A stretch of 40,358 nucleotides of DNA from a virus (lineage: Duplodnaviria; Caudoviricetes). Positions within the stretch are counted from its first letter, which is position 1. Every line of letters begins with the position of its first letter. This document shows, piece by piece, positions 1 to 40,358 of the stretch. The stretch is from IMG/VR virus record IMGVR_UViG_3300020181_000017, positions 1-40,358 of that record. One strand, given 5' to 3'. The notes beneath the pieces were generated by a model, which saw only the letters and a program-made list of their open reading frames with translations, searched no databases and was not told where the DNA came from. Made by a program: the position numbers and the translations under genes.

Positions 1-124
1 GGATGACAAAGCGGCAGGCGTGGGCGTTTGCGGTGAACTTCATCAAGCTCCCCGCCCTGCTGGTCAAAGACCGAGCTCCGCCAGCTTAGCTTTGTAGTGG
101 GCGATGCGCTCTTCGTATGGAAAT
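1..124. repeat. Terminal direct repeat, left copy (circular contig overlap)
   Basis: Bases 1-124 are identical to 40235-40358; the ORF at 40102-40323 and the 3' end of NinG both lie across it. Confidence 0.97.
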
Positions 125-468
125 GACGGGACGATCTCCCGGCGCTTGGCTTCCAGCCTAGCAACCGTCCCTGGCCCATGATCCTGCTCAAGCCGAACGG
201 CGTAGGCTCCTGGCTGGCCGTTGTAGAGCATGTTGCAGGCGTAGCATTGGACGTTGTTGTTCACCTCGTCATAGCGGAGCGCGAGGTACTGGCGGGGGAT
301 GAAGTGCCCGTTCTGCATTTTCCCCGGAAGATCCCTTCGAGGGCAGGTGTAGCAGGACACTAACCCATCACTTTCAACGGCTGAGTACCGGATGTAGCGG
401 GAGAAGAGGGTATCAAGCTCCTTCTTGAGTTTGGAGATGGATCGCTTCTTCGGTTTAGCGAGCTTCAT
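64..468 (-). CDS. ninG: NinG/Rap-family recombination endonuclease
   Basis: Pattern LDTLFSRYIR, CYTC, NGHF, LRYDEVN, QCYACN is typical of NinG. Confidence 0.85.
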   Translation of the reverse strand: MKLAKPKKRSISKLKKELDTLFSRYIRYSAVESDGLVSCYTCPRRDLPGKMQNGHFIPRQYLALRYDEVNNNVQCYACNMLYNGQPGAYAVRLEQDHGPGTVARLEAKRREIVPSFPYEERIAHYKAKLAELGL

Positions 469-689
469 AGCCCGATGGATTTAAGGGACGCTTCGAGTGC
501 GGCGTTCTCCTCGAATGAGGAGTGGATGACGTGGTGGCCGTCCTTGTCGGCTTCTACAGAAGGGCCACAAGGACATGTCAGCTTGTCCCAGTTATGGGGC
601 TTGATGTCACTCTGAGGCACTACCGCGTTGAAGCCTTCCAACCGAAAGACGATGTAGCCGCCATTCTTAGGAGCAATCCATCTTTTCAT
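465..689 (-). CDS. Small hypothetical protein with His/Cys cluster
   Basis: 74 aa with H..CPCGP..HHVIHS; ATGA overlap with ninG. Confidence 0.7.
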   Translation of the reverse strand: MKRWIAPKNGGYIVFRLEGFNAVVPQSDIKPHNWDKLTCPCGPSVEADKDGHHVIHSSFEENAALEASLKSIGL

Positions 690-985
690 AGGTGTTTAGA
701 TAAAGCCTCGCTTCCGATCAGTAGTAGATTGGGCGAGATTAGAACTATATGATACCAAGCCGGCTATCGTATTCTCCACTCATAACCAGTCTCCTACACT
801 CCGTGATGTAGGCTATCGCCCTCCGATGTGAACACCTGCTTCCGTCATCTTCTAGAAAGAGCCGGCGGCGTCTAGCGCACAGATGTTCACGTCGGAAGGG
901 AGTAGCGCCTGATGTGGACTTACAGTACGCGTTTATTTATCGAGAGGTGCGACTGAGATCTCTCTAGCTTGGTGTTCCAAACGTC

Positions 986-1012
986 AAAAACCCGCAGTCG
1001 TGAGACTACGGG
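986..1012 (-). terminator. Intrinsic terminator / attenuator
   Basis: Minus strand CCCGTAGTC-TCAC-GACTGCGGG followed by TTTTT. Confidence 0.65.
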
Positions 1013-1098
1013 CGTTTGACGGTGCTCATACCGGGAAATGAAGAAGCGTGGCTTCCGCGCTTTCCGGTAGGTACACTAATGTACTTTGGTATGAGCAT
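1006..1098 (-). CDS. Putative 30-aa leader peptide (MLIPKYISVPTGKRGSHASSFPGMSTVKRP)
   Basis: ATG 6 nt after a -10 box; the stop codon falls inside the terminator stem. Confidence 0.3.
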   Translation of the reverse strand: MLIPKYISVPTGKRGSHASSFPGMSTVKRP

Positions 1099-1104
1099 GG
1101 ATAC

Positions 1105-1150
1105 ATAGTACCCCCTGCTCACGTTCACTTGCAATCCGACCTGTTGATAA
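1105..1150 (-). promoter_or_regulatory. Sigma70-type promoter with upstream DnaA-box-like 9-mer
   Basis: TTATCAACA-7nt-TTGCAA-18nt-TACTAT on the minus strand. Confidence 0.6.
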
Positions 1151-1358
1151 CTTCTCGCGAAACGGCCTGCCGTAGCAGACCGTTCATGCGCGCAGTATGG
1201 CTAGCTGTTCGCTAGTGCCGTCTATTGTACTTATCGCGGATGAGCCGACGGTGAAGCACCGCAGCGACTACAAGGGTAGCTACGCAACGGTAAGAGCGGC
1301 ACAAAATACCCATTCACCCAGTTCGGATCGCGGTGTCCGAAGAGCCAGCAGATAATGT

Positions 1359-1649
1359 TCATACCCTTGGCTTAAGAGCTCCGAAGAACGCCTTGCTCCA
1401 CGCGCCCTTGCCCTCGCGCTCGTACCCGTCTGCCGCTGATTTGAGGTAGTAGAGATCCTCAAGGGTGAGACCGGGAGGCATACGTCCGCAAAGGCGGGGG
1501 ATCGTCCATCCTGTCTTCTGGCTGAAGTAGCGGAGCAGCTCCCCGCGCTCTGTCTGACGCTTCTTGGTAGGGACGACGCGGTACCGGCCGAAGAGATCGG
1601 TTGCAGACTGTATCTGGCTGACGGGTTCCTCGCGGTAGGGAGAGTTCAT
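1359..1649 (-). CDS. Hypothetical phage protein
   Basis: 96 aa, 3 nt from the upstream gene, same strand as neighbours. Confidence 0.7.
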   Translation of the reverse strand: MNSPYREEPVSQIQSATDLFGRYRVVPTKKRQTERGELLRYFSQKTGWTIPRLCGRMPPGLTLEDLYYLKSAADGYEREGKGAWSKAFFGALKPRV

Positions 1650-1652
1650 GGT

Positions 1653-1898
1653 CTATCCGCTACAATCATACTTTGAGTACCACCTGCAAACTGAACAACC
1701 CCGGATATTGACCGAACCTGTGTCGTTCGCTTGAACATCGAAGGTGACACGAGGGGCCTGCTGATTGTGTGCCTTTTGACGGCAATCCAGTACACGCTGA
1801 GGCGTCGCCGCCCAACCATTGTCCCAGCCGAGGAAGTGGAACCCCTCTTCCACGCAGGCGGCCTCCTGGCGGACGTACTCCTCGCGGTAGGGCCTCAT
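1653..1898 (-). CDS. Hypothetical Cys-containing protein
   Basis: 81 aa with CSVC; ATGA overlap with the RHH gene. Confidence 0.7.
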   Translation of the reverse strand: MRPYREEYVRQEAACVEEGFHFLGWDNGWAATPQRVLDCRQKAHNQQAPRVTFDVQANDTGSVNIRGCSVCRWYSKYDCSG

Positions 1899-2032
1899 AC
1901 ACCAAGGAGCTTATCCACCGTAGCGACGAGGCTGCGGCGCTCCGCACGAGCTACCTCCTTTAAAGCCTTGTGAGCCCTCCTGCTAATACGCACATTGATG
2001 AACTTGCTCTTGGCCGGTGCTGTTTTAGTCAT
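1895..2032 (-). CDS. Ribbon-helix-helix (Arc/CopG-like) regulator, 45 aa; below the ORF-track cutoff
   Basis: Hand translation MTKTAPAKSKFINVRISRRAHKALKEVARAERRSLVATVDKLLGV shows a beta strand (FINVRI), a helix, an ERRS turn and a second helix; -10 TAAGAT lies 6 nt before the ATG. Confidence 0.75.
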   Translation of the reverse strand: MTKTAPAKSKFINVRISRRAHKALKEVARAERRSLVATVDKLLGV

Positions 2033-2038
2033 ACCCCC

Positions 2039-2115
2039 ATCTTACCCGACCGCCATTGCACGCCAGGAGGTTATCCACATGCCACGCGTGCATCTCTACG
2101 CATGCGTGGTAGCCT
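2039..2115. promoter_or_regulatory. Divergent promoter region with perfect DnaA box and palindromic operator
   Basis: Minus-strand -10 at 2039-2044; TTATCCACA at 2071-2079; inverted repeat CCACGCGTGC-8nt-GCATGCGTGG at 2082-2109; plus-strand extended -10 TGGTAGCCT at 2107-2115. Confidence 0.65.
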
Positions 2116-2309
2116 GTTAGTAGGTAGGACATTGGAAGGGTGTTGATGGGGGAGAGGCGTAGAGTGGAGTAAAACCCAGTCCCGTGAGGCCTTTTAATTC
2201 TACGATGTTCCCCACCAGCACCTTTCCTTCTTAGCTCCTACCCTAAGCTTCAGCCGTTACCTCCCTCCGCTTCTGCTGAAGCTGGCGGAGGTAGCGGGAA
2301 ACAAACATC

Positions 2310-2468
2310 ATGGACACACGAGACTACAGTGCGAAGGAGCTCGTAGAGCTCAACGTGCAGCCTGAGGATCGCGAGGTGCCTATCTGCGATCAGGGACCGG
2401 AGTACGACAAGTACGGGACCCGCAATTATTACGTCAGTCGGGACAACCTCGACTATCACATCTTCTGA
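2310..2468 (+). CDS. Small hypothetical protein (52 aa, MDTRDYSAKE...)
   Basis: Hand-translated; first ORF of a tightly packed plus-strand run. Confidence 0.55.
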   Translation: MDTRDYSAKELVELNVQPEDREVPICDQGPEYDKYGTRNYYVSRDNLDYHIF

Positions 2469-2469
2469 T

Positions 2470-2619
2470 ATGGTAAAGGTAACAATCAAGCGCCTCTCAG
2501 GGCTTCGTGAGACGGCAAAGAAGTGGGAGATAGGGCTCAAGAACGACGTATGGAATGGCAAGCCGCCTTTCCGCTACGTGGACATTGGGCACTCAGTAGC
2601 TAGCCGCAGATACCTATGA
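2470..2619 (+). CDS. Small hypothetical protein (49 aa, MVKVTIKRLS...)
   Basis: Hand-translated; 1 nt after the previous stop, ATGA overlap with the next gene. Confidence 0.55.
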   Translation: MVKVTIKRLSGLRETAKKWEIGLKNDVWNGKPPFRYVDIGHSVASRRYL

Positions 2620-2825
2620 GCCGCAAGAACCGGAGGAACCGTGAGCGCCGACCAGAGGTGAAGCAGGAGACTGGTAGAGAGGTGTTTCTACGATCCGGGA
2701 TCGCTGCCACGTTCGGGGAGAAGGTGGGGGTGGACATGCGCTCCACAGACGACCTGATGAACTGGCTGATCTTCGGCGACGACAAGCATTACTACGGGAG
2801 CCGTGCAGTTAATGATGGCTTCTAA
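2616..2825 (+). CDS. Small hypothetical protein
   Basis: 69 aa, coupled to neighbours. Confidence 0.6.
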   Translation: MSRKNRRNRERRPEVKQETGREVFLRSGIAATFGEKVGVDMRSTDDLMNWLIFGDDKHYYGSRAVNDGF

Positions 2826-2827
2826 AT

Positions 2828-2983
2828 ATGACCTACAACACTGAACGGGCAGAGGAGCTCTCCCTTGAGCGCACCCGCAAGATCAAAGAGAGCATGAGGC
2901 GCAGGGACGAAGAGCGGGCGATCGTCGTCCTTGTGGTAGCTCTCCTGGTGAGCATTATCGGCGTAGCGCACTTCGGAGTATGA
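2828..2983 (+). CDS. Small membrane protein (51 aa, C-terminal TM helix)
   Basis: Hand-translated; ends AIVVLVVALLVSIIGVAHFGV. Confidence 0.55.
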   Translation: MTYNTERAEELSLERTRKIKESMRRRDEERAIVVLVVALLVSIIGVAHFGV

Positions 2984-3050
2984 GCATATGGCCCGCTGTC
3001 ACATACGGGGCACTTCTGGGCATCGGTTCCTACATAGTAGCGTTCGCGTT

Positions 3051-3215
3051 ATGAGCCCCGCCGCACTAGCGCAGCGTGAGGATCTGATCCGCTGGGCACG
3101 CGAGTTCGTGGATGAGCGGTTCAACGCCTGGCTCCTAAGTGTGATGTGGTACCCACGGTATCAGCCGCTTGGGAAGGTCGCGGGGTATGCGTTTATGCAA
3201 AACATTGCACGTTAG
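3051..3215 (+). CDS. Small hypothetical protein
   Basis: MSPAALAQRE...; start uncertain (the ORF track begins at 2988). Confidence 0.45.
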   Translation: MSPAALAQREDLIRWAREFVDERFNAWLLSVMWYPRYQPLGKVAGYAFMQNIAR

Positions 3216-3217
3216 GT

Positions 3218-3382
3218 ATGGAGCCGCTCCAACAGCTCTGCTCCAAGCCTTCTGACGCACATTGGGTGACGATGGAGGATGTTGTTGAACATCTATTCCA
3301 TCTGACCCGCGCAGTGAACACCTTGATCGATGCTCACAACGGGAATGAGACACGCCCTATAGACGCTCACAATAAGCAATAA
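3218..3382 (+). CDS. Small hypothetical protein
   Basis: MEPLQQL...; starts 2 nt after the previous stop. Confidence 0.5.
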   Translation: MEPLQQLCSKPSDAHWVTMEDVVEHLFHLTRAVNTLIDAHNGNETRPIDAHNKQ

Positions 3383-3393
3383 CCAAAATACAT

Positions 3394-4119
3394 ATGCTGA
3401 CATCAGCAACACCAAACGGGCGCTACATCGGTATCAAGTCAGACGGTAAGTTCCACGAGAAGGTGGATGAGGGAACCGAGGGCGCGGTTCTCCGCAAGTA
3501 CGAGCTGAAGGACGGTACCAAGGGAGAGAAGTGGGAGCTCCTCTACCGCTCGATTGAGAAGGTGCGCATCACCAAGATCGAGTTCGAGACCGGCGACTTC
3601 GGAGAGAACATCCTCACGACCTTCTCGGACGGCAAGGATGAAGTCACCTGGTCGGAAGGCACGGGCACGAACTTCGGCACGGACTACATGAAGAAGCTCC
3701 CGAATGTGGACTTCTCGTACCCCGTGGCGGTGATGCCGTACGCGTTCGAGGATGAGCGCGGGAAGGAACGTCGCGGCGTCTCGATCTACCAGAACGGTGA
3801 CAAGATCACGAACTTCTTCTGGGATAGCGAGGCAGGTACCACCTGTAACGGCTTCCCTCAGCCTGAGGGTGACAAGGAGCTGTACGATAGCGACGACTGG
3901 AAGGTGTACTTCATCGGGGTCCGTAAGTTCCTCGTGGCCTTCATCAAGGAGAATGTCGTTCCGAAGGTGCGAGCGGCTGAGCCGAAGGAGTGGCCGATCG
4001 CTGAAGAGATCGAGGGCGAGAAGTTCGACAAGACCCCGGTACCGGGCAAGACGTACGCCAGCTCCAATCCCTCGCTAGATCAGGGTGAGGAGATCCGTCC
4101 CGAGGACGTTCCCTTCTAA
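3394..4119 (+). CDS. Putative ssDNA-binding / recombination accessory protein
   Basis: 241 aa, beta-rich with aromatic residues and an acidic tail EEIRPEDVPF resembling SSB C-termini. Confidence 0.55.
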   Translation: MLTSATPNGRYIGIKSDGKFHEKVDEGTEGAVLRKYELKDGTKGEKWELLYRSIEKVRITKIEFETGDFGENILTTFSDGKDEVTWSEGTGTNFGTDYMKKLPNVDFSYPVAVMPYAFEDERGKERRGVSIYQNGDKITNFFWDSEAGTTCNGFPQPEGDKELYDSDDWKVYFIGVRKFLVAFIKENVVPKVRAAEPKEWPIAEEIEGEKFDKTPVPGKTYASSNPSLDQGEEIRPEDVPF

Positions 4120-4129
4120 TCACATCACT

Positions 4130-4654
4130 ATGACTACATTCAAAGTGGGCGACGTATTAGAGGCCACTACGGCAGACGTCTCATCAACGTACAGACGCAT
4201 CACCCTGAAGCGGCTGAACGAGGACGGAAGATTTAGCTCGGGAGACATGTGGTGGACACCGGATTATTTGGAGAAGAACTTCCACGTAGTGAATAGCGAA
4301 CCGCAGGGGCCAATCGCCTTCATTCTCCAGTACGAACTGGATCATGATCCGTTCGAGACCTTCGCCACCATGAAGGAGGTAGAGGCTCGCATCAAAGAGC
4401 TAGCGAAGCGTGCGGACCTGAAGCGAGAGAGCATCAAGGTCTACGAGGTCGCGAAGACCTACCATGTGTCCTTAGACACCCGCGTGTTCTTCAACGCGCT
4501 CGCGACTGAGACTGGCGAGATCGAGGTAGCCGCTCCCAAGAGGAAGCGCGGTCGTCCGGTCGGATCGAAGACGAGCAAGTTCGCCAAGATCTCGCGGGCA
4601 CAGAAGGCGCGCTGGGCGAAGTGGCGGGAGGAGCGTGCCTCACAAGGCTTCTAA
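4130..4654 (+). CDS. Hypothetical protein with C-terminal AT-hook and basic helix
   Basis: KRKRGRPVGSK then KISRAQKARWAKWR; ATG at 4130 preferred. Confidence 0.7.
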   Translation: MTTFKVGDVLEATTADVSSTYRRITLKRLNEDGRFSSGDMWWTPDYLEKNFHVVNSEPQGPIAFILQYELDHDPFETFATMKEVEARIKELAKRADLKRESIKVYEVAKTYHVSLDTRVFFNALATETGEIEVAAPKRKRGRPVGSKTSKFAKISRAQKARWAKWREERASQGF

Positions 4655-4656
4655 CC

Positions 4657-5043
4657 ATGAGCGTCCGCGATACGAGCAAGGAAGCGTTCGCGAGCATCGG
4701 GGGTGAGCTGACCGAGCGCCAGGCCGCCGTGCTAGCCGTCCTTGAGCGCGGGAAGGCCCTCACGAACAGTGAGCTGGCGCACGAGCTGGCGTGGCCGATC
4801 AACACCGTCACGCCGCGCACACATGAGCTGCGGAGCCTTGGAAGGGTCTATGAGGCCGGAAAAAGGAAGTGCCGCGTCACAGGACGCAGAGCTTATCAGT
4901 GGGCTGCCGGGACAAAGCCTGTCGCCCCGCCTCCGCCAAAGGTGGAAGTGGTGATGGTGGATGGGCGGCCGGTGGCGCGAGTGGTTCAGGACTTACCTGC
5001 CGACTGGGCTCTGCAACGGCACATCAAGCCCTCAGAGGGGTAG
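4657..5043 (+). CDS. Winged helix-turn-helix DNA-binding protein
   Basis: LTERQAAVL..LTNSELAHELAWPINTVTPRTHELRSLGRV, a common phage wHTH pattern. Confidence 0.75.
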   Translation: MSVRDTSKEAFASIGGELTERQAAVLAVLERGKALTNSELAHELAWPINTVTPRTHELRSLGRVYEAGKRKCRVTGRRAYQWAAGTKPVAPPPPKVEVVMVDGRPVARVVQDLPADWALQRHIKPSEG

Positions 5044-5216
5044 CCCGTAATGCACAGCTCGACGCAAGATAGCACCCGCTCAGGGTGCTATTGTGTGTAT
5101 GCGCACTCTCTTAGGTGGACCATCGACAACTACAATCCCAGAACAGAAGAACTTATTTCCGTTCCCCACACCCTTAACTACCTGAGCCCTCGCACGAATA
5201 GCGAGGGTGCGCTTTG

Positions 5217-5741
5217 TTATAGGTGCTTAGCCCAGCCGCCTTGTGAGCCGTGGTACATGCTCCATCGCCAGTCCGTGAGACCGTTAGCGTCATAGATCTT
5301 GCGGGCGCACTTGATGTTGTCGGCGGCGTTGAAGACGTCACCCTCACACTTGTAGTTACGCCAGGTCTGCCGTGCGATCTGGAATACGCCCTCGGGACCT
5401 GTCCCGCTCTCCGCTAGGGGGTCTAGTTCGCTCTCATTTACGGCTACCCAGTACATGATGTGTCCCGGCCCGAACTCCGCCTCTATGGCCTGTTTTACGC
5501 CTTCTGGGCCTATATACGCACGAACCGCCTCCTTAGAGACGGTTGCCTGCGACTTGCCAGTGGTACCAGCCTTAGCTGGTGAAACGATTATACCTCCTGT
5601 CGCTGTGAGCGCGACCTGATCCGTAGCGTTACTGTGGACAAGAGGCGCGTCCACCGTCACTGCGCGAGCAACGAGTGAAACCATTGCGGCAAGTGCCGCG
5701 AAGCCTATGACGAGCAGTGATGCTGGGTGTAGGAATTTTAT
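5217..5741 (-). CDS. Lytic transglycosylase (SLT-like), probably secreted or signal-anchored
   Basis: VAVNES (catalytic Glu), GVFQI and NIKCARKIY motifs. First ATG is at 5684; an in-frame ATA at 5741 would add a hydrophobic signal. Confidence 0.75.
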   Translation of the reverse strand: MKFLHPASLLVIGFAALAAMVSLVARAVTVDAPLVHSNATDQVALTATGGIIVSPAKAGTTGKSQATVSKEAVRAYIGPEGVKQAIEAEFGPGHIMYWVAVNESELDPLAESGTGPEGVFQIARQTWRNYKCEGDVFNAADNIKCARKIYDANGLTDWRWSMYHGSQGGWAKHL

Positions 5742-5829
5742 ACGCTAGAGCGCACGTCGTTCAGGAGTTCTCACCGGACCTAGGGAAGCGACTAGCGACC
5801 CGTGCCGGATGCCGTTTCAGACGGGGAAA

Positions 5830-6108
5830 CTAGTCCTTCTTGAGAAGGTGATGTCCGCCCACCGAACCGAGGAAGAGAAGCGCGGCAAGGACGAGCTCGC
5901 TGATCGAGGTCTCGCTAACCGGATCGCCTCCGAGCATGAAGTAGATCGAGGCCATGACGACGGAGAACACCGCTGCGATCAGTCGGACGACGATCTTCCG
6001 CGTCTCCTCAGAGAGGTCGAAGACCGGGAGACGCTTAGTGGCGCTGGTAAGTCCGGTGACGATGAGCGGGAGCAGAACCGGAATAACGGCTGCGAGTATG
6101 TTGGTCAT
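5830..6108 (-). CDS. Holin-like membrane protein
   Basis: 92 aa, three hydrophobic segments and a basic C-terminus; lies between two muralytic genes. Confidence 0.65.
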   Translation of the reverse strand: MTNILAAVIPVLLPLIVTGLTSATKRLPVFDLSEETRKIVVRLIAAVFSVVMASIYFMLGGDPVSETSISELVLAALLFLGSVGGHHLLKKD

Positions 6109-6114
6109 AGACCC

Positions 6115-6804
6115 CTATTTTAACCCGAGCTTCTGCTTCAAAAGCGCGAGAACTGTGGACAAGAGGGATACCTGCTTCTTGAGCCCAGCCATGTAGTCAG
6201 CGACCGTGAGCTCCTTCATGAAGGGCATTGGCGAAATACAGCCGTTAGTTCCGTTCTCGTAGTTGATGATCTCGTAGTACCAGCCGTCGTGCTTCAGGAG
6301 GCCGGAGCCGTCTGAGAGATAGTGACGCTTCTTGTTCACGGTCTTTACCCGCCTAACGGGGCGCACCTGGGGGCCGTGAAGGTGAGTGCCCGCCTTGGAG
6401 CCTGCGAGCTTCTGCGCCTTCGTGACCAGCTTGCCCTTGGCGTAGACGGTGCCGGAGTTCCCGGCGGTCATGAGGATGTCGCCCACCTGGTAGGTCTTAC
6501 CCACCTCAGCGAGGACCTTGTGCGCGTGGCCGTAGGAGATCTCGGCCCAGTCTGAGAGGCCGTTGTCGGCGTTCACCAGCGTGAAGACTGCGCGGTATTT
6601 GTCGGGATCGGGGTTGTCCCGGTTCATGACCGAATAGCAGAAGGCGTTCCTGGCGAGGTTCGGGACAGGCTCGCCGTGCTCGTAGGCCCAGTCGATCGTC
6701 GTGTGCCCGATGAGGCCAGTCTTGGCGTAGCTCTCGTTGGCGTTCTCGGAAAAGCCTTGGGTGATCCTGGCGAGTGAGACCGGAAGGTAAAGAGATAGTT
6801 TCAT
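6115..6804 (-). CDS. M23-family peptidase-like endolysin
   Basis: GHTTID (HxxxD), YGH, AGNSG and HLH zinc motifs. Confidence 0.75.
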   Translation of the reverse strand: MKLSLYLPVSLARITQGFSENANESYAKTGLIGHTTIDWAYEHGEPVPNLARNAFCYSVMNRDNPDPDKYRAVFTLVNADNGLSDWAEISYGHAHKVLAEVGKTYQVGDILMTAGNSGTVYAKGKLVTKAQKLAGSKAGTHLHGPQVRPVRRVKTVNKKRHYLSDGSGLLKHDGWYYEIINYENGTNGCISPMPFMKELTVADYMAGLKKQVSLLSTVLALLKQKLGLK

Positions 6805-6808
6805 AGGT

Positions 6809-7243
6809 TTAGGCAGCGGGGCCGCCGTCGATTGTTAGGTTCTGAGGCACAAGGGCTTTCAGCCTGTCATTCTCGGCTTCGAGTGCGTCCACACGCTTTT
6901 CTAGGGTCTCGATCTGAGTGGTGAGCTGTGACTTCTCGATGTTATGCGAGGAGACGATATTCTTGAGCTTGTCCTCATGCTCCATCATGAGGGTCTTCAT
7001 CTCTAGCTCGTGCGCCGCGCGCTCTGCTCCGAGCTGTAGATCCTTCTTCTCCAAGCGCTTGTCCAGTTCGTCGAGGCGCTTTTCGAGCTTGTCCGAGTAC
7101 CGACGCCAACCGGCTGACGCCACCTCATCCGTTTCCGCCCGGATGCGGCCCTTGTTCGCCAGGTACTTGAGGAACGTTACGAACGCCGTACCTGAGAAGA
7201 AGGCGACGAGCACCGCACCGATCTGGGCGGCTAGCTCGTTCAT
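6809..7243 (-). CDS. Membrane-anchored coiled-coil protein (lysis region)
   Basis: N-terminal TM helix followed by long heptad repeats. Confidence 0.7.
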   Translation of the reverse strand: MNELAAQIGAVLVAFFSGTAFVTFLKYLANKGRIRAETDEVASAGWRRYSDKLEKRLDELDKRLEKKDLQLGAERAAHELEMKTLMMEHEDKLKNIVSSHNIEKSQLTTQIETLEKRVDALEAENDRLKALVPQNLTIDGGPAA

Positions 7244-7560
7244 GTTTCTCGGCGCTTAAACTGGAAGAAGCTGGTCGCTACGGCTCCCAAGAAGGTGAGC
7301 ACAACCGCAGTCTCGATGAGGTTGTTCACGAGGATCTGCTCGAAGTTGATACGCGCGTAAATGTCCTTGATGTCCGCGTAGAACTGAAGCGACCAAAGAA
7401 CCTGAAGGAAGCGGAGGCTGAACGCCGCATACAGCAAAACCCACAAGTGGGTAGAGCTGGTTTTGAACTTCACTATCTGCCAGGCATAGAACGCTGACGC
7501 GCCCGAAGCGAATAGCTTCAGGCCCAGCGAGTAGATGAGGAGATAATGGGCGAGTTCCAT
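7240..7560 (-). CDS. Three-TM membrane protein
   Basis: Three hydrophobic helices; ATGA overlap with the next gene. Confidence 0.7.
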   Translation of the reverse strand: MELAHYLLIYSLGLKLFASGASAFYAWQIVKFKTSSTHLWVLLYAAFSLRFLQVLWSLQFYADIKDIYARINFEQILVNNLIETAVVLTFLGAVATSFFQFKRRET

Positions 7561-7562
7561 AC

Positions 7563-8765
7563 CTAAATGATCATAACGCGCGGCTGAAACGCTGAAGGTG
7601 TGGGTGGCGGCCCGGTGCTGATGTACGCAACGGCACTAAACGTAGAGCTGAGGGAATCAGCAGGGGTACCGGTTCCGATGCGACCAACAGCGAGCAGATC
7701 GAGTGCAGCGAGGGTGTCTGAGCCTGTCGTGTCACTCCCTGTCACCGCAGCATCAGCAAGGTTTACAGTGAGGTTTCCTGCGCTAAGGTTGACCCGCGAA
7801 TTGTACGTCCATGACTTGCCCGCGCCAGGTGCAGCACCGTGGGCAACGTACATGTTCTTCAAGGTGAACCCGATTGGCACAACCGACGCCATGATGGTTT
7901 CGGTCGGGCTCGTTACACTTGTGCCATGTGGGGGTCCGTACCGCTGAGTGACGTTTGATGTGCTGGTCCACCTCGCAAGAAACGGCGACTCTCCGTCGAT
8001 CGTAGGTCGGAAGCGCATTCCTATAAAAGGAATTGAGGAAGTTGGAGTACCTGAAGGCGCAACCTCGATTGAGAGGAGGTCCCCAGGAACTACGGTCACG
8101 GAATCGACTAGATTATTGCTCGTGTTGCTCGCGCCAACTACGCTAGCACTTAGCGCAGTAGCAGACCCGTTCTTGAAAAGAGTGACCGTATAGGAAGCGA
8201 CACCGCCTGGAGTGCTGCTGTGTCGTAGATAGAGCTGGTCAATCGTACCGGAAGTCGGAAAAGGTACGGCCACACGCGCTTCTATCGAACTTGACCCTCC
8301 TGAGCCGAATAGAGGACGATACTCAATCGCCGAGTTAGAAGCGGGGTCCCAACCAGCTACCATCGGCGTTTCTCCAGCGTTGGTACCCTCAAACGTGGTG
8401 GCAATGAAGACGTTTACGACTGCGGGTGCGGCGGTAGGTACAATCACCCAACCTAGAAGATCGCCGGGTGCGACGGTTATAGGATGGCTACTATCAACGG
8501 CCTGGGTTGCCGTGTCACTTACCGTGACAGTCAGGGTGGTGGCCGAGCTGTTTTTGTAGAGCGTCGCAGTGTAGGACGTGCCCACACCCGGCGCTCCCGA
8601 TAGGGTCATCACAAGGTTGTTGATCGTACCGGCTACGGCTATAGGCGCGTTTGCACGGATGAGTGCTGTCGGTAGTCCCGGCCCCCCTCCTGCCTCGTAT
8701 GGGAAATACCTCGTAGTGGTGGAACTTAGGGCGGCCTGGAGAGGACCGAATACAGGCTTAATCAT
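7563..8765 (-). CDS. Putative receptor-binding / tail-associated protein with three tandem beta-sandwich repeats
   Basis: Thr/Ser/Gly-rich; three copies of T(I/L)xx(L/M)..PG...(Y/W)T.....N...DLL; start MIKPV at 8765. Confidence 0.65.
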   Translation of the reverse strand: MIKPVFGPLQAALSSTTTRYFPYEAGGGPGLPTALIRANAPIAVAGTINNLVMTLSGAPGVGTSYTATLYKNSSATTLTVTVSDTATQAVDSSHPITVAPGDLLGWVIVPTAAPAVVNVFIATTFEGTNAGETPMVAGWDPASNSAIEYRPLFGSGGSSSIEARVAVPFPTSGTIDQLYLRHSSTPGGVASYTVTLFKNGSATALSASVVGASNTSNNLVDSVTVVPGDLLSIEVAPSGTPTSSIPFIGMRFRPTIDGESPFLARWTSTSNVTQRYGPPHGTSVTSPTETIMASVVPIGFTLKNMYVAHGAAPGAGKSWTYNSRVNLSAGNLTVNLADAAVTGSDTTGSDTLAALDLLAVGRIGTGTPADSLSSTFSAVAYISTGPPPTPSAFQPRVMII

Positions 8766-8994
8766 ACTCCTGTTCGGCGGCTTCCCGCTTCGCGCACTCC
8801 TCTGCGTGTTTGGCCCGTAGCTGCTGCTCCTCAACCTCGGCTGGGCCGGTCGGATCGCAAATCTCGCACTGGTTCCCGACACACTGCACCGACGAGTACT
8901 CGGTCCCCATATCAGCCAAAACCGCTACAAGGTTCGCCTGTAGCAGGTTGATCTCGTCTTGCGGCCAGCCCTCGATGTTGAAGGTCTTTTTCAT
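8758..8994 (-). CDS. Small hypothetical protein (possible fibre chaperone)
   Basis: 78 aa between two fibre-like genes. Confidence 0.6.
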   Translation of the reverse strand: MKKTFNIEGWPQDEINLLQANLVAVLADMGTEYSSVQCVGNQCEICDPTGPAEVEEQQLRAKHAEECAKREAAEQEYD

Positions 8995-8996
8995 AG

Positions 8997-10889
8997 CTAC
9001 GGTGTCTGGAACGAGAGGTCGATTGAGACCCCCTTTGTGCCCGTCCCGGCTACATCGAAGTCAATGTAGATCATGTCGCCTGTCTGCACGTCGTCGTTGC
9101 TCGTGTTGATGACGGCAGGGGTAGCAGCATCAACGCTGTCAAACTCGCTGGCGTCGATGGTGAGTGCCGTTGAGAGCATGTCTGCATCCGTTCGCGTGGT
9201 TGCGTTAGTTCGGCGTGAACGGCGGACCTGGAAGGTTGGCACTCCTGAAGAAGAGACGGTTGATACCTGAGCGCCCACTGCGACGAGGTTCATTCCGTTA
9301 AGCTCCGGTGGAACACGGAAGCATACCTTCCCGTCGCCCGTGGTGATCGCGTCTCCAAGTGGGTCAGAAGCGAGGATCGCCACTGACTTCTTCAGGAGGG
9401 GCGAACTCGCCTTGAGCGACGCAGTGATAGAGGGAGTACCACTATTGTAGGTGAAGTCGATGTCCGAAGAATCGACCAGGATATTCCCTACGGCAGCACG
9501 AGCGCGGGGATCGGTGAAGTAGAGATTTCCACTCTCGCTGAGGTCTGCGGTCGTGAAGCCGCTGAGGTTTGAAATATATTCGCTAGGGTTGCTTGCGTCG
9601 TACTTGTCGAGCAAAGCGCTGTCGAGCGCCGCATTGTCCGAAGGAACGCCCGTGAGATCCGCGAACGCTACTGCGCCGCCAGTACCGCCGCTGTACTGGG
9701 GAACGTTGAGAACGCCCGTAGACGGGTTGTAGGTAGCTGCTCCTGCTGAACCTGTGGTCGTGAGGCTGATTGCAGCGCGAGCGTTGGCGTCCGTGTAGGC
9801 CGCTGGGATCGACGGCTTGTTGCTGAGGTCGTTGTAGTTGCCTGAGGTCGCGACGGCTGCCAGGTCGCCCGGCTGCACGGCGCTGTCTGCGAGATCGAGC
9901 GAGGCGTTCACTGAAGCGTCGAGCTTGGTCTCGTCGATTGAGCTCGTCTTGAGCGAGGCGGTGATGTTCTGGCCCGTGAGGGTGAAGTCGATCTCCGCGC
10001 TATCGGTGACGGTCACATTCCCGGTGTTCGTGCCTGAGGTGTTGCCGATGACGACGAGCTGGGCGTCGGTGACGTAGTTCTGGTCTGCCGTAAGAGCTGC
10101 GGCCTTCGCATCAAGGGCAGCTTGAAGGTCAGCTTGATCTGCGATCGCGCCTGTAAGGTCGCCCCATGCAACCGCTGCTCCTGACCCGGCAACGAACTCA
10201 AGGCCCGTGCCCTCCGCGTTGACCTTTACGAAGCGCTGTTCTGATCCAGCGTACGTGTTCGGTGCATCGGTAAGGTCGGTGAAGGCTGCTGCGCCTCCGC
10301 TACTGCCACCACTCGCCCCTACGATGACCTGTGGCCTCTCTAGGTGACGGGTGTACTTCTTGATGAGGTCGATGATGTCCGGGCGGTCTTTGATGTCGTC
10401 CCATGAGACGGCCTTCCCCTTTTTGAGGCGCGACACAATCTCCTCGAACGAGGGCGGCTCTGTTGGCTTGGGAACGCGAGTGAGGGCTTCTTTAATGATG
10501 CCTTCTCGATCCACCTTAGGTACCTGCGCGAGGATGCGCTTGGTGAGGGCGGCCTCATTGAACTTGGCGTCCTCCCCGTTCTTTCCGACCACCTGGCCGA
10601 CGTTGACTACGGCTCCATCTGAGAACGTGAGCACAAGCTCCCGGCCCTGGATCTCGGCCTCCGTGATCGACACGCCATTCTTACCGGGCTCCCCGTCCTT
10701 GAGCTCCTTCTCTGAGAGCTCCACGAGCTTCGGGAGCACCTGAGCAATGCGCTCTGTCGCCGCCACAACGTCGTCGAGAGGGTCCTTCTTCGCCTCCTTG
10801 ATACTCTCTTCGAGTTTCCCGAGGGCCTTCACAATTGCTACGACATAATCGCGCGTGTTGTCCTGCGGGGCTGGTGTTTTAGGAGGCAT
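8997..10889 (-). CDS. Tail fibre protein
   Basis: Short collagen-like GxxG stretches; WGDLTG, VATSGNYNDLSNKP, FADLTGVP and NLYFTDPRARAA fibre repeats; C-terminal beta-sandwich. Confidence 0.75.
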   Translation of the reverse strand: MPPKTPAPQDNTRDYVVAIVKALGKLEESIKEAKKDPLDDVVAATERIAQVLPKLVELSEKELKDGEPGKNGVSITEAEIQGRELVLTFSDGAVVNVGQVVGKNGEDAKFNEAALTKRILAQVPKVDREGIIKEALTRVPKPTEPPSFEEIVSRLKKGKAVSWDDIKDRPDIIDLIKKYTRHLERPQVIVGASGGSSGGAAAFTDLTDAPNTYAGSEQRFVKVNAEGTGLEFVAGSGAAVAWGDLTGAIADQADLQAALDAKAAALTADQNYVTDAQLVVIGNTSGTNTGNVTVTDSAEIDFTLTGQNITASLKTSSIDETKLDASVNASLDLADSAVQPGDLAAVATSGNYNDLSNKPSIPAAYTDANARAAISLTTTGSAGAATYNPSTGVLNVPQYSGGTGGAVAFADLTGVPSDNAALDSALLDKYDASNPSEYISNLSGFTTADLSESGNLYFTDPRARAAVGNILVDSSDIDFTYNSGTPSITASLKASSPLLKKSVAILASDPLGDAITTGDGKVCFRVPPELNGMNLVAVGAQVSTVSSSGVPTFQVRRSRRTNATTRTDADMLSTALTIDASEFDSVDAATPAVINTSNDDVQTGDMIYIDFDVAGTGTKGVSIDLSFQTP

Positions 10890-10934
10890 GTGTAGAAATA
10901 TTATACTAGTAAGGCGTAGCGCTTCCGGTGTGTA

Positions 10935-13900
10935 CTATTCCCACTCCACCTTCAGCTTTTTGGCGCGGGCGTCCGCCATCCACTTCTCCTGCTTACCCGC
11001 ATCGATGAGCGCGAGTGCCCATAGCGTTGCGAACTCAGGATCATCCGCCATCGCGTCACTGATCTGCGGGAACGCCTTGCTGTTGATCTGGAAGATGCCG
11101 CGATCAACCGACCTGACGCCCTTCCTAGAAGTGTTGTGCAGGCGTGCTTTCGGATCGAGATCTCCTTCTGCGAGCGCTAGCTTCAAGAGGTAGCGGGTGT
11201 AGTCAGGGTTCACGCTGTCCGAGATCTGCTTGATGCGGTTCAACACCGCGAGCTTCTTCGGATCAGTGATCTTCGTGCTGCGGCCGTTCTCGTGGTACAC
11301 CACTGCCTTCATCGGCTTCTTCGGTGCGCCGAGATTGAGCTTGGCCCGGTCGATAGGCACTACCTTGCCGCGTTCATCCTCGATCGTCGGGATGCCGTTC
11401 TCACTGAAGGTGAGCTTCTTAGGACGCGCAACGGCAACGGCTGGCTTTGCGCTCCTTGGTGCTGGAGCCCCCGGCTCGTACCCTTCAGGCCAGGTGGAAG
11501 GATCGTCGTCACGTACTTCGATGATCTCCACAGGTGGCTTAGGCGCGATCGCCTCTCCAGCGGCGGAGACGGCCTTCTTTGCGCCTGCGTACGCCACCTT
11601 TCCGAGGATACCGAGGCCCTGAGCGGTGTTCTTGGCGGCCCACTTGGAGCCTTCAACGGCGAAGTCACCGGCTGCGGCCGGGATGCCGTCGATAGTCTCC
11701 TGTAGGAGGCCCTTGTAAGGCGCTGGCGCTGGCTCTCCCTCGCTCGCTTGCGCTGTTTTCGCACCTGTCAGCGTCGCTAGGAGCTTAGAAGCGTCGATGC
11801 CCTCGCCTTCAGCGGGAGCCATTGAGGTCTTATCCCCTGAAGCGGATGTAGCTTCCTTCGCCTGCTCCTTGAGCAACTGGTAGTAGCGCTTCTGATCCTC
11901 CGATAGTGCGTCGTATGCGGAGATAGCCTCATCTACGCGTCCTTCCGCCTTCATCCTGCGGATTTCTTGGAAGACAGGTAGGATCTCCGCCTTGCCCTTC
12001 TTTGTCTCGGCCGCCTTCACCGAGGACTTGTGCTTCTTGTAGGCGGCTAGCTCCTTCTCATCGAGGGAGTTGTACAAGTTGATAGCCTCCTGAACGCGGC
12101 CCTCCTCTTTCATGAGTTGAATTTCATCGTAAAACATCATGGCCCGCTCTCTGGAACCGTAATCCCACTCTTGATCCTCTGTCTGGCGGGTGAAAGAGAC
12201 GGGAGAAAACGCGTTAGCGACACGGTCCTTGTTCGGGATCGGGTTGAGGTCGCTATCAACACGCTCCGGGACCATCTGCGACAGGCCGGGAATGTTCATC
12301 ATCAAGAGCTGCACCTGCTGCTCGATGAAGCCTGCATCGCGGTTGACCTTGCGCTGGGTGTCATCGGTGAGACGGGCAAGCCAGCCGCCGAGAGCGCGGA
12401 AAGGTACAAACTGCTGTGCGTAGTTGGAGGCTATACCCTCGATGCCGTACTCGCCGTTGATTAGCTCCCCGATACCCTTCGCGTACGACTGATCCTTGAG
12501 GAAGTCGCCGTACTTGCCGATAGAAGCGAGCACCCACGCGGTCGTAGTCTCGTCGGCCTTCCGTTCTTTCTCGGCGTTGTGGATCGCGGCCGTCATAGCA
12601 AGAGGGAAGGCAAGGCCAGGCGGTAGCTTCTGATAGGAGAGCCAAGTGTCGCCCACCTTCACCGAGTAGGGCTGCATACCTGCGGCGCGGAAGTCGTTAC
12701 GCGCATCCCCGGTAGGCTCTGCCCATGTGAGGCGGTTGCTGGTCAGGAGGGTAGCTGCACCTGCAAACACGGCGGAGCCCACGATGGCCTTCGAGAGCTG
12801 CTCGGTCGTGTCTCCGGCGAGCTGCATGTGCTTGCCGCCCTTGTTTCCAACGAGGTTGGCGAAGCCAAGCGGGGAATACTCGATACCTTGCTTGAAGATG
12901 TTCGTAGGGGTGCGAACGAAGGGAAGTGCAAACTTGGCAATCGTGGAGACAACCGGGCCTGTTCGCTCTGGATCTCGGGCCATTTGGATGACACGCGTGA
13001 GGTCATCAACGGCGTCGAGGATGTAGCCCTGCTCGACTGCACCTGGCTCCTGTCGGAAGAGCCGGTAAGCAGCGGTGTTCTCGGCGTTAGCGTCGGCGTT
13101 GCCGACCACCTTGCCGCCCTTCTTCACGCGGTAGGCGGACGCGCCCTTCTCTCCAGCTTCGACAAGCGCCGTGAAGAACTGGTCAGAAGCCTCGAGGAGT
13201 TTGGTCGGTACGCTGAGGGTCTTTACTGCGAGCCCGGCCGTGCCCTTGTTGGCGATCGGGATGGTGCGGAGGTCCACGTCCGTGAAGCCGCGCTTACCTG
13301 CGAGCACCTCTCCGAACCGGGTAGACGCCTCTCTGAGGCCCTTGAAGTAGTTGGCCACGTAGGCTGCACCCTCGCCCGCAAAGCGCTCTTGCTGGGTGCC
13401 GGTAGCGGTTGCGCGTAGCCAGTCGAGCCCGCCCTCCACGGCCTTCTGAATAGGGGCGATGGCGAGTGAGTTAGGGAGGTTGCCGCCGATGGCGTTGAGG
13501 ATGTGGGTCTTTGGGCTCGAAAGCATCGAGTTGTAGCGAACAAGATCTACCCACTCCATCGCGCTTGGCTTGACGAACTTGCGGTAGAAATCGGTTGCCT
13601 GGTTCAGGTCATTGAAGTCCACACCCTCGGCCGCCTTAATCACCTCGTCGATCTTCGCGTCAGTCTTCATCACCGCGTCGAGGATGAGTTCTTTCTGCGT
13701 GACACTCCTAGCGTCTGCTCCGATGGAGAACGACTGGAGCTTGCGTCCAATGTCCGCCGCCTGGGTCTTAATCGCGATCAGGTTATCGATGTAGTCCTGG
13801 TCCACCTTGCCGGTCTCTGCGGCTGCGGCGAGCTTCTGGCGGGCACGGAGCATGGACGCCTCCCATTCGAGGGTCTTCTCCGCGCCGACTGCACGGTTCA

Positions 13901-14792
13901 TCACCCGGCCGGTCTTCTCTGCCTCCGCGATGACCTGGGCGTTCGTTAGCTTGGTGCCGGTCTTAGCTTCTATAAAAGGGCGTACTTCCTCAGCGGTACG
14001 CGCAACGGTGGCCTTGGCTTCATCAGAGATGTTGAGCCTGTCCACGTTGATAAGGTTGCTGTTCTGTATCTTTACTGCATCATCAGACGATGGAACACCT
14101 GATTGAGGTACCCGTCGCTCTGTTCCGGCTGGCCCTAGCTGTGACGCTGCTTTTGGCGATTGCTGCTTTGCCGTTGATGCTGGGGACGGCGATAGGTCTA
14201 ATATTTTAGACGCCTTCGCTGCGTCGTCTGCTGCTCCGGCGGCCTTAGCTGCCTTGGTGCTCGCTACTCCTGGAATGAAGTTCGAGAGTACATCTGCGGT
14301 ACGGAGTGAGCGTGCTTCTGCTGCACTCTTTGGCCTGCCATATTCAATGATGGCATCACCAGCTCTCGCAACGGCGGAACCTACTCGGGTATCCGCAATC
14401 TTGCCACCGACCGTAGCTGCGCCGGGAATGAAGGTCGATAGGCCACCTAGTCCGCCAGCGATCTCTGCCGGGAGCCGGGTCAATGCCACGGCCTTGTCCC
14501 TGATGGTCGGATCAGAAGCCGCGAGCTGTTCCTCCGTGTATCCACGAGGGCTGTAGAACATCTCCTTTAAGACCGCAGGAACGCCTGTGACGGTGTTTCG
14601 GGCTATACCTAGTCCAGTCTCCGCCCTGAAGGCTCCAGTGCCCGTGACGGCCTGTTTTACGCCTTGAGCAGCGTTGTAGCCGAAGTTCTGGAGGCTCCGT
14701 TCCGCATTGGCCTTTGCAGCGAGAACACCCTTCCCGCTCTTGGCGACGTTCTGCGCTGTCTTGAAAAGGAGGTCGAGAGGGGAAGTCGCCAT
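10935..14792 (-). CDS. Large internal virion/ejection protein with C-terminal lytic transglycosylase domain
   Basis: 1285 aa, helical; C-terminal LAEG..DRGIFQINS..W muramidase motif; position typical of podovirus ejection proteins. Confidence 0.75.
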   Translation of the reverse strand: MATSPLDLLFKTAQNVAKSGKGVLAAKANAERSLQNFGYNAAQGVKQAVTGTGAFRAETGLGIARNTVTGVPAVLKEMFYSPRGYTEEQLAASDPTIRDKAVALTRLPAEIAGGLGGLSTFIPGAATVGGKIADTRVGSAVARAGDAIIEYGRPKSAAEARSLRTADVLSNFIPGVASTKAAKAAGAADDAAKASKILDLSPSPASTAKQQSPKAASQLGPAGTERRVPQSGVPSSDDAVKIQNSNLINVDRLNISDEAKATVARTAEEVRPFIEAKTGTKLTNAQVIAEAEKTGRVMNRAVGAEKTLEWEASMLRARQKLAAAAETGKVDQDYIDNLIAIKTQAADIGRKLQSFSIGADARSVTQKELILDAVMKTDAKIDEVIKAAEGVDFNDLNQATDFYRKFVKPSAMEWVDLVRYNSMLSSPKTHILNAIGGNLPNSLAIAPIQKAVEGGLDWLRATATGTQQERFAGEGAAYVANYFKGLREASTRFGEVLAGKRGFTDVDLRTIPIANKGTAGLAVKTLSVPTKLLEASDQFFTALVEAGEKGASAYRVKKGGKVVGNADANAENTAAYRLFRQEPGAVEQGYILDAVDDLTRVIQMARDPERTGPVVSTIAKFALPFVRTPTNIFKQGIEYSPLGFANLVGNKGGKHMQLAGDTTEQLSKAIVGSAVFAGAATLLTSNRLTWAEPTGDARNDFRAAGMQPYSVKVGDTWLSYQKLPPGLAFPLAMTAAIHNAEKERKADETTTAWVLASIGKYGDFLKDQSYAKGIGELINGEYGIEGIASNYAQQFVPFRALGGWLARLTDDTQRKVNRDAGFIEQQVQLLMMNIPGLSQMVPERVDSDLNPIPNKDRVANAFSPVSFTRQTEDQEWDYGSRERAMMFYDEIQLMKEEGRVQEAINLYNSLDEKELAAYKKHKSSVKAAETKKGKAEILPVFQEIRRMKAEGRVDEAISAYDALSEDQKRYYQLLKEQAKEATSASGDKTSMAPAEGEGIDASKLLATLTGAKTAQASEGEPAPAPYKGLLQETIDGIPAAAGDFAVEGSKWAAKNTAQGLGILGKVAYAGAKKAVSAAGEAIAPKPPVEIIEVRDDDPSTWPEGYEPGAPAPRSAKPAVAVARPKKLTFSENGIPTIEDERGKVVPIDRAKLNLGAPKKPMKAVVYHENGRSTKITDPKKLAVLNRIKQISDSVNPDYTRYLLKLALAEGDLDPKARLHNTSRKGVRSVDRGIFQINSKAFPQISDAMADDPEFATLWALALIDAGKQEKWMADARAKKLKVEWE

Positions 14793-14795
14793 ACT

Positions 14796-16577
14796 TTAGA
14801 GGTCATCGACGCTCGTACCACTACCCCCTCCACCTGAAGCACCTTTGTTCTGCGCCTTCCAAGCGTAGTAGCTATTAGTGATGTTCTCGATGGTCGGGTT
14901 CTTGTTGTTGCCGAGAGCTACCTCTCGTATCCACGCCTGACGGAACGCGGGCTCCGTACCAGACAGGAAGAAGGTCTGAACCTCGGCAGGGCTCTTTGCC
15001 AGTCCTGCGGATGCGAGATCACGCTTGTTGGTAGGAGTAAGGTGCTCGCTGAACGCGTTGTAGTCGTAGAGAGCTGAGGTCTTAGCCGCGTCCTTCGCGT
15101 TCTTCTCCGCGAGAGCCTTAGCCTCCTTGGTGTACTTCTCACGCTGCGTGCGTAGCTCGCCTGCCGCCTTGTCAGTGATGCTGTAGATCTTGTCCCAAGC
15201 AGTAGCTTCGAGCTTCTGGATCTCCTTGAGCACCTCCTCCTTCTCCTTGGTGAGGTCGCCCTGGATGTCGAGGATGGCCTGATCGGTGTCGAGCTCGATC
15301 TGCGAGACGGCCTCCTTCATCTTGATTTCGATTGCCTTATTGGCGAACCGGACGTTGGTACGGAGCTGCTGCTTCTGCTGCTGGTACTTCTGCTCCAGCA
15401 TCGCGAGCTTCACCGGTGCAGCACCCGTGGTGTTGAGCGCACCCAGCTTGGCGAGCATACCGGTGGCGTAGTTCTTAGCAGCGAGGCGGTTCTCCTCGAT
15501 CTGCGCCTCCTCGATTTCGAGGTCTGCCTCATTCTTGCGGATGGCAAGGTCGGCCTGGGCGCGGATGTTGCGCTCGTCGGCCTTCTCCTGGCGCTCAATG
15601 AGCTTCTTCTGCTCCTCGGCCTGGATGCGCTTCTCCTGGAGCACGCCGATGCTCTCTGGGGTGCCGAAATAGAGGTCGCGGTACTGCTGCGGGATCTGTG
15701 CGGTGCGCATGATCTGCTCCTGGGCGAGCTGGCGCTCAGGGAAGAGGGCTTCAAAGGCGTCTGCGTCAGCCTGTGGAGCGCCTTGAGGGGCGTTGAGCGG
15801 GATGCCAGCCAGGTAATCGGCCGTGGATTGCTCGTTCGGCTGCACTGGGAAGGCTGGCTGCGCCGCAATCCGGGATCGGACGGAGTTCAGGTCGCCTCCG
15901 GCGCGCTTGAACGCCTCCATGCCCGCTGCGAAGTCGCGATCGGTGTTGAGAAGGGTGTCGAAGTCCTCGGGACGATCAAAGAGACGAGCAAACTCGTTCG
16001 CGGTGCTCTCGTAGAGGCCTGCGAGCTTCTCCTTCTTGGTGCCCTTAGAGGTCCAGGGGTCGCTGTTGGTGTCCTGTAGCTTGGCGTTGAAGCCTTCAAA
16101 GGTCTTCTTCGCCCCTGAAAGCGTCTCAGGGTTAAAGGCGTAGCTGGTGCCCGCCATTACCTCGCGCTTGCGGCTGTCGCGCATCTGCTGCGCCTTGGCC
16201 TGGGCGTCTCCAACTGAGAGACCAACGAAGTCCTGCTCCCGGACAACGCCCGTCAGGTTGTAGGCTTTGGCGATGGATGCGGCCCGAGCTCGGTCCACGG
16301 GAGGCAGTTTGCTCACGCCAGGGAACTGGTTGTCCTTGGTCCCCTCGTAGCCGTACGGGTTCTCCTGCTGCTCATTGCGTAGAGACACCCCGGTAGGAAA
16401 TCCGGTGCCTGTGGAGCCAGGTGCGAGGCTCTCGAAGCCTCCGTCACCGAAGGTAGTGGACGCGAAGGTTGATGCACCGAGCACCTCACCCTTCTTTCCC
16501 GTCCCGGTAACGGCCTTGTACGCCTTGGACCCCTCCTTGTAGTTCTTGCCCCCGATTTTGACTGTTTTGCGTGCCAT
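14796..16577 (-). CDS. Internal virion/ejection protein (coiled coil)
   Basis: Q/E/K/A-rich helical 593 aa, directly upstream of the large ejection gene. Confidence 0.6.
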   Translation of the reverse strand: MARKTVKIGGKNYKEGSKAYKAVTGTGKKGEVLGASTFASTTFGDGGFESLAPGSTGTGFPTGVSLRNEQQENPYGYEGTKDNQFPGVSKLPPVDRARAASIAKAYNLTGVVREQDFVGLSVGDAQAKAQQMRDSRKREVMAGTSYAFNPETLSGAKKTFEGFNAKLQDTNSDPWTSKGTKKEKLAGLYESTANEFARLFDRPEDFDTLLNTDRDFAAGMEAFKRAGGDLNSVRSRIAAQPAFPVQPNEQSTADYLAGIPLNAPQGAPQADADAFEALFPERQLAQEQIMRTAQIPQQYRDLYFGTPESIGVLQEKRIQAEEQKKLIERQEKADERNIRAQADLAIRKNEADLEIEEAQIEENRLAAKNYATGMLAKLGALNTTGAAPVKLAMLEQKYQQQKQQLRTNVRFANKAIEIKMKEAVSQIELDTDQAILDIQGDLTKEKEEVLKEIQKLEATAWDKIYSITDKAAGELRTQREKYTKEAKALAEKNAKDAAKTSALYDYNAFSEHLTPTNKRDLASAGLAKSPAEVQTFFLSGTEPAFRQAWIREVALGNNKNPTIENITNSYYAWKAQNKGASGGGGSGTSVDDL

Positions 16578-16578
16578 A

Positions 16579-17718
16579 TTAGGCGGTGATTACGCCTTCA
16601 ACCTCCCAATAGAACGTCTGCGTTCCGGATGGCGAACCGTTTTTGGTCCAGGTGATAGTGATGTTGGTCGCATCTACCGTGATCGTGCCCGTCTGGTAGT
16701 AGGTGGCATCGTCACTGTGCATGCGAATGATGAAACTCGATGAGCTGATGGCGGTGTCCGCTTCTGCCGTGCTGCTTCCCTCTCGCAAAAGTAACCCGGT
16801 GGCAGCGTACACCCCATTGGCCCAAGTACCCTCCGTTATGAGTGAGTACTGAGTGGACGGGCAGTACGCCGCCTTCATTCTCACTTTGAGAGGCGTGACA
16901 CCGAGCCCATGAGCGATGACCTGCGTCGTGCTCGCATCGGCTAGGTTCTTGGTGGCCGAACCGGCATTGAAGACCGTGGTAGTGACCACAGCGCCCCCTC
17001 CTGACACGGGCGAGAGCATCTGCATGTTGGTGCCGTCGTACACAACCTCGACGATCTGCCCAGCAGCGATGTTCCCGGTGGCTAGATCCGAACTACCATT
17101 CTTCTTGATCGTCTTCGCACCCAGTCCATTAACGTTAAGTGTGGCTGCTCCCGTGTTCGCGGTGTTGGCTTTGAAGACGAACACCTGGCCCGCTGCGTAT
17201 GCGGTAATCGCTGGCGAAGGAGTGATGGCGTAGGCGTCGGTTGCGCCTGCATCTGCGGCGTAAGGAACGACCACTTTGACGCGTGGATCGTTGTCGCCAA
17301 CGAAGATCGGTGTCGTAGGGGCAACAGGGGCCACTGAGACGCGTCCGATACCCTTGACGCTCGTGGAAGCGTTCGGAGCTCCCGCAGCCACGATGCTCTC
17401 AAGCGCGTCGTCGAGGTCTGCCCAGTGCTGCGCCGTGATGTTCATGCGCACCGGCTCTCCGGCTGCGTGCGCCTGGTCCACCGTCCCGCCCAGTCCTCGA
17501 TCGCTCGCGGATGCGATGGTCACATAGTCCCCGCCCGCGTCCGTCCCGGTCCCAGTGAACCGCACGATCTCTCGAAGCGTGGCACTCGATGGAGAAACGA
17601 CCAGATAGCCGTTGGTGGCCGTTGGTTTGGTGGAGACGTACTTGTTGCCTGCTCCTGTGCTCCAAGCGGTTGCAACTACCTCTTTATAAAAGTCTTGTAC
17701 TGGGTCAATGAGAGCCAT
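16579..17718 (-). CDS. Tail spike / fibre-type structural protein
   Basis: NASTSVKGI repeat and ANTGAATLNVNGLGAKTI motif common in phage tail proteins. Confidence 0.7.
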   Translation of the reverse strand: MALIDPVQDFYKEVVATAWSTGAGNKYVSTKPTATNGYLVVSPSSATLREIVRFTGTGTDAGGDYVTIASASDRGLGGTVDQAHAAGEPVRMNITAQHWADLDDALESIVAAGAPNASTSVKGIGRVSVAPVAPTTPIFVGDNDPRVKVVVPYAADAGATDAYAITPSPAITAYAAGQVFVFKANTANTGAATLNVNGLGAKTIKKNGSSDLATGNIAAGQIVEVVYDGTNMQMLSPVSGGGAVVTTTVFNAGSATKNLADASTTQVIAHGLGVTPLKVRMKAAYCPSTQYSLITEGTWANGVYAATGLLLREGSSTAEADTAISSSSFIIRMHSDDATYYQTGTITVDATNITITWTKNGSPSGTQTFYWEVEGVITA

Positions 17719-17729
17719 ATTTAATAGTA

Positions 17730-19271
17730 TTATCGGATGCTTATAATCTTTTTGCCAGAGAACATCCGCTTCGGCTGTTCGTAACCGGAGAGTTGGTACT
17801 TCCAGATCGAGAACGTCTCGTTGAGGCGCGCGTTGGATAGCCCGATGAGGAGCGCCTGCGGCTTCGCAAGGAACGACACGCGGCGCTTAACGAAGGGACT
17901 TACCGCCGTCTCGTCACCGAACGCCTCCGCCCATACACTCTCGCCCCACCCCACCTCACCAAGCGTACTCAGCTCGTCCTCAACCGCGTTGCCGACGAAG
18001 AACGCCTTCTCCTTGGTTGCTACGCCGTCGTTAGCCTCTGTGCGGATTACCCCTGTCACAACGCCCTGAACGTCTTTGAAAAGGAGATCCAGGTAGCGGT
18101 AGATGCGGAAGCGGTCGAACTCCTCGTCCTCAAGCCTCCTAAAGAGCACCGACGAGCTGATTGGGGTGCTGATGTCGTTGAGAGCATCGGTCCACTTGAT
18201 GCAGCCGAAGTTCCCCGAGGCTACGGTCGTGTAGATGACGTCATCAATGACCATGAAGTCGTTGATCTTGGCCTTGTCGCGGCCCGTGTACTTGGTCCAA
18301 GAGTTTGCATAGAGCGTGTGGCAGACGAACGTGGTGTCTGCGGTAGCGGATGTGAGCGGCACGGAGAGATAGAAGCGTCGGTTCTCGTAGAAGGCGGCGC
18401 ATTTATCGAAGTAGGCAAAGGGGATGAGCTGGAGGGTCTCTTTGATCGGCTCCGAGATGACGCTCCGGTTGATCCCGAACACGCCTATCTGGTTGTCCTG
18501 GAAGCCGATGGCACGCACCTCCCTGCCGGTGAAGAACCAGAGGTCGTTCTCCACCGCTGCCACTGCCTTGCGGGAGCAGGCCCCATAATCATCCGACTGG
18601 TTGGCGATCTTCGGAATGAAAGCTCCAAGCACCTGATCGTACTCGAACGTGAGCTTCCAGATGGATGCGGCTTTGAAGAGCAGGAGCGTGCCGTAGTAGT
18701 TTTTCATCGTCTTGGCGTGGTCGGTGCCAAGTGGCTTCACCACGCCCTCGACGGGGAAGGTGCTTGGGTCGGCTACCGCAGAGTAGTAGTACGAAAGCGG
18801 CTCCGCTGTGACGCCCGTGACGAACATGCGGTCTTCAAAGATCTCCAGCACGTTGCCTTTCGGTGCGCTGGCGTAGGTGGTGAAGGTCGTACCATCCCAC
18901 TTGAAATAGTCCTCGACGCCGTTACACCCCCAGAGGAAGTCGTCGTAGACGTAGAACCCGAACTCAGCTCCCGCTGTGAACGTCGGAGAGAGGTCGTCCC
19001 ACACGAGAGTGGTGTTGTTCCATACCTGGAGTTTCGTGCCCGTAGCGGAGAGGATGTAGCTCGTCCCACTCTTCTTCTTGTAGTGGAACAGGGAGTGCCG
19101 AAGCGAGGCATCCACAGCTCCAAAGAGCTCAAAACCCGTGTCCTTGGTGAGGTAGCCCTCGTCAACAAAGTTCATGTTCACAGGGACAGAGCGTCCTGCG
19201 TTGTCATCAACGTCGATAGCGTCTTGGAGGTTATCGAGCCGGAGGGTGAAACGGGTCTTGGTAAGCGGCAT
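17730..19271 (-). CDS. Tail nozzle / DNA stabilisation protein (P22 gp10 / T7 gp12-like)
   Basis: 513 aa beta-propeller-like pattern immediately after the adaptor. Confidence 0.65.
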   Translation of the reverse strand: MPLTKTRFTLRLDNLQDAIDVDDNAGRSVPVNMNFVDEGYLTKDTGFELFGAVDASLRHSLFHYKKKSGTSYILSATGTKLQVWNNTTLVWDDLSPTFTAGAEFGFYVYDDFLWGCNGVEDYFKWDGTTFTTYASAPKGNVLEIFEDRMFVTGVTAEPLSYYYSAVADPSTFPVEGVVKPLGTDHAKTMKNYYGTLLLFKAASIWKLTFEYDQVLGAFIPKIANQSDDYGACSRKAVAAVENDLWFFTGREVRAIGFQDNQIGVFGINRSVISEPIKETLQLIPFAYFDKCAAFYENRRFYLSVPLTSATADTTFVCHTLYANSWTKYTGRDKAKINDFMVIDDVIYTTVASGNFGCIKWTDALNDISTPISSSVLFRRLEDEEFDRFRIYRYLDLLFKDVQGVVTGVIRTEANDGVATKEKAFFVGNAVEDELSTLGEVGWGESVWAEAFGDETAVSPFVKRRVSFLAKPQALLIGLSNARLNETFSIWKYQLSGYEQPKRMFSGKKIISIR

Positions 19272-19273
19272 AG

Positions 19274-19900
19274 CTAGATGAGGAAGGTGCCGCTGCTGTC
19301 AGAGACAATCGGGATGCCATTGAACATCTGCCCGCCACGCTGATTGCTCTCCTCGTACATCGACTGGGCGTCACGCTTGAGAGAGAACTCGTCCTCGTAC
19401 TTCTGGCGGTAGTACTTCGAGAGCTCCTCGTCCTGGAGGTCCTCAAAGGCCCGGTAGAGGATGCCGTAGACGATCAACTCGTGGAAATACCCGTCGATGG
19501 TCGGGTTCTGCACGAGCGAGAGGTCCGCATACGTTGGGTAGTAGCGGATCGTGAGCGTCTTGCTTACCGCCGGGTACATGTAGATCGCACCGTTCTGGAC
19601 GGTGACCGCAGGGGCGTTGGTCCTCGCGAAGTCCGCGATGGAGAGCTCAGGATAGACGCTGTAGGCGTTCTCCAGGGCGTCCCCATACAAAGTGCCAAAG
19701 TCGGTAGGAAGCGTCCCTACGCCCGCTGTGAAGGCTACAGAGGCGCTCTTAACGGCGTTCTCGGGGTACACCCGCTTCGCCAGGTCGTCCTTAGCGAGGT
19801 TGGCGTAAATAAGGATCGTCTCGTCATCGACGATCTCGTCTGTCTCCTCCAGCATCTTCTTGCGTGCGAGGGTCAGTATTTGGGTGGTGGTAAGTGACAT
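19274..19900 (-). CDS. Head-tail adaptor protein
   Basis: LPTDF and FHELIVYG motifs; follows the capsid gene. Confidence 0.7.
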   Translation of the reverse strand: MSLTTTQILTLARKKMLEETDEIVDDETILIYANLAKDDLAKRVYPENAVKSASVAFTAGVGTLPTDFGTLYGDALENAYSVYPELSIADFARTNAPAVTVQNGAIYMYPAVSKTLTIRYYPTYADLSLVQNPTIDGYFHELIVYGILYRAFEDLQDEELSKYYRQKYEDEFSLKRDAQSMYEESNQRGGQMFNGIPIVSDSSGTFLI

Positions 19901-19961
19901 AGGTGGTGAGGGTTAAGTACCCTGTCCCGCCCGCCTCCGAGGAGACGAGCAGAGAGGATGC

Positions 19962-21056
19962 TTACGCGATAGTTCCGCGAAGCGTAGCTCCGCGACCGCG
20001 AGTGCCTTCAAAAACCTGGCGACCCCAAACCGCGAGACCCTTGCAGGTGTCCTCAAACGAGTTTGGATCAGCCTCCTGTGGAATGACCGAGGTCTTGAGG
20101 ATCTGGAGAGCGAAGGAACAGAAGTCCCTTGTTCCAGCCACAAACCAGTAGCCAGTCGTGTTGTTTCCGGCGATGAGCTCCGAGGTGTAAACCTTGAAGC
20201 CTGCGATCTTACCGATGTTGCCGTCCTTTACGACGTCTTCATAGGCAGACTGCACCGCTGGGATGAACTGAGGTGACTGGCGCAGGATACCCTCGAACGC
20301 TGCGTTGACCACGATGAAGCGGTCATTTCGGTTCGTGAGCGCCTGGCTAAGTACCGTCGAGAGCTGCACGAGGTAGCCGTAAACGTTCGAGCTTGTGAGC
20401 GCGATCGGTGTAGCTGCGTTGATCTCGTAAGCAGCGCCCGCTGAGATAGCACCACCTGAGTAGCCAACACCGTCGAGATCTGTGATGGTGATGCTGGTTG
20501 CCGAGGTGTAGGCCGTGACGAGGTAGCCAGTCGTGTGACCTGCTGCCTTGAAGTAGCCTCCCACCATCGTTGCGGTGAAGGTGGTGCCTGTGCCCGTGAC
20601 AACGCCCGTGGTGGCTGCTACAGCGACAGTGCCCGTGCTGTAGTCGGTACCAATAGCGTTCTCGAACTTCACGTTCTTACGCATGAAGTTGAGGAGGTCG
20701 GTGTCAACGACTTCCGACACGTCCATCTTCGTGTTAGCGGCGTACTCCGCAATAGCGTTGATGTCGTTCTGGATCTCATCGATCACATCGACACCGAACT
20801 TGAAGTAGTACTGCTGGTCGATCACGAGATCTTCGTACGTAGGATTGAGATCCTGACGGACGAGGGTCATTCCCTTCGTGTAGGGAGACAGAGCGATGCG
20901 CCCCATTGTTCGCACACGGACACGGTCGCCCGAGTCCTTAATCATTCCCTCGTACTTCGTATTCGTAATCCACCGATACAGAGTATCGTTGTAGAGAAGG
21001 TCTACGAGCTTGAGGCTATATTTTACCGGCGTGAGCGCGGCTAGTTGATTAGCCAT
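19962..21056 (-). CDS. Major capsid protein (P22 coat-like) with inserted beta-rich domain
   Basis: NTKYEGMIKDSGDRVRV, LVIDQQYYFKF, GNIGKIAGFKVYTS and KGLAVWG motifs. Confidence 0.85.
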   Translation of the reverse strand: MANQLAALTPVKYSLKLVDLLYNDTLYRWITNTKYEGMIKDSGDRVRVRTMGRIALSPYTKGMTLVRQDLNPTYEDLVIDQQYYFKFGVDVIDEIQNDINAIAEYAANTKMDVSEVVDTDLLNFMRKNVKFENAIGTDYSTGTVAVAATTGVVTGTGTTFTATMVGGYFKAAGHTTGYLVTAYTSATSITITDLDGVGYSGGAISAGAAYEINAATPIALTSSNVYGYLVQLSTVLSQALTNRNDRFIVVNAAFEGILRQSPQFIPAVQSAYEDVVKDGNIGKIAGFKVYTSELIAGNNTTGYWFVAGTRDFCSFALQILKTSVIPQEADPNSFEDTCKGLAVWGRQVFEGTRGRGATLRGTIA

Positions 21057-21094
21057 TATAAGCTAGTTAAGTAGATAACTAGCGAGGCGGAGCT

Positions 21095-21850
21095 TTACTC
21101 CTTGAGCTTACCGGCTTCGAGATCGGCGTGATACTCCTTAGAGAGAGCTGCGAATTTCGCAGGGTTCTCCTGCTGCAAACGCTGCCACTCTTCAAGAGTG
21201 CGAGAGGTAGTCACTTGTGACCCTTGGCCGCCGGAACTCCTCTCCAAATCGATCCTCTCTGCCTGCTCTCGCCCTTCCTTGGCTCCGAGGTCCTTAGCGT
21301 AGTCATAGAGATAAGCCTTACCCACATCCACAAGGATAGTTTCAATGTTATCCGGGACATTATCGGGGTTGTAGTACTTCTCCTTGAACTCCGCCTCACG
21401 GCCCTTCAATTCCGGAAGCTTGCCGGCCACTCGTTCGAGCGCCTCATTGAACTTCTTCTCGTTGTAGGTCCGCTTTGCGAATGCGATAGCAGGGTCCTTG
21501 TATAGGTCCTGCTTCGCCTCGTTGAGCATGGTGTTTTTGAACTGGAGGAGGTTTCGTTGTTCCTCCTCGCCCAGCTCTTCAAAGCCTGGAAAGAGCGTCT
21601 CGCTAGGGGTGCCTGGTTCAGGTGCGAGGCTGCGTAGTCGTTCGATTTCCGCGTCTTTCGCTGCATTTTCCGCGGCTAGGCGCTGCGCCTCGCGGGTTGA
21701 TGCACTGAACTTCTCTTTGTAGTCGATGACAGGTTCGGCTTCCTGCACCGCCCCATTTGAAGTTGGGTTCTCTACCGTTCCCTCTGCGAGCGGTTGACCG
21801 TTGGCAGTACCTGCGTGGTCAAATGCTTCTTCGACGGAGTTTGGTTCCAT
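21095..21850 (-). CDS. Capsid scaffolding protein
   Basis: Acidic and helical, DYKEKFSASTREAQRL; directly upstream of the capsid gene; start MEPNS. Confidence 0.7.
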   Translation of the reverse strand: MEPNSVEEAFDHAGTANGQPLAEGTVENPTSNGAVQEAEPVIDYKEKFSASTREAQRLAAENAAKDAEIERLRSLAPEPGTPSETLFPGFEELGEEEQRNLLQFKNTMLNEAKQDLYKDPAIAFAKRTYNEKKFNEALERVAGKLPELKGREAEFKEKYYNPDNVPDNIETILVDVGKAYLYDYAKDLGAKEGREQAERIDLERSSGGQGSQVTTSRTLEEWQRLQQENPAKFAALSKEYHADLEAGKLKE

Positions 21851-21947
21851 AGTGGATTGCGTCGCGTCCCTCTGTATCCTGTCTGTTGCTCTCTGATCTA
21901 AGAGCAATGACGGGGCGCGAGGGGTTTGCGAAAATTAGCGCCCGTTA

Positions 21948-22463
21948 TTATGCCTCCCGACCTACAACGACGACTGGCTGCGCTTTCTCGCGGGCCTTAG
22001 CGTCTCGTTCTGCGGTCTTCTTTGCTTCAGCGGCGGCCTGCGCCTCGTCCTTTTCGATACGAGCTGCGGCGTCTGAAAGCTCCTTAGCCTTAGCCTTGCG
22101 AGCCTTAGCCTCGGCCTCTGCGCGTTCGTCACGCTGTTCCGGGGTGAGATCCTGTCCAACACGCTTCAGCGCGAGGGATGCCTCGTTCTTGGCGTCGCTG
22201 ACCTCCTTCTCACGCTCCTGGATCGGACGGTTCTCGTTGATGATGCGCTCCTCGCGGGTGAGCGCGCGTCCTGCGTCCTCAGAGAGCACTTTCACAGGGT
22301 CTTCGCCTTTTAGGTAGATCGCCTTGTCTGTCTCGCTGAGGAACTCCTCACGAGCCTTGAGAAAAGCAAAGTCCTTCGGGGTTAGATCCTTGAAGTGCTT
22401 CTGCTTGATGACGTTGATGGCGTCCTCTACGCGGAGCCCGTCTACTTTTGCATCTGCATCCAT
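21948..22463 (-). CDS. Hypothetical protein (A/E/K-rich coiled coil)
   Basis: 171 aa in the head module. Confidence 0.7.
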   Translation of the reverse strand: MDADAKVDGLRVEDAINVIKQKHFKDLTPKDFAFLKAREEFLSETDKAIYLKGEDPVKVLSEDAGRALTREERIINENRPIQEREKEVSDAKNEASLALKRVGQDLTPEQRDERAEAEAKARKAKAKELSDAAARIEKDEAQAAAEAKKTAERDAKAREKAQPVVVVGREA

Positions 22464-22524
22464 GATTGGGTGTGCATTAGCCTGTTAATGTCGGACAGTT
22501 TAGCGACGTGTCCAGGTCGGGTAG

Positions 22525-22848
22525 CTACGGCAGCGTCTCTATTTGCCGTGCGATCGCGGCCTCGGTCGCAGCCTTCTCCAGGCGTGGACGGTCGAGGAAT
22601 GACCTGGCGGCGCGCAGGAACTCCAATTTCACCTTGAGGAAGGTGTCGTCTTTGGAGCCAAGGCGCTGCTCGGGGAGCTTGCGGATGGTGTCCTCCAGCT
22701 CGGCCTCGAAGAAGGCGGCCACATCCTCGTCAGTCAGCCGGCGGCCGGAAAGGGATGCCTCCCACTCCTTGAAGGTCTTCCGCTCCTCCTCGTTCAGGTC
22801 GAGGAAGCTCTTAACGCCCAGCTTCTTTAGGTACTGGTCGAGGATCAT
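22525..22848 (-). CDS. Hypothetical head-module protein
   Basis: ATGA overlap with the portal gene. Confidence 0.7.
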   Translation of the reverse strand: MILDQYLKKLGVKSFLDLNEEERKTFKEWEASLSGRRLTDEDVAAFFEAELEDTIRKLPEQRLGSKDDTFLKVKLEFLRAARSFLDRPRLEKAATEAAIARQIETLP

Positions 22849-24542
22849 AGTGGCTGTTCAAGGGTCTCTGGCTGGATCGGAGAGAGCGTGGGCTCTGCGG
22901 GCTCGCCTGTGGCCGGGTCCACCATGTTCTGAGGCTGTAGCTTCTGCTCCTCCGCCTGCATCACCTGGTCAATCTCCTCTTGCTTCCATCCGAGGAGCTC
23001 TAGCTTCTTCTTCTTGGCGATCATCATTGCCACTGGGTTATCAAGGAAGTCGTTCTTGATGTACTCGGCCTTCTGAAGGGCGAACTGGTCCTCAGCCTCC
23101 TTCTCCGCCTTGTACACAACCTTGCACTCGTAGCCCTTGGGGTTCTTCCAATCGCTCGGGAAGATGGTTTTGGCCCGATATTCACCGTCGTTGCCCTTCT
23201 TGTAGAGGGTCATCTGACCGTTGGAGTTGGCGTTGAGGATCTCGTAGAAGAGCGTACCTGCCTCCTTCCACGCACGGCGGTAGTTCTTGGCTGTTACCTC
23301 ATTGCGGCCGGATGACTGCTGGAGAGAGAGCTTCACCTCGCCAAGGGTCTGCTCGGTAGCACCCTCCACGCCGCGCTCCGTGGGGGTCTGAGCAACGGAC
23401 GACTGCACGAGCTCCTTGAGGAAGGCGATGGCCTGGGTGGTGTCCGCAAGCGGCTGGATGTCCATTTGCTTGATGATCTCGTCAGGCTTGCCGGGGACGC
23501 CGTACATGCCGAAGGGCTTAGGGTCGAACGCCCTTGGATTGAACTCGCCGTTCTTAGTGTCGAAGAAATACATACCAAAGTTGCGGTATGCACGGTTTTC
23601 AAGGTCCTGTGAGAAGTAGGTGTTCACCACCTTGTTGATAGTGCGGACGCTATCGCCCTTCCCGTCGCACCAGATGTCATTCAAATCGGGATCGTCAGCC
23701 CAGCTAATGATGGGTAGTAGGTTGATGCCGATAGCCTCAGAAAGGGGCTTCTTGTAGAGCACTGCCTTGTCCATGGCGGTAATCACCAGATGGCGTACAA
23801 ACTGGCCCTTCTCCTGGCTCCAGAGCATCTTGTAGCTCTCGTTGAGCTCCACGAGCACGTCTGACGCGCCGTATTCGTCGAAGTTGAAGGCTCCTAGGGT
23901 GCGTAGGCGCTCCTGTCGGCGTGTGTACTCGTCGTTCGTCTCCGCTGCCTTGAGGATGCCGTGGCGGCTATCAAGGTAGTCCTTGAGCTGCGCCTTGCCT
24001 GAGGCGAGGTACTTAGGGTTAGCGAGGATGTCGCGTAGCGGTTTAAAGATGTTCTTTTGAACGATGTAGTTCGCGGTGGATAGGTCCAGCGGGTTTACGA
24101 GTGGATCTATGTCTATGTCGTACGGGTCAATGATGTCTATGAAGGGGAAGTTGTCCTTCTGTGACCATCCGAGCTTCTTGAAGCTTCGGCCCTGCAAGCC
24201 AACAATCTTCTTGTCGAGGTTATCCAGGAGGTCGAGCTTGCGGTAGTCAAAGAAGTAGTTCCACAGCTCATTGATGATGATTTCACCGTCTACCGAGCGA
24301 TTGTCGCGCGTGCGACTTTCAAAGGTGAGCATCGGTGGCTCGTCGATCTTGCTGATCCACGTCTGCACCGTCTCGCGGAGAATGGGGATGTTGACCGGCT
24401 GGCGCTGGGTGAGCCTGTTGGTGAGGATCTTGTCCCGATACAGGTAGTAGTTCTCATTCCACTGTCCAAAGCGCCTCTCCTTGAACTCGGTGGAAGCGGT
24501 CTTGTCCTTCACATGTTGGGCTAGGAGATCCTCGTCTTTCAT
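22845..24542 (-). CDS. Portal protein (P22/podovirus type)
   Basis: 565 aa between TerL and scaffold; IDPYDIDIDP and TLGEV motifs, helical C-terminus. Confidence 0.8.
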   Translation of the reverse strand: MKDEDLLAQHVKDKTASTEFKERRFGQWNENYYLYRDKILTNRLTQRQPVNIPILRETVQTWISKIDEPPMLTFESRTRDNRSVDGEIIINELWNYFFDYRKLDLLDNLDKKIVGLQGRSFKKLGWSQKDNFPFIDIIDPYDIDIDPLVNPLDLSTANYIVQKNIFKPLRDILANPKYLASGKAQLKDYLDSRHGILKAAETNDEYTRRQERLRTLGAFNFDEYGASDVLVELNESYKMLWSQEKGQFVRHLVITAMDKAVLYKKPLSEAIGINLLPIISWADDPDLNDIWCDGKGDSVRTINKVVNTYFSQDLENRAYRNFGMYFFDTKNGEFNPRAFDPKPFGMYGVPGKPDEIIKQMDIQPLADTTQAIAFLKELVQSSVAQTPTERGVEGATEQTLGEVKLSLQQSSGRNEVTAKNYRRAWKEAGTLFYEILNANSNGQMTLYKKGNDGEYRAKTIFPSDWKNPKGYECKVVYKAEKEAEDQFALQKAEYIKNDFLDNPVAMMIAKKKKLELLGWKQEEIDQVMQAEEQKLQPQNMVDPATGEPAEPTLSPIQPETLEQPL

Positions 24543-24617
24543 AGAAAATGGCCGGGCACCCTCCTAATGAGAGTGCTCGGCCTTGTGTTAAGGGTAGCGA
24601 GCTTAGTTTATGACGAA

Positions 24618-24658
24618 ACTATACCACGCTTAGTACGCGTGTTCCGTCTAGGGGATAA
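24618..24658 (-). promoter_or_regulatory. Extended -10 promoter for the portal operon with DnaA-box-like site
   Basis: TTATCCCCT-23nt-TGGTATAGT; a GGCCGAGCAC/GTGCCCGGCC hairpin ends 7 nt before the portal ATG. Confidence 0.5.
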
Positions 24659-24732
24659 CTTGTATCGTGTCGCCCTCGCAATCGGGGTATTCGGTAACGC
24701 CGTTCAGAAGGGCAAAGAACCAATCCCAGTCT

Positions 24733-24915
24733 TCATCCATCATGGCGTTTGGAGTAGAGGTAATCCTTCCGCTCTATCGTCTGTAGCACCCCGTCCTTGT
24801 CGAAGTTGAGGGTGACGGAGCCGTTCTTGGTTTCGAATACGCCTCGCTCTACCATTAGACGAAGGGTCGCTGCTTTCCGCGCCATAAAGTCATCAAAGAT
24901 TGCGGCGGCATCCAT
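24733..24915 (-). CDS. Small hypothetical protein (60 aa)
   Basis: MDAAAIF..GVFETKNGSVTLNFDKDG; starts 2 nt after the TerL stop. Confidence 0.6.
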   Translation of the reverse strand: MDAAAIFDDFMARKAATLRLMVERGVFETKNGSVTLNFDKDGVLQTIERKDYLYSKRHDG

Positions 24916-24917
24916 AC

Positions 24918-26213
24918 TCAAATAATACCAAGCTCCGGGTACAAGCTCTCCACTCCACCGGTCTGATAGTCGGCTGTCATACGGTTCTGGCGCATCGGCC
25001 TGGCCGGGAGCTCCCACACCGCCAGTGCTGCCGCGAACACCGTGTCGTCGTGCAGGCCATCCGGCACTTTGATCTTCAGCTTCCCGTTCTCCGAGAGCTC
25101 GTACTGGAAATAGGAGAGCTCAGCCTTGAAGACCGGATCGTTCAGGAACCGCACGCGGTCGGTCTGGAGCACCATTGAGAGGTTGGTGAGAGCGTCGGTC
25201 CTGGTCCCCTCTGTGAACTTGTAGGGCTCCAGCATCACGCCCCGGCTCCTGAGATCCTCCACGATCGGGTCTCCCACGCCCGTTGCGTCGATAAAGCCCC
25301 TCGGCTTGCCGTAGCGCAGATAGACGGCCTCAATGCGGGCCTTCTGGAGGTTCCAGTCGATCTGGTTGAAGCGCTCCTTGTACACCTCCTCAAAGGTGTT
25401 CAGGTCGATGACAGAGATGGTGGTGAAGTCCTGGTACTTCGCTAGGTCCACGCCCATTTGGTAGAAGTGGGCTGGGTTTGGGGCCTGCTCGTAGAGCACA
25501 CACGCATCCTCGATGCGCTTGAAGAAGGATGTGGCGCTCTCAATGAACTTGCAGAAGTACTCCTGATCGATCATCGCCTCGGGCATTCCCTCAGCGCGCT
25601 CGCGATCGATGTCCTCTGCGGTTAGAACCCCCGTGTCATCCACGGTGAGCACCTGGGTGAACCACTCGGGGTTGCCCTTGGCGAGCTCCAGCATCTTGAA
25701 GGCGTGGTTCTGACCGCGCGGCGTGAAATTGAAGATCGCCCAGCCGCCATTGATCGTGAGGATCGGGCGTATGAAGTTCCACACCTCCGGCTTGTTGACG
25801 GAGTACTCGGACATGACGATGCCGACCGGGTTCGTACCCACGCCAGACTTCTCGAAGTTGTCCGCACCTATGAGCTGGATGATGGAGCCGTTGACCAGTT
25901 CGGCCTTGAGCTCGGTGTCGTTGGGCTTCTTCTTGAGAAGCTCGGCCGGGATGTGGTCGAGCATCCTGAAGCCGTCGTTGTCGATGTTCTCCCAGATAAC
26001 CTTCTTGGCCTGGGAGTACTCCGGCAGGAAATAGAAGTACGTACCTACACGCTCGCAGGCTTTCTTTATCATGTAGTTGAAGCACACCTTGTCCTTACCG
26101 GACCGGCGATGCCACACGATGACAGCGCGCTTTATGCCGCTATCAAGCGCTCTCAGTAGGGGTAGCTGGTAGCTCCTCGGTTGAAATCGATGGGGTATTT
26201 GTATTGTCGGCAT
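24918..26213 (-). CDS. terL: Terminase large subunit
   Basis: Walker A WHRRSGKD, Walker B IVMSE, coupling motif FTPRG, nuclease motifs GVDLA..D, IDATGVG and HDD. Confidence 0.95.
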   Translation of the reverse strand: MPTIQIPHRFQPRSYQLPLLRALDSGIKRAVIVWHRRSGKDKVCFNYMIKKACERVGTYFYFLPEYSQAKKVIWENIDNDGFRMLDHIPAELLKKKPNDTELKAELVNGSIIQLIGADNFEKSGVGTNPVGIVMSEYSVNKPEVWNFIRPILTINGGWAIFNFTPRGQNHAFKMLELAKGNPEWFTQVLTVDDTGVLTAEDIDRERAEGMPEAMIDQEYFCKFIESATSFFKRIEDACVLYEQAPNPAHFYQMGVDLAKYQDFTTISVIDLNTFEEVYKERFNQIDWNLQKARIEAVYLRYGKPRGFIDATGVGDPIVEDLRSRGVMLEPYKFTEGTRTDALTNLSMVLQTDRVRFLNDPVFKAELSYFQYELSENGKLKIKVPDGLHDDTVFAAALAVWELPARPMRQNRMTADYQTGGVESLYPELGII

Positions 26214-26508
26214 AAGAGACGACGGCGAAAGTGAGAGGCTTGCCGTCTGTAGTCACGTCCACGTTGGACTTCGCACCGCCCTCGGCCATTTCCCAGATGA
26301 CCTTCTTATCGATGCCTTCGAGGAACTTCTGACGCTGCTCCTCGTCCATCGAGGCGAGCATCTCCTTTGCGTACTCCTTGAGGCTCTTGCCTGGTGGTCG
26401 GCCGGATGGGTTGCCCGACTGCCCCGGCTTGAACTGCCAGGGCTTCAGATGCTCCGTTGAACTGTTCCTGGCCTGATCTCCAGTCCCCTCCTCTAGATTA
26501 GCTGTCAT
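26143..26508 (-). CDS. Terminase small subunit-like protein (DUF5681-type N-terminus)
   Basis: WQFKPGQSGNPSGRP and VDVTTDGKPL; immediately upstream of TerL (71-nt overlap). Confidence 0.75.
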   Translation of the reverse strand: MTANLEEGTGDQARNSSTEHLKPWQFKPGQSGNPSGRPPGKSLKEYAKEMLASMDEEQRQKFLEGIDKKVIWEMAEGGAKSNVDVTTDGKPLTFAVVSYADNTNTPSISTEELPATPTESA

Positions 26509-26689
26509 GTAGTTCGGTAGTGCAGATTATATCCCAGCTTGTGAGAATAAGCGCGAACCAGCTCAACGATAGAACAGCTACCGGCTCGTCGGTGAGTACG
26601 AAAGGGGAGACGAAGAGACCTATCCAGGAGCCCACAAAGAGGGTCCAGGCGAGGCGCACCCTGAACTTGGTACTCTTGAGCCACTTCAT
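26498..26689 (-). CDS. Small two-TM membrane protein
   Basis: Two hydrophobic helices; TAATG coupling to the upstream gene. Confidence 0.6.
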   Translation of the reverse strand: MKWLKSTKFRVRLAWTLFVGSWIGLFVSPFVLTDEPVAVLSLSWFALILTSWDIICTTELHDS

Positions 26690-27021
26690 TACGGCCTCCA
26701 CCCGCCCTCGATCTGCTTCCTGAGCTTCTGCTTGCGGGGAGTGTTCTGTGAGGCTGCGAACGCTTGGTCGTAGTCCTTCTTTGCCTTTCGGACTGGAGCC
26801 GCGAGATCCTTGACCGTGGCCTTGGCCTTCTTCACGAGGTCGCTTTTGGTAGGGATCTGCACAGCGCCGAGACCTCCGAGCTTTACTTCAGTACGGGTCT
26901 GACCGTCGCGCCCACGGATAGGCTCAGTGCCGATAGTGCCTTTCTTGTTTAATCGTACGTCTCCCGCGCCTTTAAGGATGTTGCTGGTACGGGTCTGGAG
27001 CCACTTCTGCGTCTTGTTCAT
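26689..27021 (-). CDS. Basic hypothetical protein
   Basis: 110 aa, coupled on both sides. Confidence 0.65.
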   Translation of the reverse strand: MNKTQKWLQTRTSNILKGAGDVRLNKKGTIGTEPIRGRDGQTRTEVKLGGLGAVQIPTKSDLVKKAKATVKDLAAPVRKAKKDYDQAFAASQNTPRKQKLRKQIEGGWRP

Positions 27022-27302
27022 TTCTTTCGGCGCGTAGCGCGGTTAGCGATGTCTATTTCGCCCGTGGTAATGGACTTATCCTCCTTGTTCTTCTTGCGTA
27101 GCGCGAGAGCGGAGGTGATGAGCCCTTCTACGATCTTATCAAGCCCCGCGACCTCCTTGGCTGTCGTGACGAAGTTCAGTCTCTCCTTTTTCGGCTTACC
27201 CTTGGCGTCGGGCAGCGTTATCGCCAGGGTACCAAAGACGGCCTTGAAGGTGGCGAGCGTCTCCTTGTCCTGGACCTCCTGAATAGTGAGTGTGAGTTTC
27301 AT
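27018..27302 (-). CDS. Hypothetical protein
   Basis: 94 aa, ATGA overlaps. Confidence 0.65.
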   Translation of the reverse strand: MKLTLTIQEVQDKETLATFKAVFGTLAITLPDAKGKPKKERLNFVTTAKEVAGLDKIVEGLITSALALRKKNKEDKSITTGEIDIANRATRRKK

Positions 27303-27496
27303 TGGTTGTTCCTTATGCTACCACGCTTGGGTATCCTCGCCTGCGCGTTGTTCACCTTTATCCGCCACGCCCAGTCGATGTGCGTCTCGCAGTAGTCGAA
27401 GCCATCTGCGCCGCTATACACCGGCCCTTGGCCTGCGAAGCCAATGAGCTTACCGCACTCATGGCACTTAGCGGGTGGATAGATGCGGAAGGTCAC
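27299..27496 (-). CDS. Small Zn-binding hypothetical protein, leaderless
   Basis: CHECG..YCETH; GTG start 6 nt after TGCTACGCT. Confidence 0.6.
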   Translation of the reverse strand: MTFRIYPPAKCHECGKLIGFAGQGPVYSGADGFDYCETHIDWAWRIKVNNAQARIPKRGSIRNNQ

Positions 27497-27550
27497 ACTT
27501 AGAGCGTAGCACCACGTCTCGTGTTTTCCGTGCGCGGGTGTGTATTACTT

Positions 27551-27727
27551 CTACGACTTGGGCTTGTAGAGCGTGACCGTGTACCGGCTATTCACCTTCG
27601 CCTTGTTCAGAGCCTTAAGGTGCATGAGGTGATCTACCCAGTCTCTGAACCCCTGTAGCTCTTGTGCGTCCATCTTATCGAAATCGTAAAGGTAGAGACG
27701 AGCACGGATTGTTTTTGGATTTGCCAT
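27551..27727 (-). CDS. Small hypothetical protein (58 aa, MANPKTIRAR...)
   Basis: Hand-translated, 2 nt from the upstream stop. Confidence 0.55.
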   Translation of the reverse strand: MANPKTIRARLYLYDFDKMDAQELQGFRDWVDHLMHLKALNKAKVNSRYTVTLYKPKS

Positions 27728-27729
27728 AG

Positions 27730-27906
27730 CTATTGTTTACCGTAAGTTCGCTCCCAAAGATCTACGGCCTTGTTAAAGGTAATCTGATCGGGTGTCAGCG
27801 CGCGACCCTCATCAGTAGTTGTAGCGTGAGCCATGAAGCGGATATATGCGAAGTACACGAGTTGGACCGGAAGCACGCTGGCAAGCCATTGATAGAATTT
27901 CGTCAT
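27730..27906 (-). CDS. Small hypothetical protein (58 aa, MTKFYQWLAS...)
   Basis: Hand-translated; ATG 8 nt after a TACGCT -10 box. Confidence 0.55.
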   Translation of the reverse strand: MTKFYQWLASVLPVQLVYFAYIRFMAHATTTDEGRALTPDQITFNKAVDLWERTYGKQ

Positions 27907-27959
27907 ATGCCCTAAGCGTACTACAAGAGCACCGCCTCAGACGTGAGGCTGTGAATAGT

Positions 27960-27988
27960 AAGCCCCCGGACATGCGAGCCGGGGGCTT
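27960..27988. terminator. GC-rich hairpin, probable terminator
   Basis: AAGCCCCCGG-9nt-CCGGGGGCTT; the same stem recurs at 36829-36855. Confidence 0.55.
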
Positions 27989-28139
27989 GATTTGAAGGAA
28001 GGAGCGGATTGATTAGTTTAGTGGGCTGGTTCACAGCCGCTACGCAATAGTAGGGCTCGTCCGGATGCACCCCTTGCGGGTTGGTGCTCTGCCTGTACTA
28101 GGTAGGGAACACGAAGTGTGCCGAGCCTACCTGCTTATT

Positions 28140-28313
28140 TTACCGCAGCTCAGGATGGCGTTCGTAGAAGCGCTCTAGTGCGTCGGCCGCTCGCTCGGCC
28201 GTGCGCAGCGCTTGCTCTTCGTGCTCGCAAGGCTCGTCGTCCACGTCTACCCAGTCAGGGTGATCATTGTCGGGCACAGGATCTAGTTCAACACCCCAGG
28301 CGATGAGCAGCAT
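28140..28313 (-). CDS. Small acidic hypothetical protein
   Basis: MLLIAWG...; GGAGG lies upstream of the ATG at 28313. Confidence 0.5.
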   Translation of the reverse strand: MLLIAWGVELDPVPDNDHPDWVDVDDEPCEHEEQALRTAERAADALERFYERHPELR

Positions 28314-28375
28314 AACGGCCTCCGTCCTTGAGGATGCCAAAGAAAAAGCAGCCCGTCACCGGACTGCTTGAGTAG

Positions 28376-29095
28376 CTATGAGACGACCTCGAACTGAGCG
28401 TCGATGACCTGGTGCAACGTCTGCGTCAGGTGGGGCGCTTCGGCCACCTTCCCGCGCAGGGCGTACGTGACGGCGTTGAAGGCCCGCCAGGCAGTCGGAT
28501 CTCCCCAGTCGAAGGGCGGACGCTCGAAAGCGGCCATGACGTCAGGGATGCGCTGAAGGTTGATCGCGCCCTTCCGATAGAGCTCGATGACCAGGTGGTC
28601 GAACTCGTCGAGCTGGAGCGGCCGGTTGCGATACGCCTCGAACTGGTTGGCCTGGGCAAGGCGCTTCTGCTGCAAGGGCTGCACGATGTCCCCGATGATC
28701 GCCGGCAGCTCGCGGCGGGCGCGGAGGGTATGCTTCCGCTTCACCACGGTGTCGGCACAGAACGCCAGGTTCGAGCACACGAAGACACGGCTCCCGAAGG
28801 ACAGGCCGATGGGGAAGCTCCGGTCGTGACTGTTACGCAATCCAACCTGATCGCAGTAGTCCCCATACTCCGACTTCAGAGATAGGACACCGAAGTAGCG
28901 ATCGCCGTTCTTGTCGATGGCGTGGTGCTCTTCCACCACCTCGTGCTCGTGGTAGCGAAGCGCAAACTTGACCATATCAACGAAGTCAAAATGTGGGATG
29001 GGATGGTGGGTGGCCGTCGCGTCTGGTGTTTGCACCATTCGCAGTTGGTCCAGCGTGACAAGTTCCCCGCCGCTGTGCAGGTTCATGCTTTCCAT
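28376..29095 (-). CDS. DUF932/DUF945-family protein
   Basis: LRNSHD, RVFVCSNL, RKHT and TAWRAFNAVT motifs; SD AAGGAG. Confidence 0.85.
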   Translation of the reverse strand: MESMNLHSGGELVTLDQLRMVQTPDATATHHPIPHFDFVDMVKFALRYHEHEVVEEHHAIDKNGDRYFGVLSLKSEYGDYCDQVGLRNSHDRSFPIGLSFGSRVFVCSNLAFCADTVVKRKHTLRARRELPAIIGDIVQPLQQKRLAQANQFEAYRNRPLQLDEFDHLVIELYRKGAINLQRIPDVMAAFERPPFDWGDPTAWRAFNAVTYALRGKVAEAPHLTQTLHQVIDAQFEVVS

Positions 29096-29134
29096 TGCAG
29101 GCTCCTTTCAAAGAACACTGCAAGGAATTGTACC

Positions 29135-29503
29135 TTACGCTAGGAGCTCAGGGTTATCGTAGGTCTTAGCGCGAGGTTTTCCGGTCTTGAACTCGCTCCA
29201 TGCGGCGCGTCGTTCCTTAGACCACTTCGGCCGCTTCGCACCCCTCGAGTGAAGGGCTGTGTGCTCGCCATTCGTAGCAACCGCGAGGTTCGACAGGCGA
29301 TTGTCGGTCTTATCTTCATTCAGGTGGTGGACGATTTTCTTGGGGTCAGTCAGCAGTCCCGCATCCCACGCAATCATCCGGTGCTCTCGTACGTACCCGT
29401 TCTTCTTAGCCAATGGGTGCGACGGCTCGAATACCTCGTAGTAGCCGTGGACGCTGAGGATACGCTTAACGCCCTTTTTGTTCCGGCTACCCTTCGTTTT
29501 CAT
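29135..29503 (-). CDS. HNH homing endonuclease
   Basis: GYVREHR..VHHLNEDKTDNRLSNL..EHTALH. Confidence 0.9.
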   Translation of the reverse strand: MKTKGSRNKKGVKRILSVHGYYEVFEPSHPLAKKNGYVREHRMIAWDAGLLTDPKKIVHHLNEDKTDNRLSNLAVATNGEHTALHSRGAKRPKWSKERRAAWSEFKTGKPRAKTYDNPELLA

Positions 29504-29864
29504 AGATATTTCCGGTTACGACTACATCGCTAGCAGTCCCCTTGTTGAGATGGCGTGTACCGCCGAGCCAGAAGCCACTATTCTCCTCGCTCCAGCGCAC
29601 CACATGGTCTACGAAGAAGTCGCCGTATGGCTCCCTAACCGTATCTCCTTCGTAGATTTCGCGGCCGTTCTTATCGAGGAGGCCGGTGAATTGCATGACG
29701 TGGAAGCGACCGGGCTGGAAGGTCAATGCATCCCAGTTCTTGATGAAGACCATCCCTTTGATGGGTGGGCAGTACACGAATTTCCCGGTGTGCTCCCCAT
29801 CGATGTGCATCTCGTACATTGCTTGCCGCTCGTCATCCCACGCCCGAAACTTAATCGCTCTCAT
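29487..29864 (-). CDS. YopX-family protein
   Basis: IKFRAWD, MQFTGLLDKNGREIYEGD and VTGNIYEN motifs. Confidence 0.92.
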   Translation of the reverse strand: MRAIKFRAWDDERQAMYEMHIDGEHTGKFVYCPPIKGMVFIKNWDALTFQPGRFHVMQFTGLLDKNGREIYEGDTVREPYGDFFVDHVVRWSEENSGFWLGGTRHLNKGTASDVVVTGNIYENEG

Positions 29865-29949
29865 AGCTAGTTTGATAAGCAAGCCAAAACCCTGGACGCT
29901 TTGCGAGTATCCAGGGTTCTAGCCGCAAAGCTTTTAATCGCACCTAGGT

Positions 29950-29986
29950 AGTATACCAAAAAAACCCCCGCTGTCCTGGCGGGGGC
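29950..29986 (-). promoter_or_regulatory. Terminator of the CHC2 gene abutting the extended -10 promoter for yopX
   Basis: Minus strand CCCCGC-cagaca-like loop-GCGGGG hairpin plus T-run, then TGGTATACT. Confidence 0.55.
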
Positions 29987-29992
29987 TGTGCA

Positions 29993-30658
29993 TTACGCAC
30001 GCTTCTTGAAAGGTACAACGCTCGACTTGAGCTGCGGCGGTAGGTGGATGTCACCCTCAACCGCTACGAAGGAGACTTCTCCGTCTTCTCCGGTGACGCG
30101 AATGACGATCTTTCCGCGATGTACGCCACGATTAGCGTACCCAATTCCTGCGGCTCTCAGCTTCTCTGGATCGCCGCCGATTTGGGTGAGCAGCTCGTGC
30201 TCATAATCTAATCCTTCGGCGTACTTATCCGCGTCGAATTGGTGGGGAGGAGACGATGGTCTGCCCCCTCCCCGAGGCTGACGAGAAAGTGATCTCTCTC
30301 GCCCGCTCTCTGGCACTTGTGAGGCACGAGTACGGTCACTAGGTACTGTGTCTCTGGTACTGTGTGTACCGGTACTGATACCGGCGCGCTCAGCGAGCTC
30401 TAAGGCCGCATCACGCATTGTTGGTAGGTCGAGGACGTGTTTGGCAAAGCCGATTACGTCGCCGCCTGTGTCGGCCGAGTGGCAGAAGAAACCTTTGTCG
30501 GCTGTGACGACGAGTGAACGTCCGTCCTTGGTGCCGCAGGCGGGACAATCGCCACGCCATTGCTTTCCTGCGAACTTGAGCCGCAAACCGAGCAACTCGA
30601 TTGCCTCGGCAAAGGGTACTTCCCGCTTCACCAAGGCGAAGTCGATAAACTTCGACAT
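29993..30658 (-). CDS. CHC2 (DnaG-type) zinc-finger protein without TOPRIM domain
   Basis: CPACG..FFCHS..GGDVIGF; SD GGAGG; no primase catalytic motifs seen. Confidence 0.8.
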   Translation of the reverse strand: MSKFIDFALVKREVPFAEAIELLGLRLKFAGKQWRGDCPACGTKDGRSLVVTADKGFFCHSADTGGDVIGFAKHVLDLPTMRDAALELAERAGISTGTHSTRDTVPSDRTRASQVPESGRERSLSRQPRGGGRPSSPPHQFDADKYAEGLDYEHELLTQIGGDPEKLRAAGIGYANRGVHRGKIVIRVTGEDGEVSFVAVEGDIHLPPQLKSSVVPFKKRA

Positions 30659-30788
30659 AGCAACCTCCACGGTGCATGAGCCTTCCTCCTAGGAACACCT
30701 GCACGTAGTCTACCACTCGCTGTCCCCACCTCTTCGGCTAGGGGTGCGTATCCATGGTTTGATTAGGGAGGAACCAAGGAGGTCCATC

Positions 30789-30965
30789 ATGGCCGGTAAA
30801 CGACCTGACTATCATGTCTTCGTGTCCCGCAAAGGACCGGACAAGACCTACTATTCTCGTATAGGTGCAGCGTGGAATGTCGCGAGCGACGGCATCTCCA
30901 TCAAGCTCGAAGCGCTCCCGCTGGACGGCGAGCTCGTGCTGTTTCCACCGAAGGACGACGAGTAA
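30789..30965 (+). CDS. Small DUF736-like putative ssDNA-binding protein
   Basis: RPDYHV..RIGAAW..GISIKL..LVLFPP; SD AAGGAGG; terminator follows. Confidence 0.65.
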   Translation: MAGKRPDYHVFVSRKGPDKTYYSRIGAAWNVASDGISIKLEALPLDGELVLFPPKDDE

Positions 30966-30972
30966 TTCACAC

Positions 30973-30996
30973 GACCCCCGGCGAAAGCTGGGGGTC
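30973..30996 (+). terminator. Hairpin terminator
   Basis: GACCCCCGGC-GAAA-GCTGGGGGTC. Confidence 0.55.
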
Positions 30997-31080
30997 TGCT
31001 ATGATAGAGAGGCCGTGAGAAATCGACCGCTCGTGGCACGTAACATCGCCGGAACCGCCTCGTAGGGGCGGTTCTTGCGT

Positions 31081-32019
31081 TTAGGCGATGATGCTCTTCG
31101 GGCCGTTCACCGTCTGCCAGTCGGTGAAGAGCTCCTCCATGGGCTCCTTCGGGAGCTTCCACTTTTTCGTACTGAACTGCGGGAGAACTTTGAAAAAGAA
31201 CCTCTCGGCGTGCTTCTTCCCCTTGAGGTAGCGAAGCATGATGTCCGCGTCCGACTGTTTGGTGCAGGCCCACATTACCGAGAGGCTCGGAATACCCCAC
31301 TGCTGGCGGTAGAGGCGACGCTCAAGCAGCTCTAGCTGGTGATCGAGCTTCTGCTTGTTGTTGTTTCCCTTGGCCCGCGAGAAGCCCACGGTGCGGGTGT
31401 CTTCACGCACCCAGAAGCGGAACGTGCCGTCGCTCTTGCGCTCGAAGCTCAAGAGGCGGTCAGGCTCGTAGTGGCCGTCGCTCACCTTCACGAGGAGCGG
31501 GTTGTCAGCCTCCTTTGTCGCCTCGGGGCAGTTGGGATGCGCGAACAGGTACTCCTGGTCGTGGAAGACGAGGCCGTGGTCGGGCGCGAGCTGCTCGAAT
31601 GAAAGGTCGATGCACGCCCCCATGCAGCGGTGCCGATCGTGGTCGCGCCGGGGAACGGAGATGGCGATCTCAGCCACCTCGATGCCCTTGTCGGTGAGGT
31701 CGTAGACGGCCTGGCGACCGAGCTCCCCTTCTGGGTTCAGCTCGTCAGGACGCCACACAAGCGTCTCGCCGTCGTACTTCTCGTGGAAGAGGTCGGTAAG
31801 CTGGCGCAGGACAGTCTGCTTGTATCCTGGCTGTCCGCCGAAGAAGGGACGCACAAGGAGGCCCGATGGTGCTGGGCCGTGCCGGAGTGCCTGGAGCACC
31901 CGGATCTTCCTGTCCGTGAGGACATAGCGCTTGTTGGTGGACTGAGGCTCGTTCCGGAAGCGCCGGCCGTGCTCGCTAGCGTCAACCTTCACGGGCTTAG
32001 TGCGGTATTTCGGTCTCAT
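31081..32019 (-). CDS. Replication-relaxation (Replic_Relax-like) protein, putative relaxase
   Basis: N-terminal wHTH (LTDRKIRVL..VYDLTDKG), then HDRH, EPD and VRED (PD-(D/E)xK-like) motifs; directly downstream of a coupling-protein gene. Confidence 0.65.
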   Translation of the reverse strand: MRPKYRTKPVKVDASEHGRRFRNEPQSTNKRYVLTDRKIRVLQALRHGPAPSGLLVRPFFGGQPGYKQTVLRQLTDLFHEKYDGETLVWRPDELNPEGELGRQAVYDLTDKGIEVAEIAISVPRRDHDRHRCMGACIDLSFEQLAPDHGLVFHDQEYLFAHPNCPEATKEADNPLLVKVSDGHYEPDRLLSFERKSDGTFRFWVREDTRTVGFSRAKGNNNKQKLDHQLELLERRLYRQQWGIPSLSVMWACTKQSDADIMLRYLKGKKHAERFFFKVLPQFSTKKWKLPKEPMEELFTDWQTVNGPKSIIA

Positions 32020-32105
32020 AGATCGAGAGGTTAGCGCCGGGATTTTAGGTGTAACCGTTCGCCATGGGCAGGATGTGCACAGTGCTACGCGGTGGCGCTA
32101 TATGA

Positions 32106-34085
32106 TTACTCGTCTATTTTACCCCACTTCACCCAATCACCGTCCTCTTCGGGTGTTGATACCTCAGCAGCCTGCACGAATGCGGCCCGTGGTGGCTCGG
32201 GATAGCTGGCCGGGATGCCCACCTTTGCGCGGTTCTTCGCGAGCAGTTCCTCGTATCTCGTATAGGTGAGCCGTGGCGCATGTTCGAGCGGAGATGGGCG
32301 TGTGGGGATCGCTACAGCGTGTGGGGTGACGTCCTGGATGTAGGCTGCCCAAGTGTAGCGAGGCTGGCCCATGATGAACTCCGGCGTTGTCCGCATGTTC
32401 GGGGCGACTTGGCGAGCGTCCGCGACCGAGATCCTCGAAGCGAAGCGGATGCCGGGGTTCGTGAGGAGCGACGCTTTGAGTGCCTGAGAGGTGGTCTCTT
32501 CGAGCTGCCGGTGAGCGAGGATCACACCGCAGTTGTACTTGCGCGCCTGGTTCAGGAACTCGTTGACCGACGTGTCGAAGTAGTCGGAGCACTCGTCGAT
32601 GTAGATGTACGCCGGGTGCCGCGAAGCGCCGGGGTCAGCGCGTTGCAGAATGGTTTGCAGGATGAGGCTGATGAAGAGCTTTCCGAACACTGGAGAGCCG
32701 GTAGCCAGGTGGTCGCGCGCCGTGTCCACGAGAATGACGTAGCCGTTGTCCAGCGCGTGCTTGAGATCGAGCTTCGTCTCAGGAGCACTGAGGAGGCGTC
32801 GGACGGCGGGGTTAAGCAGCACCCCTCGTAAGCGGTAAGCTATCTCCTTTCGGGTCTTCGTGAACTCCGAGCCCTTCTGGAACAGGTCCTCCTCGAAGAA
32901 CTCGCGGGTGAAATCCGGGAGGGTATCCACCACGTCCTTGTATTTCAGCGGGTCCTGCAGGAAGCGGAAAAGATCTAGCACCGTGGCGTTCTGATCCCGC
33001 GCCCGGGGGAAGGCGAGCAGTGCCTCAGCAATGTGCTCAAAGAGGATGCCTTGCTTGGACGTGAGGTCGGCGGTGCCCCCAGCAAGCGCGGAGATCAAAA
33101 AGTTGAACGTCTGAACGATGTAGGCGCGCGCCCTCTCTCTGGCCGTTTCGTTTGCTTCAGACTTCAGAGCAAACGGGTTCAAGGCCGGCGCGATAGGGTC
33201 CTGCGGGTCGATGATGATGAGGCGATCTTCAATGCCGAGATCCGCTCGTTGAAGCGTTCGTACCAAGTCGCCGGTCGGCTCGATCACCACGACGGAGGGC
33301 TTAGCCGGGTCCTTGATGTCGTTGATGATGAGGTTGGCTAGGAGGGTACTCTTCCCTGATCCGGTGTTCCCGATTACGTGCATGTGGTTCATGCGATCAA
33401 GGGTCGTGAACTTGAGTGGTACCGGCGTTCTAAACACGTCAGCGAACGGTGTGCCCGTTAGGTACGTCGCCACGAGCTCGTCTGGTGGTAGACCGCTCTT
33501 GCTTGCTAGTTTGAGTGGCTTCTTGCTGTCAGAGGATGTGCGACCGGAGGCAGCTTGGATGTTGGCCCACATTTGATCTGTGAGGCCCTTGAAGATGCCG
33601 CGATCTTCGAACTTCGGAGCGCAGAGCGTCGCGAAGATGCGGTCGATTAGTAGGCCCGGCTCATCCAGGGTGTAGACAAGCGGGATGGTGAAGGGCGACG
33701 GGCTCTCTGCCTGGGGTAGATCCTTGCCGATGGAGTAGAGGGCTAGGGATAGACCCTCAAAGAGTAGTTCCTCGAAGGCTTCGCGGTTCTTGAGGTAGTG
33801 CTGCTTTTGAAAGAGAAGCGCCCGGTACTCCGTCAGCTCCCGGAGGTTCATCCGGTCGAAGTCTGGCGGCGGCGTTTCCCACAGGTACGCTTCCTCAATC
33901 ATGAGGCTGGAGATCACGTTCGCGAACGGACGGAAGAGCTCGGTGGGTAGCTTGTAGATGAAGTCCTTGGCTATGCGGATGCCAATGTTCTTTCCTACCT
34001 CCGCAAGGCTCGCGTCGTGCGCCCACACCCACTCGTACAATTGGAGCGTATCGCGTAGGTCGCGTTCGCGCCCCGTCTGAGCCAT
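32106..34085 (-). CDS. Type IV coupling protein-like ATPase (VirD4/TrwB/TraD family)
   Basis: HMHVIGNTGSGKS (Walker A), LNPF, YIYIDE (Walker B), QARKYN and ILAHRQ motifs. Confidence 0.88.
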   Translation of the reverse strand: MAQTGRERDLRDTLQLYEWVWAHDASLAEVGKNIGIRIAKDFIYKLPTELFRPFANVISSLMIEEAYLWETPPPDFDRMNLRELTEYRALLFQKQHYLKNREAFEELLFEGLSLALYSIGKDLPQAESPSPFTIPLVYTLDEPGLLIDRIFATLCAPKFEDRGIFKGLTDQMWANIQAASGRTSSDSKKPLKLASKSGLPPDELVATYLTGTPFADVFRTPVPLKFTTLDRMNHMHVIGNTGSGKSTLLANLIINDIKDPAKPSVVVIEPTGDLVRTLQRADLGIEDRLIIIDPQDPIAPALNPFALKSEANETARERARAYIVQTFNFLISALAGGTADLTSKQGILFEHIAEALLAFPRARDQNATVLDLFRFLQDPLKYKDVVDTLPDFTREFFEEDLFQKGSEFTKTRKEIAYRLRGVLLNPAVRRLLSAPETKLDLKHALDNGYVILVDTARDHLATGSPVFGKLFISLILQTILQRADPGASRHPAYIYIDECSDYFDTSVNEFLNQARKYNCGVILAHRQLEETTSQALKASLLTNPGIRFASRISVADARQVAPNMRTTPEFIMGQPRYTWAAYIQDVTPHAVAIPTRPSPLEHAPRLTYTRYEELLAKNRAKVGIPASYPEPPRAAFVQAAEVSTPEEDGDWVKWGKIDE

Positions 34086-34714
34086 CAGCGCACTTGGAAG
34101 CTGGAGAGCATGAACAAGACAGACGTGAACAGCAAGAAAGCCAAGAGTAGCAGTATGCCGATCCCGTTGAAGCCATCGTCCGCCTTCTTTTGCGCCGCAG
34201 CTTCTGGCGCAACCCTCTGCACGAAGAGGGAGGCTTCCTCCGGCGCAGCTAAGCTAGGTTGGGGAGCAACCTGGACAGGTGGCAATGGACGGGTGGGCAT
34301 GGGCTCGGCGCGGGCGACCACCTCCCCCGTCTCCATGTCGATCACCTGCTCCTGACCCTGGAAATAGTTCGCTTCCTTGATGCGGGAGTGGAGCAGCTTC
34401 GCGTTCGCTCTGATCTCGTTCTCGACCTCGATCAGCTCCTCGAACCGGCCGCTCTCGATGACGTGGCCGCGCTCAAGGCTCTCGGCGGTGATGTTGATCA
34501 CGAAGCCCTTCAGCTCTGGAAACACTCCCGTGACGACGGACCCGAAGAGGTTGGAGCCCTTGGTGACGTCCTTCAGCCAGATGGAGGTCGCGACCTGGCA
34601 GATGGGGAAATACCCCACCTTGCGGAGGTTCTGCTTCTCCTCGTCGGAGTAGTCTGCGCGGACCTCAAGCCTGAATTTTTTCCCGACCTCAGAGCGCTTT
34701 ATTTTGAGCTGCAT
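34085..34714 (-). CDS. Hypothetical protein with C-terminal TM anchor
   Basis: Start MQLKIK with SD GAGGGG; Pro-rich linker, then IGILLLLAFLLFTSVLFML; TGATG-coupled to the ATPase. Confidence 0.7.
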   Translation of the reverse strand: MQLKIKRSEVGKKFRLEVRADYSDEEKQNLRKVGYFPICQVATSIWLKDVTKGSNLFGSVVTGVFPELKGFVINITAESLERGHVIESGRFEELIEVENEIRANAKLLHSRIKEANYFQGQEQVIDMETGEVVARAEPMPTRPLPPVQVAPQPSLAAPEEASLFVQRVAPEAAAQKKADDGFNGIGILLLLAFLLFTSVLFMLSSFQVR

Positions 34715-34757
34715 CGGTTTTTCCCCCTCGGCAGGGGAACGCCGCTCTCTGGAACTG

Positions 34758-35522
34758 TCAAGCGCTGCGCATGTACGCGTCTCGGTCTGCGAGGAAGCCC
34801 TCGGTGCCGCGTGCAAACTTCGAGGTGTAGAGGGCCAGGAGGTCTGCATCGTCAGAGTTGCAGCGGCTGCCCACTTTCGTAGGGAAGGACAGGAGGCGGT
34901 GCTTCCAGTCAGGCAGCTCCTCGAACGCGCTGACCCCGGCGATGAGCCGGTTCTGTCGCATCAGACGCGCATGACCCTGGTGGGCGTAGAAGCCGAAGTC
35001 CGGGATCACGACCGGCCCCTCGTATTGAGAGATCAGGAAGTTCGCGAGCACGAAGCTGTCAAAGTCGCCTAGTACCGATCGGTCGAGTTTGGCGAGTATG
35101 ATGCCTTTGAAAGAGATGTTGGTGGGTCGTGTGAGCACGTCCTTCAGTACGGGTGACAGGAGTAGTGTCTGTATCGTCTGGTAGGCGTGCTCGGTTTCCC
35201 TGCTATCACGAATGAGCGTCTCCAGGTCAGTTGGCTCGTTGAGGAGGGATCGTAGTATCTGAAAGCGTGAGCGCTGTTTGGTGAGTGTATTCTCCCCTTC
35301 CGGGAACACAGCATCGAGAACGGAGACAAACTCCCGTGCCTTTCGGTAGTCGAGGTCAGCCAGCGGATTGAACGAGTGTTTTGAAACGTCGAACCGAACC
35401 ACCTGATAGTGGTCGGGAAAGGTGAGCCGATCGGAAAACTCGCCGTCGTCGATCAGCAGAAACCGCTCGGAAAAGTATCGTGAGATCGGCGCTTTGTCGC
35501 TGCCGAGAATGAGTACGTTCAT
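34758..35522 (-). CDS. Miniaturised, degenerate VirD4/TrwB-like paralog
   Basis: Colinear remnants NVLILGSDK, FLLIDDG, SFNPL, IILAKLDRSVLG and VVIPDF match the neighbouring ATPase, but Walker A and B are broken. Confidence 0.65.
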   Translation of the reverse strand: MNVLILGSDKAPISRYFSERFLLIDDGEFSDRLTFPDHYQVVRFDVSKHSFNPLADLDYRKAREFVSVLDAVFPEGENTLTKQRSRFQILRSLLNEPTDLETLIRDSRETEHAYQTIQTLLLSPVLKDVLTRPTNISFKGIILAKLDRSVLGDFDSFVLANFLISQYEGPVVIPDFGFYAHQGHARLMRQNRLIAGVSAFEELPDWKHRLLSFPTKVGSRCNSDDADLLALYTSKFARGTEGFLADRDAYMRSA

Positions 35523-35525
35523 TGT

Positions 35526-35883
35526 GTGGGTCGGTGGAGTAGAGCCTCGCTTCGGGAAGGGGTGCTCCCGCCGACCACGAAACGAAGAACTCCCACACCA
35601 TTGTAAACGGTAGAGGTCCCACTTCCCTTCCCCGTGGGGGGAGAGAGCAAGGGGAAGGGGGTCCCCGCAATGGGGGATAGGGAAGGAGTAGAAGGGGGCA
35701 AACGGTACAGTGACCGCACCGTTTCGTCTGTGGTCCCGTAAGGGCCACGACCCATGGGGTTTTTCGTAAGAATAAAGCACATGGGTCGTGGCCGTGAGGC
35801 CATGCGAAACGGTGCGGAATCAGTGTGTTGTCGGGGTTATCCCCGGCATACAGTATGGTAAGGCGTATGGTCGGCTCGTATGC
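35526..35883 (+). other. Highly structured non-coding region (candidate oriT / single-strand origin or RNA)
   Basis: Six or more hairpins, including a four-way junction at 35714-35817 with GTAA/GTAA/GTGA loops, and a G-rich tract. Confidence 0.55.
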
Positions 35884-35884
35884 G

Positions 35885-35893
35885 TGGTACACT
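35885..35893 (+). promoter_or_regulatory. Extended -10 promoter upstream of the candidate ncRNA
   Basis: TGGTACACT, the same form as TGGTATAGT, TGGTATACT and TGTTACACT elsewhere in the genome. Confidence 0.5.
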
Positions 35894-35899
35894 GCCGCT

Positions 35900-36330
35900 A
35901 GGAAGTGGAGGGTTGTTGTGGCGCGGGTTAGCGGTTGTCTCTCTTAGCCCTATCAGCCGAAGCAGATAAGACGGACGGGCACTGGACCGAGTTTCTGCAA
36001 GAGATGAGGAGCGTATACGCGAGGGTTAGACGCCCTCCCCGTGCCCCACTAGCCCTTCACCGACAGTTCGAGTGCAGATGGGGGAATGAGATACCGGAGC
36101 CGTACTAGCGCGCGGCATGGGACCCAGCTTGGGTCGCCGGACGAGGATGCTTTCCCCTCGTCGTTCCCCACCTGCGCTGGAACGGTTCGAGGATAGACGG
36201 GGGAGTGTAATGCAGTGCGAGGCTGCGCGCGCAGCAACGTCTGCTAAAGCGGTAGAGGTTAGCGACCTCGGGGCACTCCACCGCCTGACCTTGAACATGA
36301 AAAAGCCCCGCGATGGTCTGCGGGGCTTTG
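35900..36330 (+). ncRNA. Candidate ~430-nt structured ncRNA of unknown class
   Basis: Promoter, end-closing stem, nested long-range helices with G-U pairs on the plus strand, terminal hairpin, no credible ORF. Confidence 0.6.
36301..36330. terminator. Bidirectional intrinsic terminator
   Basis: AAAGCCCCGC-8nt-GCGGGGCTTT, between the ncRNA candidate and the convergent H-NS-like gene. Confidence 0.7.
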
Positions 36331-36350
36331 TCGTACTCGTACGGTAGGTG

Positions 36351-36779
36351 TCAGGCCGCGATGTAAAGGCCATCCTTCTGAGCGATGGTGTTGGCCTTCT
36401 TGAGGGCTGCGAGCGCGTTAGAGACGCTCTGTTCCGCCGACTTGTTGCCCTTAGCATCGAGCTTGGCGAGTACGTCTGCGCGGCTGATGCCGTCGCCGCT
36501 CTCCTTCACAATCGAGAGCACCTGGTCACGGATACCAGTGCGCCGGGTACCGCCGCCAAGCGTGCTACCTCCGGAAAGGGTGCTGCCGCCGGAAAGCGTC
36601 ATGGCGCTTCCGGACTGCCGATTGCCCTCCACGAGCCGATAGGTGAAACCGAGAACGCGTAGCTCCTCGATCGCGGCGTTAGCGCGGTTGAGAGCCTCCT
36701 GCTTAGCCTGCTCGCGCAGTTGGTTCTTCTGCTCTTCGAGCTCGCGGATCTGGGCGTCGATCTCTTCGAGAGTAGGCAT
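36351..36779 (-). CDS. H-NS-like oligomerisation domain fused to a winged helix
   Basis: MPTLEEIDAQIRELEEQKNQLREQAKQEAL N-terminus; C-terminal IRDQVL..GISRADVL..VSNAL..LY; SD AGGAG. Confidence 0.65.
   Translation of the reverse strand: MPTLEEIDAQIRELEEQKNQLREQAKQEALNRANAAIEELRVLGFTYRLVEGNRQSGSAMTLSGGSTLSGGSTLGGGTRRTGIRDQVLSIVKESGDGISRADVLAKLDAKGNKSAEQSVSNALAALKKANTIAQKDGLYIAA
36546..36599 (-). repeat. 3 x 18-bp coding tandem repeat (TLSGGS TLSGGS TLGGGT)
   Basis: Seen directly in the linker of the H-NS-like gene. Confidence 0.85.
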
Positions 36780-36828
36780 GGTACGTCTCCTGCTGTGGTG
36801 CTCCTCTAGCAGTATCCCATGTAAAAGA

Positions 36829-36855
36829 AAGCCCCCGGCGATGAACCGGGGGCTT
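36829..36855 (-). terminator. Terminator after alpA
   Basis: AAGCCCCCGG-7nt-CCGGGGGCTT followed by TCTTTT on the minus strand. Confidence 0.65.
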
Positions 36856-36865
36856 AGTGGCTCCG

Positions 36866-37060
36866 CTAGGAGCCGGGGTTGGCATCTGTCGAGAACTTGG
36901 ATTGCTGCCATTCCTCAATGTCAGAGGCTCGCCACGCTACCCTTCCGGTGCCCAGACGTACCCGCTTAGGGAATTGTCCAGCGGCCTCCAGGCGCGCTAT
37001 GTGTGCTCTGCAATAAGGTACGTAGCTCTTCAGCTCTTTCGCAGTGATTAGCCGTTCCAT
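36866..37060 (-). CDS. alpA: AlpA-family regulator / excisionase
   Basis: RLITAKEL..IARLEAAGQFPKRVRLG..RVAWRASDIEEW; directly downstream of the integrase; SD GGAG. Confidence 0.88.
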   Translation of the reverse strand: MERLITAKELKSYVPYCRAHIARLEAAGQFPKRVRLGTGRVAWRASDIEEWQQSKFSTDANPGS

Positions 37061-37100
37061 CACGGTACTCCAATGAGGAGCATCGCGATGCATCCGGCGA

Positions 37101-38204
37101 TTACCGGACGAGCAACCATACCAGGGCTTCTTCGATCTTGCGAAGCGCTTCTCGCTTTTGTGGGAGGTAGCTCCACTGATCGTAGATCGCGTCGAGGTCT
37201 TTGGGTGCGTGGTTGAGAAGGTGCTCCGCGATGTCTCGGGGAACCCCTACCCTCGCTGCAAGGCTGCGGAAGGTGCGCCGTAGATCGTGAGGCGTCCAAC
37301 CGCTGGTGCCGGATCGTTTCTGTACGGTGGCGACCACCTGGGACAACCCACGCGGGGTGATGTGCCCCTCCCCCCACCTGCCGGGGAAGAAGTGCTGGTG
37401 GTTGTGCTTCGGTAGGATGTGCTCCGCCAGCGGCCCAAAGGGGATTGAGTGGGTTCTCCCGTTCTTCGTGTGGTCGCCAGGGATCGTGAGCACCCCCTGG
37501 AAGGCCCAGGATTGCTCCAGGACGCACGTTTCCTGCCTGCGGGTACCGAAGAGCAGCATCGCCCGCACAGCGGCCTCTGAAGGGCCTGTACAGGCGTGCC
37601 AGACGGCGACGACCTCCTCGTCAGTGAGGATGCGGGTCTTCTTCCTGTCCTTGCCGGGTGCCTCGTAGCCCGTGAGGGGACTGTAGCGGAGGTAGCGGCG
37701 GGGAGCGCGGACGCACCAGTTGAAGAAGGTCCGCAAATAGCGGAAGGCGTGGAGCTGTTCGCTCGGTCGGTCCTTCAGCTTGTCGAGGCAGCGCTTGATG
37801 TCGGCGTCCTCGATGTCCGCGAGCTGCATCGGCTCAAGGTGCTTGAAGTGCAGCTTGAGGGCGCGGGAGACCTGGTACTTCGTCCCCTCGCTCTTGTCGG
37901 CGTAGTGGGCGTCGAGGAACTCGTCTCGGGCCTCGCGGAAGCACTTGTGTTGTGACTTGTGCTGCCACTTAGGTTCTTCGGCTAAGAGCTTCTTGGCCTC
38001 AAGGCGCGCGGCGCTGAGAGGAAGGTCGGGGTATTGGCCGATCGTCACGAGCTCACGCGAGCGGCCTCGCATACAGACCCACGTCTTCGTGTGCTTCCCA
38101 ACGCGGATGCCAAAGCCCCGCGTGGTCTTGCACATGTAACGGATGGGAGGGGTACCGCCTTTGAGGGCGCGCACCGCCACGTCAGTGAGATGCACGACCG
38201 GCAT
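37101..38204 (-). CDS. int: Tyrosine integrase with N-terminal arm-binding domain
   Basis: Catalytic R (GTRRQE), K (TKNG), HDLRR, LNH and Y; N-terminus LTDVAVRAL..GFGIRV; start MPVVH with SD GGAG. Confidence 0.93.
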   Translation of the reverse strand: MPVVHLTDVAVRALKGGTPPIRYMCKTTRGFGIRVGKHTKTWVCMRGRSRELVTIGQYPDLPLSAARLEAKKLLAEEPKWQHKSQHKCFREARDEFLDAHYADKSEGTKYQVSRALKLHFKHLEPMQLADIEDADIKRCLDKLKDRPSEQLHAFRYLRTFFNWCVRAPRRYLRYSPLTGYEAPGKDRKKTRILTDEEVVAVWHACTGPSEAAVRAMLLFGTRRQETCVLEQSWAFQGVLTIPGDHTKNGRTHSIPFGPLAEHILPKHNHQHFFPGRWGEGHITPRGLSQVVATVQKRSGTSGWTPHDLRRTFRSLAARVGVPRDIAEHLLNHAPKDLDAIYDQWSYLPQKREALRKIEEALVWLLVR

Positions 38205-38206
38205 CG

Positions 38207-38460
38207 TTTGTCTCCTTTTTGTCTCGCAATCCCAAGGAACAGGGACTGGACACAGTGTAACGCCATGAGCAGGTCGCTCTGGCGAAACGGTCAATGGAAA
38301 CAGATGGATGCCGGTCAGTATGAGCGCGTATGTGCGCTATGAGGAGGTATCACTTTTTTGCTTGGAAGGCTGCTGCACTACCATTGTGCTATACCCGCCA
38401 AGTCAGTGACTTAGCCAAACTCCGTCGTTCCATTTGTCTCGTTTTTGTCTCCCAAACCCA
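38207..38460. other. attP region: tRNA-derived core flanked by arm-type repeats
   Basis: 28-bp direct repeats (25/28 identical) at 38207-38234 and 38433-38460, each holding two TTTGTCTC copies at 11-bp spacing, flank the tRNA fragment. Confidence 0.8.
38360..38398 (-). pseudogene. 5' half of tRNA-Gly(TCC), the attP core
   Basis: GCGGGTATAGCACAATGGTAGTGCAGCAGCCTTCCAAGC: acceptor 5' strand, D arm and anticodon loop CTTCCAA, then an abrupt break; no T arm. Confidence 0.88.
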
Positions 38461-38498
38461 GGCGGGCTCGGAGGCGCGCGGTTCTGGCACAAGCTGCC

Positions 38499-39101
38499 TT
38501 AGATCGCAATGTCCTCGGGGAGCTGCTCGTAGATCTCCCGGAACGCCTCGCGCGGATCAGCGCCAAGGGCACGGACGTACGCCACGAACTCCACCACATC
38601 GAGCCGGCGGAGCTTGTTCTCCACCCGCGACACGAACTGCTGGCCCTTGCCGAGGCGCTTCGCCACGTCAGCCTGATGGAGGCCGCGTTTCGCGCGGAGA
38701 CCAGCTACCAGGGACCGTACGAGATCGTAGTGGTCGGCCGGTGACTTCTGCTGGGCCTGGAACGCTGCTGGGATCGCAAGCTCAAATGGATGTGGCTCAT
38801 AGCGCGAGAAGAGTATCGAGCGGTTTGAAGACACGTGCGCCGGCAGCGTCGCACGCCTTCGGTCGTTGCACGGCCAGCAGACAATCTGGATGTTCGAGAT
38901 GGTGTGTGCACCACCCTTTGTAAGCGGTGTGATGTGGTCTGGCGACGGAAGTTCCGGTAACGGCTCTTGGCAAAGTGCACAGATCCATCCCTGTGCTTCT
39001 TGCAACTTCGAAAGTGATGTGTCGGTGATTGTACCGTCGTCAGTCAGCGCTATCTGTTCCGCCCGGCTACGCTTCAGGTGATTGGCATATCCTGCGTACA
39101 T
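38499..39101 (-). CDS. HNH endonuclease fused to an XRE-family HTH
   Basis: CALC..DHITPLTKGG.HTISNIQIVCWPCN, then LRAKRGLHQADVAKRLGK..FVSRVE; leaderless start after TGTTACACT. Confidence 0.8.
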   Translation of the reverse strand: MYAGYANHLKRSRAEQIALTDDGTITDTSLSKLQEAQGWICALCQEPLPELPSPDHITPLTKGGAHTISNIQIVCWPCNDRRRATLPAHVSSNRSILFSRYEPHPFELAIPAAFQAQQKSPADHYDLVRSLVAGLRAKRGLHQADVAKRLGKGQQFVSRVENKLRRLDVVEFVAYVRALGADPREAFREIYEQLPEDIAI

Positions 39102-39120
39102 AGAAACAGTGTAACATACA

Positions 39121-39378
39121 CTAAATCCGAGTATCACCAGGAACGTCCCTGACGATAGTTCGCAGAAGCTCAACGGGATCAGCACCTAAGGCGCGCGCAT
39201 AGACGCAGAACTCTACTATATCGAGCCGACGTACGCGGTTCTCGACCTTCGACACAAACTGCTGATGCTTACCGAGACGCTTGGCTACGTCAGATTGCAA
39301 GAGCCCGCGCTCTTTCCGCAACTGGATCAAATGCTCAACGGCTGAACTGTACGCGTCGGAGTGCACTGAGGCCGGCAT
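39121..39378 (-). CDS. XRE-family HTH regulator
   Basis: LRKERGLLQSDVAKRLGKHQQFVSKVENRVRRLDIVEF. Confidence 0.9.
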   Translation of the reverse strand: MPASVHSDAYSSAVEHLIQLRKERGLLQSDVAKRLGKHQQFVSKVENRVRRLDIVEFCVYARALGADPVELLRTIVRDVPGDTRI

Positions 39379-39492
39379 AGCGAGGCTTCCGCTTGAAAGC
39401 CAAGCTGAATATGCGCGTGGGAAGCGAACCCGCTTTTGGGGAACCCGATGTTCGGGTACGGTAGCCCTAAGATCATCTCAAAGGGGCTTTTC

Positions 39493-40017
39493 ATGCTTAG
39501 TCGGGCAATCGCGGGTATCGCCGCCGCGCTCTCCATTTCGTCGGCGGCTTCGGCCGCTGACTTCATCGGCTACGTCTCCGTCACAGGCGGGACCGTGGCG
39601 CACTTCGAGGAGCTCGGGGCGCAGTTTCCTGGCGCTATCTGGACGAGCGTGCTGGCCGCTAAGGGCACGTTCCCCGCGCAAGAAGACTGCTTCCCATCCG
39701 GCTTCACTCCGACCGACGCGTGCCGACAGGAAACGGTGGGCGGAGAGTTCCTCGCGGATCGGGGAGCGGAGGATCTGAACCAGCTCTTCAACTCCGGCCT
39801 CGACGACGGACAGAACGGCACGGGGCCGGCTGACTTCTGGATCGCGTACACACTCGATACCGGGGACCGGGTGGTGACGACCTTCCACCGCGTGGACGCC
39901 GACACCTGGACCAGCCCTACGCAAGCCATTCCCGAACCTGCGACCTGGGCGCTCATGATCCTGGGCTTTGGGAGCGTGGGCGCGATGATGCGACGGCGGA
40001 GGCTGGTCCCGGACTAG
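39493..40017 (+). CDS. PEPxxWA-CTERM surface protein (exosortase substrate)
   Basis: Signal peptide plus C-terminal IPEPATWALMILGFGSVGAMMRRRR. Confidence 0.9.
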   Translation: MLSRAIAGIAAALSISSAASAADFIGYVSVTGGTVAHFEELGAQFPGAIWTSVLAAKGTFPAQEDCFPSGFTPTDACRQETVGGEFLADRGAEDLNQLFNSGLDDGQNGTGPADFWIAYTLDTGDRVVTTFHRVDADTWTSPTQAIPEPATWALMILGFGSVGAMMRRRRLVPD

Positions 40018-40030
40018 CTACCGCTCACCT

Positions 40031-40058
40031 GGGGGTCGCTTCGGCGGCCCTCTTTTTT
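40031..40058 (+). terminator. Intrinsic terminator
   Basis: GGGGGTCGC-TTCG-GCGGCCCTC followed by TTTTTT. Confidence 0.8.
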
Positions 40059-40101
40059 GGCTCCGCTTGAGAACGTTTGGAGAACGCCGTAGGGGTAGCG
40101 G

Positions 40102-40323
40102 ATGCCTTCCCGTTTTCCGCCACCCTGGTGGATCGAAGATACCGGGCACGCCTTCGCGGTGAAGGACGCGACCGGCTTCGCCCTCACCTGGTTTCACTAC
40201 GCGACGCACGATGTCGTCGGGACGAACCCGGATCGGATGACAAAGCGGCAGGCGTGGGCGTTTGCGGTGAACTTCATCAAGCTCCCCGCCCTGCTGGTCA
40301 AAGACCGAGCTCCGCCAGCTTAG
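40102..40323 (+). CDS. Small hypothetical protein (RFPPPW motif)
   Basis: 73 aa; resembles, from memory, small proteins of alphaproteobacterial islands; overlaps the ninG 3' end across the circular junction. Confidence 0.65.
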   Translation: MPSRFPPPWWIEDTGHAFAVKDATGFALTWFHYATHDVVGTNPDRMTKRQAWAFAVNFIKLPALLVKDRAPPA

Positions 40324-40358
40324 CTTTGTAGTGGGCGATGCGCTCTTCGTATGGAAAT
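40235..40358. repeat. Terminal direct repeat, right copy
   Basis: Exact copy of 1-124. Confidence 0.97.

Follow-up and report, generated by a model that had tools for sequence, protein, structure and literature searches.

Does a single phage genome carry genes written in the translation signals of two hosts? The question arises from the window, the 40,358-nt viral stretch analysed here, in which the original prediction had noted core phage genes starting without SD sites, interleaved with an SD-led set carrying alphaproteobacterial markers, and had proposed an element lysogenic in an alphaproteobacterium and lytic in an attached SD-less partner, or the reverse. The genome is circular with 40,234 bp (IMG/VR class 'direct terminal repeats', 100% complete), the terminal repeat of the assembly at 1..124 (strand.) having its copy at 40235-40358.

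Translation signals in the window

SD sites were scored at 54 hand-set starts with a threshold of -5 kcal/mol or better against an 8-nt anti-SD. They precede 2 of 40 core genes compared with 9 of 14 genes of the integration and transfer module (Fisher p=1.7e-5), and plain motif counting (GGAG, GAGG or AGGA at -16..-5) gave 2/40 and 8/14, respectively. As the threshold is reached by 17.8% of the genome's 936 ATGs, the core SD frequency lies below chance. All five leaders quoted as SD-less were confirmed (major capsid protein (MCP) 21056, portal 24542, adaptor 19900, SSB-like 3394, yopX 29864), and the six starts quoted as SD-led hold up (int -8.0, alpA -5.9, H-NS-like -7.4, DUF932 -7.2, CHC2 -10.0 and DUF736-like -11.6 kcal/mol). 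The int GGAG is present, but it sits within the arm-type repeat GAGACAAA and is therefore weaker evidence than the other SDs. Core leaders had been described as pyrimidine/A-rich; T at -1, found in 72% of the 40, marks them better than A-richness. SD-less HNH and YopX genes do stand between the SD-led DUF932 and CHC2 genes, as claimed. The observation of two dialects thus holds and is not an artefact.

Virion chassis and transfer module

The core comprises early and lysis genes and a podovirus-type virion chassis:

64..468 (-), NinG/Rap endonuclease, SD-less (PF05766, phrog_5034; dG -1.1)
1895..2032 (-), 45-aa ORF at the early/late divergence, likely a regulator and, from its sequence pattern, presumably of ribbon-helix-helix fold
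2310..5043 (+), early operon of small SD-less genes
3394-4119 (+), 241-aa 'SSB-like' gene of the early operon
4657-5043 (+), phrog_1123 gene of the early operon
5217..7560 (-), lysis region, including two membrane/coiled-coil genes
5217-5684 (-), SLT transglycosylase, start uncertain
5830-6108 (-), likely holin
6115-6804 (-), lysin, 46-47% to the M23-type lysins of G412 and G1096
7563..19900 (-), podovirus-type tail, fibre and likely nozzle, all SD-less (phrog_6651, phrog_4900, phrog_3287, PF24175; dG 0 to -1.9)
10935-14792 and 14796-16577 (-), likely ejection proteins, SD-less
16579-17718 (-), tail protein, SD-less
19274-19900 (-), SU10-type adaptor, SD-less
19962..21056 (-), MCP, SD-less leader (phrog_267, E 5.5e-32)
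21095..26508 (-), likely scaffold and head-gene block, all SD-less
22845-24542 (-), SU10-type portal, SD-less
24918-26213 (-), TerL, SD-less
26143-26508 (-), TerS, SD-less

These structural proteins have no close cultured relative among 50,697 phage records, the best matches being 36% for a piece of the MCP and 50% over half the length of TerL. The MCP has 756 homologues, with an organism name on none of the best 120.

The SD-led genes and their neighbours are arranged as follows, 'composites' denoting phage genomes that share the module:

28376..29095 (-), DUF932 protein, SD-led (PF06067; SD in 8/8 composites where found)
29135-29503 (-), HNH, SD-less among SD-led genes (PF13392)
29487-29864 (-), YopX, SD-less among SD-led genes (PF09643; HNH/YopX region 29135..29864)
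29993..30658 (-), CHC2 zinc-finger with primase-type N-terminus, SD-led (PF01807; SD in 9/9)
30789..30965 (+), 58-aa 'DUF736-like' protein, SD-led (kept in 9/9 composites, SD in 9/9)
31081..32019 (-), Replic_Relax relaxase, SD-less (Atlas PF13814: features 0.94, structure TM 0.78)
32051..32066 (-), conserved non-coding block in the relaxase leader, candidate transfer origin (9-leader alignment)
32106..34085 (-), VirD4/TrwB-type coupling ATPase, Walker A and B intact (PF10412, PF01935)
34085..34714 (-), 209-aa coupling-protein partner, strongly SD-led (SD in 7/7 composites where found)
34758..35522 (-), degenerate ATPase, SD-less (alignment; SD in 0/8 composites)
35523..35605 (-), conserved structured leader of the degenerate-ATPase operon
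36351..36779 (-), 142-aa 'H-NS-like' protein, SD-led (SD in 3/3 composites having it)
36866..37060 (-), AlpA-type likely excisionase, SD-led (PF05930, phrog_2790; SD in 8/8)
37101..38204 (-), tyrosine integrase with arm-binding domain (PF13356 and PF00589)
38360..38398 (-), attP core, the first 39 nt of an alphaproteobacterial tRNA-Gly(TCC)
38499-39101 (-), HNH-HTH fusion, SD-less or weak (region 38499..39378)
39121-39378 (-), small HTH_3 protein, SD-less or weak
39493..40017 (+), PEPxxWA-CTERM surface protein, SD-led cargo

'H-NS-like', 'DUF736-like' and 'SSB-like' are labels of the original prediction; none has a named Pfam, NCBIfam or PHROG match. The relaxase, which we take to be of the MOBC-type class, retains D187 and E206 of the PD...E-x-R residues in alignment, and its homologues in G1043, G1096, G412 and G414 exceed the PF13814 cut-off. 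The conserved block in its leader gave no consensus fold across the nine aligned leaders. The coupling ATPase start overlaps the stop of the partner gene, a pair also carried by phage-free islands and a Sulfitobacter plasmid, and all eight organism-named coupling-protein homologues among the best 120 are alphaproteobacterial. By alignment, the degenerate ATPase is homologous to the second small ATPase of the islands but no longer has Walker A. Its leader, which matches no Rfam family, holds a -10 box (35600-35605) followed by a helix pairing 35565-35576 with 35528-35539 and ending right before the AUG; 92% of cells are paired, 5 of 11 pairs change on both sides across eight elements, and 0 of 500 shuffles reached such covariation. 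The AlpA region resembles a Ruegeria Rfam entry, with a score below gathering. The integrase is 72% identical to that of G001 and 52-54% to those of G411 and G412, and arm-type repeats flank the attP core (38207-38225, second pair 38433-38451). The tRNA-Gly half noted in the original prediction is identical to the gene of an rlmB-tRNA-Tyr-tRNA-Gly locus in 2 of 201 sampled Pseudomonadota genomes; the one of these tested for GcrA was positive. The predicted PEPxxWA-CTERM likewise exceeds its NF035944 cut-off (52.1 bits vs 35), and the gene recurs with an SD in G001 and G411.

The same module order is found in nine elements (the window, G001, G411-G414, G416, G1043 and G1096), which share integrase, AlpA, degenerate ATPase, coupling protein, Replic_Relax relaxase, CHC2 and DUF932 and are spread, according to a shared-gene matrix, over five unrelated SD-less virion chassis types. 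G1043 and G1096 are intact prophages of 38.3 and 38.6 kb in alphaproteobacterial chromosomes, with 47- and 46-bp tRNA-end duplications and housekeeping genes on both sides; their host genomes contain GcrA and lack PF18895 pilins. A quick tree groups the nine composite coupling proteins in a single clade (SH-aLRT 99) whose sisters are alphaproteobacterial islands and a plasmid; three Patescibacteria chromosomal homologues branch apart from it. The window joins a tailed phage to an integrative mobilisable element of alphaproteobacterial origin, and its relaxase is an alphaproteobacterial gene by descent. That the relaxase and degenerate ATPase are SD-less had been raised as a caveat; with SDs in 0/9 and 0/8 composites, it now counts in support, the relaxase being SD-led in 3/5 related phage-free islands (p=0.027).

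Hosts of the two gene sets

Leaders were compared across genomes using automatic starts and genes of at least 80 aa. Composite chassis genes show SDs in 13/258 and T(-1) in 131/223, at a GC3 of 0.74 and with T at merely 11-14% at -2 and -3. The alphaproteobacterial controls, host genes (SD 53/117, T(-1) 2/43) and tRNA-Gly-matched phage loci (108/196, 4/62), lie at SD 45-55% and T(-1) 5-6%. In culture, a Bradyrhizobium phage (SD 22/44, T(-1) 0/17) and a Rhizobium phage (25/41, 2/10) both have SD-led MCPs. The window has only 6 GANTC sites, an observed-to-expected ratio of 0.04 (0.48 for the next rarest palindrome of the same shape), and the ratio is 0.00-0.53 in both halves of all nine composites. 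It is 0.78-1.10 in Patescibacteria regions and module-less relatives, and 0.88 and 0.92 in G1524 and G1525, two elements on the same chassis but with another SD-led integrase module. The chassis DNA looks alphaproteobacterial; its leaders do not.

A siphovirus chassis found with the module in other composites also sits in a Patescibacteria chromosome, as the G612 prophage, which lacks the module and brings an integrase of its own (tail tube 44-46%, protease 45-46%, MCP 29-34%; SD 2/36, T(-1) 22/33). It is flanked by murB/murG/secA-type and ribosomal-protein genes in a 1.1-Mb genome with eight PF18895 pilins and no GcrA. Only three findings tie the window's own chassis to Patescibacteria: a binned contig of 6.9 kb, a remote remnant of SU10 type in G621 (MCP 28%) and a tail protein in common (16579-17718, 40% identity over 230 aa to a G612 prophage protein). 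The window MCP clade comprises 27 loci, 26 of them at 30-46% GC, nearly all SD-less and with GANTC at 0.54-1.84; one lies in a MAG with eight PF18895 pilins (TerL 65%, portal 59%). A GTDB scan found the podovirus chassis integrated in no genome: the 2 close matches among 80 kept lie on short MAG contigs, one of them binned under the name Lactobacillales, and 301 Patescibacteria-phylum genomes gave one close match.

Given the split gene classes and the integrated relatives, a prophage state in an alphaproteobacterium and particle formation in an attached ultra-small Patescibacteria parasite both appear likely, and the full cycle, with DNA passing by cell contact, is the best reading, which we hold to be probable, if not strongly so. 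The proposed two-host idea is supported in part, by relatives lysogenic in alphaproteobacteria and a Patescibacteria home for one of five chassis types; the life cycle itself is inferred from genes. A virion would infect a Patescibacteria cell, whose ribosomes would suit SD-less, T(-1) leaders. The SD-less relaxase and degenerate ATPase could be made there and, with the coupling protein, deliver the genome to the attached host. As the element itself has no genes for a mating channel, the route would presumably be a type IV system of the epibiont, poor in relaxases; Patescibacteria type IV systems are described as mostly lacking a relaxase (PMC12102498). In the host, the SD-led integrase would insert the genome at tRNA-Gly and the SD-led cargo (PEPxxWA-CTERM, CHC2, DUF932) would be expressed, with virion genes poorly translated. 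Copying mostly as prophage would give the whole genome its alphaproteobacterial base composition. SD-led AlpA and integrase might then excise the circle, which would get back into an attached epibiont either through the same contact or through uptake of DNA; limited replication of a host prophage in an epibiont has been reported (PMC13578794). The return route and the direction of the first transfer are the weakest links; translational coupling of the coupling protein to a strongly SD-led gene fits a donor role in the alphaproteobacterium better than in the epibiont. We know of no cultured Patescibacteria epibiont of an alphaproteobacterium. Against the two-host reading stand the lack of any integrated copy of the window's chassis in the scans above, SD-led Patescibacteria genes (37/241 in sampled regions), an SD-like motif before the G412 MCP (short-spaced GGAG, -6.1; composite MCPs are SD-less in 7/8 checked), the proteobacterial tail-tube names given below and the leaders of Flavobacterium phage 11b.

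A completed host switch is the main, if tentative, alternative. Patescibacteria-derived phages would have taken up an alphaproteobacterial mobilisable island and now run their full cycle in proteobacteria, the SD-less leaders being good-enough relics and relaxase and coupling protein spreading the prophage among proteobacteria via helper conjugation systems. GANTC loss shows alphaproteobacterial life and fits this explanation equally, as an ordinary cultured Rhizobium phage has 0 sites in 45 kb, and codon use of both window halves matches (RSCU r=0.975). All four organism-named tail-tube homologues among the best 120 are proteobacterial, none from Patescibacteria, and the tight tail-tube clade is named only from alpha-, beta- and gammaproteobacteria. 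SD-less genes are readable in alphaproteobacteria, since leaderless mRNAs and mRNAs lacking an SD are established classes in C. crescentus (PMC8459731) and the cultured Bradyrhizobium phage has 15 virion/lysis genes out of 22 that miss the SD threshold, which also weighs against the two-host reading. A range of helper channels is known to serve mobilisable elements that bring their own coupling protein (PMC12282955), and the G412 motif also fits. Yet leaders now at 50% GC have kept T(-1) at 59%, far from the alphaproteobacterial level, SD stays below chance on five independent chassis types, and the relaxase lacks SDs throughout the composites despite its descent. Moreover, the module occurs only with SD-less chassis (7/7 phage-borne cases in viral records and 2/2 prophages), whereas the SD-led prophage G415 has the island clade.

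A two-host cycle whose SD-less partner is a Bacteroidota predator or neighbour, for example, is improbable. Flavobacterium phage 11b carries the chassis leader signature (SD 1/42, T(-1) 24/39), and the window chassis has only the slender Patescibacteria tie described above; nevertheless, the G612-type chassis is native to a Patescibacteria chromosome, and neither the phage records nor the GTDB scan yielded a Bacteroidota relative of the MCP or TerL. Slightly less probable still is a one-way sink, in which Patescibacteria phage DNA enters the host, is caught by the island integrase and remains cargo that never again forms particles. Silent virion genes would make the absence of a repressor expected, and neither a CI-type repressor with peptidase domain among 145 selected proteins nor an HTH_3 protein among the scanned proteins of G1043 and G1096 was found. 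Virion genes are, however, intact and 60-85% identical between elements of different hosts, the window is a circle with joined attP, and the converged base composition of chassis and module requires long joint descent. An assembly chimera of Patescibacteria phage and alphaproteobacterial island has practically no chance despite the differing ancestry of the halves, because the window was recovered as one 40,255-nt unitig (from the same sample, hence not independent biologically) at flat depth 14.5 with the circular joint only and branching confined to the tRNA half, GANTC loss is equal in both halves, and the build recurs in eight further elements, two inside chromosomal contigs with att duplications, which already refutes it.

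Comparison with known systems

Xhp1 resides as a prophage in Schaalia odontolytica XH001 and can infect the epibiont Nanosynbacter lyticus TM7x as well; it likewise belongs to the larger host and can form particles in the attached Patescibacteria cell (~1-2% of TM7x cells show them), which for the window is proposed from genes. Unlike what is proposed for the window, Xhp1 completes a fully productive cycle in its actinobacterial host and reaches TM7x in virion form, and the available account describes no relaxase, coupling protein or translation-signal split (PMC13578794); the window has virion genes of Patescibacteria-phage type and, as host-side module, a grafted mobilisable island. Liu et al. 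suggested from phages co-targeted by CPR and non-CPR CRISPR spacers that such DNA meets both an epibiont and another bacterium, and share the question of whether translation machinery forms a barrier. Their basis is spacer matches and genetic code for 23 phages of Saccharibacteria, Absconditabacteria and Gracilibacteria; the text available to us reports no dedicated transfer/integration module and does not mention alphaproteobacteria (PMC10746230).

Native temperate Patescibacteria phages (the G612 prophage; RSA-ATP1 and related) resemble the window in SD-less virion operons and size and have head and tail genes homologous to the siphovirus chassis, but, as far as described, use an integrase of their own to enter Patescibacteria chromosomes, show a GC content of 35-40% and encode neither relaxase nor coupling protein (PMC13059738). 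SU10/Kuravirus-type podoviruses have the portal and adaptor families of the window chassis (head/neck proteins PF23899, PF24175), a kinship at fold level only, with no cultured phage above 37% (MCP) or above 50% over half of TerL. Replic_Relax integrative mobilisable elements and plasmids, as described, combine integrase, excisionase, relaxase and their own coupling protein without a mating channel, like the window (PMC12282955), and the mobilisable sister clade is found in phage-free islands of alphaproteobacteria and on the Sulfitobacter plasmid. Unlike these, the window carries an entire intact tailed-phage genome as cargo, its second ATPase is degenerate behind a new structured leader, and its relaxase has lost the SD.

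Genome architecture and the mobilisable module

The window represents a complete phage genome, circular and 40,234 bp long, with a 124-bp terminal repeat and 58% GC throughout, in which a chassis of virion and core phage genes adjoins a mobilisable module:

64-27,900: podovirus-type chassis with TerL, SU10-type portal and adaptor, capsid, tail, lysis and early genes
28,376-40,017: module with DUF932, CHC2, a 58-aa protein, Replic_Relax relaxase, VirD4/TrwB-type coupling ATPase and its upstream partner gene, degenerate ATPase, AlpA, tyrosine integrase, a 39-nt tRNA-Gly half and a PEPxxWA-CTERM gene

The terminase, portal, capsid and tail genes are intact. In the source run the genome forms a single 40,255-nt unitig of flat depth, branching solely at the tRNA half, which, together with the recurrence of the same build in other elements, rules out an assembly chimera. 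Among the sequencing runs listed, the window was found in one DNA run, possibly its source, and in no RNA run. No replication initiator or polymerase is recognisable anywhere in the genome; about 540 bp lacking a credible ORF (690-1230) represent a possible origin. A lambda-type CI repressor (HTH plus S24 peptidase) was absent from the 54 window proteins and from 145 selected proteins of relatives, and small HTH_3 and likely RHH proteins could be alternative repressors. A spanin scan found no lipoprotein near the lysis genes of the nine composite elements described below, the window included, and was equally blank in two cultured alphaproteobacterial phages; it was dropped as too insensitive.

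Both the integrase (PF00589/PF13356) and the excisionase (PF05930) were found in the window, and the coupling protein (PF10412) retains its Walker A motif. The relaxase belongs to PF13814, assigned through Atlas for the window protein, which has no direct Pfam match, and through Pfam above cut-off for five relatives; residues D187 and E206 are invariant in all 12 aligned sequences. Its profile found no credible match in the PDB, two repeat-protein matches being judged spurious, and PF13814 was found in none of five genomes with MCP matches, in a search where no positive control matched. No VirB-type mating-pair genes occur among the 54 window proteins. The module further contains the following elements:

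32051-32066, minus strand: conserved block in the relaxase leader, located behind an extended -10 box in relatives
35523-35605, minus strand: conserved, structured 5' leader of the coupling operon, also present in the relatives G001, G411-G414, G1043 and G1096
38207-38225 and 38433-38451: paired GAGACAAA repeats flanking the att core on both sides

The relaxase-leader block is a candidate transfer origin; no consensus fold was found in this leader. The coupling-operon leader forms a compensatory helix ending right before the AUG, with a possible mutually exclusive helix upstream that is 87% paired and has one compensatory pair, 109 of 500 shuffles being equally high. Rfam returned nothing at gathering score for the leaders, leaving this one without a family; it may act as a two-state translational switch for the coupling operon. 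The integrase GGAG overlaps one arm-type repeat, so that autoregulation of integrase translation or transcription is possible. Searches of plasmids and cultured phages with the integrase yielded distant matches only, and other prophages integrate at the same tRNA-Gly 5' half.

A family of composite elements

An exact search of IMG/VR with the tRNA half returned 15 stretches, one of them a circular 44-kb genome (G001) in which this module is joined to another chassis lacking Shine-Dalgarno (SD) sites. The coupling-protein profile retrieved six more viral records, five of the same build (G411-G414 and G416; three of these are classified as proviruses and have their integrase at the record edge); the sixth, G415, is an SD-led prophage with a phage-free island. 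Within one alphaproteobacterial family (251 genomes, that of genome G766), the profile matched eight, the best two being genomes G1043 and G1096; the six matches examined comprise these two composites and four phage-free islands. A class-wide sample of 251 genomes gave five matches, of which the one examined is an island. Virion genes are absent from all five examined islands. G1043 and G1096 harbor intact 38-kb prophages between housekeeping genes, where the ends of tRNA-Met and tRNA-Lys are duplicated over 47 and 46 bp, and both genomes encode GcrA and lack PF18895 pilins. The window itself has the att core and arm repeats, actual integration being observed in these two relatives.

Five groups can be told apart among the chassis of the nine composites, the window included: podovirus groups have 0-4 genes in common with one another, and members of the siphovirus group share up to 21. 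In trees built by quick searches with midpoint roots, the coupling proteins of all nine cluster in a single clade whose sister comprises the islands and a Sulfitobacter plasmid, and chromosomal homologues of Patescibacteria are placed far away. All eight organism-named sequences among the best 120 coupling-protein homologues come from Sphingomonas, Parerythrobacter, Novosphingobium or Bradyrhizobium. One alphaproteobacterial mobilisable module has thus been joined to SD-less phages repeatedly, or swapped among them.

A tail tube identical to that of the G1043 prophage is named from the cultured species Parerythrobacter lacustris. Tail tubes P0333, P0347 and P0384 are 71-75% identical to that of G1043 and lie on contigs 95-565 kb long; the source names attached to them are a Nitrosomonas MAG, a gammaproteobacterial isolate and a Bauldia MAG. 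The same SD-less siphovirus chassis occurs with other SD-led integrase/DUF932/CHC2 modules in G1524 (L387-L389), G1525 (L384-L386) and G1523 (L381-L383), of which G1525 also has coupling ATPases and a PF13814 relaxase; these three, without strong loss of GANTC sites, likely use the same strategy, their second hosts lying outside Alphaproteobacteria. The G001 chassis includes an SD-less chaperonin of the Cpn60 family (4263-5984) and a small neighbour (5987-6253; both L032). An ArdC-type anti-restriction gene adjoins the module in G414 (14700-15545, L220, SD-led) and G001 (8461-9042, L032), a placement resembling plasmid leading regions, and the module edges of G412, G413, G1043 and G1096 hold PvuII-type and Eco29kI-type restriction-modification cargo and a TIR-domain gene. 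G1517, SD-led and with a distant MCP, was set aside as unrelated. In the phylum of genome G008, probably not Pseudomonadota and so uninformative here, no match was obtained for the coupling-protein profile (0/401), the tRNA pattern (0/121) or NF035944 (0/51), the last of which matched no genome, five alphaproteobacterial ones included; a tRNA search whose query covered just 30 of 39 bases named no host.

Translation signals and GANTC content

The original prediction had claimed two translation dialects within one genome, and the leaders it quoted were all confirmed at the genes named. With starts set by hand and SD defined as anti-SD pairing of -5 kcal/mol or better, 2/40 chassis genes of the window are SD-led versus 9/14 module genes (p=1.7e-5), which bears out the two classes. 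As 17.8% of the 936 window ATGs reach this threshold, the chassis avoids SD-like sequence. A T directly before the start codon, T(-1), is found at 72% of window chassis starts. Across sets, for which starts were called automatically and blind to SD, composite chassis leaders are SD-led in 13/258 cases with T(-1) in 131/223 (59%), T reaching 11-14% at positions -2 and -3, and the prophage of the Patescibacteria genome G612 yields 2/36 and 22/33. Alphaproteobacterial host genes show SD in 53/117 and T(-1) in 2/43, and phage loci matching the same tRNA 108/196 and 4/62. Four alphaproteobacterial control sets range from 45 to 61% SD and from 0 to 20% T(-1), the composites matching neither. Two cultured alphaproteobacterial phages have SD at 22/44 and 25/41 genes and SD-led capsids; composite capsids are SD-less in seven of eight checked.

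The split is constant gene by gene, even though composite relaxases are only 25-38% identical to that of the window. SD-led are AlpA (8/8), the coupling-partner gene (7/7), the 58-aa gene (9/9), CHC2 (9/9), DUF932 (8/8) and the integrase (5/5, excluding three cut at a record edge and one of another clade), and SD-less are all nine composite relaxases and all eight degenerate ATPases; island relaxases are SD-led in 3/5. Leaderless transcription was rejected as a general cause of SD-less starts: just 12% of 223 chassis starts have a TANNNT box upstream at leaderless distance, compared with 7-8% in alphaproteobacterial sets, so that most chassis starts are leadered or coupled. T(-1), which alphaproteobacterial genes avoid, was retained as the leaders otherwise drifted to 50% GC, and a relaxase descended from alphaproteobacteria lost its SD; from these two points we infer that the SD-less genes are probably still selected in a second, SD-poor cell.

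The halves of the window are alike in base composition, with GC3 of 0.72 and 0.76 and a codon-use correlation of r=0.975; codon usage, CTAG and tetranucleotide signatures do not separate them. The window has six sites for GANTC, the CcrM methylation motif (PMC3287173), at 0.04 of the expected number; among palindromes of the same shape the next lowest ratio is 0.48. Depletion extends to all nine composites (0.00-0.53), chassis and module halves alike, compared with 0.78-1.10 in Patescibacteria regions and module-less relatives and 0.88-0.92 in same-chassis elements with another SD-led integrase module. The chassis has thus long been copied in alphaproteobacteria. High GC was dropped as a marker of such residence, as a 4-kb locus (L028; MCP 81%, 60% GC) has normal GANTC (0.95).

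Chassis origin and a possible two-host cycle

No close relative of the structural proteins was found among cultured phages, which sets them apart from ordinary alphaproteobacterial phages. GANTC depletion and an alphaproteobacterial att site, traits of ordinary alphaproteobacterial temperate phages, are both present. The window capsid clade counts 756 homologues; 26 of 27 loci examined have 30-46% GC, with nearly all genes SD-less, and G002 is a complete member in which the module is absent. In GTDB, only two of the 80 loci kept were close, both on short MAG contigs, one of them in G007, a genome with eight pilins of PF18895, a family used to mark the type IV system of Patescibacteria (PMC12102498). 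The phylum of G007 was called Patescibacteria on these pilins, absent GcrA and genomes of ~0.6-2 Mb. The siphovirus chassis is a true prophage in one of 236 genomes searched from this phylum (G612), on a 146-kb contig with a ribosomal-protein operon on one side and cell-wall genes on the other, with its own integrase and no module; among 134 genomes of one class it occurs once, on a phage-only contig (G1516). The window chassis is linked to Patescibacteria more weakly than the siphovirus chassis, through the binned contig, a remnant in G621 whose capsid is 28% identical and a single tail protein that matches the G612 prophage at 40% identity. The complete Patescibacteria-phylum chromosome of G621 holds, at ~718,500-730,000 of C1 (L237), an SU10-type head/neck operon without terminase or integrase, either a remnant or a domesticated particle. 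G006, a MAG named Lactobacillales, includes a 17-kb contig (L050) that belongs to the capsid clade of the window and is SD-less (SD 0/8); the contig is probably mis-binned.

We lean slightly toward a two-host cycle involving a Patescibacteria epibiont and an alphaproteobacterium, whose transfer steps we infer as follows. Virions would infect the epibiont first; the relaxase and the degenerate ATPase, both SD-less, would act with the coupling protein to hand the genome to the attached alphaproteobacterium, where the SD-led integrase would insert it at tRNA-Gly for inheritance as a prophage. SD-led AlpA would later excise it, and the genome would return to the epibiont for the lytic programme. 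As the element has no mating channel, the relaxase-poor Patescibacteria type IV system would serve as helper; this system is conserved and mostly without relaxase (109 relaxases in 103 genomes versus 5,713 coupling proteins in 2,918; PMC12102498). Given its attachment to an SD-led gene, the coupling protein may instead work when the genome leaves the alphaproteobacterium.

Under the main rival, a completed host switch, the whole cycle now takes place in proteobacteria. We consider this rather unlikely, given the signs of continued selection in an SD-poor cell, and several observations speak for it. Alphaproteobacteria translate non-SD mRNAs (PMC8459731), only 7/22 virion and lysis genes of a Bradyrhizobium control phage meet the SD threshold, the G412 capsid carries a short-spaced GGAG, and all four organism-named best tail-tube homologues are proteobacterial. 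A normal Rhizobium phage has zero GANTC sites in 45 kb, making the GANTC signature equally compatible with a completed switch. The SD-less, T(-1) leaders seen in a Patescibacteria host are present in the composites and are non-specific, a Flavobacterium phage having them too, which counts against the two-host cycle.

We propose only tentatively, at somewhat below even likelihood, a widespread class of obligate two-host phages, in which Patescibacteria phages would repeatedly adopt one mobilisation-integration module, cross the epibiont-host junction and be kept in proteobacteria as prophages (in further phyla by means of other modules), each gene written in the translation dialect of the cell where it acts. 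If so, the hosts of uncultured Patescibacteria could be read from the att sites and prophages, and DNA would be shown to move through the type IV system of Patescibacteria. The two-host cycle itself would represent a phage lifestyle that depends on cells from two phyla and a natural means of ferrying DNA between Patescibacteria and host bacteria, each prophage marking the host lineage of an uncultured Patescibacteria member and bearing on type IV cargo. A completed switch would mean that phages jumped repeatedly between host phyla by capturing a mobilisable island. Predicting hosts for these genomes from att sites, GC or SD content singly gives contradictory answers.

We are highly confident that the architecture is real, namely a phage of Patescibacteria type that has been fused with a mobilisable island and occurs integrated in proteobacteria. 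We found no description of it, and literature searches covering openly accessible papers listed none on a phage whose relaxase-coupling module bridges Patescibacteria and proteobacteria. Mobilisable elements carrying their own coupling protein are already known (PMC12282955). Liu et al. (PMC10746230) report 23 phages under spacers of CPR and other bacteria alike. The epibiont and host described in PMC13059738 each have separate phages. Xhp1 (PMC13578794) is a host prophage that replicates slightly in the epibiont and is otherwise reported as an ordinary productive phage of its host.

Follow-up and report, generated by a model that had tools for sequence, protein, structure and literature searches.

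A gene cassette of mobilisation type in a temperate tailed phage and related alphaproteobacterial elements, with indications of a second host

Introduction

Can a temperate phage that encodes its own virion also leave its host by contact-dependent DNA transfer and, if so, in which bacterium are the virions made? The question is raised by the 40,358-nt virus record IMGVR_UViG_3300020181_000017 (Duplodnaviria; Caudoviricetes), analysed here over its full length and called the window. A first-pass annotation described a circle with virion genes, an integrase and a relaxase/coupling-protein module, and proposed two exits from a single host, virions and contact-dependent transfer.

Integrity and gene content of the circle

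The terminal repeat (Table 1) closes the window into a 40.2-kb circle with a GC content of 58%. The Logan assembly of run X1 gave a single 40,255-nt contig with a depth of 14.5 (one figure per contig), which spans the virion/cassette boundary with zero differences over the compared positions 20359–40358. Its sole break is the 39-nt att core, where the assembly has loose ends and a 39-mer shared at high depth. The claim of one circle is thus borne out by the repeat and the unbroken contig, and the modules are joined on it without a break. X1 is perhaps the source sample, hence its assembly is not independent of the window record. No RNA dataset was among those listed with the exact window sequence.

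TerL (phrog_2), portal, MCP, tail and lysis genes and an integrase are all present, as expected of a temperate tailed phage, and the full virion module distinguishes the window from a phage satellite. The head/tail block further includes an SU10 adaptor (PF24175), a virion structural protein, internal virion proteins and tail fibre candidates. Together with phrog_267, the SLT domain and the SU10/P22-like portal, these matches confirm the podovirus-like head, tail and lysis set. Close matches in the ESM Atlas of the portal and of the product of 3394–4119 are viral clusters only. The closest virion relatives form 22 loci with MCP at 55–67% and a GC content of 30–46% versus 58% in the window, and the cassette ATPase is present in neither of the two complete ones (0/2).

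Table 1. Features of the window, by position
Position	Strand	Feature	Basis or remark
1–124 = 40235–40358	.	terminal repeat	exact 124-nt repeat, circular assembly
5217..7560	-	lysis region: SLT domain protein, holin candidate, peptidase-like endolysin candidate	SLT = PF01464
6115–6804	-	endolysin candidate	47% homolog in G003 matches peptidase PHROGs
7563..24542	-	podovirus head/tail block, SD-less	family matches
19962–21056	-	MCP	phrog_267
22845–24542	-	portal	SU10/P22-like
24918..26508	-	terminase: DUF5681 small-subunit candidate and large subunit	family matches
28376..29095	-	DUF932, last conserved cassette gene	family match
29135..29882	-	YopX-family and HNH genes, SD-less passengers within cassette	family matches
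29993..30658	-	CHC2 zinc-finger protein, primase N-terminal-like	family match
30789..30965	+	small conserved protein ('SSB-like' in first-pass annotation), SD-led	conservation
31081..32019	-	Replic_Relax/MOBC-type protein, winged helix and PD-(D/E)xK	alignment and predicted structure
32106..34085	-	659-aa VirD4/TrwB-like ATPase	Walker A GNTGSGKS, Walker B YIDE, no TM segment
34085..34714	-	bitopic conserved protein, C-terminal TM segment, candidate membrane anchor	hydropathy; stop overlaps ATPase start
34758..35522	-	degenerate ATPase, Walker A eroded	homolog of Patescibacteria-type ~390-aa VirD4-like ATPase
35713..35819	-	conserved long hairpin, candidate oriT	107 nt; invariant core GCCACGACC...GGTCGTGGC
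36351..36779	-	small conserved protein ('H-NS-like' in first-pass annotation)	homologs in L008, L022, L036, L094
36866..37060	-	AlpA excisionase/regulator	PF05930, E 7e-11
37101..38204	-	tyrosine integrase (Arm-DNA-bind_3 and Phage_integrase), SD-led	family matches
38360..38398	-	attP core = 5' 39 nt of tRNA-Gly(TCC)	assembly break and tRNA matches
38499..40323	.	beyond att: HNH-HTH, Cro/C1 HTH, PEP-CTERM protein, 73-aa ORF	homologs flank att in G001, G002

The integrase domains and the att core confirm the integrase with attP. Exact att matches lie at the 5' end of ARAGORN-predicted tRNA-Gly(TCC) genes in L001, L003 and L006. Brevundimonas genome G007 has two att copies (2 mismatches) 58 kb apart, one of which adjoins a cassette integrase; a scan of 12 ORFs in the 270–290 kb stretch of this island gave no virion match. 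The att pattern was absent from 121 alphaproteobacterial genomes with 1 mismatch allowed and from 121 CPR genomes with 3 allowed. An Rfam Trans44 match overlying alpA scored far below the gathering threshold and was rejected as an RNA gene. As expected of an IME, the element has its own integrase and excisionase and att-bounded integration, and lacks mating-pair genes: no VirB-type match was found among the 59 window ORFs scanned, as claimed earlier, and a helper VirB4 is encoded elsewhere in both lysogens tested.

Transfer-type proteins and the hairpin

The 659-aa ATPase combines Walker A and B motifs with a TrwB-family profile (TrwB_AAD_bind, E 2e-5, over the cut-off), as expected of a coupling protein. 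TrwB was the only PDB sequence match of the ATPase profile (E 7e-4), which supports the VirD4/TrwB-like assignment, and TraD and VirB4 NCBIfam matches were far under cut-off. The ATPase is nearer to TrwB/VirD4-type than to HerA defence proteins. Among INPHARED phages it has no full-length relative and one partial match at 25%. The N-terminal membrane anchor of coupling proteins is missing from the ATPase (maximum hydropathy 1.35); the gene upstream encodes a protein with the TM segment (2.83), and this C-terminal hydrophobic stretch agrees with the candidate anchor role proposed for that protein. The degenerate ATPase was also correctly labelled: hhalign aligned it to the ~390-aa VirD4-like family with 95% probability (E 3.6e-8, 257 columns), and an intact member fills the same slot in L064, L070, L075, L082, L083 and L128.

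The putative relaxase has no Pfam match of its own; 79 of 100 members of its alignment match PF13814 (best E 1e-16). Residues H130, D187 and E206 are invariant, and P186, R209 and K224 are conserved in at least 90%. The AF2 model (pLDDT 95) has the N-terminal winged helix and PD-(D/E)xK core of MOBC proteins: residues 30–120 give wHTH matches with Z 8–9, and matches to PaqCI (Z 8.4, rmsd 3.5, 136 aligned) and Bax1 (Z 7.4, rmsd 3.0, 112 aligned) have middling Z. TraX shares the same wHTH and PD-(D/E)xK layout (PMC12857230).

The structured non-coding element noticed earlier was located as a hairpin with Watson-Crick covariation, which is present in 13/13 phage loci and has no Rfam match. This covarying, conserved hairpin is newly put forward as a candidate oriT. 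A scan of IMG/VR with the hairpin pattern returned 53 loci, of which six include the cassette ATPase and the remaining 47 were regarded as random matches. The small proteins earlier called 'SSB-like' and 'H-NS-like' gave no Pfam, PHROG or NCBIfam match.

Recurrence of the cassette

Read from att, the cassette comprises attP, the integrase and alpA genes, the 107-nt hairpin, the two ATPase genes with the membrane protein gene between them, and the genes for Replic_Relax, CHC2 and DUF932. An IMG/VR locus search with a single protein found nothing and succeeded with an alignment as the query. The cassette and virion genes occur together in 13 elements, the window and 12 other phages; the linkage of TerL, ATPase and relaxase is therefore not confined to one genome. 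A phrog_2 TerL within 40 kb on the ATPase contig was detected in 4/49 genomes, a search that missed G001 and G052, where TerL is recognised by other models. The virion modules of the 13 are podo- and sipho-type and mostly unlike each other. In G031, 47-bp att repeats (tRNA-Met) bound 38.3 kb with cassette and virion genes, and in G017, 46-bp repeats (tRNA-Lys) bound 38.6 kb. The G031 prophage lies in a cultured lysogen, the Parerythrobacter lacustris isolate RS5-5. The cassette was also found in many alphaproteobacterial islands without virion genes.

Shine-Dalgarno signals and links to Patescibacteria

Operon-internal starts of non-cassette genes carry a Shine-Dalgarno (SD) motif in 0/9 cases in the window and 1/73 in nine other elements (total 1/82), compared with 17/43 in host flanks (p 1.5e-8) and 24/61 in other prophage or GTA-like regions of the same genome set (p 9e-10); the starts are predicted and few per genome. 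Such SD-less starts are as in CPR DNA (0/44 in Patescibacteria DNA). Most cassette genes in the phage loci are SD-led: int 7/8, alpA 10/13, the membrane protein 7/8, the small protein 9/11, CHC2 12/13 and DUF932 8/9. The relaxase (0/13) and ATPase (2/9) lack the motif, which was read as putative leaderless and coupled starts, respectively. By the same measure, ~60% of alphaproteobacterial starts are likewise without an SD motif. An earlier, crude count over all early starts was noisy (0.03–0.33 versus 0.31–0.47) and was superseded by the operon-internal starts. TATAAT boxes before ATG, at ~0.8 per 10 kb in other elements and CPR versus 0.05 in Alphaproteobacteria, yet 0 in the window, were dropped as evidence because motif counts normalised against shuffled sequence failed to separate the groups. 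Bacteroidota, too, typically have starts without an SD motif. In part of Parcubacteria the anti-SD is missing (PMC9297842).

The second ATPase of the three islands tested is 38–45% identical to Patescibacteria ATPases over its full length, and 15 CPR sequences, picked as top scorers, nest inside its family in a midpoint-rooted FastTree without an outgroup. Among the CPR relaxase-like matches, 4/8 adjoin such an ATPase. A phage contig in a Patescibacteria MAG has NinG, a DnaD-like protein (46%) and MCP in common with these elements. The window MCP gave weak partial matches in 2/301 CPR and 0/301 alphaproteobacterial genomes, endolysin homologs were found in 0/141 of either group, and a close homolog of the virion genes was not found in the CPR genomes searched. 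For the ~660-aa ATPase of the cassette, CPR matches were distant (≤186 bits), with one exception on a 3.6-kb contig whose assignment to a Saccharibacteria MAG may be a binning error. Patescibacteria have a conserved T4SS, mostly without a relaxase, and MOBC is the commonest CPR relaxase class (58/109) (PMC12102498).

Discussion

The mobilisation interpretation is partly supported. No break between the modules, no HerA/FtsK grouping and no restriction to one genome was found, and a candidate oriT and VirB4 in 2/2 lysogens speak for it; against it, proteins of the Replic_Relax family have a role in replicating plasmids as well. One host was assumed earlier; a chimera drawn from two host worlds is indicated by the SD split, the Patescibacteria-type ATPase and the low GC of the virion relatives. 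The virion genes lack the SD signal of the cassette's host; thus, the element would likely hide in one bacterium and build virions in another. The preferred reading, given a probability of roughly 0.4, is a phage-IME hybrid in which the IME part is of alphaproteobacterial type: it inserts at alphaproteobacterial tRNA genes, would use a borrowed T4SS for transfer between cells in contact, and likely assembles its virions in a second, SD-independent host, probably a Patescibacteria epibiont. The circle would be excised by the integrase and AlpA and nicked by the MOBC-type protein at or near the hairpin. The VirD4-like ATPase, tethered to the membrane through its upstream partner, would feed the DNA strand into a T4SS encoded outside the element; this T4SS would be a resident VirB system or the conserved one of the epibiont. 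Head, tail and lysis genes would then be expressed inside the SD-independent cell, and return to an alphaproteobacterium may occur via virion or contact, with establishment helped by DUF932, ArdC and the small conserved proteins. In alignment A1, Tyr follows the conserved Lys in 2/6 rows and the window has Gln, which was counted against this reading.

Both tested lysogens carry their own VirB4, over the family cut-off and full, so transfer needs no second host. The strongest competitor, though unlikely by itself, is a temperate phage of Alphaproteobacteria alone, which in addition spreads among these bacteria via resident VirB systems; its virion genes would owe their lack of SD motifs to an earlier change of host and be translated from leaderless mRNAs or in another SD-independent way. 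The equally high GC3 of cassette and virion genes and the intact prophages in alphaproteobacterial chromosomes agree with such a phage. The near-absence of SD motifs across ten elements, although GC has shifted hostward, is not expected from it when other prophage regions are compared, nor is the same signature in many unrelated virion modules. Combined, the single-host readings are about as likely as the two-host reading. A cross-phylum shuttle, in which the prophage of an alphaproteobacterium is pumped via a T4SS, driven by its relaxase and coupling ATPases, into an attached Patescibacteria epibiont, is lytic there and kills the parasite, is a doubtful extension of the two-host reading.

It is improbable that the cassette is a replicon rather than a transfer module, with Replic_Relax as initiator, the hairpin as origin, and CHC2 and the small protein as helpers. 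Such roles would be as in plasmids of the pXO1 type and plasmid prophages of Bacillus, the annotation of PF13814 covers replication of plasmids as well as relaxation (PMC3424549), and Replic_Relax with FtsK in Bacillus phages was interpreted as plasmid-prophage functions (PMC9658697). The hairpin goes with CHC2 or the small protein (11/17 loci versus 3/58 without them), and no helicase or polymerase was recognised in the window. The Replic_Relax protein, however, is paired with a membrane protein and an ATPase of VirD4/TrwB type, the element integrates, and G005 encodes its own DnaD-like loader and RecET, with homologs in G052. Further, no ParA/ParB/Rep match and no partition gene was recognised among the 59 ORFs, although the Replic_Relax protein could itself serve as Rep.

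Passive capture, i.e. recombination of an abundant alphaproteobacterial IME with foreign phage DNA that stays silent cargo, would account for the virion-less majority of islands with other cargo and for the interspersed phage and island members in the ATPase tree. It is rendered quite improbable by the uniform, phage-like element size (38–47 kb), long open virion ORFs, three circular records (window, G001, G004) and the retained DUF932-to-TerL gene order. A HerA/MADS-like defence or superinfection-exclusion pair of ATPase and nuclease is suggested by DUF87 as the best Pfam match of the ATPase (E 2.5e-7) and by PADLOC (mad8, E 4e-16), but the HerA matches are partial and cover the Walker A region only, the three neighbours scanned have no PADLOC match, and the linkage to int/AlpA, a cis hairpin and a membrane protein makes this very improbable. 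The chance that the window is an assembly chimera is negligible, since a second assembly is one unbroken contig and the layout is shared with 12 other elements, including one in an isolate genome, even though the exact sequence was found in only one sample.

PICI-like phage satellites have an int-alpA-primase layout. The window resembles them in its int-alpA start, CHC2 primase-like domain and tRNA att site, and differs in encoding a full virion and a relaxase/coupling pair. It also resembles MOBC and VirD4 IMEs such as streptococcal IME_Class_8 (PMC5357655), with an integrase, a putative PF13814-family relaxase, a VirD4-like ATPase, a candidate inverted-repeat oriT and no mating-pair genes, and its relaxase-like protein has the wHTH and restriction-like architecture of the MOBC prototypes CloDF13 MobC and pAD1 TraX (PMC12857230). 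Unlike these IMEs, the window has a whole virion and lysis set, a tyrosine integrase with AlpA, a TM-less ATPase with a separate membrane protein, and an additional ATPase of Patescibacteria type or a remnant of one. Bacillus phages Novomoskovsk and Bolokhovo are likewise tailed phages with Replic_Relax beside a P-loop DNA motor, there FtsK/SpoIIIE, and with TrbC/VirB2, interpreted as a plasmid-prophage relic (PMC9658697); here the ATPase is VirD4-like, and the cassette has an integrase, occurs also virion-free and is unlike the virion genes in its translation signal. Streptococcus pyogenes Phi1207.3, once proposed to conjugate as a 'conjugative prophage', is termed a temperate bacteriophage in a later title (both titles are cited in PMC10763512). 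The second ATPase recalls the chromosomal T4SS/T4CP of Patescibacteria (PMC12102498), but the genes described here reside in alphaproteobacterial mobile elements.

Phages and conjugative hitchers are usually classed apart, and the recurring family described here joins both; P. lacustris RS5-5 provides a cultured lysogen for experimental study. On the two-host reading, host assignment based on prophages may misname the lytic host. If true, the two-host form would be categorically new: it would provide a DNA substrate for the unexplained T4SS of Patescibacteria, a route of gene flow between epibiont and host, perhaps a means for hosts to fend off epibionts, and a sequence-based way of matching CPR bacteria to their hosts. 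Should the shuttle prove true, the element would play in bacteria the part of an integrated virophage that protects its host, virion-less islands would be vehicles of gene exchange along the same route, and the hosts of uncultured CPR would be readable from att sites.

Gene content of the circle and related elements

The window is a circular virus record (40.2 kb) with an exact 124-nt terminal repeat. Family scans of its 59 ORFs detected TerL, MCP, SU10 adaptor, internal virion protein, SLT, NinG, integrase, AlpA, CHC2, DUF932, YopX and HNH, and the portal is SU10/P22-like. This bears out the first-pass annotation, which placed a virion set and an integrase on one circle. GC3 of the virion genes is similar to that of the cassette, the segment carrying the integrase, AlpA, ATPase and relaxase-like genes. 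The exact sequence was present in one public run, possibly the source sample itself, in which an unbroken Logan contig (40,255 nt) spans the virion block and the cassette and closes the circle.

Searching with the ATPase alignment yielded 7 viral loci, 73 from genomes and 80 from metagenomes, counting several duplicates and the window itself (L087). The virion-cassette linkage first noticed in the window recurs in genomes G001-G005, G056, G031, G017 and G052 and in loci L091, L094 and L128; G001 and G002 are not independent samples, as a dataset identifier in their names is common to both. The virion modules are podovirus- or siphovirus-like, and one siphovirus module is common to G003, G017 and G031. 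In tblastn of the window phage genes against G001-G005, only an endolysin, a NinG and a YopX matched. The closest virion relatives of the window (22 loci, MCP 55-67%) have a GC content of 30-46%, and the ATPase was found in none of five such records searched, two of them complete.

Most cassette loci are islands with metal-resistance, defence or recombinase cargo, whose DNA, as far as it was examined, contains no virion genes. Phage and island members are interspersed in a tree of 75 ATPase sequences, which implies that virion modules were gained or lost repeatedly. Rhizomicrobium-type loci (e.g. L037, L040-L045, L055) are rearranged islands present in several copies per genome; the hairpin is absent, and the relaxase gene lies in inverted orientation 4-6 kb upstream from that of the ATPase. 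ArdC-type anti-restriction genes, or tblastn homologs, lie downstream of the cassette in L082, L094, G001, G004, G007 and G040; such genes are a trait of elements entering cells as ssDNA.

Coordinates of features in the window and related loci
Feature	Location	Remarks
Relaxase-like protein	window 31081-32019
659-aa ATPase	window 32106-34085
att core	window 38360-38398; L002, L005; G007:C3:247343 and 305544	39-mer
Genes conserved past att	window 39436-40017; G001, G002	PEP-CTERM protein, Cro/C1 HTH, 73-aa ORF; virion genes of the three unrelated
Region without ORF of at least 60 aa	window 690-1360	~650 nt, flanked by two leftward gene groups
Adjacent small ORFs	window 1359-1649, 1653-1898	N-terminal motif in common (27-nt repeat D13)
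Divergent phage-borne GroEL	L167:4263-5984 (G001)	between DUF932/ArdC-like genes and terminase

Integration

In the isolate Parerythrobacter lacustris (G031), 47-bp tRNA 3' repeats enclose 38.3 kb with cassette and virion genes, and in a sphingomonad MAG (G017) 46-bp repeats of the same kind enclose 38.6 kb, likewise with both modules; the integrase of the cassette thus acts for the entire phage. The sole split of the Logan contig falls at a 39-mer common to high-depth pieces. This 39-mer is the tRNA-Gly(TCC) 5' end in three other records, and Brevundimonas G007 has it twice with two mismatches, one copy adjoining a cassette integrase; hence it was assigned as attP. The window att core corresponds to the tRNA 5' half, as compared with tRNA 3' ends in G031 and G017. 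In L001, L003 and G007, tRNA-Tyr is head to head with the att site.

Relaxase-like protein and hairpin

The relaxase-like protein has no direct Pfam match. A profile search gave 1,530 relatives, and 79 of 100 aligned members match Replic_Relax (PF13814), the identity originally proposed. Full-length relatives occur in 6/300 sampled alphaproteobacterial genomes besides the centre. In the AF2 model (pLDDT 95), residues 30-120 form a winged helix, and the core matches the endonucleases PaqCI and Bax1 with middling Z; H130, D187 and E206 are invariant in the family alignment. A winged helix with an endonuclease-like core is the layout that PMC12857230 describes for TraX, a relaxase of the MOBC class, to which PMC5357655 assigns PF13814.

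A hairpin of 107-190 nt with an invariant core lies between AlpA and the degenerate ATPase. A pattern search over ATPase loci gave 25 matches versus 1.2 per shuffled pass, and none was found in Rfam. An alignment of 18 copies has two-sided changes at 16 of 29 pairs, with G-U in only 1 of 522 cells, a pattern that would fit a cruciform in DNA or a hairpin in ssDNA better than RNA. The covariance model matched 29 of 173 sources; 18 of them had served for training, and of the 11 others five are near-copies of training sequences. The hairpin is present in 13/13 phage loci (weakly in L082, E 0.006). Of 75 loci that were left after dereplication and extend at least 4 kb to either side, it was found in 11/17 with CHC2 or the small protein versus 3/58 without; most islands therefore do without it or have another origin. 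It is a candidate oriT, or alternatively a replication origin. Hairpin flanks in one alignment (e.g. L008, L051, L094) include candidate binding sites, namely a CATA...TGTATG hairpin on the upstream side and repeated GTCC-N4-GGAC palindromes; the copy in the window shows no evident palindromes of this kind.

Coupling-type ATPases

The Walker motifs of the 659-aa ATPase are intact. TrwB is the protein's only PDB sequence match, in agreement with the TrwB-type assignment made earlier, and matches to VirB4 and TraD are sub-threshold. The protein has no TM segment; one was found on the neighbouring gene, whose stop overlaps the ATPase start. The ORF upstream of this membrane-protein gene, annotated at first pass as a degenerate ATPase, has an eroded Walker A and is indeed homologous (hhalign 95%) to a second VirD4-like ATPase, of ~390 aa. 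The latter accounts for 27 rows, some duplicates, among alphaproteobacterial-type loci and is intact in the degenerate-ATPase slot of six. Three copies tested share 38-45% identity over the full length with Patescibacteria ATPases and only 25-29% with the 659-aa ATPase.

Translation signals and links to Patescibacteria

Shine-Dalgarno (SD) motifs were counted at ATG starts lying 3-70 nt downstream of a preceding gene. They precede 0/9 non-cassette starts in the window, 1/73 in nine other elements (G031, 0/11), 2/71 in low-GC relatives and 0/44 in Patescibacteria DNA. Alphaproteobacterial flanks gave 17/43, and 20 terminase-bearing regions of the same genome set, almost all away from cassettes and undelimited, so that host and GTA-like genes are included, gave 24/61. 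The SD-less starts of virion genes that are now at 49-62% GC are therefore likely to be those of an SD-independent host, kept despite GC drift. Cassette genes are mostly SD-led (int, alpA, membrane protein, small protein, CHC2, DUF932). In several loci the stop of the upstream gene and the start of the 659-aa ATPase overlap, and relaxase starts (SD 0/13) have a TA-containing box ~13 nt before the ATG and are read as leaderless. Cargo starts of the G007 island (L190-L191) are likewise SD-less (0/10); this cargo includes a QueC-like gene, a serine recombinase and a ParB-like protein.

The anti-SD is missing in part of Parcubacteria, according to PMC9297842. Distant relatives of the 659-aa ATPase occur in 299/301 Patescibacteria genomes. 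PMC12102498 describes the Patescibacteria T4SS as conserved, mostly without relaxase. In the present searches, relaxase-like genes were found in 7/151 Patescibacteria genomes, and four of eight matches adjoin a second-type ATPase. A 23.6-kb phage contig in a Patescibacteria (CPR) MAG has three genes in common with cassette-bearing elements. A 3.6-kb contig in a Saccharibacteria MAG (L079) carries alpA and a true cassette ATPase fragment, reflecting either misbinning or an element inside a CPR cell.

Proposed life cycle and alternatives

We tentatively favour, with a probability of about 0.4, a phage-IME (integrative mobilisable element) hybrid with two hosts, the second probably an epibiotic Patescibacterium. 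Against this, Bacteroidota are SD-less too, no close virion homologs of the window were found in the CPR samples searched, promoter tests on the elements against CPR and alphaproteobacterial DNA were uninformative, and both lysogens tested have their own VirB4. A single host with a dual exit, against which the SD split speaks, is rather unlikely. That the cassette is a replicon is improbable; in its favour, PMC3424549 annotates the PF13814 family also for plasmid replication. That the virion genes are passive cargo is distinctly doubtful. PADLOC returned mad8 and short HerA matches for the 659-aa ATPase, and a defence role of ATPase and nuclease is very unlikely. An assembly chimera is practically dismissed by the spanning contig.

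MOBC-VirD4 IMEs are an already known kind (PMC5357655), as are Bacillus phages with Replic_Relax and FtsK (PMC9658697). Portions of the mobilisable-element review PMC11389934 include no phage-IME hybrid of such kind, and Phi1207.3 appears among the reference titles of PMC10763512. The window element is real and recurrent, and is undescribed within the literature searched, which comprised few subscription papers.

In the favoured two-host reading, the cassette would work in an alphaproteobacterium, where it would direct integration, excision, nicking at the hairpin and hand-over to a borrowed T4SS. The data show the linkage of the modules, the integration, the conservation of the hairpin and the SD split, from which the nicking, the transfer with its direction and the second host are inferred. 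The virion genes would work in that second, SD-independent host.

What the first reader, a model, noticed from the sequence alone, without database searches (positions are those of the whole stretch)
35885..36330. Unannotated ~430-nt multidomain ncRNA with its own promoter and terminator
Seen: TGGTACACT predicts a start near 35900. The ends pair (35900-35910 with 36276-36286). Nested helices follow: 35912-35926 with 36223-36238; 36035-36042 with 36197-36205; and a ~23-bp stem, 36066-36089 with 36161-36183, enclosing a multibranch loop (GACCCAGCTTGGGTC, ACGAGG/CCTCGT, GCCG/CGGC). There is a hairpin at 36255-36269, a possible alternative or pseudoknot pairing GTGCCCC/GGGGCAC, and a terminator at 36301-36330. 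Non-Watson-Crick positions are mostly G-U on the plus strand, as expected for a selected single-stranded fold. RNase P, tmRNA and intron signatures are not seen. Inference: a new large RNA class linked to the relaxase module, perhaps a primer, guide or scaffold.
Basis: partly seen in the sequence, partly recalled or inferred. Interest (0 to 1): 0.85.

Follow-up and report, generated by a model that had tools for sequence, protein, structure and literature searches.

The report
Tandem clamp-closed phage small RNAs
The stretch is not one big RNA but three back-to-back copies of an uncatalogued phage RNA module, a conserved double-helix clamp around a different folded insert each time, found in about 40 other phage-type contigs, and the clamp likely marks where the host enzyme RNase III cuts the inserts free as small RNAs whose job is untested.

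Summary
The region lies in a complete 40-kb temperate podovirus-like phage genome. Each is closed by the same ~20-bp clamp (11-bp covarying helix, A.C mismatch, Y-R pair, GGGGG/YCCCC) around an unrelated insert. The clamp is a family: 44 further units on 40 contigs, 18 of 20 pairs covarying; in a blind test 16 of 106 virus hits paired their unconstrained arms (0.11 expected); a model without window sequences recovers all four. No Rfam match. A -10 box precedes 19 of 46 units (5.8 expected, 0 on the other strand). The relaxase link fails: coupling protein in 1 of 19 independently found carriers. The outer helix fits RNase III half-site rules; I infer processing into 66-130-nt cargo RNAs, probably decoys (untested). 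The terminator belongs mainly to the convergent gene. This scan noted similar clamp-and-cargo arrays, described with other stems, on other DNA.

The parts
35885..35893 (+). Extended -10 box (TG-n-TACACT); predicted start near 35900, 4-5 nt before unit 1
   Evidence: Sequence; a -10 box precedes 19 of 46 first-in-array units, 5.8 expected, 0 of 46 on the opposite strand; not called by the sigma-70 scan, which needs a -35
35904..36061 (+). Unit 1: clamp (21 of 24 pairs, U.C mismatch at position 13, divergent G-run) around a ~118-nt multibranch insert
   Evidence: Mean pair probability 0.98; leave-out model E 4.6e-4
36066..36183 (+). Unit 2: canonical clamp (A.C mismatch at 13) around three hairpins; one hairpin recurs in the unit of locus L114
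   Evidence: Pair probability 0.88; leave-out model E 9.3e-12; 22 of 24 aligned columns identical to L114 insert
36185..36296 (+). Unit 3: clamp (A.C at 13) around a three-way junction
   Evidence: Pair probability 0.98; leave-out model E 4.6e-6; arms 18/24 and 15/24 identical to unit 2
36301..36330 (.). Terminator hairpin, strong U-tract on the - strand (end of the convergent 142-aa gene), short U-tract on +; probably also ends the array transcript
2134..2227 (+). Unit 4: solitary fourth member of the same clamp family, elsewhere in the phage
   Evidence: Found by stem scan; best hit of the leave-out model, E 3.9e-14
35714..35885 (.). Neighbouring, separate element: conserved nested inverted repeat plus short repeats of the relaxase-module chassis; its end overlaps the promoter
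   Evidence: Profile hits in 56 of 125 loci of the neighbouring gene; z -8.6/-9.4; alignment

Best explanation
The locus is a short, gene-free phage transcription unit holding three tandem copies of a conserved clamp-and-insert RNA module, and the clamp is likely an RNase III site that would release the three different inserts as stable small RNAs, probably acting in trans as decoys or sponges for host RNA-binding proteins. Shown: three units, their homology, the family, covariation, strand, promoter bias, exchange of inserts under near-identical clamps. Inferred: host RNase III binds the outer 11-bp helix as a half-site and cuts the 3' arm next to the mismatch (after 36048, 36170, 36283) and, if it cuts both strands, the 5' arm after 35918, 36080, 36199, giving 130-, 90- and 84-nt RNAs whose ends are locked by the invariant G-C run. 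Because the inner half-site carries G-C at positions that block E. coli RNase III, a single nick, as at T7 R1.1-type sites, is also possible. Speculative (about 0.3): decoy function of the inserts.
For: Tandem model is the MFE, pair probabilities 0.88-0.98. Blind test: pattern fixed only clamp positions 12-20; 16 of 106 distinct virus hits pair 10-11 of the 11 free outer positions (0.11 expected), 18 pair 9 or more (0.58 expected). 44 non-window units: 18 of 20 pairs with double changes, covariation 0.68 against 0.20 shuffled and 0.08-0.17 slid; pairing stops at the clamp end (10-14 of 42 outside). G.U 65 against A.C 6 in outer stems of 50 units. RNase III fit in 44 units: position 11 A-U/U-A in 32 (position D of PMC6212723, pb2 of PMC1540722), position 5 has G on the 5' arm in 29 (J), position 13 avoids G-C/C-G in 41 (pb4 antideterminant; R1.1 has a U.C there per PMC1540722), position 15 G-C in 44 (A'), outer helix 11 bp = the minimal half-site length. 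No protein family is shared by more than 8 of 15 unit-bearing phages, which points to a host enzyme; RNase III is in 5 of 5 Patescibacteria tested and in Caulobacter. Modularity: L208 and L302 share 24 of 24 outer-clamp letters with inserts at background identity; G034 repeats promoter plus clamp with different inserts; tandem pairs in G034 and G037. Insert sub-families recur across phages; two inserts hold a tRNA T-arm, one unit sits 13 nt before a tRNA gene.
Against: No cleavage was observed. E. coli rules fit only in part: positions 12 (pb3) and 4 (db1) do not match, the strongest outer signals (A-U/U-A at 3 in 42 of 44, G at 9 in 38 of 44) are not explained by the passages read, and the inner half-site is all G-C at B' and D'. 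Host 16S leader-trailer stems in 25 Patescibacteria are A/U-rich and unlike the clamp, so the clamp is no copy of that host site. G15, G18, C13' and C15' were imposed by my scans, and positions 12-20 by the virus pattern for 19 of 44 rows; of 8 units added by the model, 3 have G-C at 13. Inserts mostly share nothing, so a common function is not shown; no insert of the window has a match longer than 13 nt elsewhere in the phage. The host is unresolved.
Confidence: 0.55

Rival explanations
1. The clamp is not cut; it is a binding handle for a host or phage protein, and the insert is an effector domain (Y-RNA-like modular design), so the array acts as one multivalent RNA.
For: The invariant G-run, G.U at 19 (36 of 44) and the C of the mismatch are more than RNase III needs, and the inner half is anti-determinant (PMC1540722).
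Against: Outer helix is sequence-variable, constant in length at 11-12 bp and carries half-site-like preferences; no shared phage protein; no Rfam Y RNA hit.
Confidence: 0.2
2. These are ordinary cis-acting mRNA processing or stabilising hairpins of the T7 kind; the inserts are neutral filler.
For: 27 of 47 non-window units have an ATG frame of 40 aa or more within 120 nt downstream (no chance control); inserts are mostly unrelated.
Against: The window array has no gene behind it on its strand before the terminator; tandem copies and 30-130-nt folded inserts are unnecessary for that role; insert motifs recur between phages.
Confidence: 0.17
3. One reading: one ~430-nt multidomain RNA with paired ends, working with the relaxase module as primer, guide or scaffold.
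For: One promoter-to-terminator span next to the relaxase module (Replic_Relax and coupling-protein-like genes confirmed).
Against: Fold 28 kcal/mol worse; no homologue of the whole; slot empty or holding unrelated ORFs in relatives; coupling protein in 1 of 19 independent carriers.
Confidence: 0.04
4. DNA-level cassettes: MITE-like terminal repeats or attC-like single-strand recombination sites moved by the integrase or relaxase.
For: Variable interior in a conserved stem with a mismatch; inserts are exchanged; the phage has a tyrosine integrase and a relaxase.
Against: Arms conserve pairing, not sequence; G.U outnumbers A.C 65 to 6 on one strand; -10 boxes are strand-specific; the integrase is a phage Arm-type enzyme; most carriers lack the module.
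Confidence: 0.04

Closest known systems
RNase III processing hairpins of phage T7 (R1.1 and its minimal substrate; PMC1540722, passages and Discussion read)
   Same: Phage transcript, ~11-bp half-site helix, A-U/U-A at pb2, U.G at db2, non-canonical pair at pb4
   Different: T7 sites are short hairpins between genes; here the stem encloses a 30-130-nt folded, exchangeable insert, has an invariant G-run, and occurs in gene-free tandem arrays
Leader-trailer processing stems of rRNA operons (established knowledge; 25 Patescibacteria examples examined)
   Same: A long stem made by the flanks of a structured RNA
   Different: Host stems are A/U-rich and lack the G-run and mismatch; the clamp model finds none; cargo is small and variable
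Bacterial and phage Y RNAs (Ro60-binding stem plus variable, sometimes tRNA-like domain; recalled)
   Same: Ends pair into a conserved stem with an unpaired C; variable domain; some inserts have a T-arm
   Different: No Rfam hit; different stem sequence; no Ro60/TROVE domain among the window proteins scanned
Guide-RNA arrays (CRISPR, TIGR; TIGR seen only as a search listing, PMC12045711)
   Same: Tandem constant-plus-variable units behind one promoter
   Different: The constant part is a pair of arms enclosing the variable part; no associated effector gene; inserts are folded and 30-130 nt; often solitary

Membership tests
Any Rfam 15 family (RNase P, tmRNA, SRP, GOLLD, ROOL, OLE, ribozymes, Y RNA) | Score at the gathering threshold | tested here: not met
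   0 hits in the window; best E 1.4 in 35500-36500; only tRNAs outside the units in 14 and 19 relative loci
RNase III substrate | Helix of at least 11 bp beside the cut | tested here: met
   Positions 2-12 paired and covarying; pairing ends at position 1
RNase III substrate | A-U/U-A at pb2 (D), G upstream of the 5' cut at J, no G-C/C-G at pb4 | tested here: met
   32, 29 and 41 of 44, in a register I chose; pb4 partly imposed by my scans
RNase III substrate | A-U at pb3, U-A at db1, permissive second half-site | tested here: not met
   Position 12 G-C/C-G in 36 of 44; position 4 mixed; positions 16 and 18 G-C. PMC1540722 says one half-site suffices and db may vary among bacteria
RNase III substrate | Cleavage with 2-nt 3' overhang | not testable with these tools
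   Needs end-mapping or an in vitro assay
tRNA / tmRNA | Cloverleaf with canonical D, anticodon and T arms, or tag frame | tested here: not met
   ARAGORN 0 genes; T-loop motif in 3 of 51 inserts, none in the window
Protein-coding gene | Conserved overlapping ORF | tested here: not met
   57-, 62-, 76- and 143-aa frames: no Pfam hit; no homologue for the 57-aa frame; the other three were not searched for homologues
Integron attC / MITE | Sequence-conserved cores or terminal repeats, IntI-type integrase | tested here: not met
   Outer arms vary freely in sequence; Arm-type phage integrase; target duplications not examined
Relaxase-associated RNA (reader) | Co-occurrence and fixed position with the relaxase module | tested here: not met

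The most novel reading that the evidence does not exclude
Phages use a standard host-processed clamp as a plug-in socket for a large, fast-exchanged repertoire of folded small RNAs (tRNA-arm mimics, pseudoknots, aptamer-like domains) expressed first from early promoters as RNA counter-defence or host-takeover factors: an RNA counterpart of anti-defence protein morons, with dozens of unrelated effector folds now retrievable by one stem model.
Probability: 0.3. Interest if true: 0.85.

Novelty: new variant of a known kind. Interest (0 to 1): 0.62.

Why it matters
Covariation screens look for conserved RNA interiors, so a family whose only constant part is the closing stem escapes them. This clamp gives a handle on at least 50 different small phage RNAs and predicts exact ends that one in vitro RNase III assay can test. 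If the inserts are effectors it opens a class of phage RNA weapons; if not, it is still a widespread uncatalogued processing signal and a natural design for releasing stable RNAs in bacteria.

Tried and rejected
Homologues of the whole 430 nt: none in phages or plasmids, 121 related loci, 5 and 23 genomes or records (only short terminator-like or chance pieces). Pattern GACCCAGCTTGGGTC: 25 hits, all 15-17-nt chance matches. Pattern from the 5' arms of units 2 and 3: 19 hits, most of them tRNA 3'-end-like by eye, none with a matching stem; resemblance treated as chance. Single-protein locus scans found nothing. Expression: no RNA holder listed; one DNA run, possibly the source. Model searches in 151 Alphaproteobacteria and 151 Patescibacteria genomes gave 0, but the second lost its known positive, so both are uninformative. 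A 40-genome rerun kept the positive and gave 1 weak hit in 39 others; a pattern in 401 Patescibacteria genomes was at control level, 0 of 30 fetched hits with 8 or more outer pairs. Hammerhead, twister, pistol, HDV-like, group II domain V, SRP Alu and permuted-tRNA readings were considered by eye from recalled consensus features and dropped: no Rfam support. tRNA-like NCCA end: dropped, the base after the conserved C pairs with the leader and varies. Host: capsid protein hits 3 of 301 Patescibacteria and 2 of 301 Alphaproteobacteria genomes, all weak: unresolved. No structure or complex prediction was run.

Full report
Setting. The window is a complete virus record with terminal repeats: terminase, capsid, adaptor and internal virion genes, and a block with integrase, AlpA, a 142-aa orphan gene, a coupling-protein-like pair, a Replic_Relax protein and a CHC2 protein. 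The finding lies between the 142-aa gene and the 254-aa coupling-protein-like gene, on the strand opposite to both.

Observation. The quoted motifs exist and the stretch folds well (z -3.93 on +, -3.72 on -). Rfam, ARAGORN and nucleotide searches give nothing. The arms of the three domains are homologous (units 2 and 3: 18 of 24 and 15 of 24 identical), which is why they can be cross-paired on paper.

The slot. With an alignment of 120 of the 472 homologues of the 254-aa gene I fetched 121 loci. None holds the 430-nt sequence. What is conserved is the 170 nt upstream, a nested inverted repeat hit in 56 of 125 loci. Behind it relatives have nothing, a small ORF, a restriction-modification-like pair by eye, or other inserts (both outputs were partly cut). 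The hairpin at 36301-36330 is called a terminator on the - strand only and has counterparts in 5 of 8 relatives without the array. So the array is cargo in a variable slot.

The family. A stem scan found a fourth unit at 2134-2227 and a relaxed scan over 1.70 Mb gave 28 distinct hits against 1 in 0.63 Mb of shuffled sequence; I kept 23 and dropped 5 that lacked the G-run or lay in coding sequence by eye. Of 106 distinct hits, 16 pair 10 or 11 of the 11 free outer positions (0.11 expected from mismatched arm pairs) and 18 pair 9 or more (0.58 expected). I kept those 18 and one with 8 Watson-Crick pairs. A covariance model added further units. On 44 non-window units from 40 contigs, 18 of 20 pairs show double changes, 88.7% of cells pair against 63.6% shuffled and 44-50% slid; the rows were selected for pairing, so the blind count, not this score, is the independent evidence. 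A model built from these 44 alone ranks the four window units first (E 3.9e-14, 9.3e-12, 4.6e-6, 4.6e-4; next unrelated hit 0.75). Units are 67-137 nt in that set, 158 and 172 nt at most. Inserts align at background level (median 0.52 with gaps), even where the outer clamp is identical at 24 of 24 letters (L208, L302). A few insert sub-families recur: unit 2 with L114, L074 with L101, L084 with L190 and L309. Tandem units occur also in G034 and G037.

RNA, strand, position. Outer stems of 50 units contain 65 G.U and 6 A.C. A -10 box lies within 39 nt upstream of 19 of 46 first units, against 5.8 in shuffles and 0 on the other strand. Rfam has no hit on any unit in 14 and 19 loci. Overlapping frames have no family and the one searched has no homologue.

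No relaxase link. The first 23 units came from loci chosen by the module, so they cannot test the link. Among 19 carriers found by the pattern alone, 1 has the coupling protein (1 of 6 among those at least 90% complete). In module-bearing relatives the units lie kilobases from the slot. No protein cluster is in more than 8 of 15 carrier genomes.

Mechanism. PMC1540722 (find passages and Discussion part 1 read) defines an 11-bp half-site with A-U/U-A at pb2, U.G in the distal box, G-C/C-G at pb4 as a catalytic antideterminant, a U.C at pb4 in R1.1, and one half-site as sufficient. PMC6212723 (find passages; Figure 5 not held) reports A-U/U-A at D, G at J upstream of the 5' cut and G-C at the two positions between cuts; 10.1101/2023.03.12.532304 (passages) finds like preferences in B. 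subtilis. Setting the mismatch as pb4 (B) puts D at 11 (32 of 44 A-U/U-A; neighbours 4, 6, 7, 8 have 18, 26, 23, 17), J at 5 (G in 29) and A' at 15 (G-C in 44). Misfits: pb3, db1, the strong signals at 3 and 9, and an all G-C inner half. I therefore infer RNase III cleavage beside the mismatch, double or single, at about 0.65, with the G-run as an end lock or protein site on the product. Host 16S stems differ. The decoy role of the inserts is inference from their placement first behind promoters, their exchange, the T-arm mimics and the lack of a downstream gene here.

Host. Module relatives sit in alphaproteobacterial genomes, including isolates; virion genes of the window lack Shine-Dalgarno motifs while several module genes have them, and many carriers look like Patescibacteria-type phages by my judgement. 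Phages interacting with both groups are reported (PMC10746230, abstract passages). Unresolved.

Novelty. Literature searches (listings only) showed no description of this clamp; subscription papers and motif supplements were not seen. Earlier scan notes describe clamp-and-cargo arrays with other stated stem features in other phages; sequence and motif look-ups found none of this family. My reading of tandem units and RNase III was noted.

Noticed in passing
window 35714-35885: Highly conserved nested inverted repeat (four related arms, variable central arm, small GNA/GNNA-looped side hairpins, then repeats of CATAC/GTATG) in 56 of 125 loci of the relaxase module; folds on both strands (z -8.6/-9.4). 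Likely the single-strand DNA origin or nick site of the Replic_Relax protein; more conserved than the finding itself.
   Followed up: partly
window 29993-38204: Module of integrase, AlpA, two coupling-protein-fold genes (one truncated), Replic_Relax and CHC2 protein recurs in many complete tailed-phage genomes with unrelated virion genes: a relaxase-based replication or mobilisation module in phages.
   Followed up: partly
window virion genes 5217-26508 versus module 28376-38204: Virion genes lack Shine-Dalgarno motifs and have A/T-rich starts, several module genes have AGGAG: possible chimera of a Patescibacteria-type virion with an alphaproteobacterial integration module.
   Followed up: partly
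window 811-907 and 1017-1103: Two more long stems enclosing branched inserts in a gene-free stretch, with closing stems unlike the clamp; no Rfam hit.
   Followed up: partly
window 38360-38398: 39-nt stretch matched by short, high-depth contigs in the DNA run, just upstream of the integrase: likely attP core matching a host tRNA end.
   Followed up: no
window 39436-40017: PEP-CTERM-tagged protein gene in the phage, probably captured from a host.
   Followed up: no
L061:5400-5570 (-): A relative holds a different ~100-nt stem-closed insert directly behind a -10 box in the same slot; not a member of the clamp family by the model.
   Followed up: partly
L079:10116-10216 and L354:18801-18904: Inserts start with a tRNA T-arm followed by D-arm-like hairpins, in non-tRNA order.
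   Followed up: partly
L389:1501-1566: One chromosomal look-alike of the clamp in a Patescibacteria genome directly upstream of mraZ-rsmH (gene names by my recognition), with A-U at position 13; may be chance or an operator palindrome.
   Followed up: no
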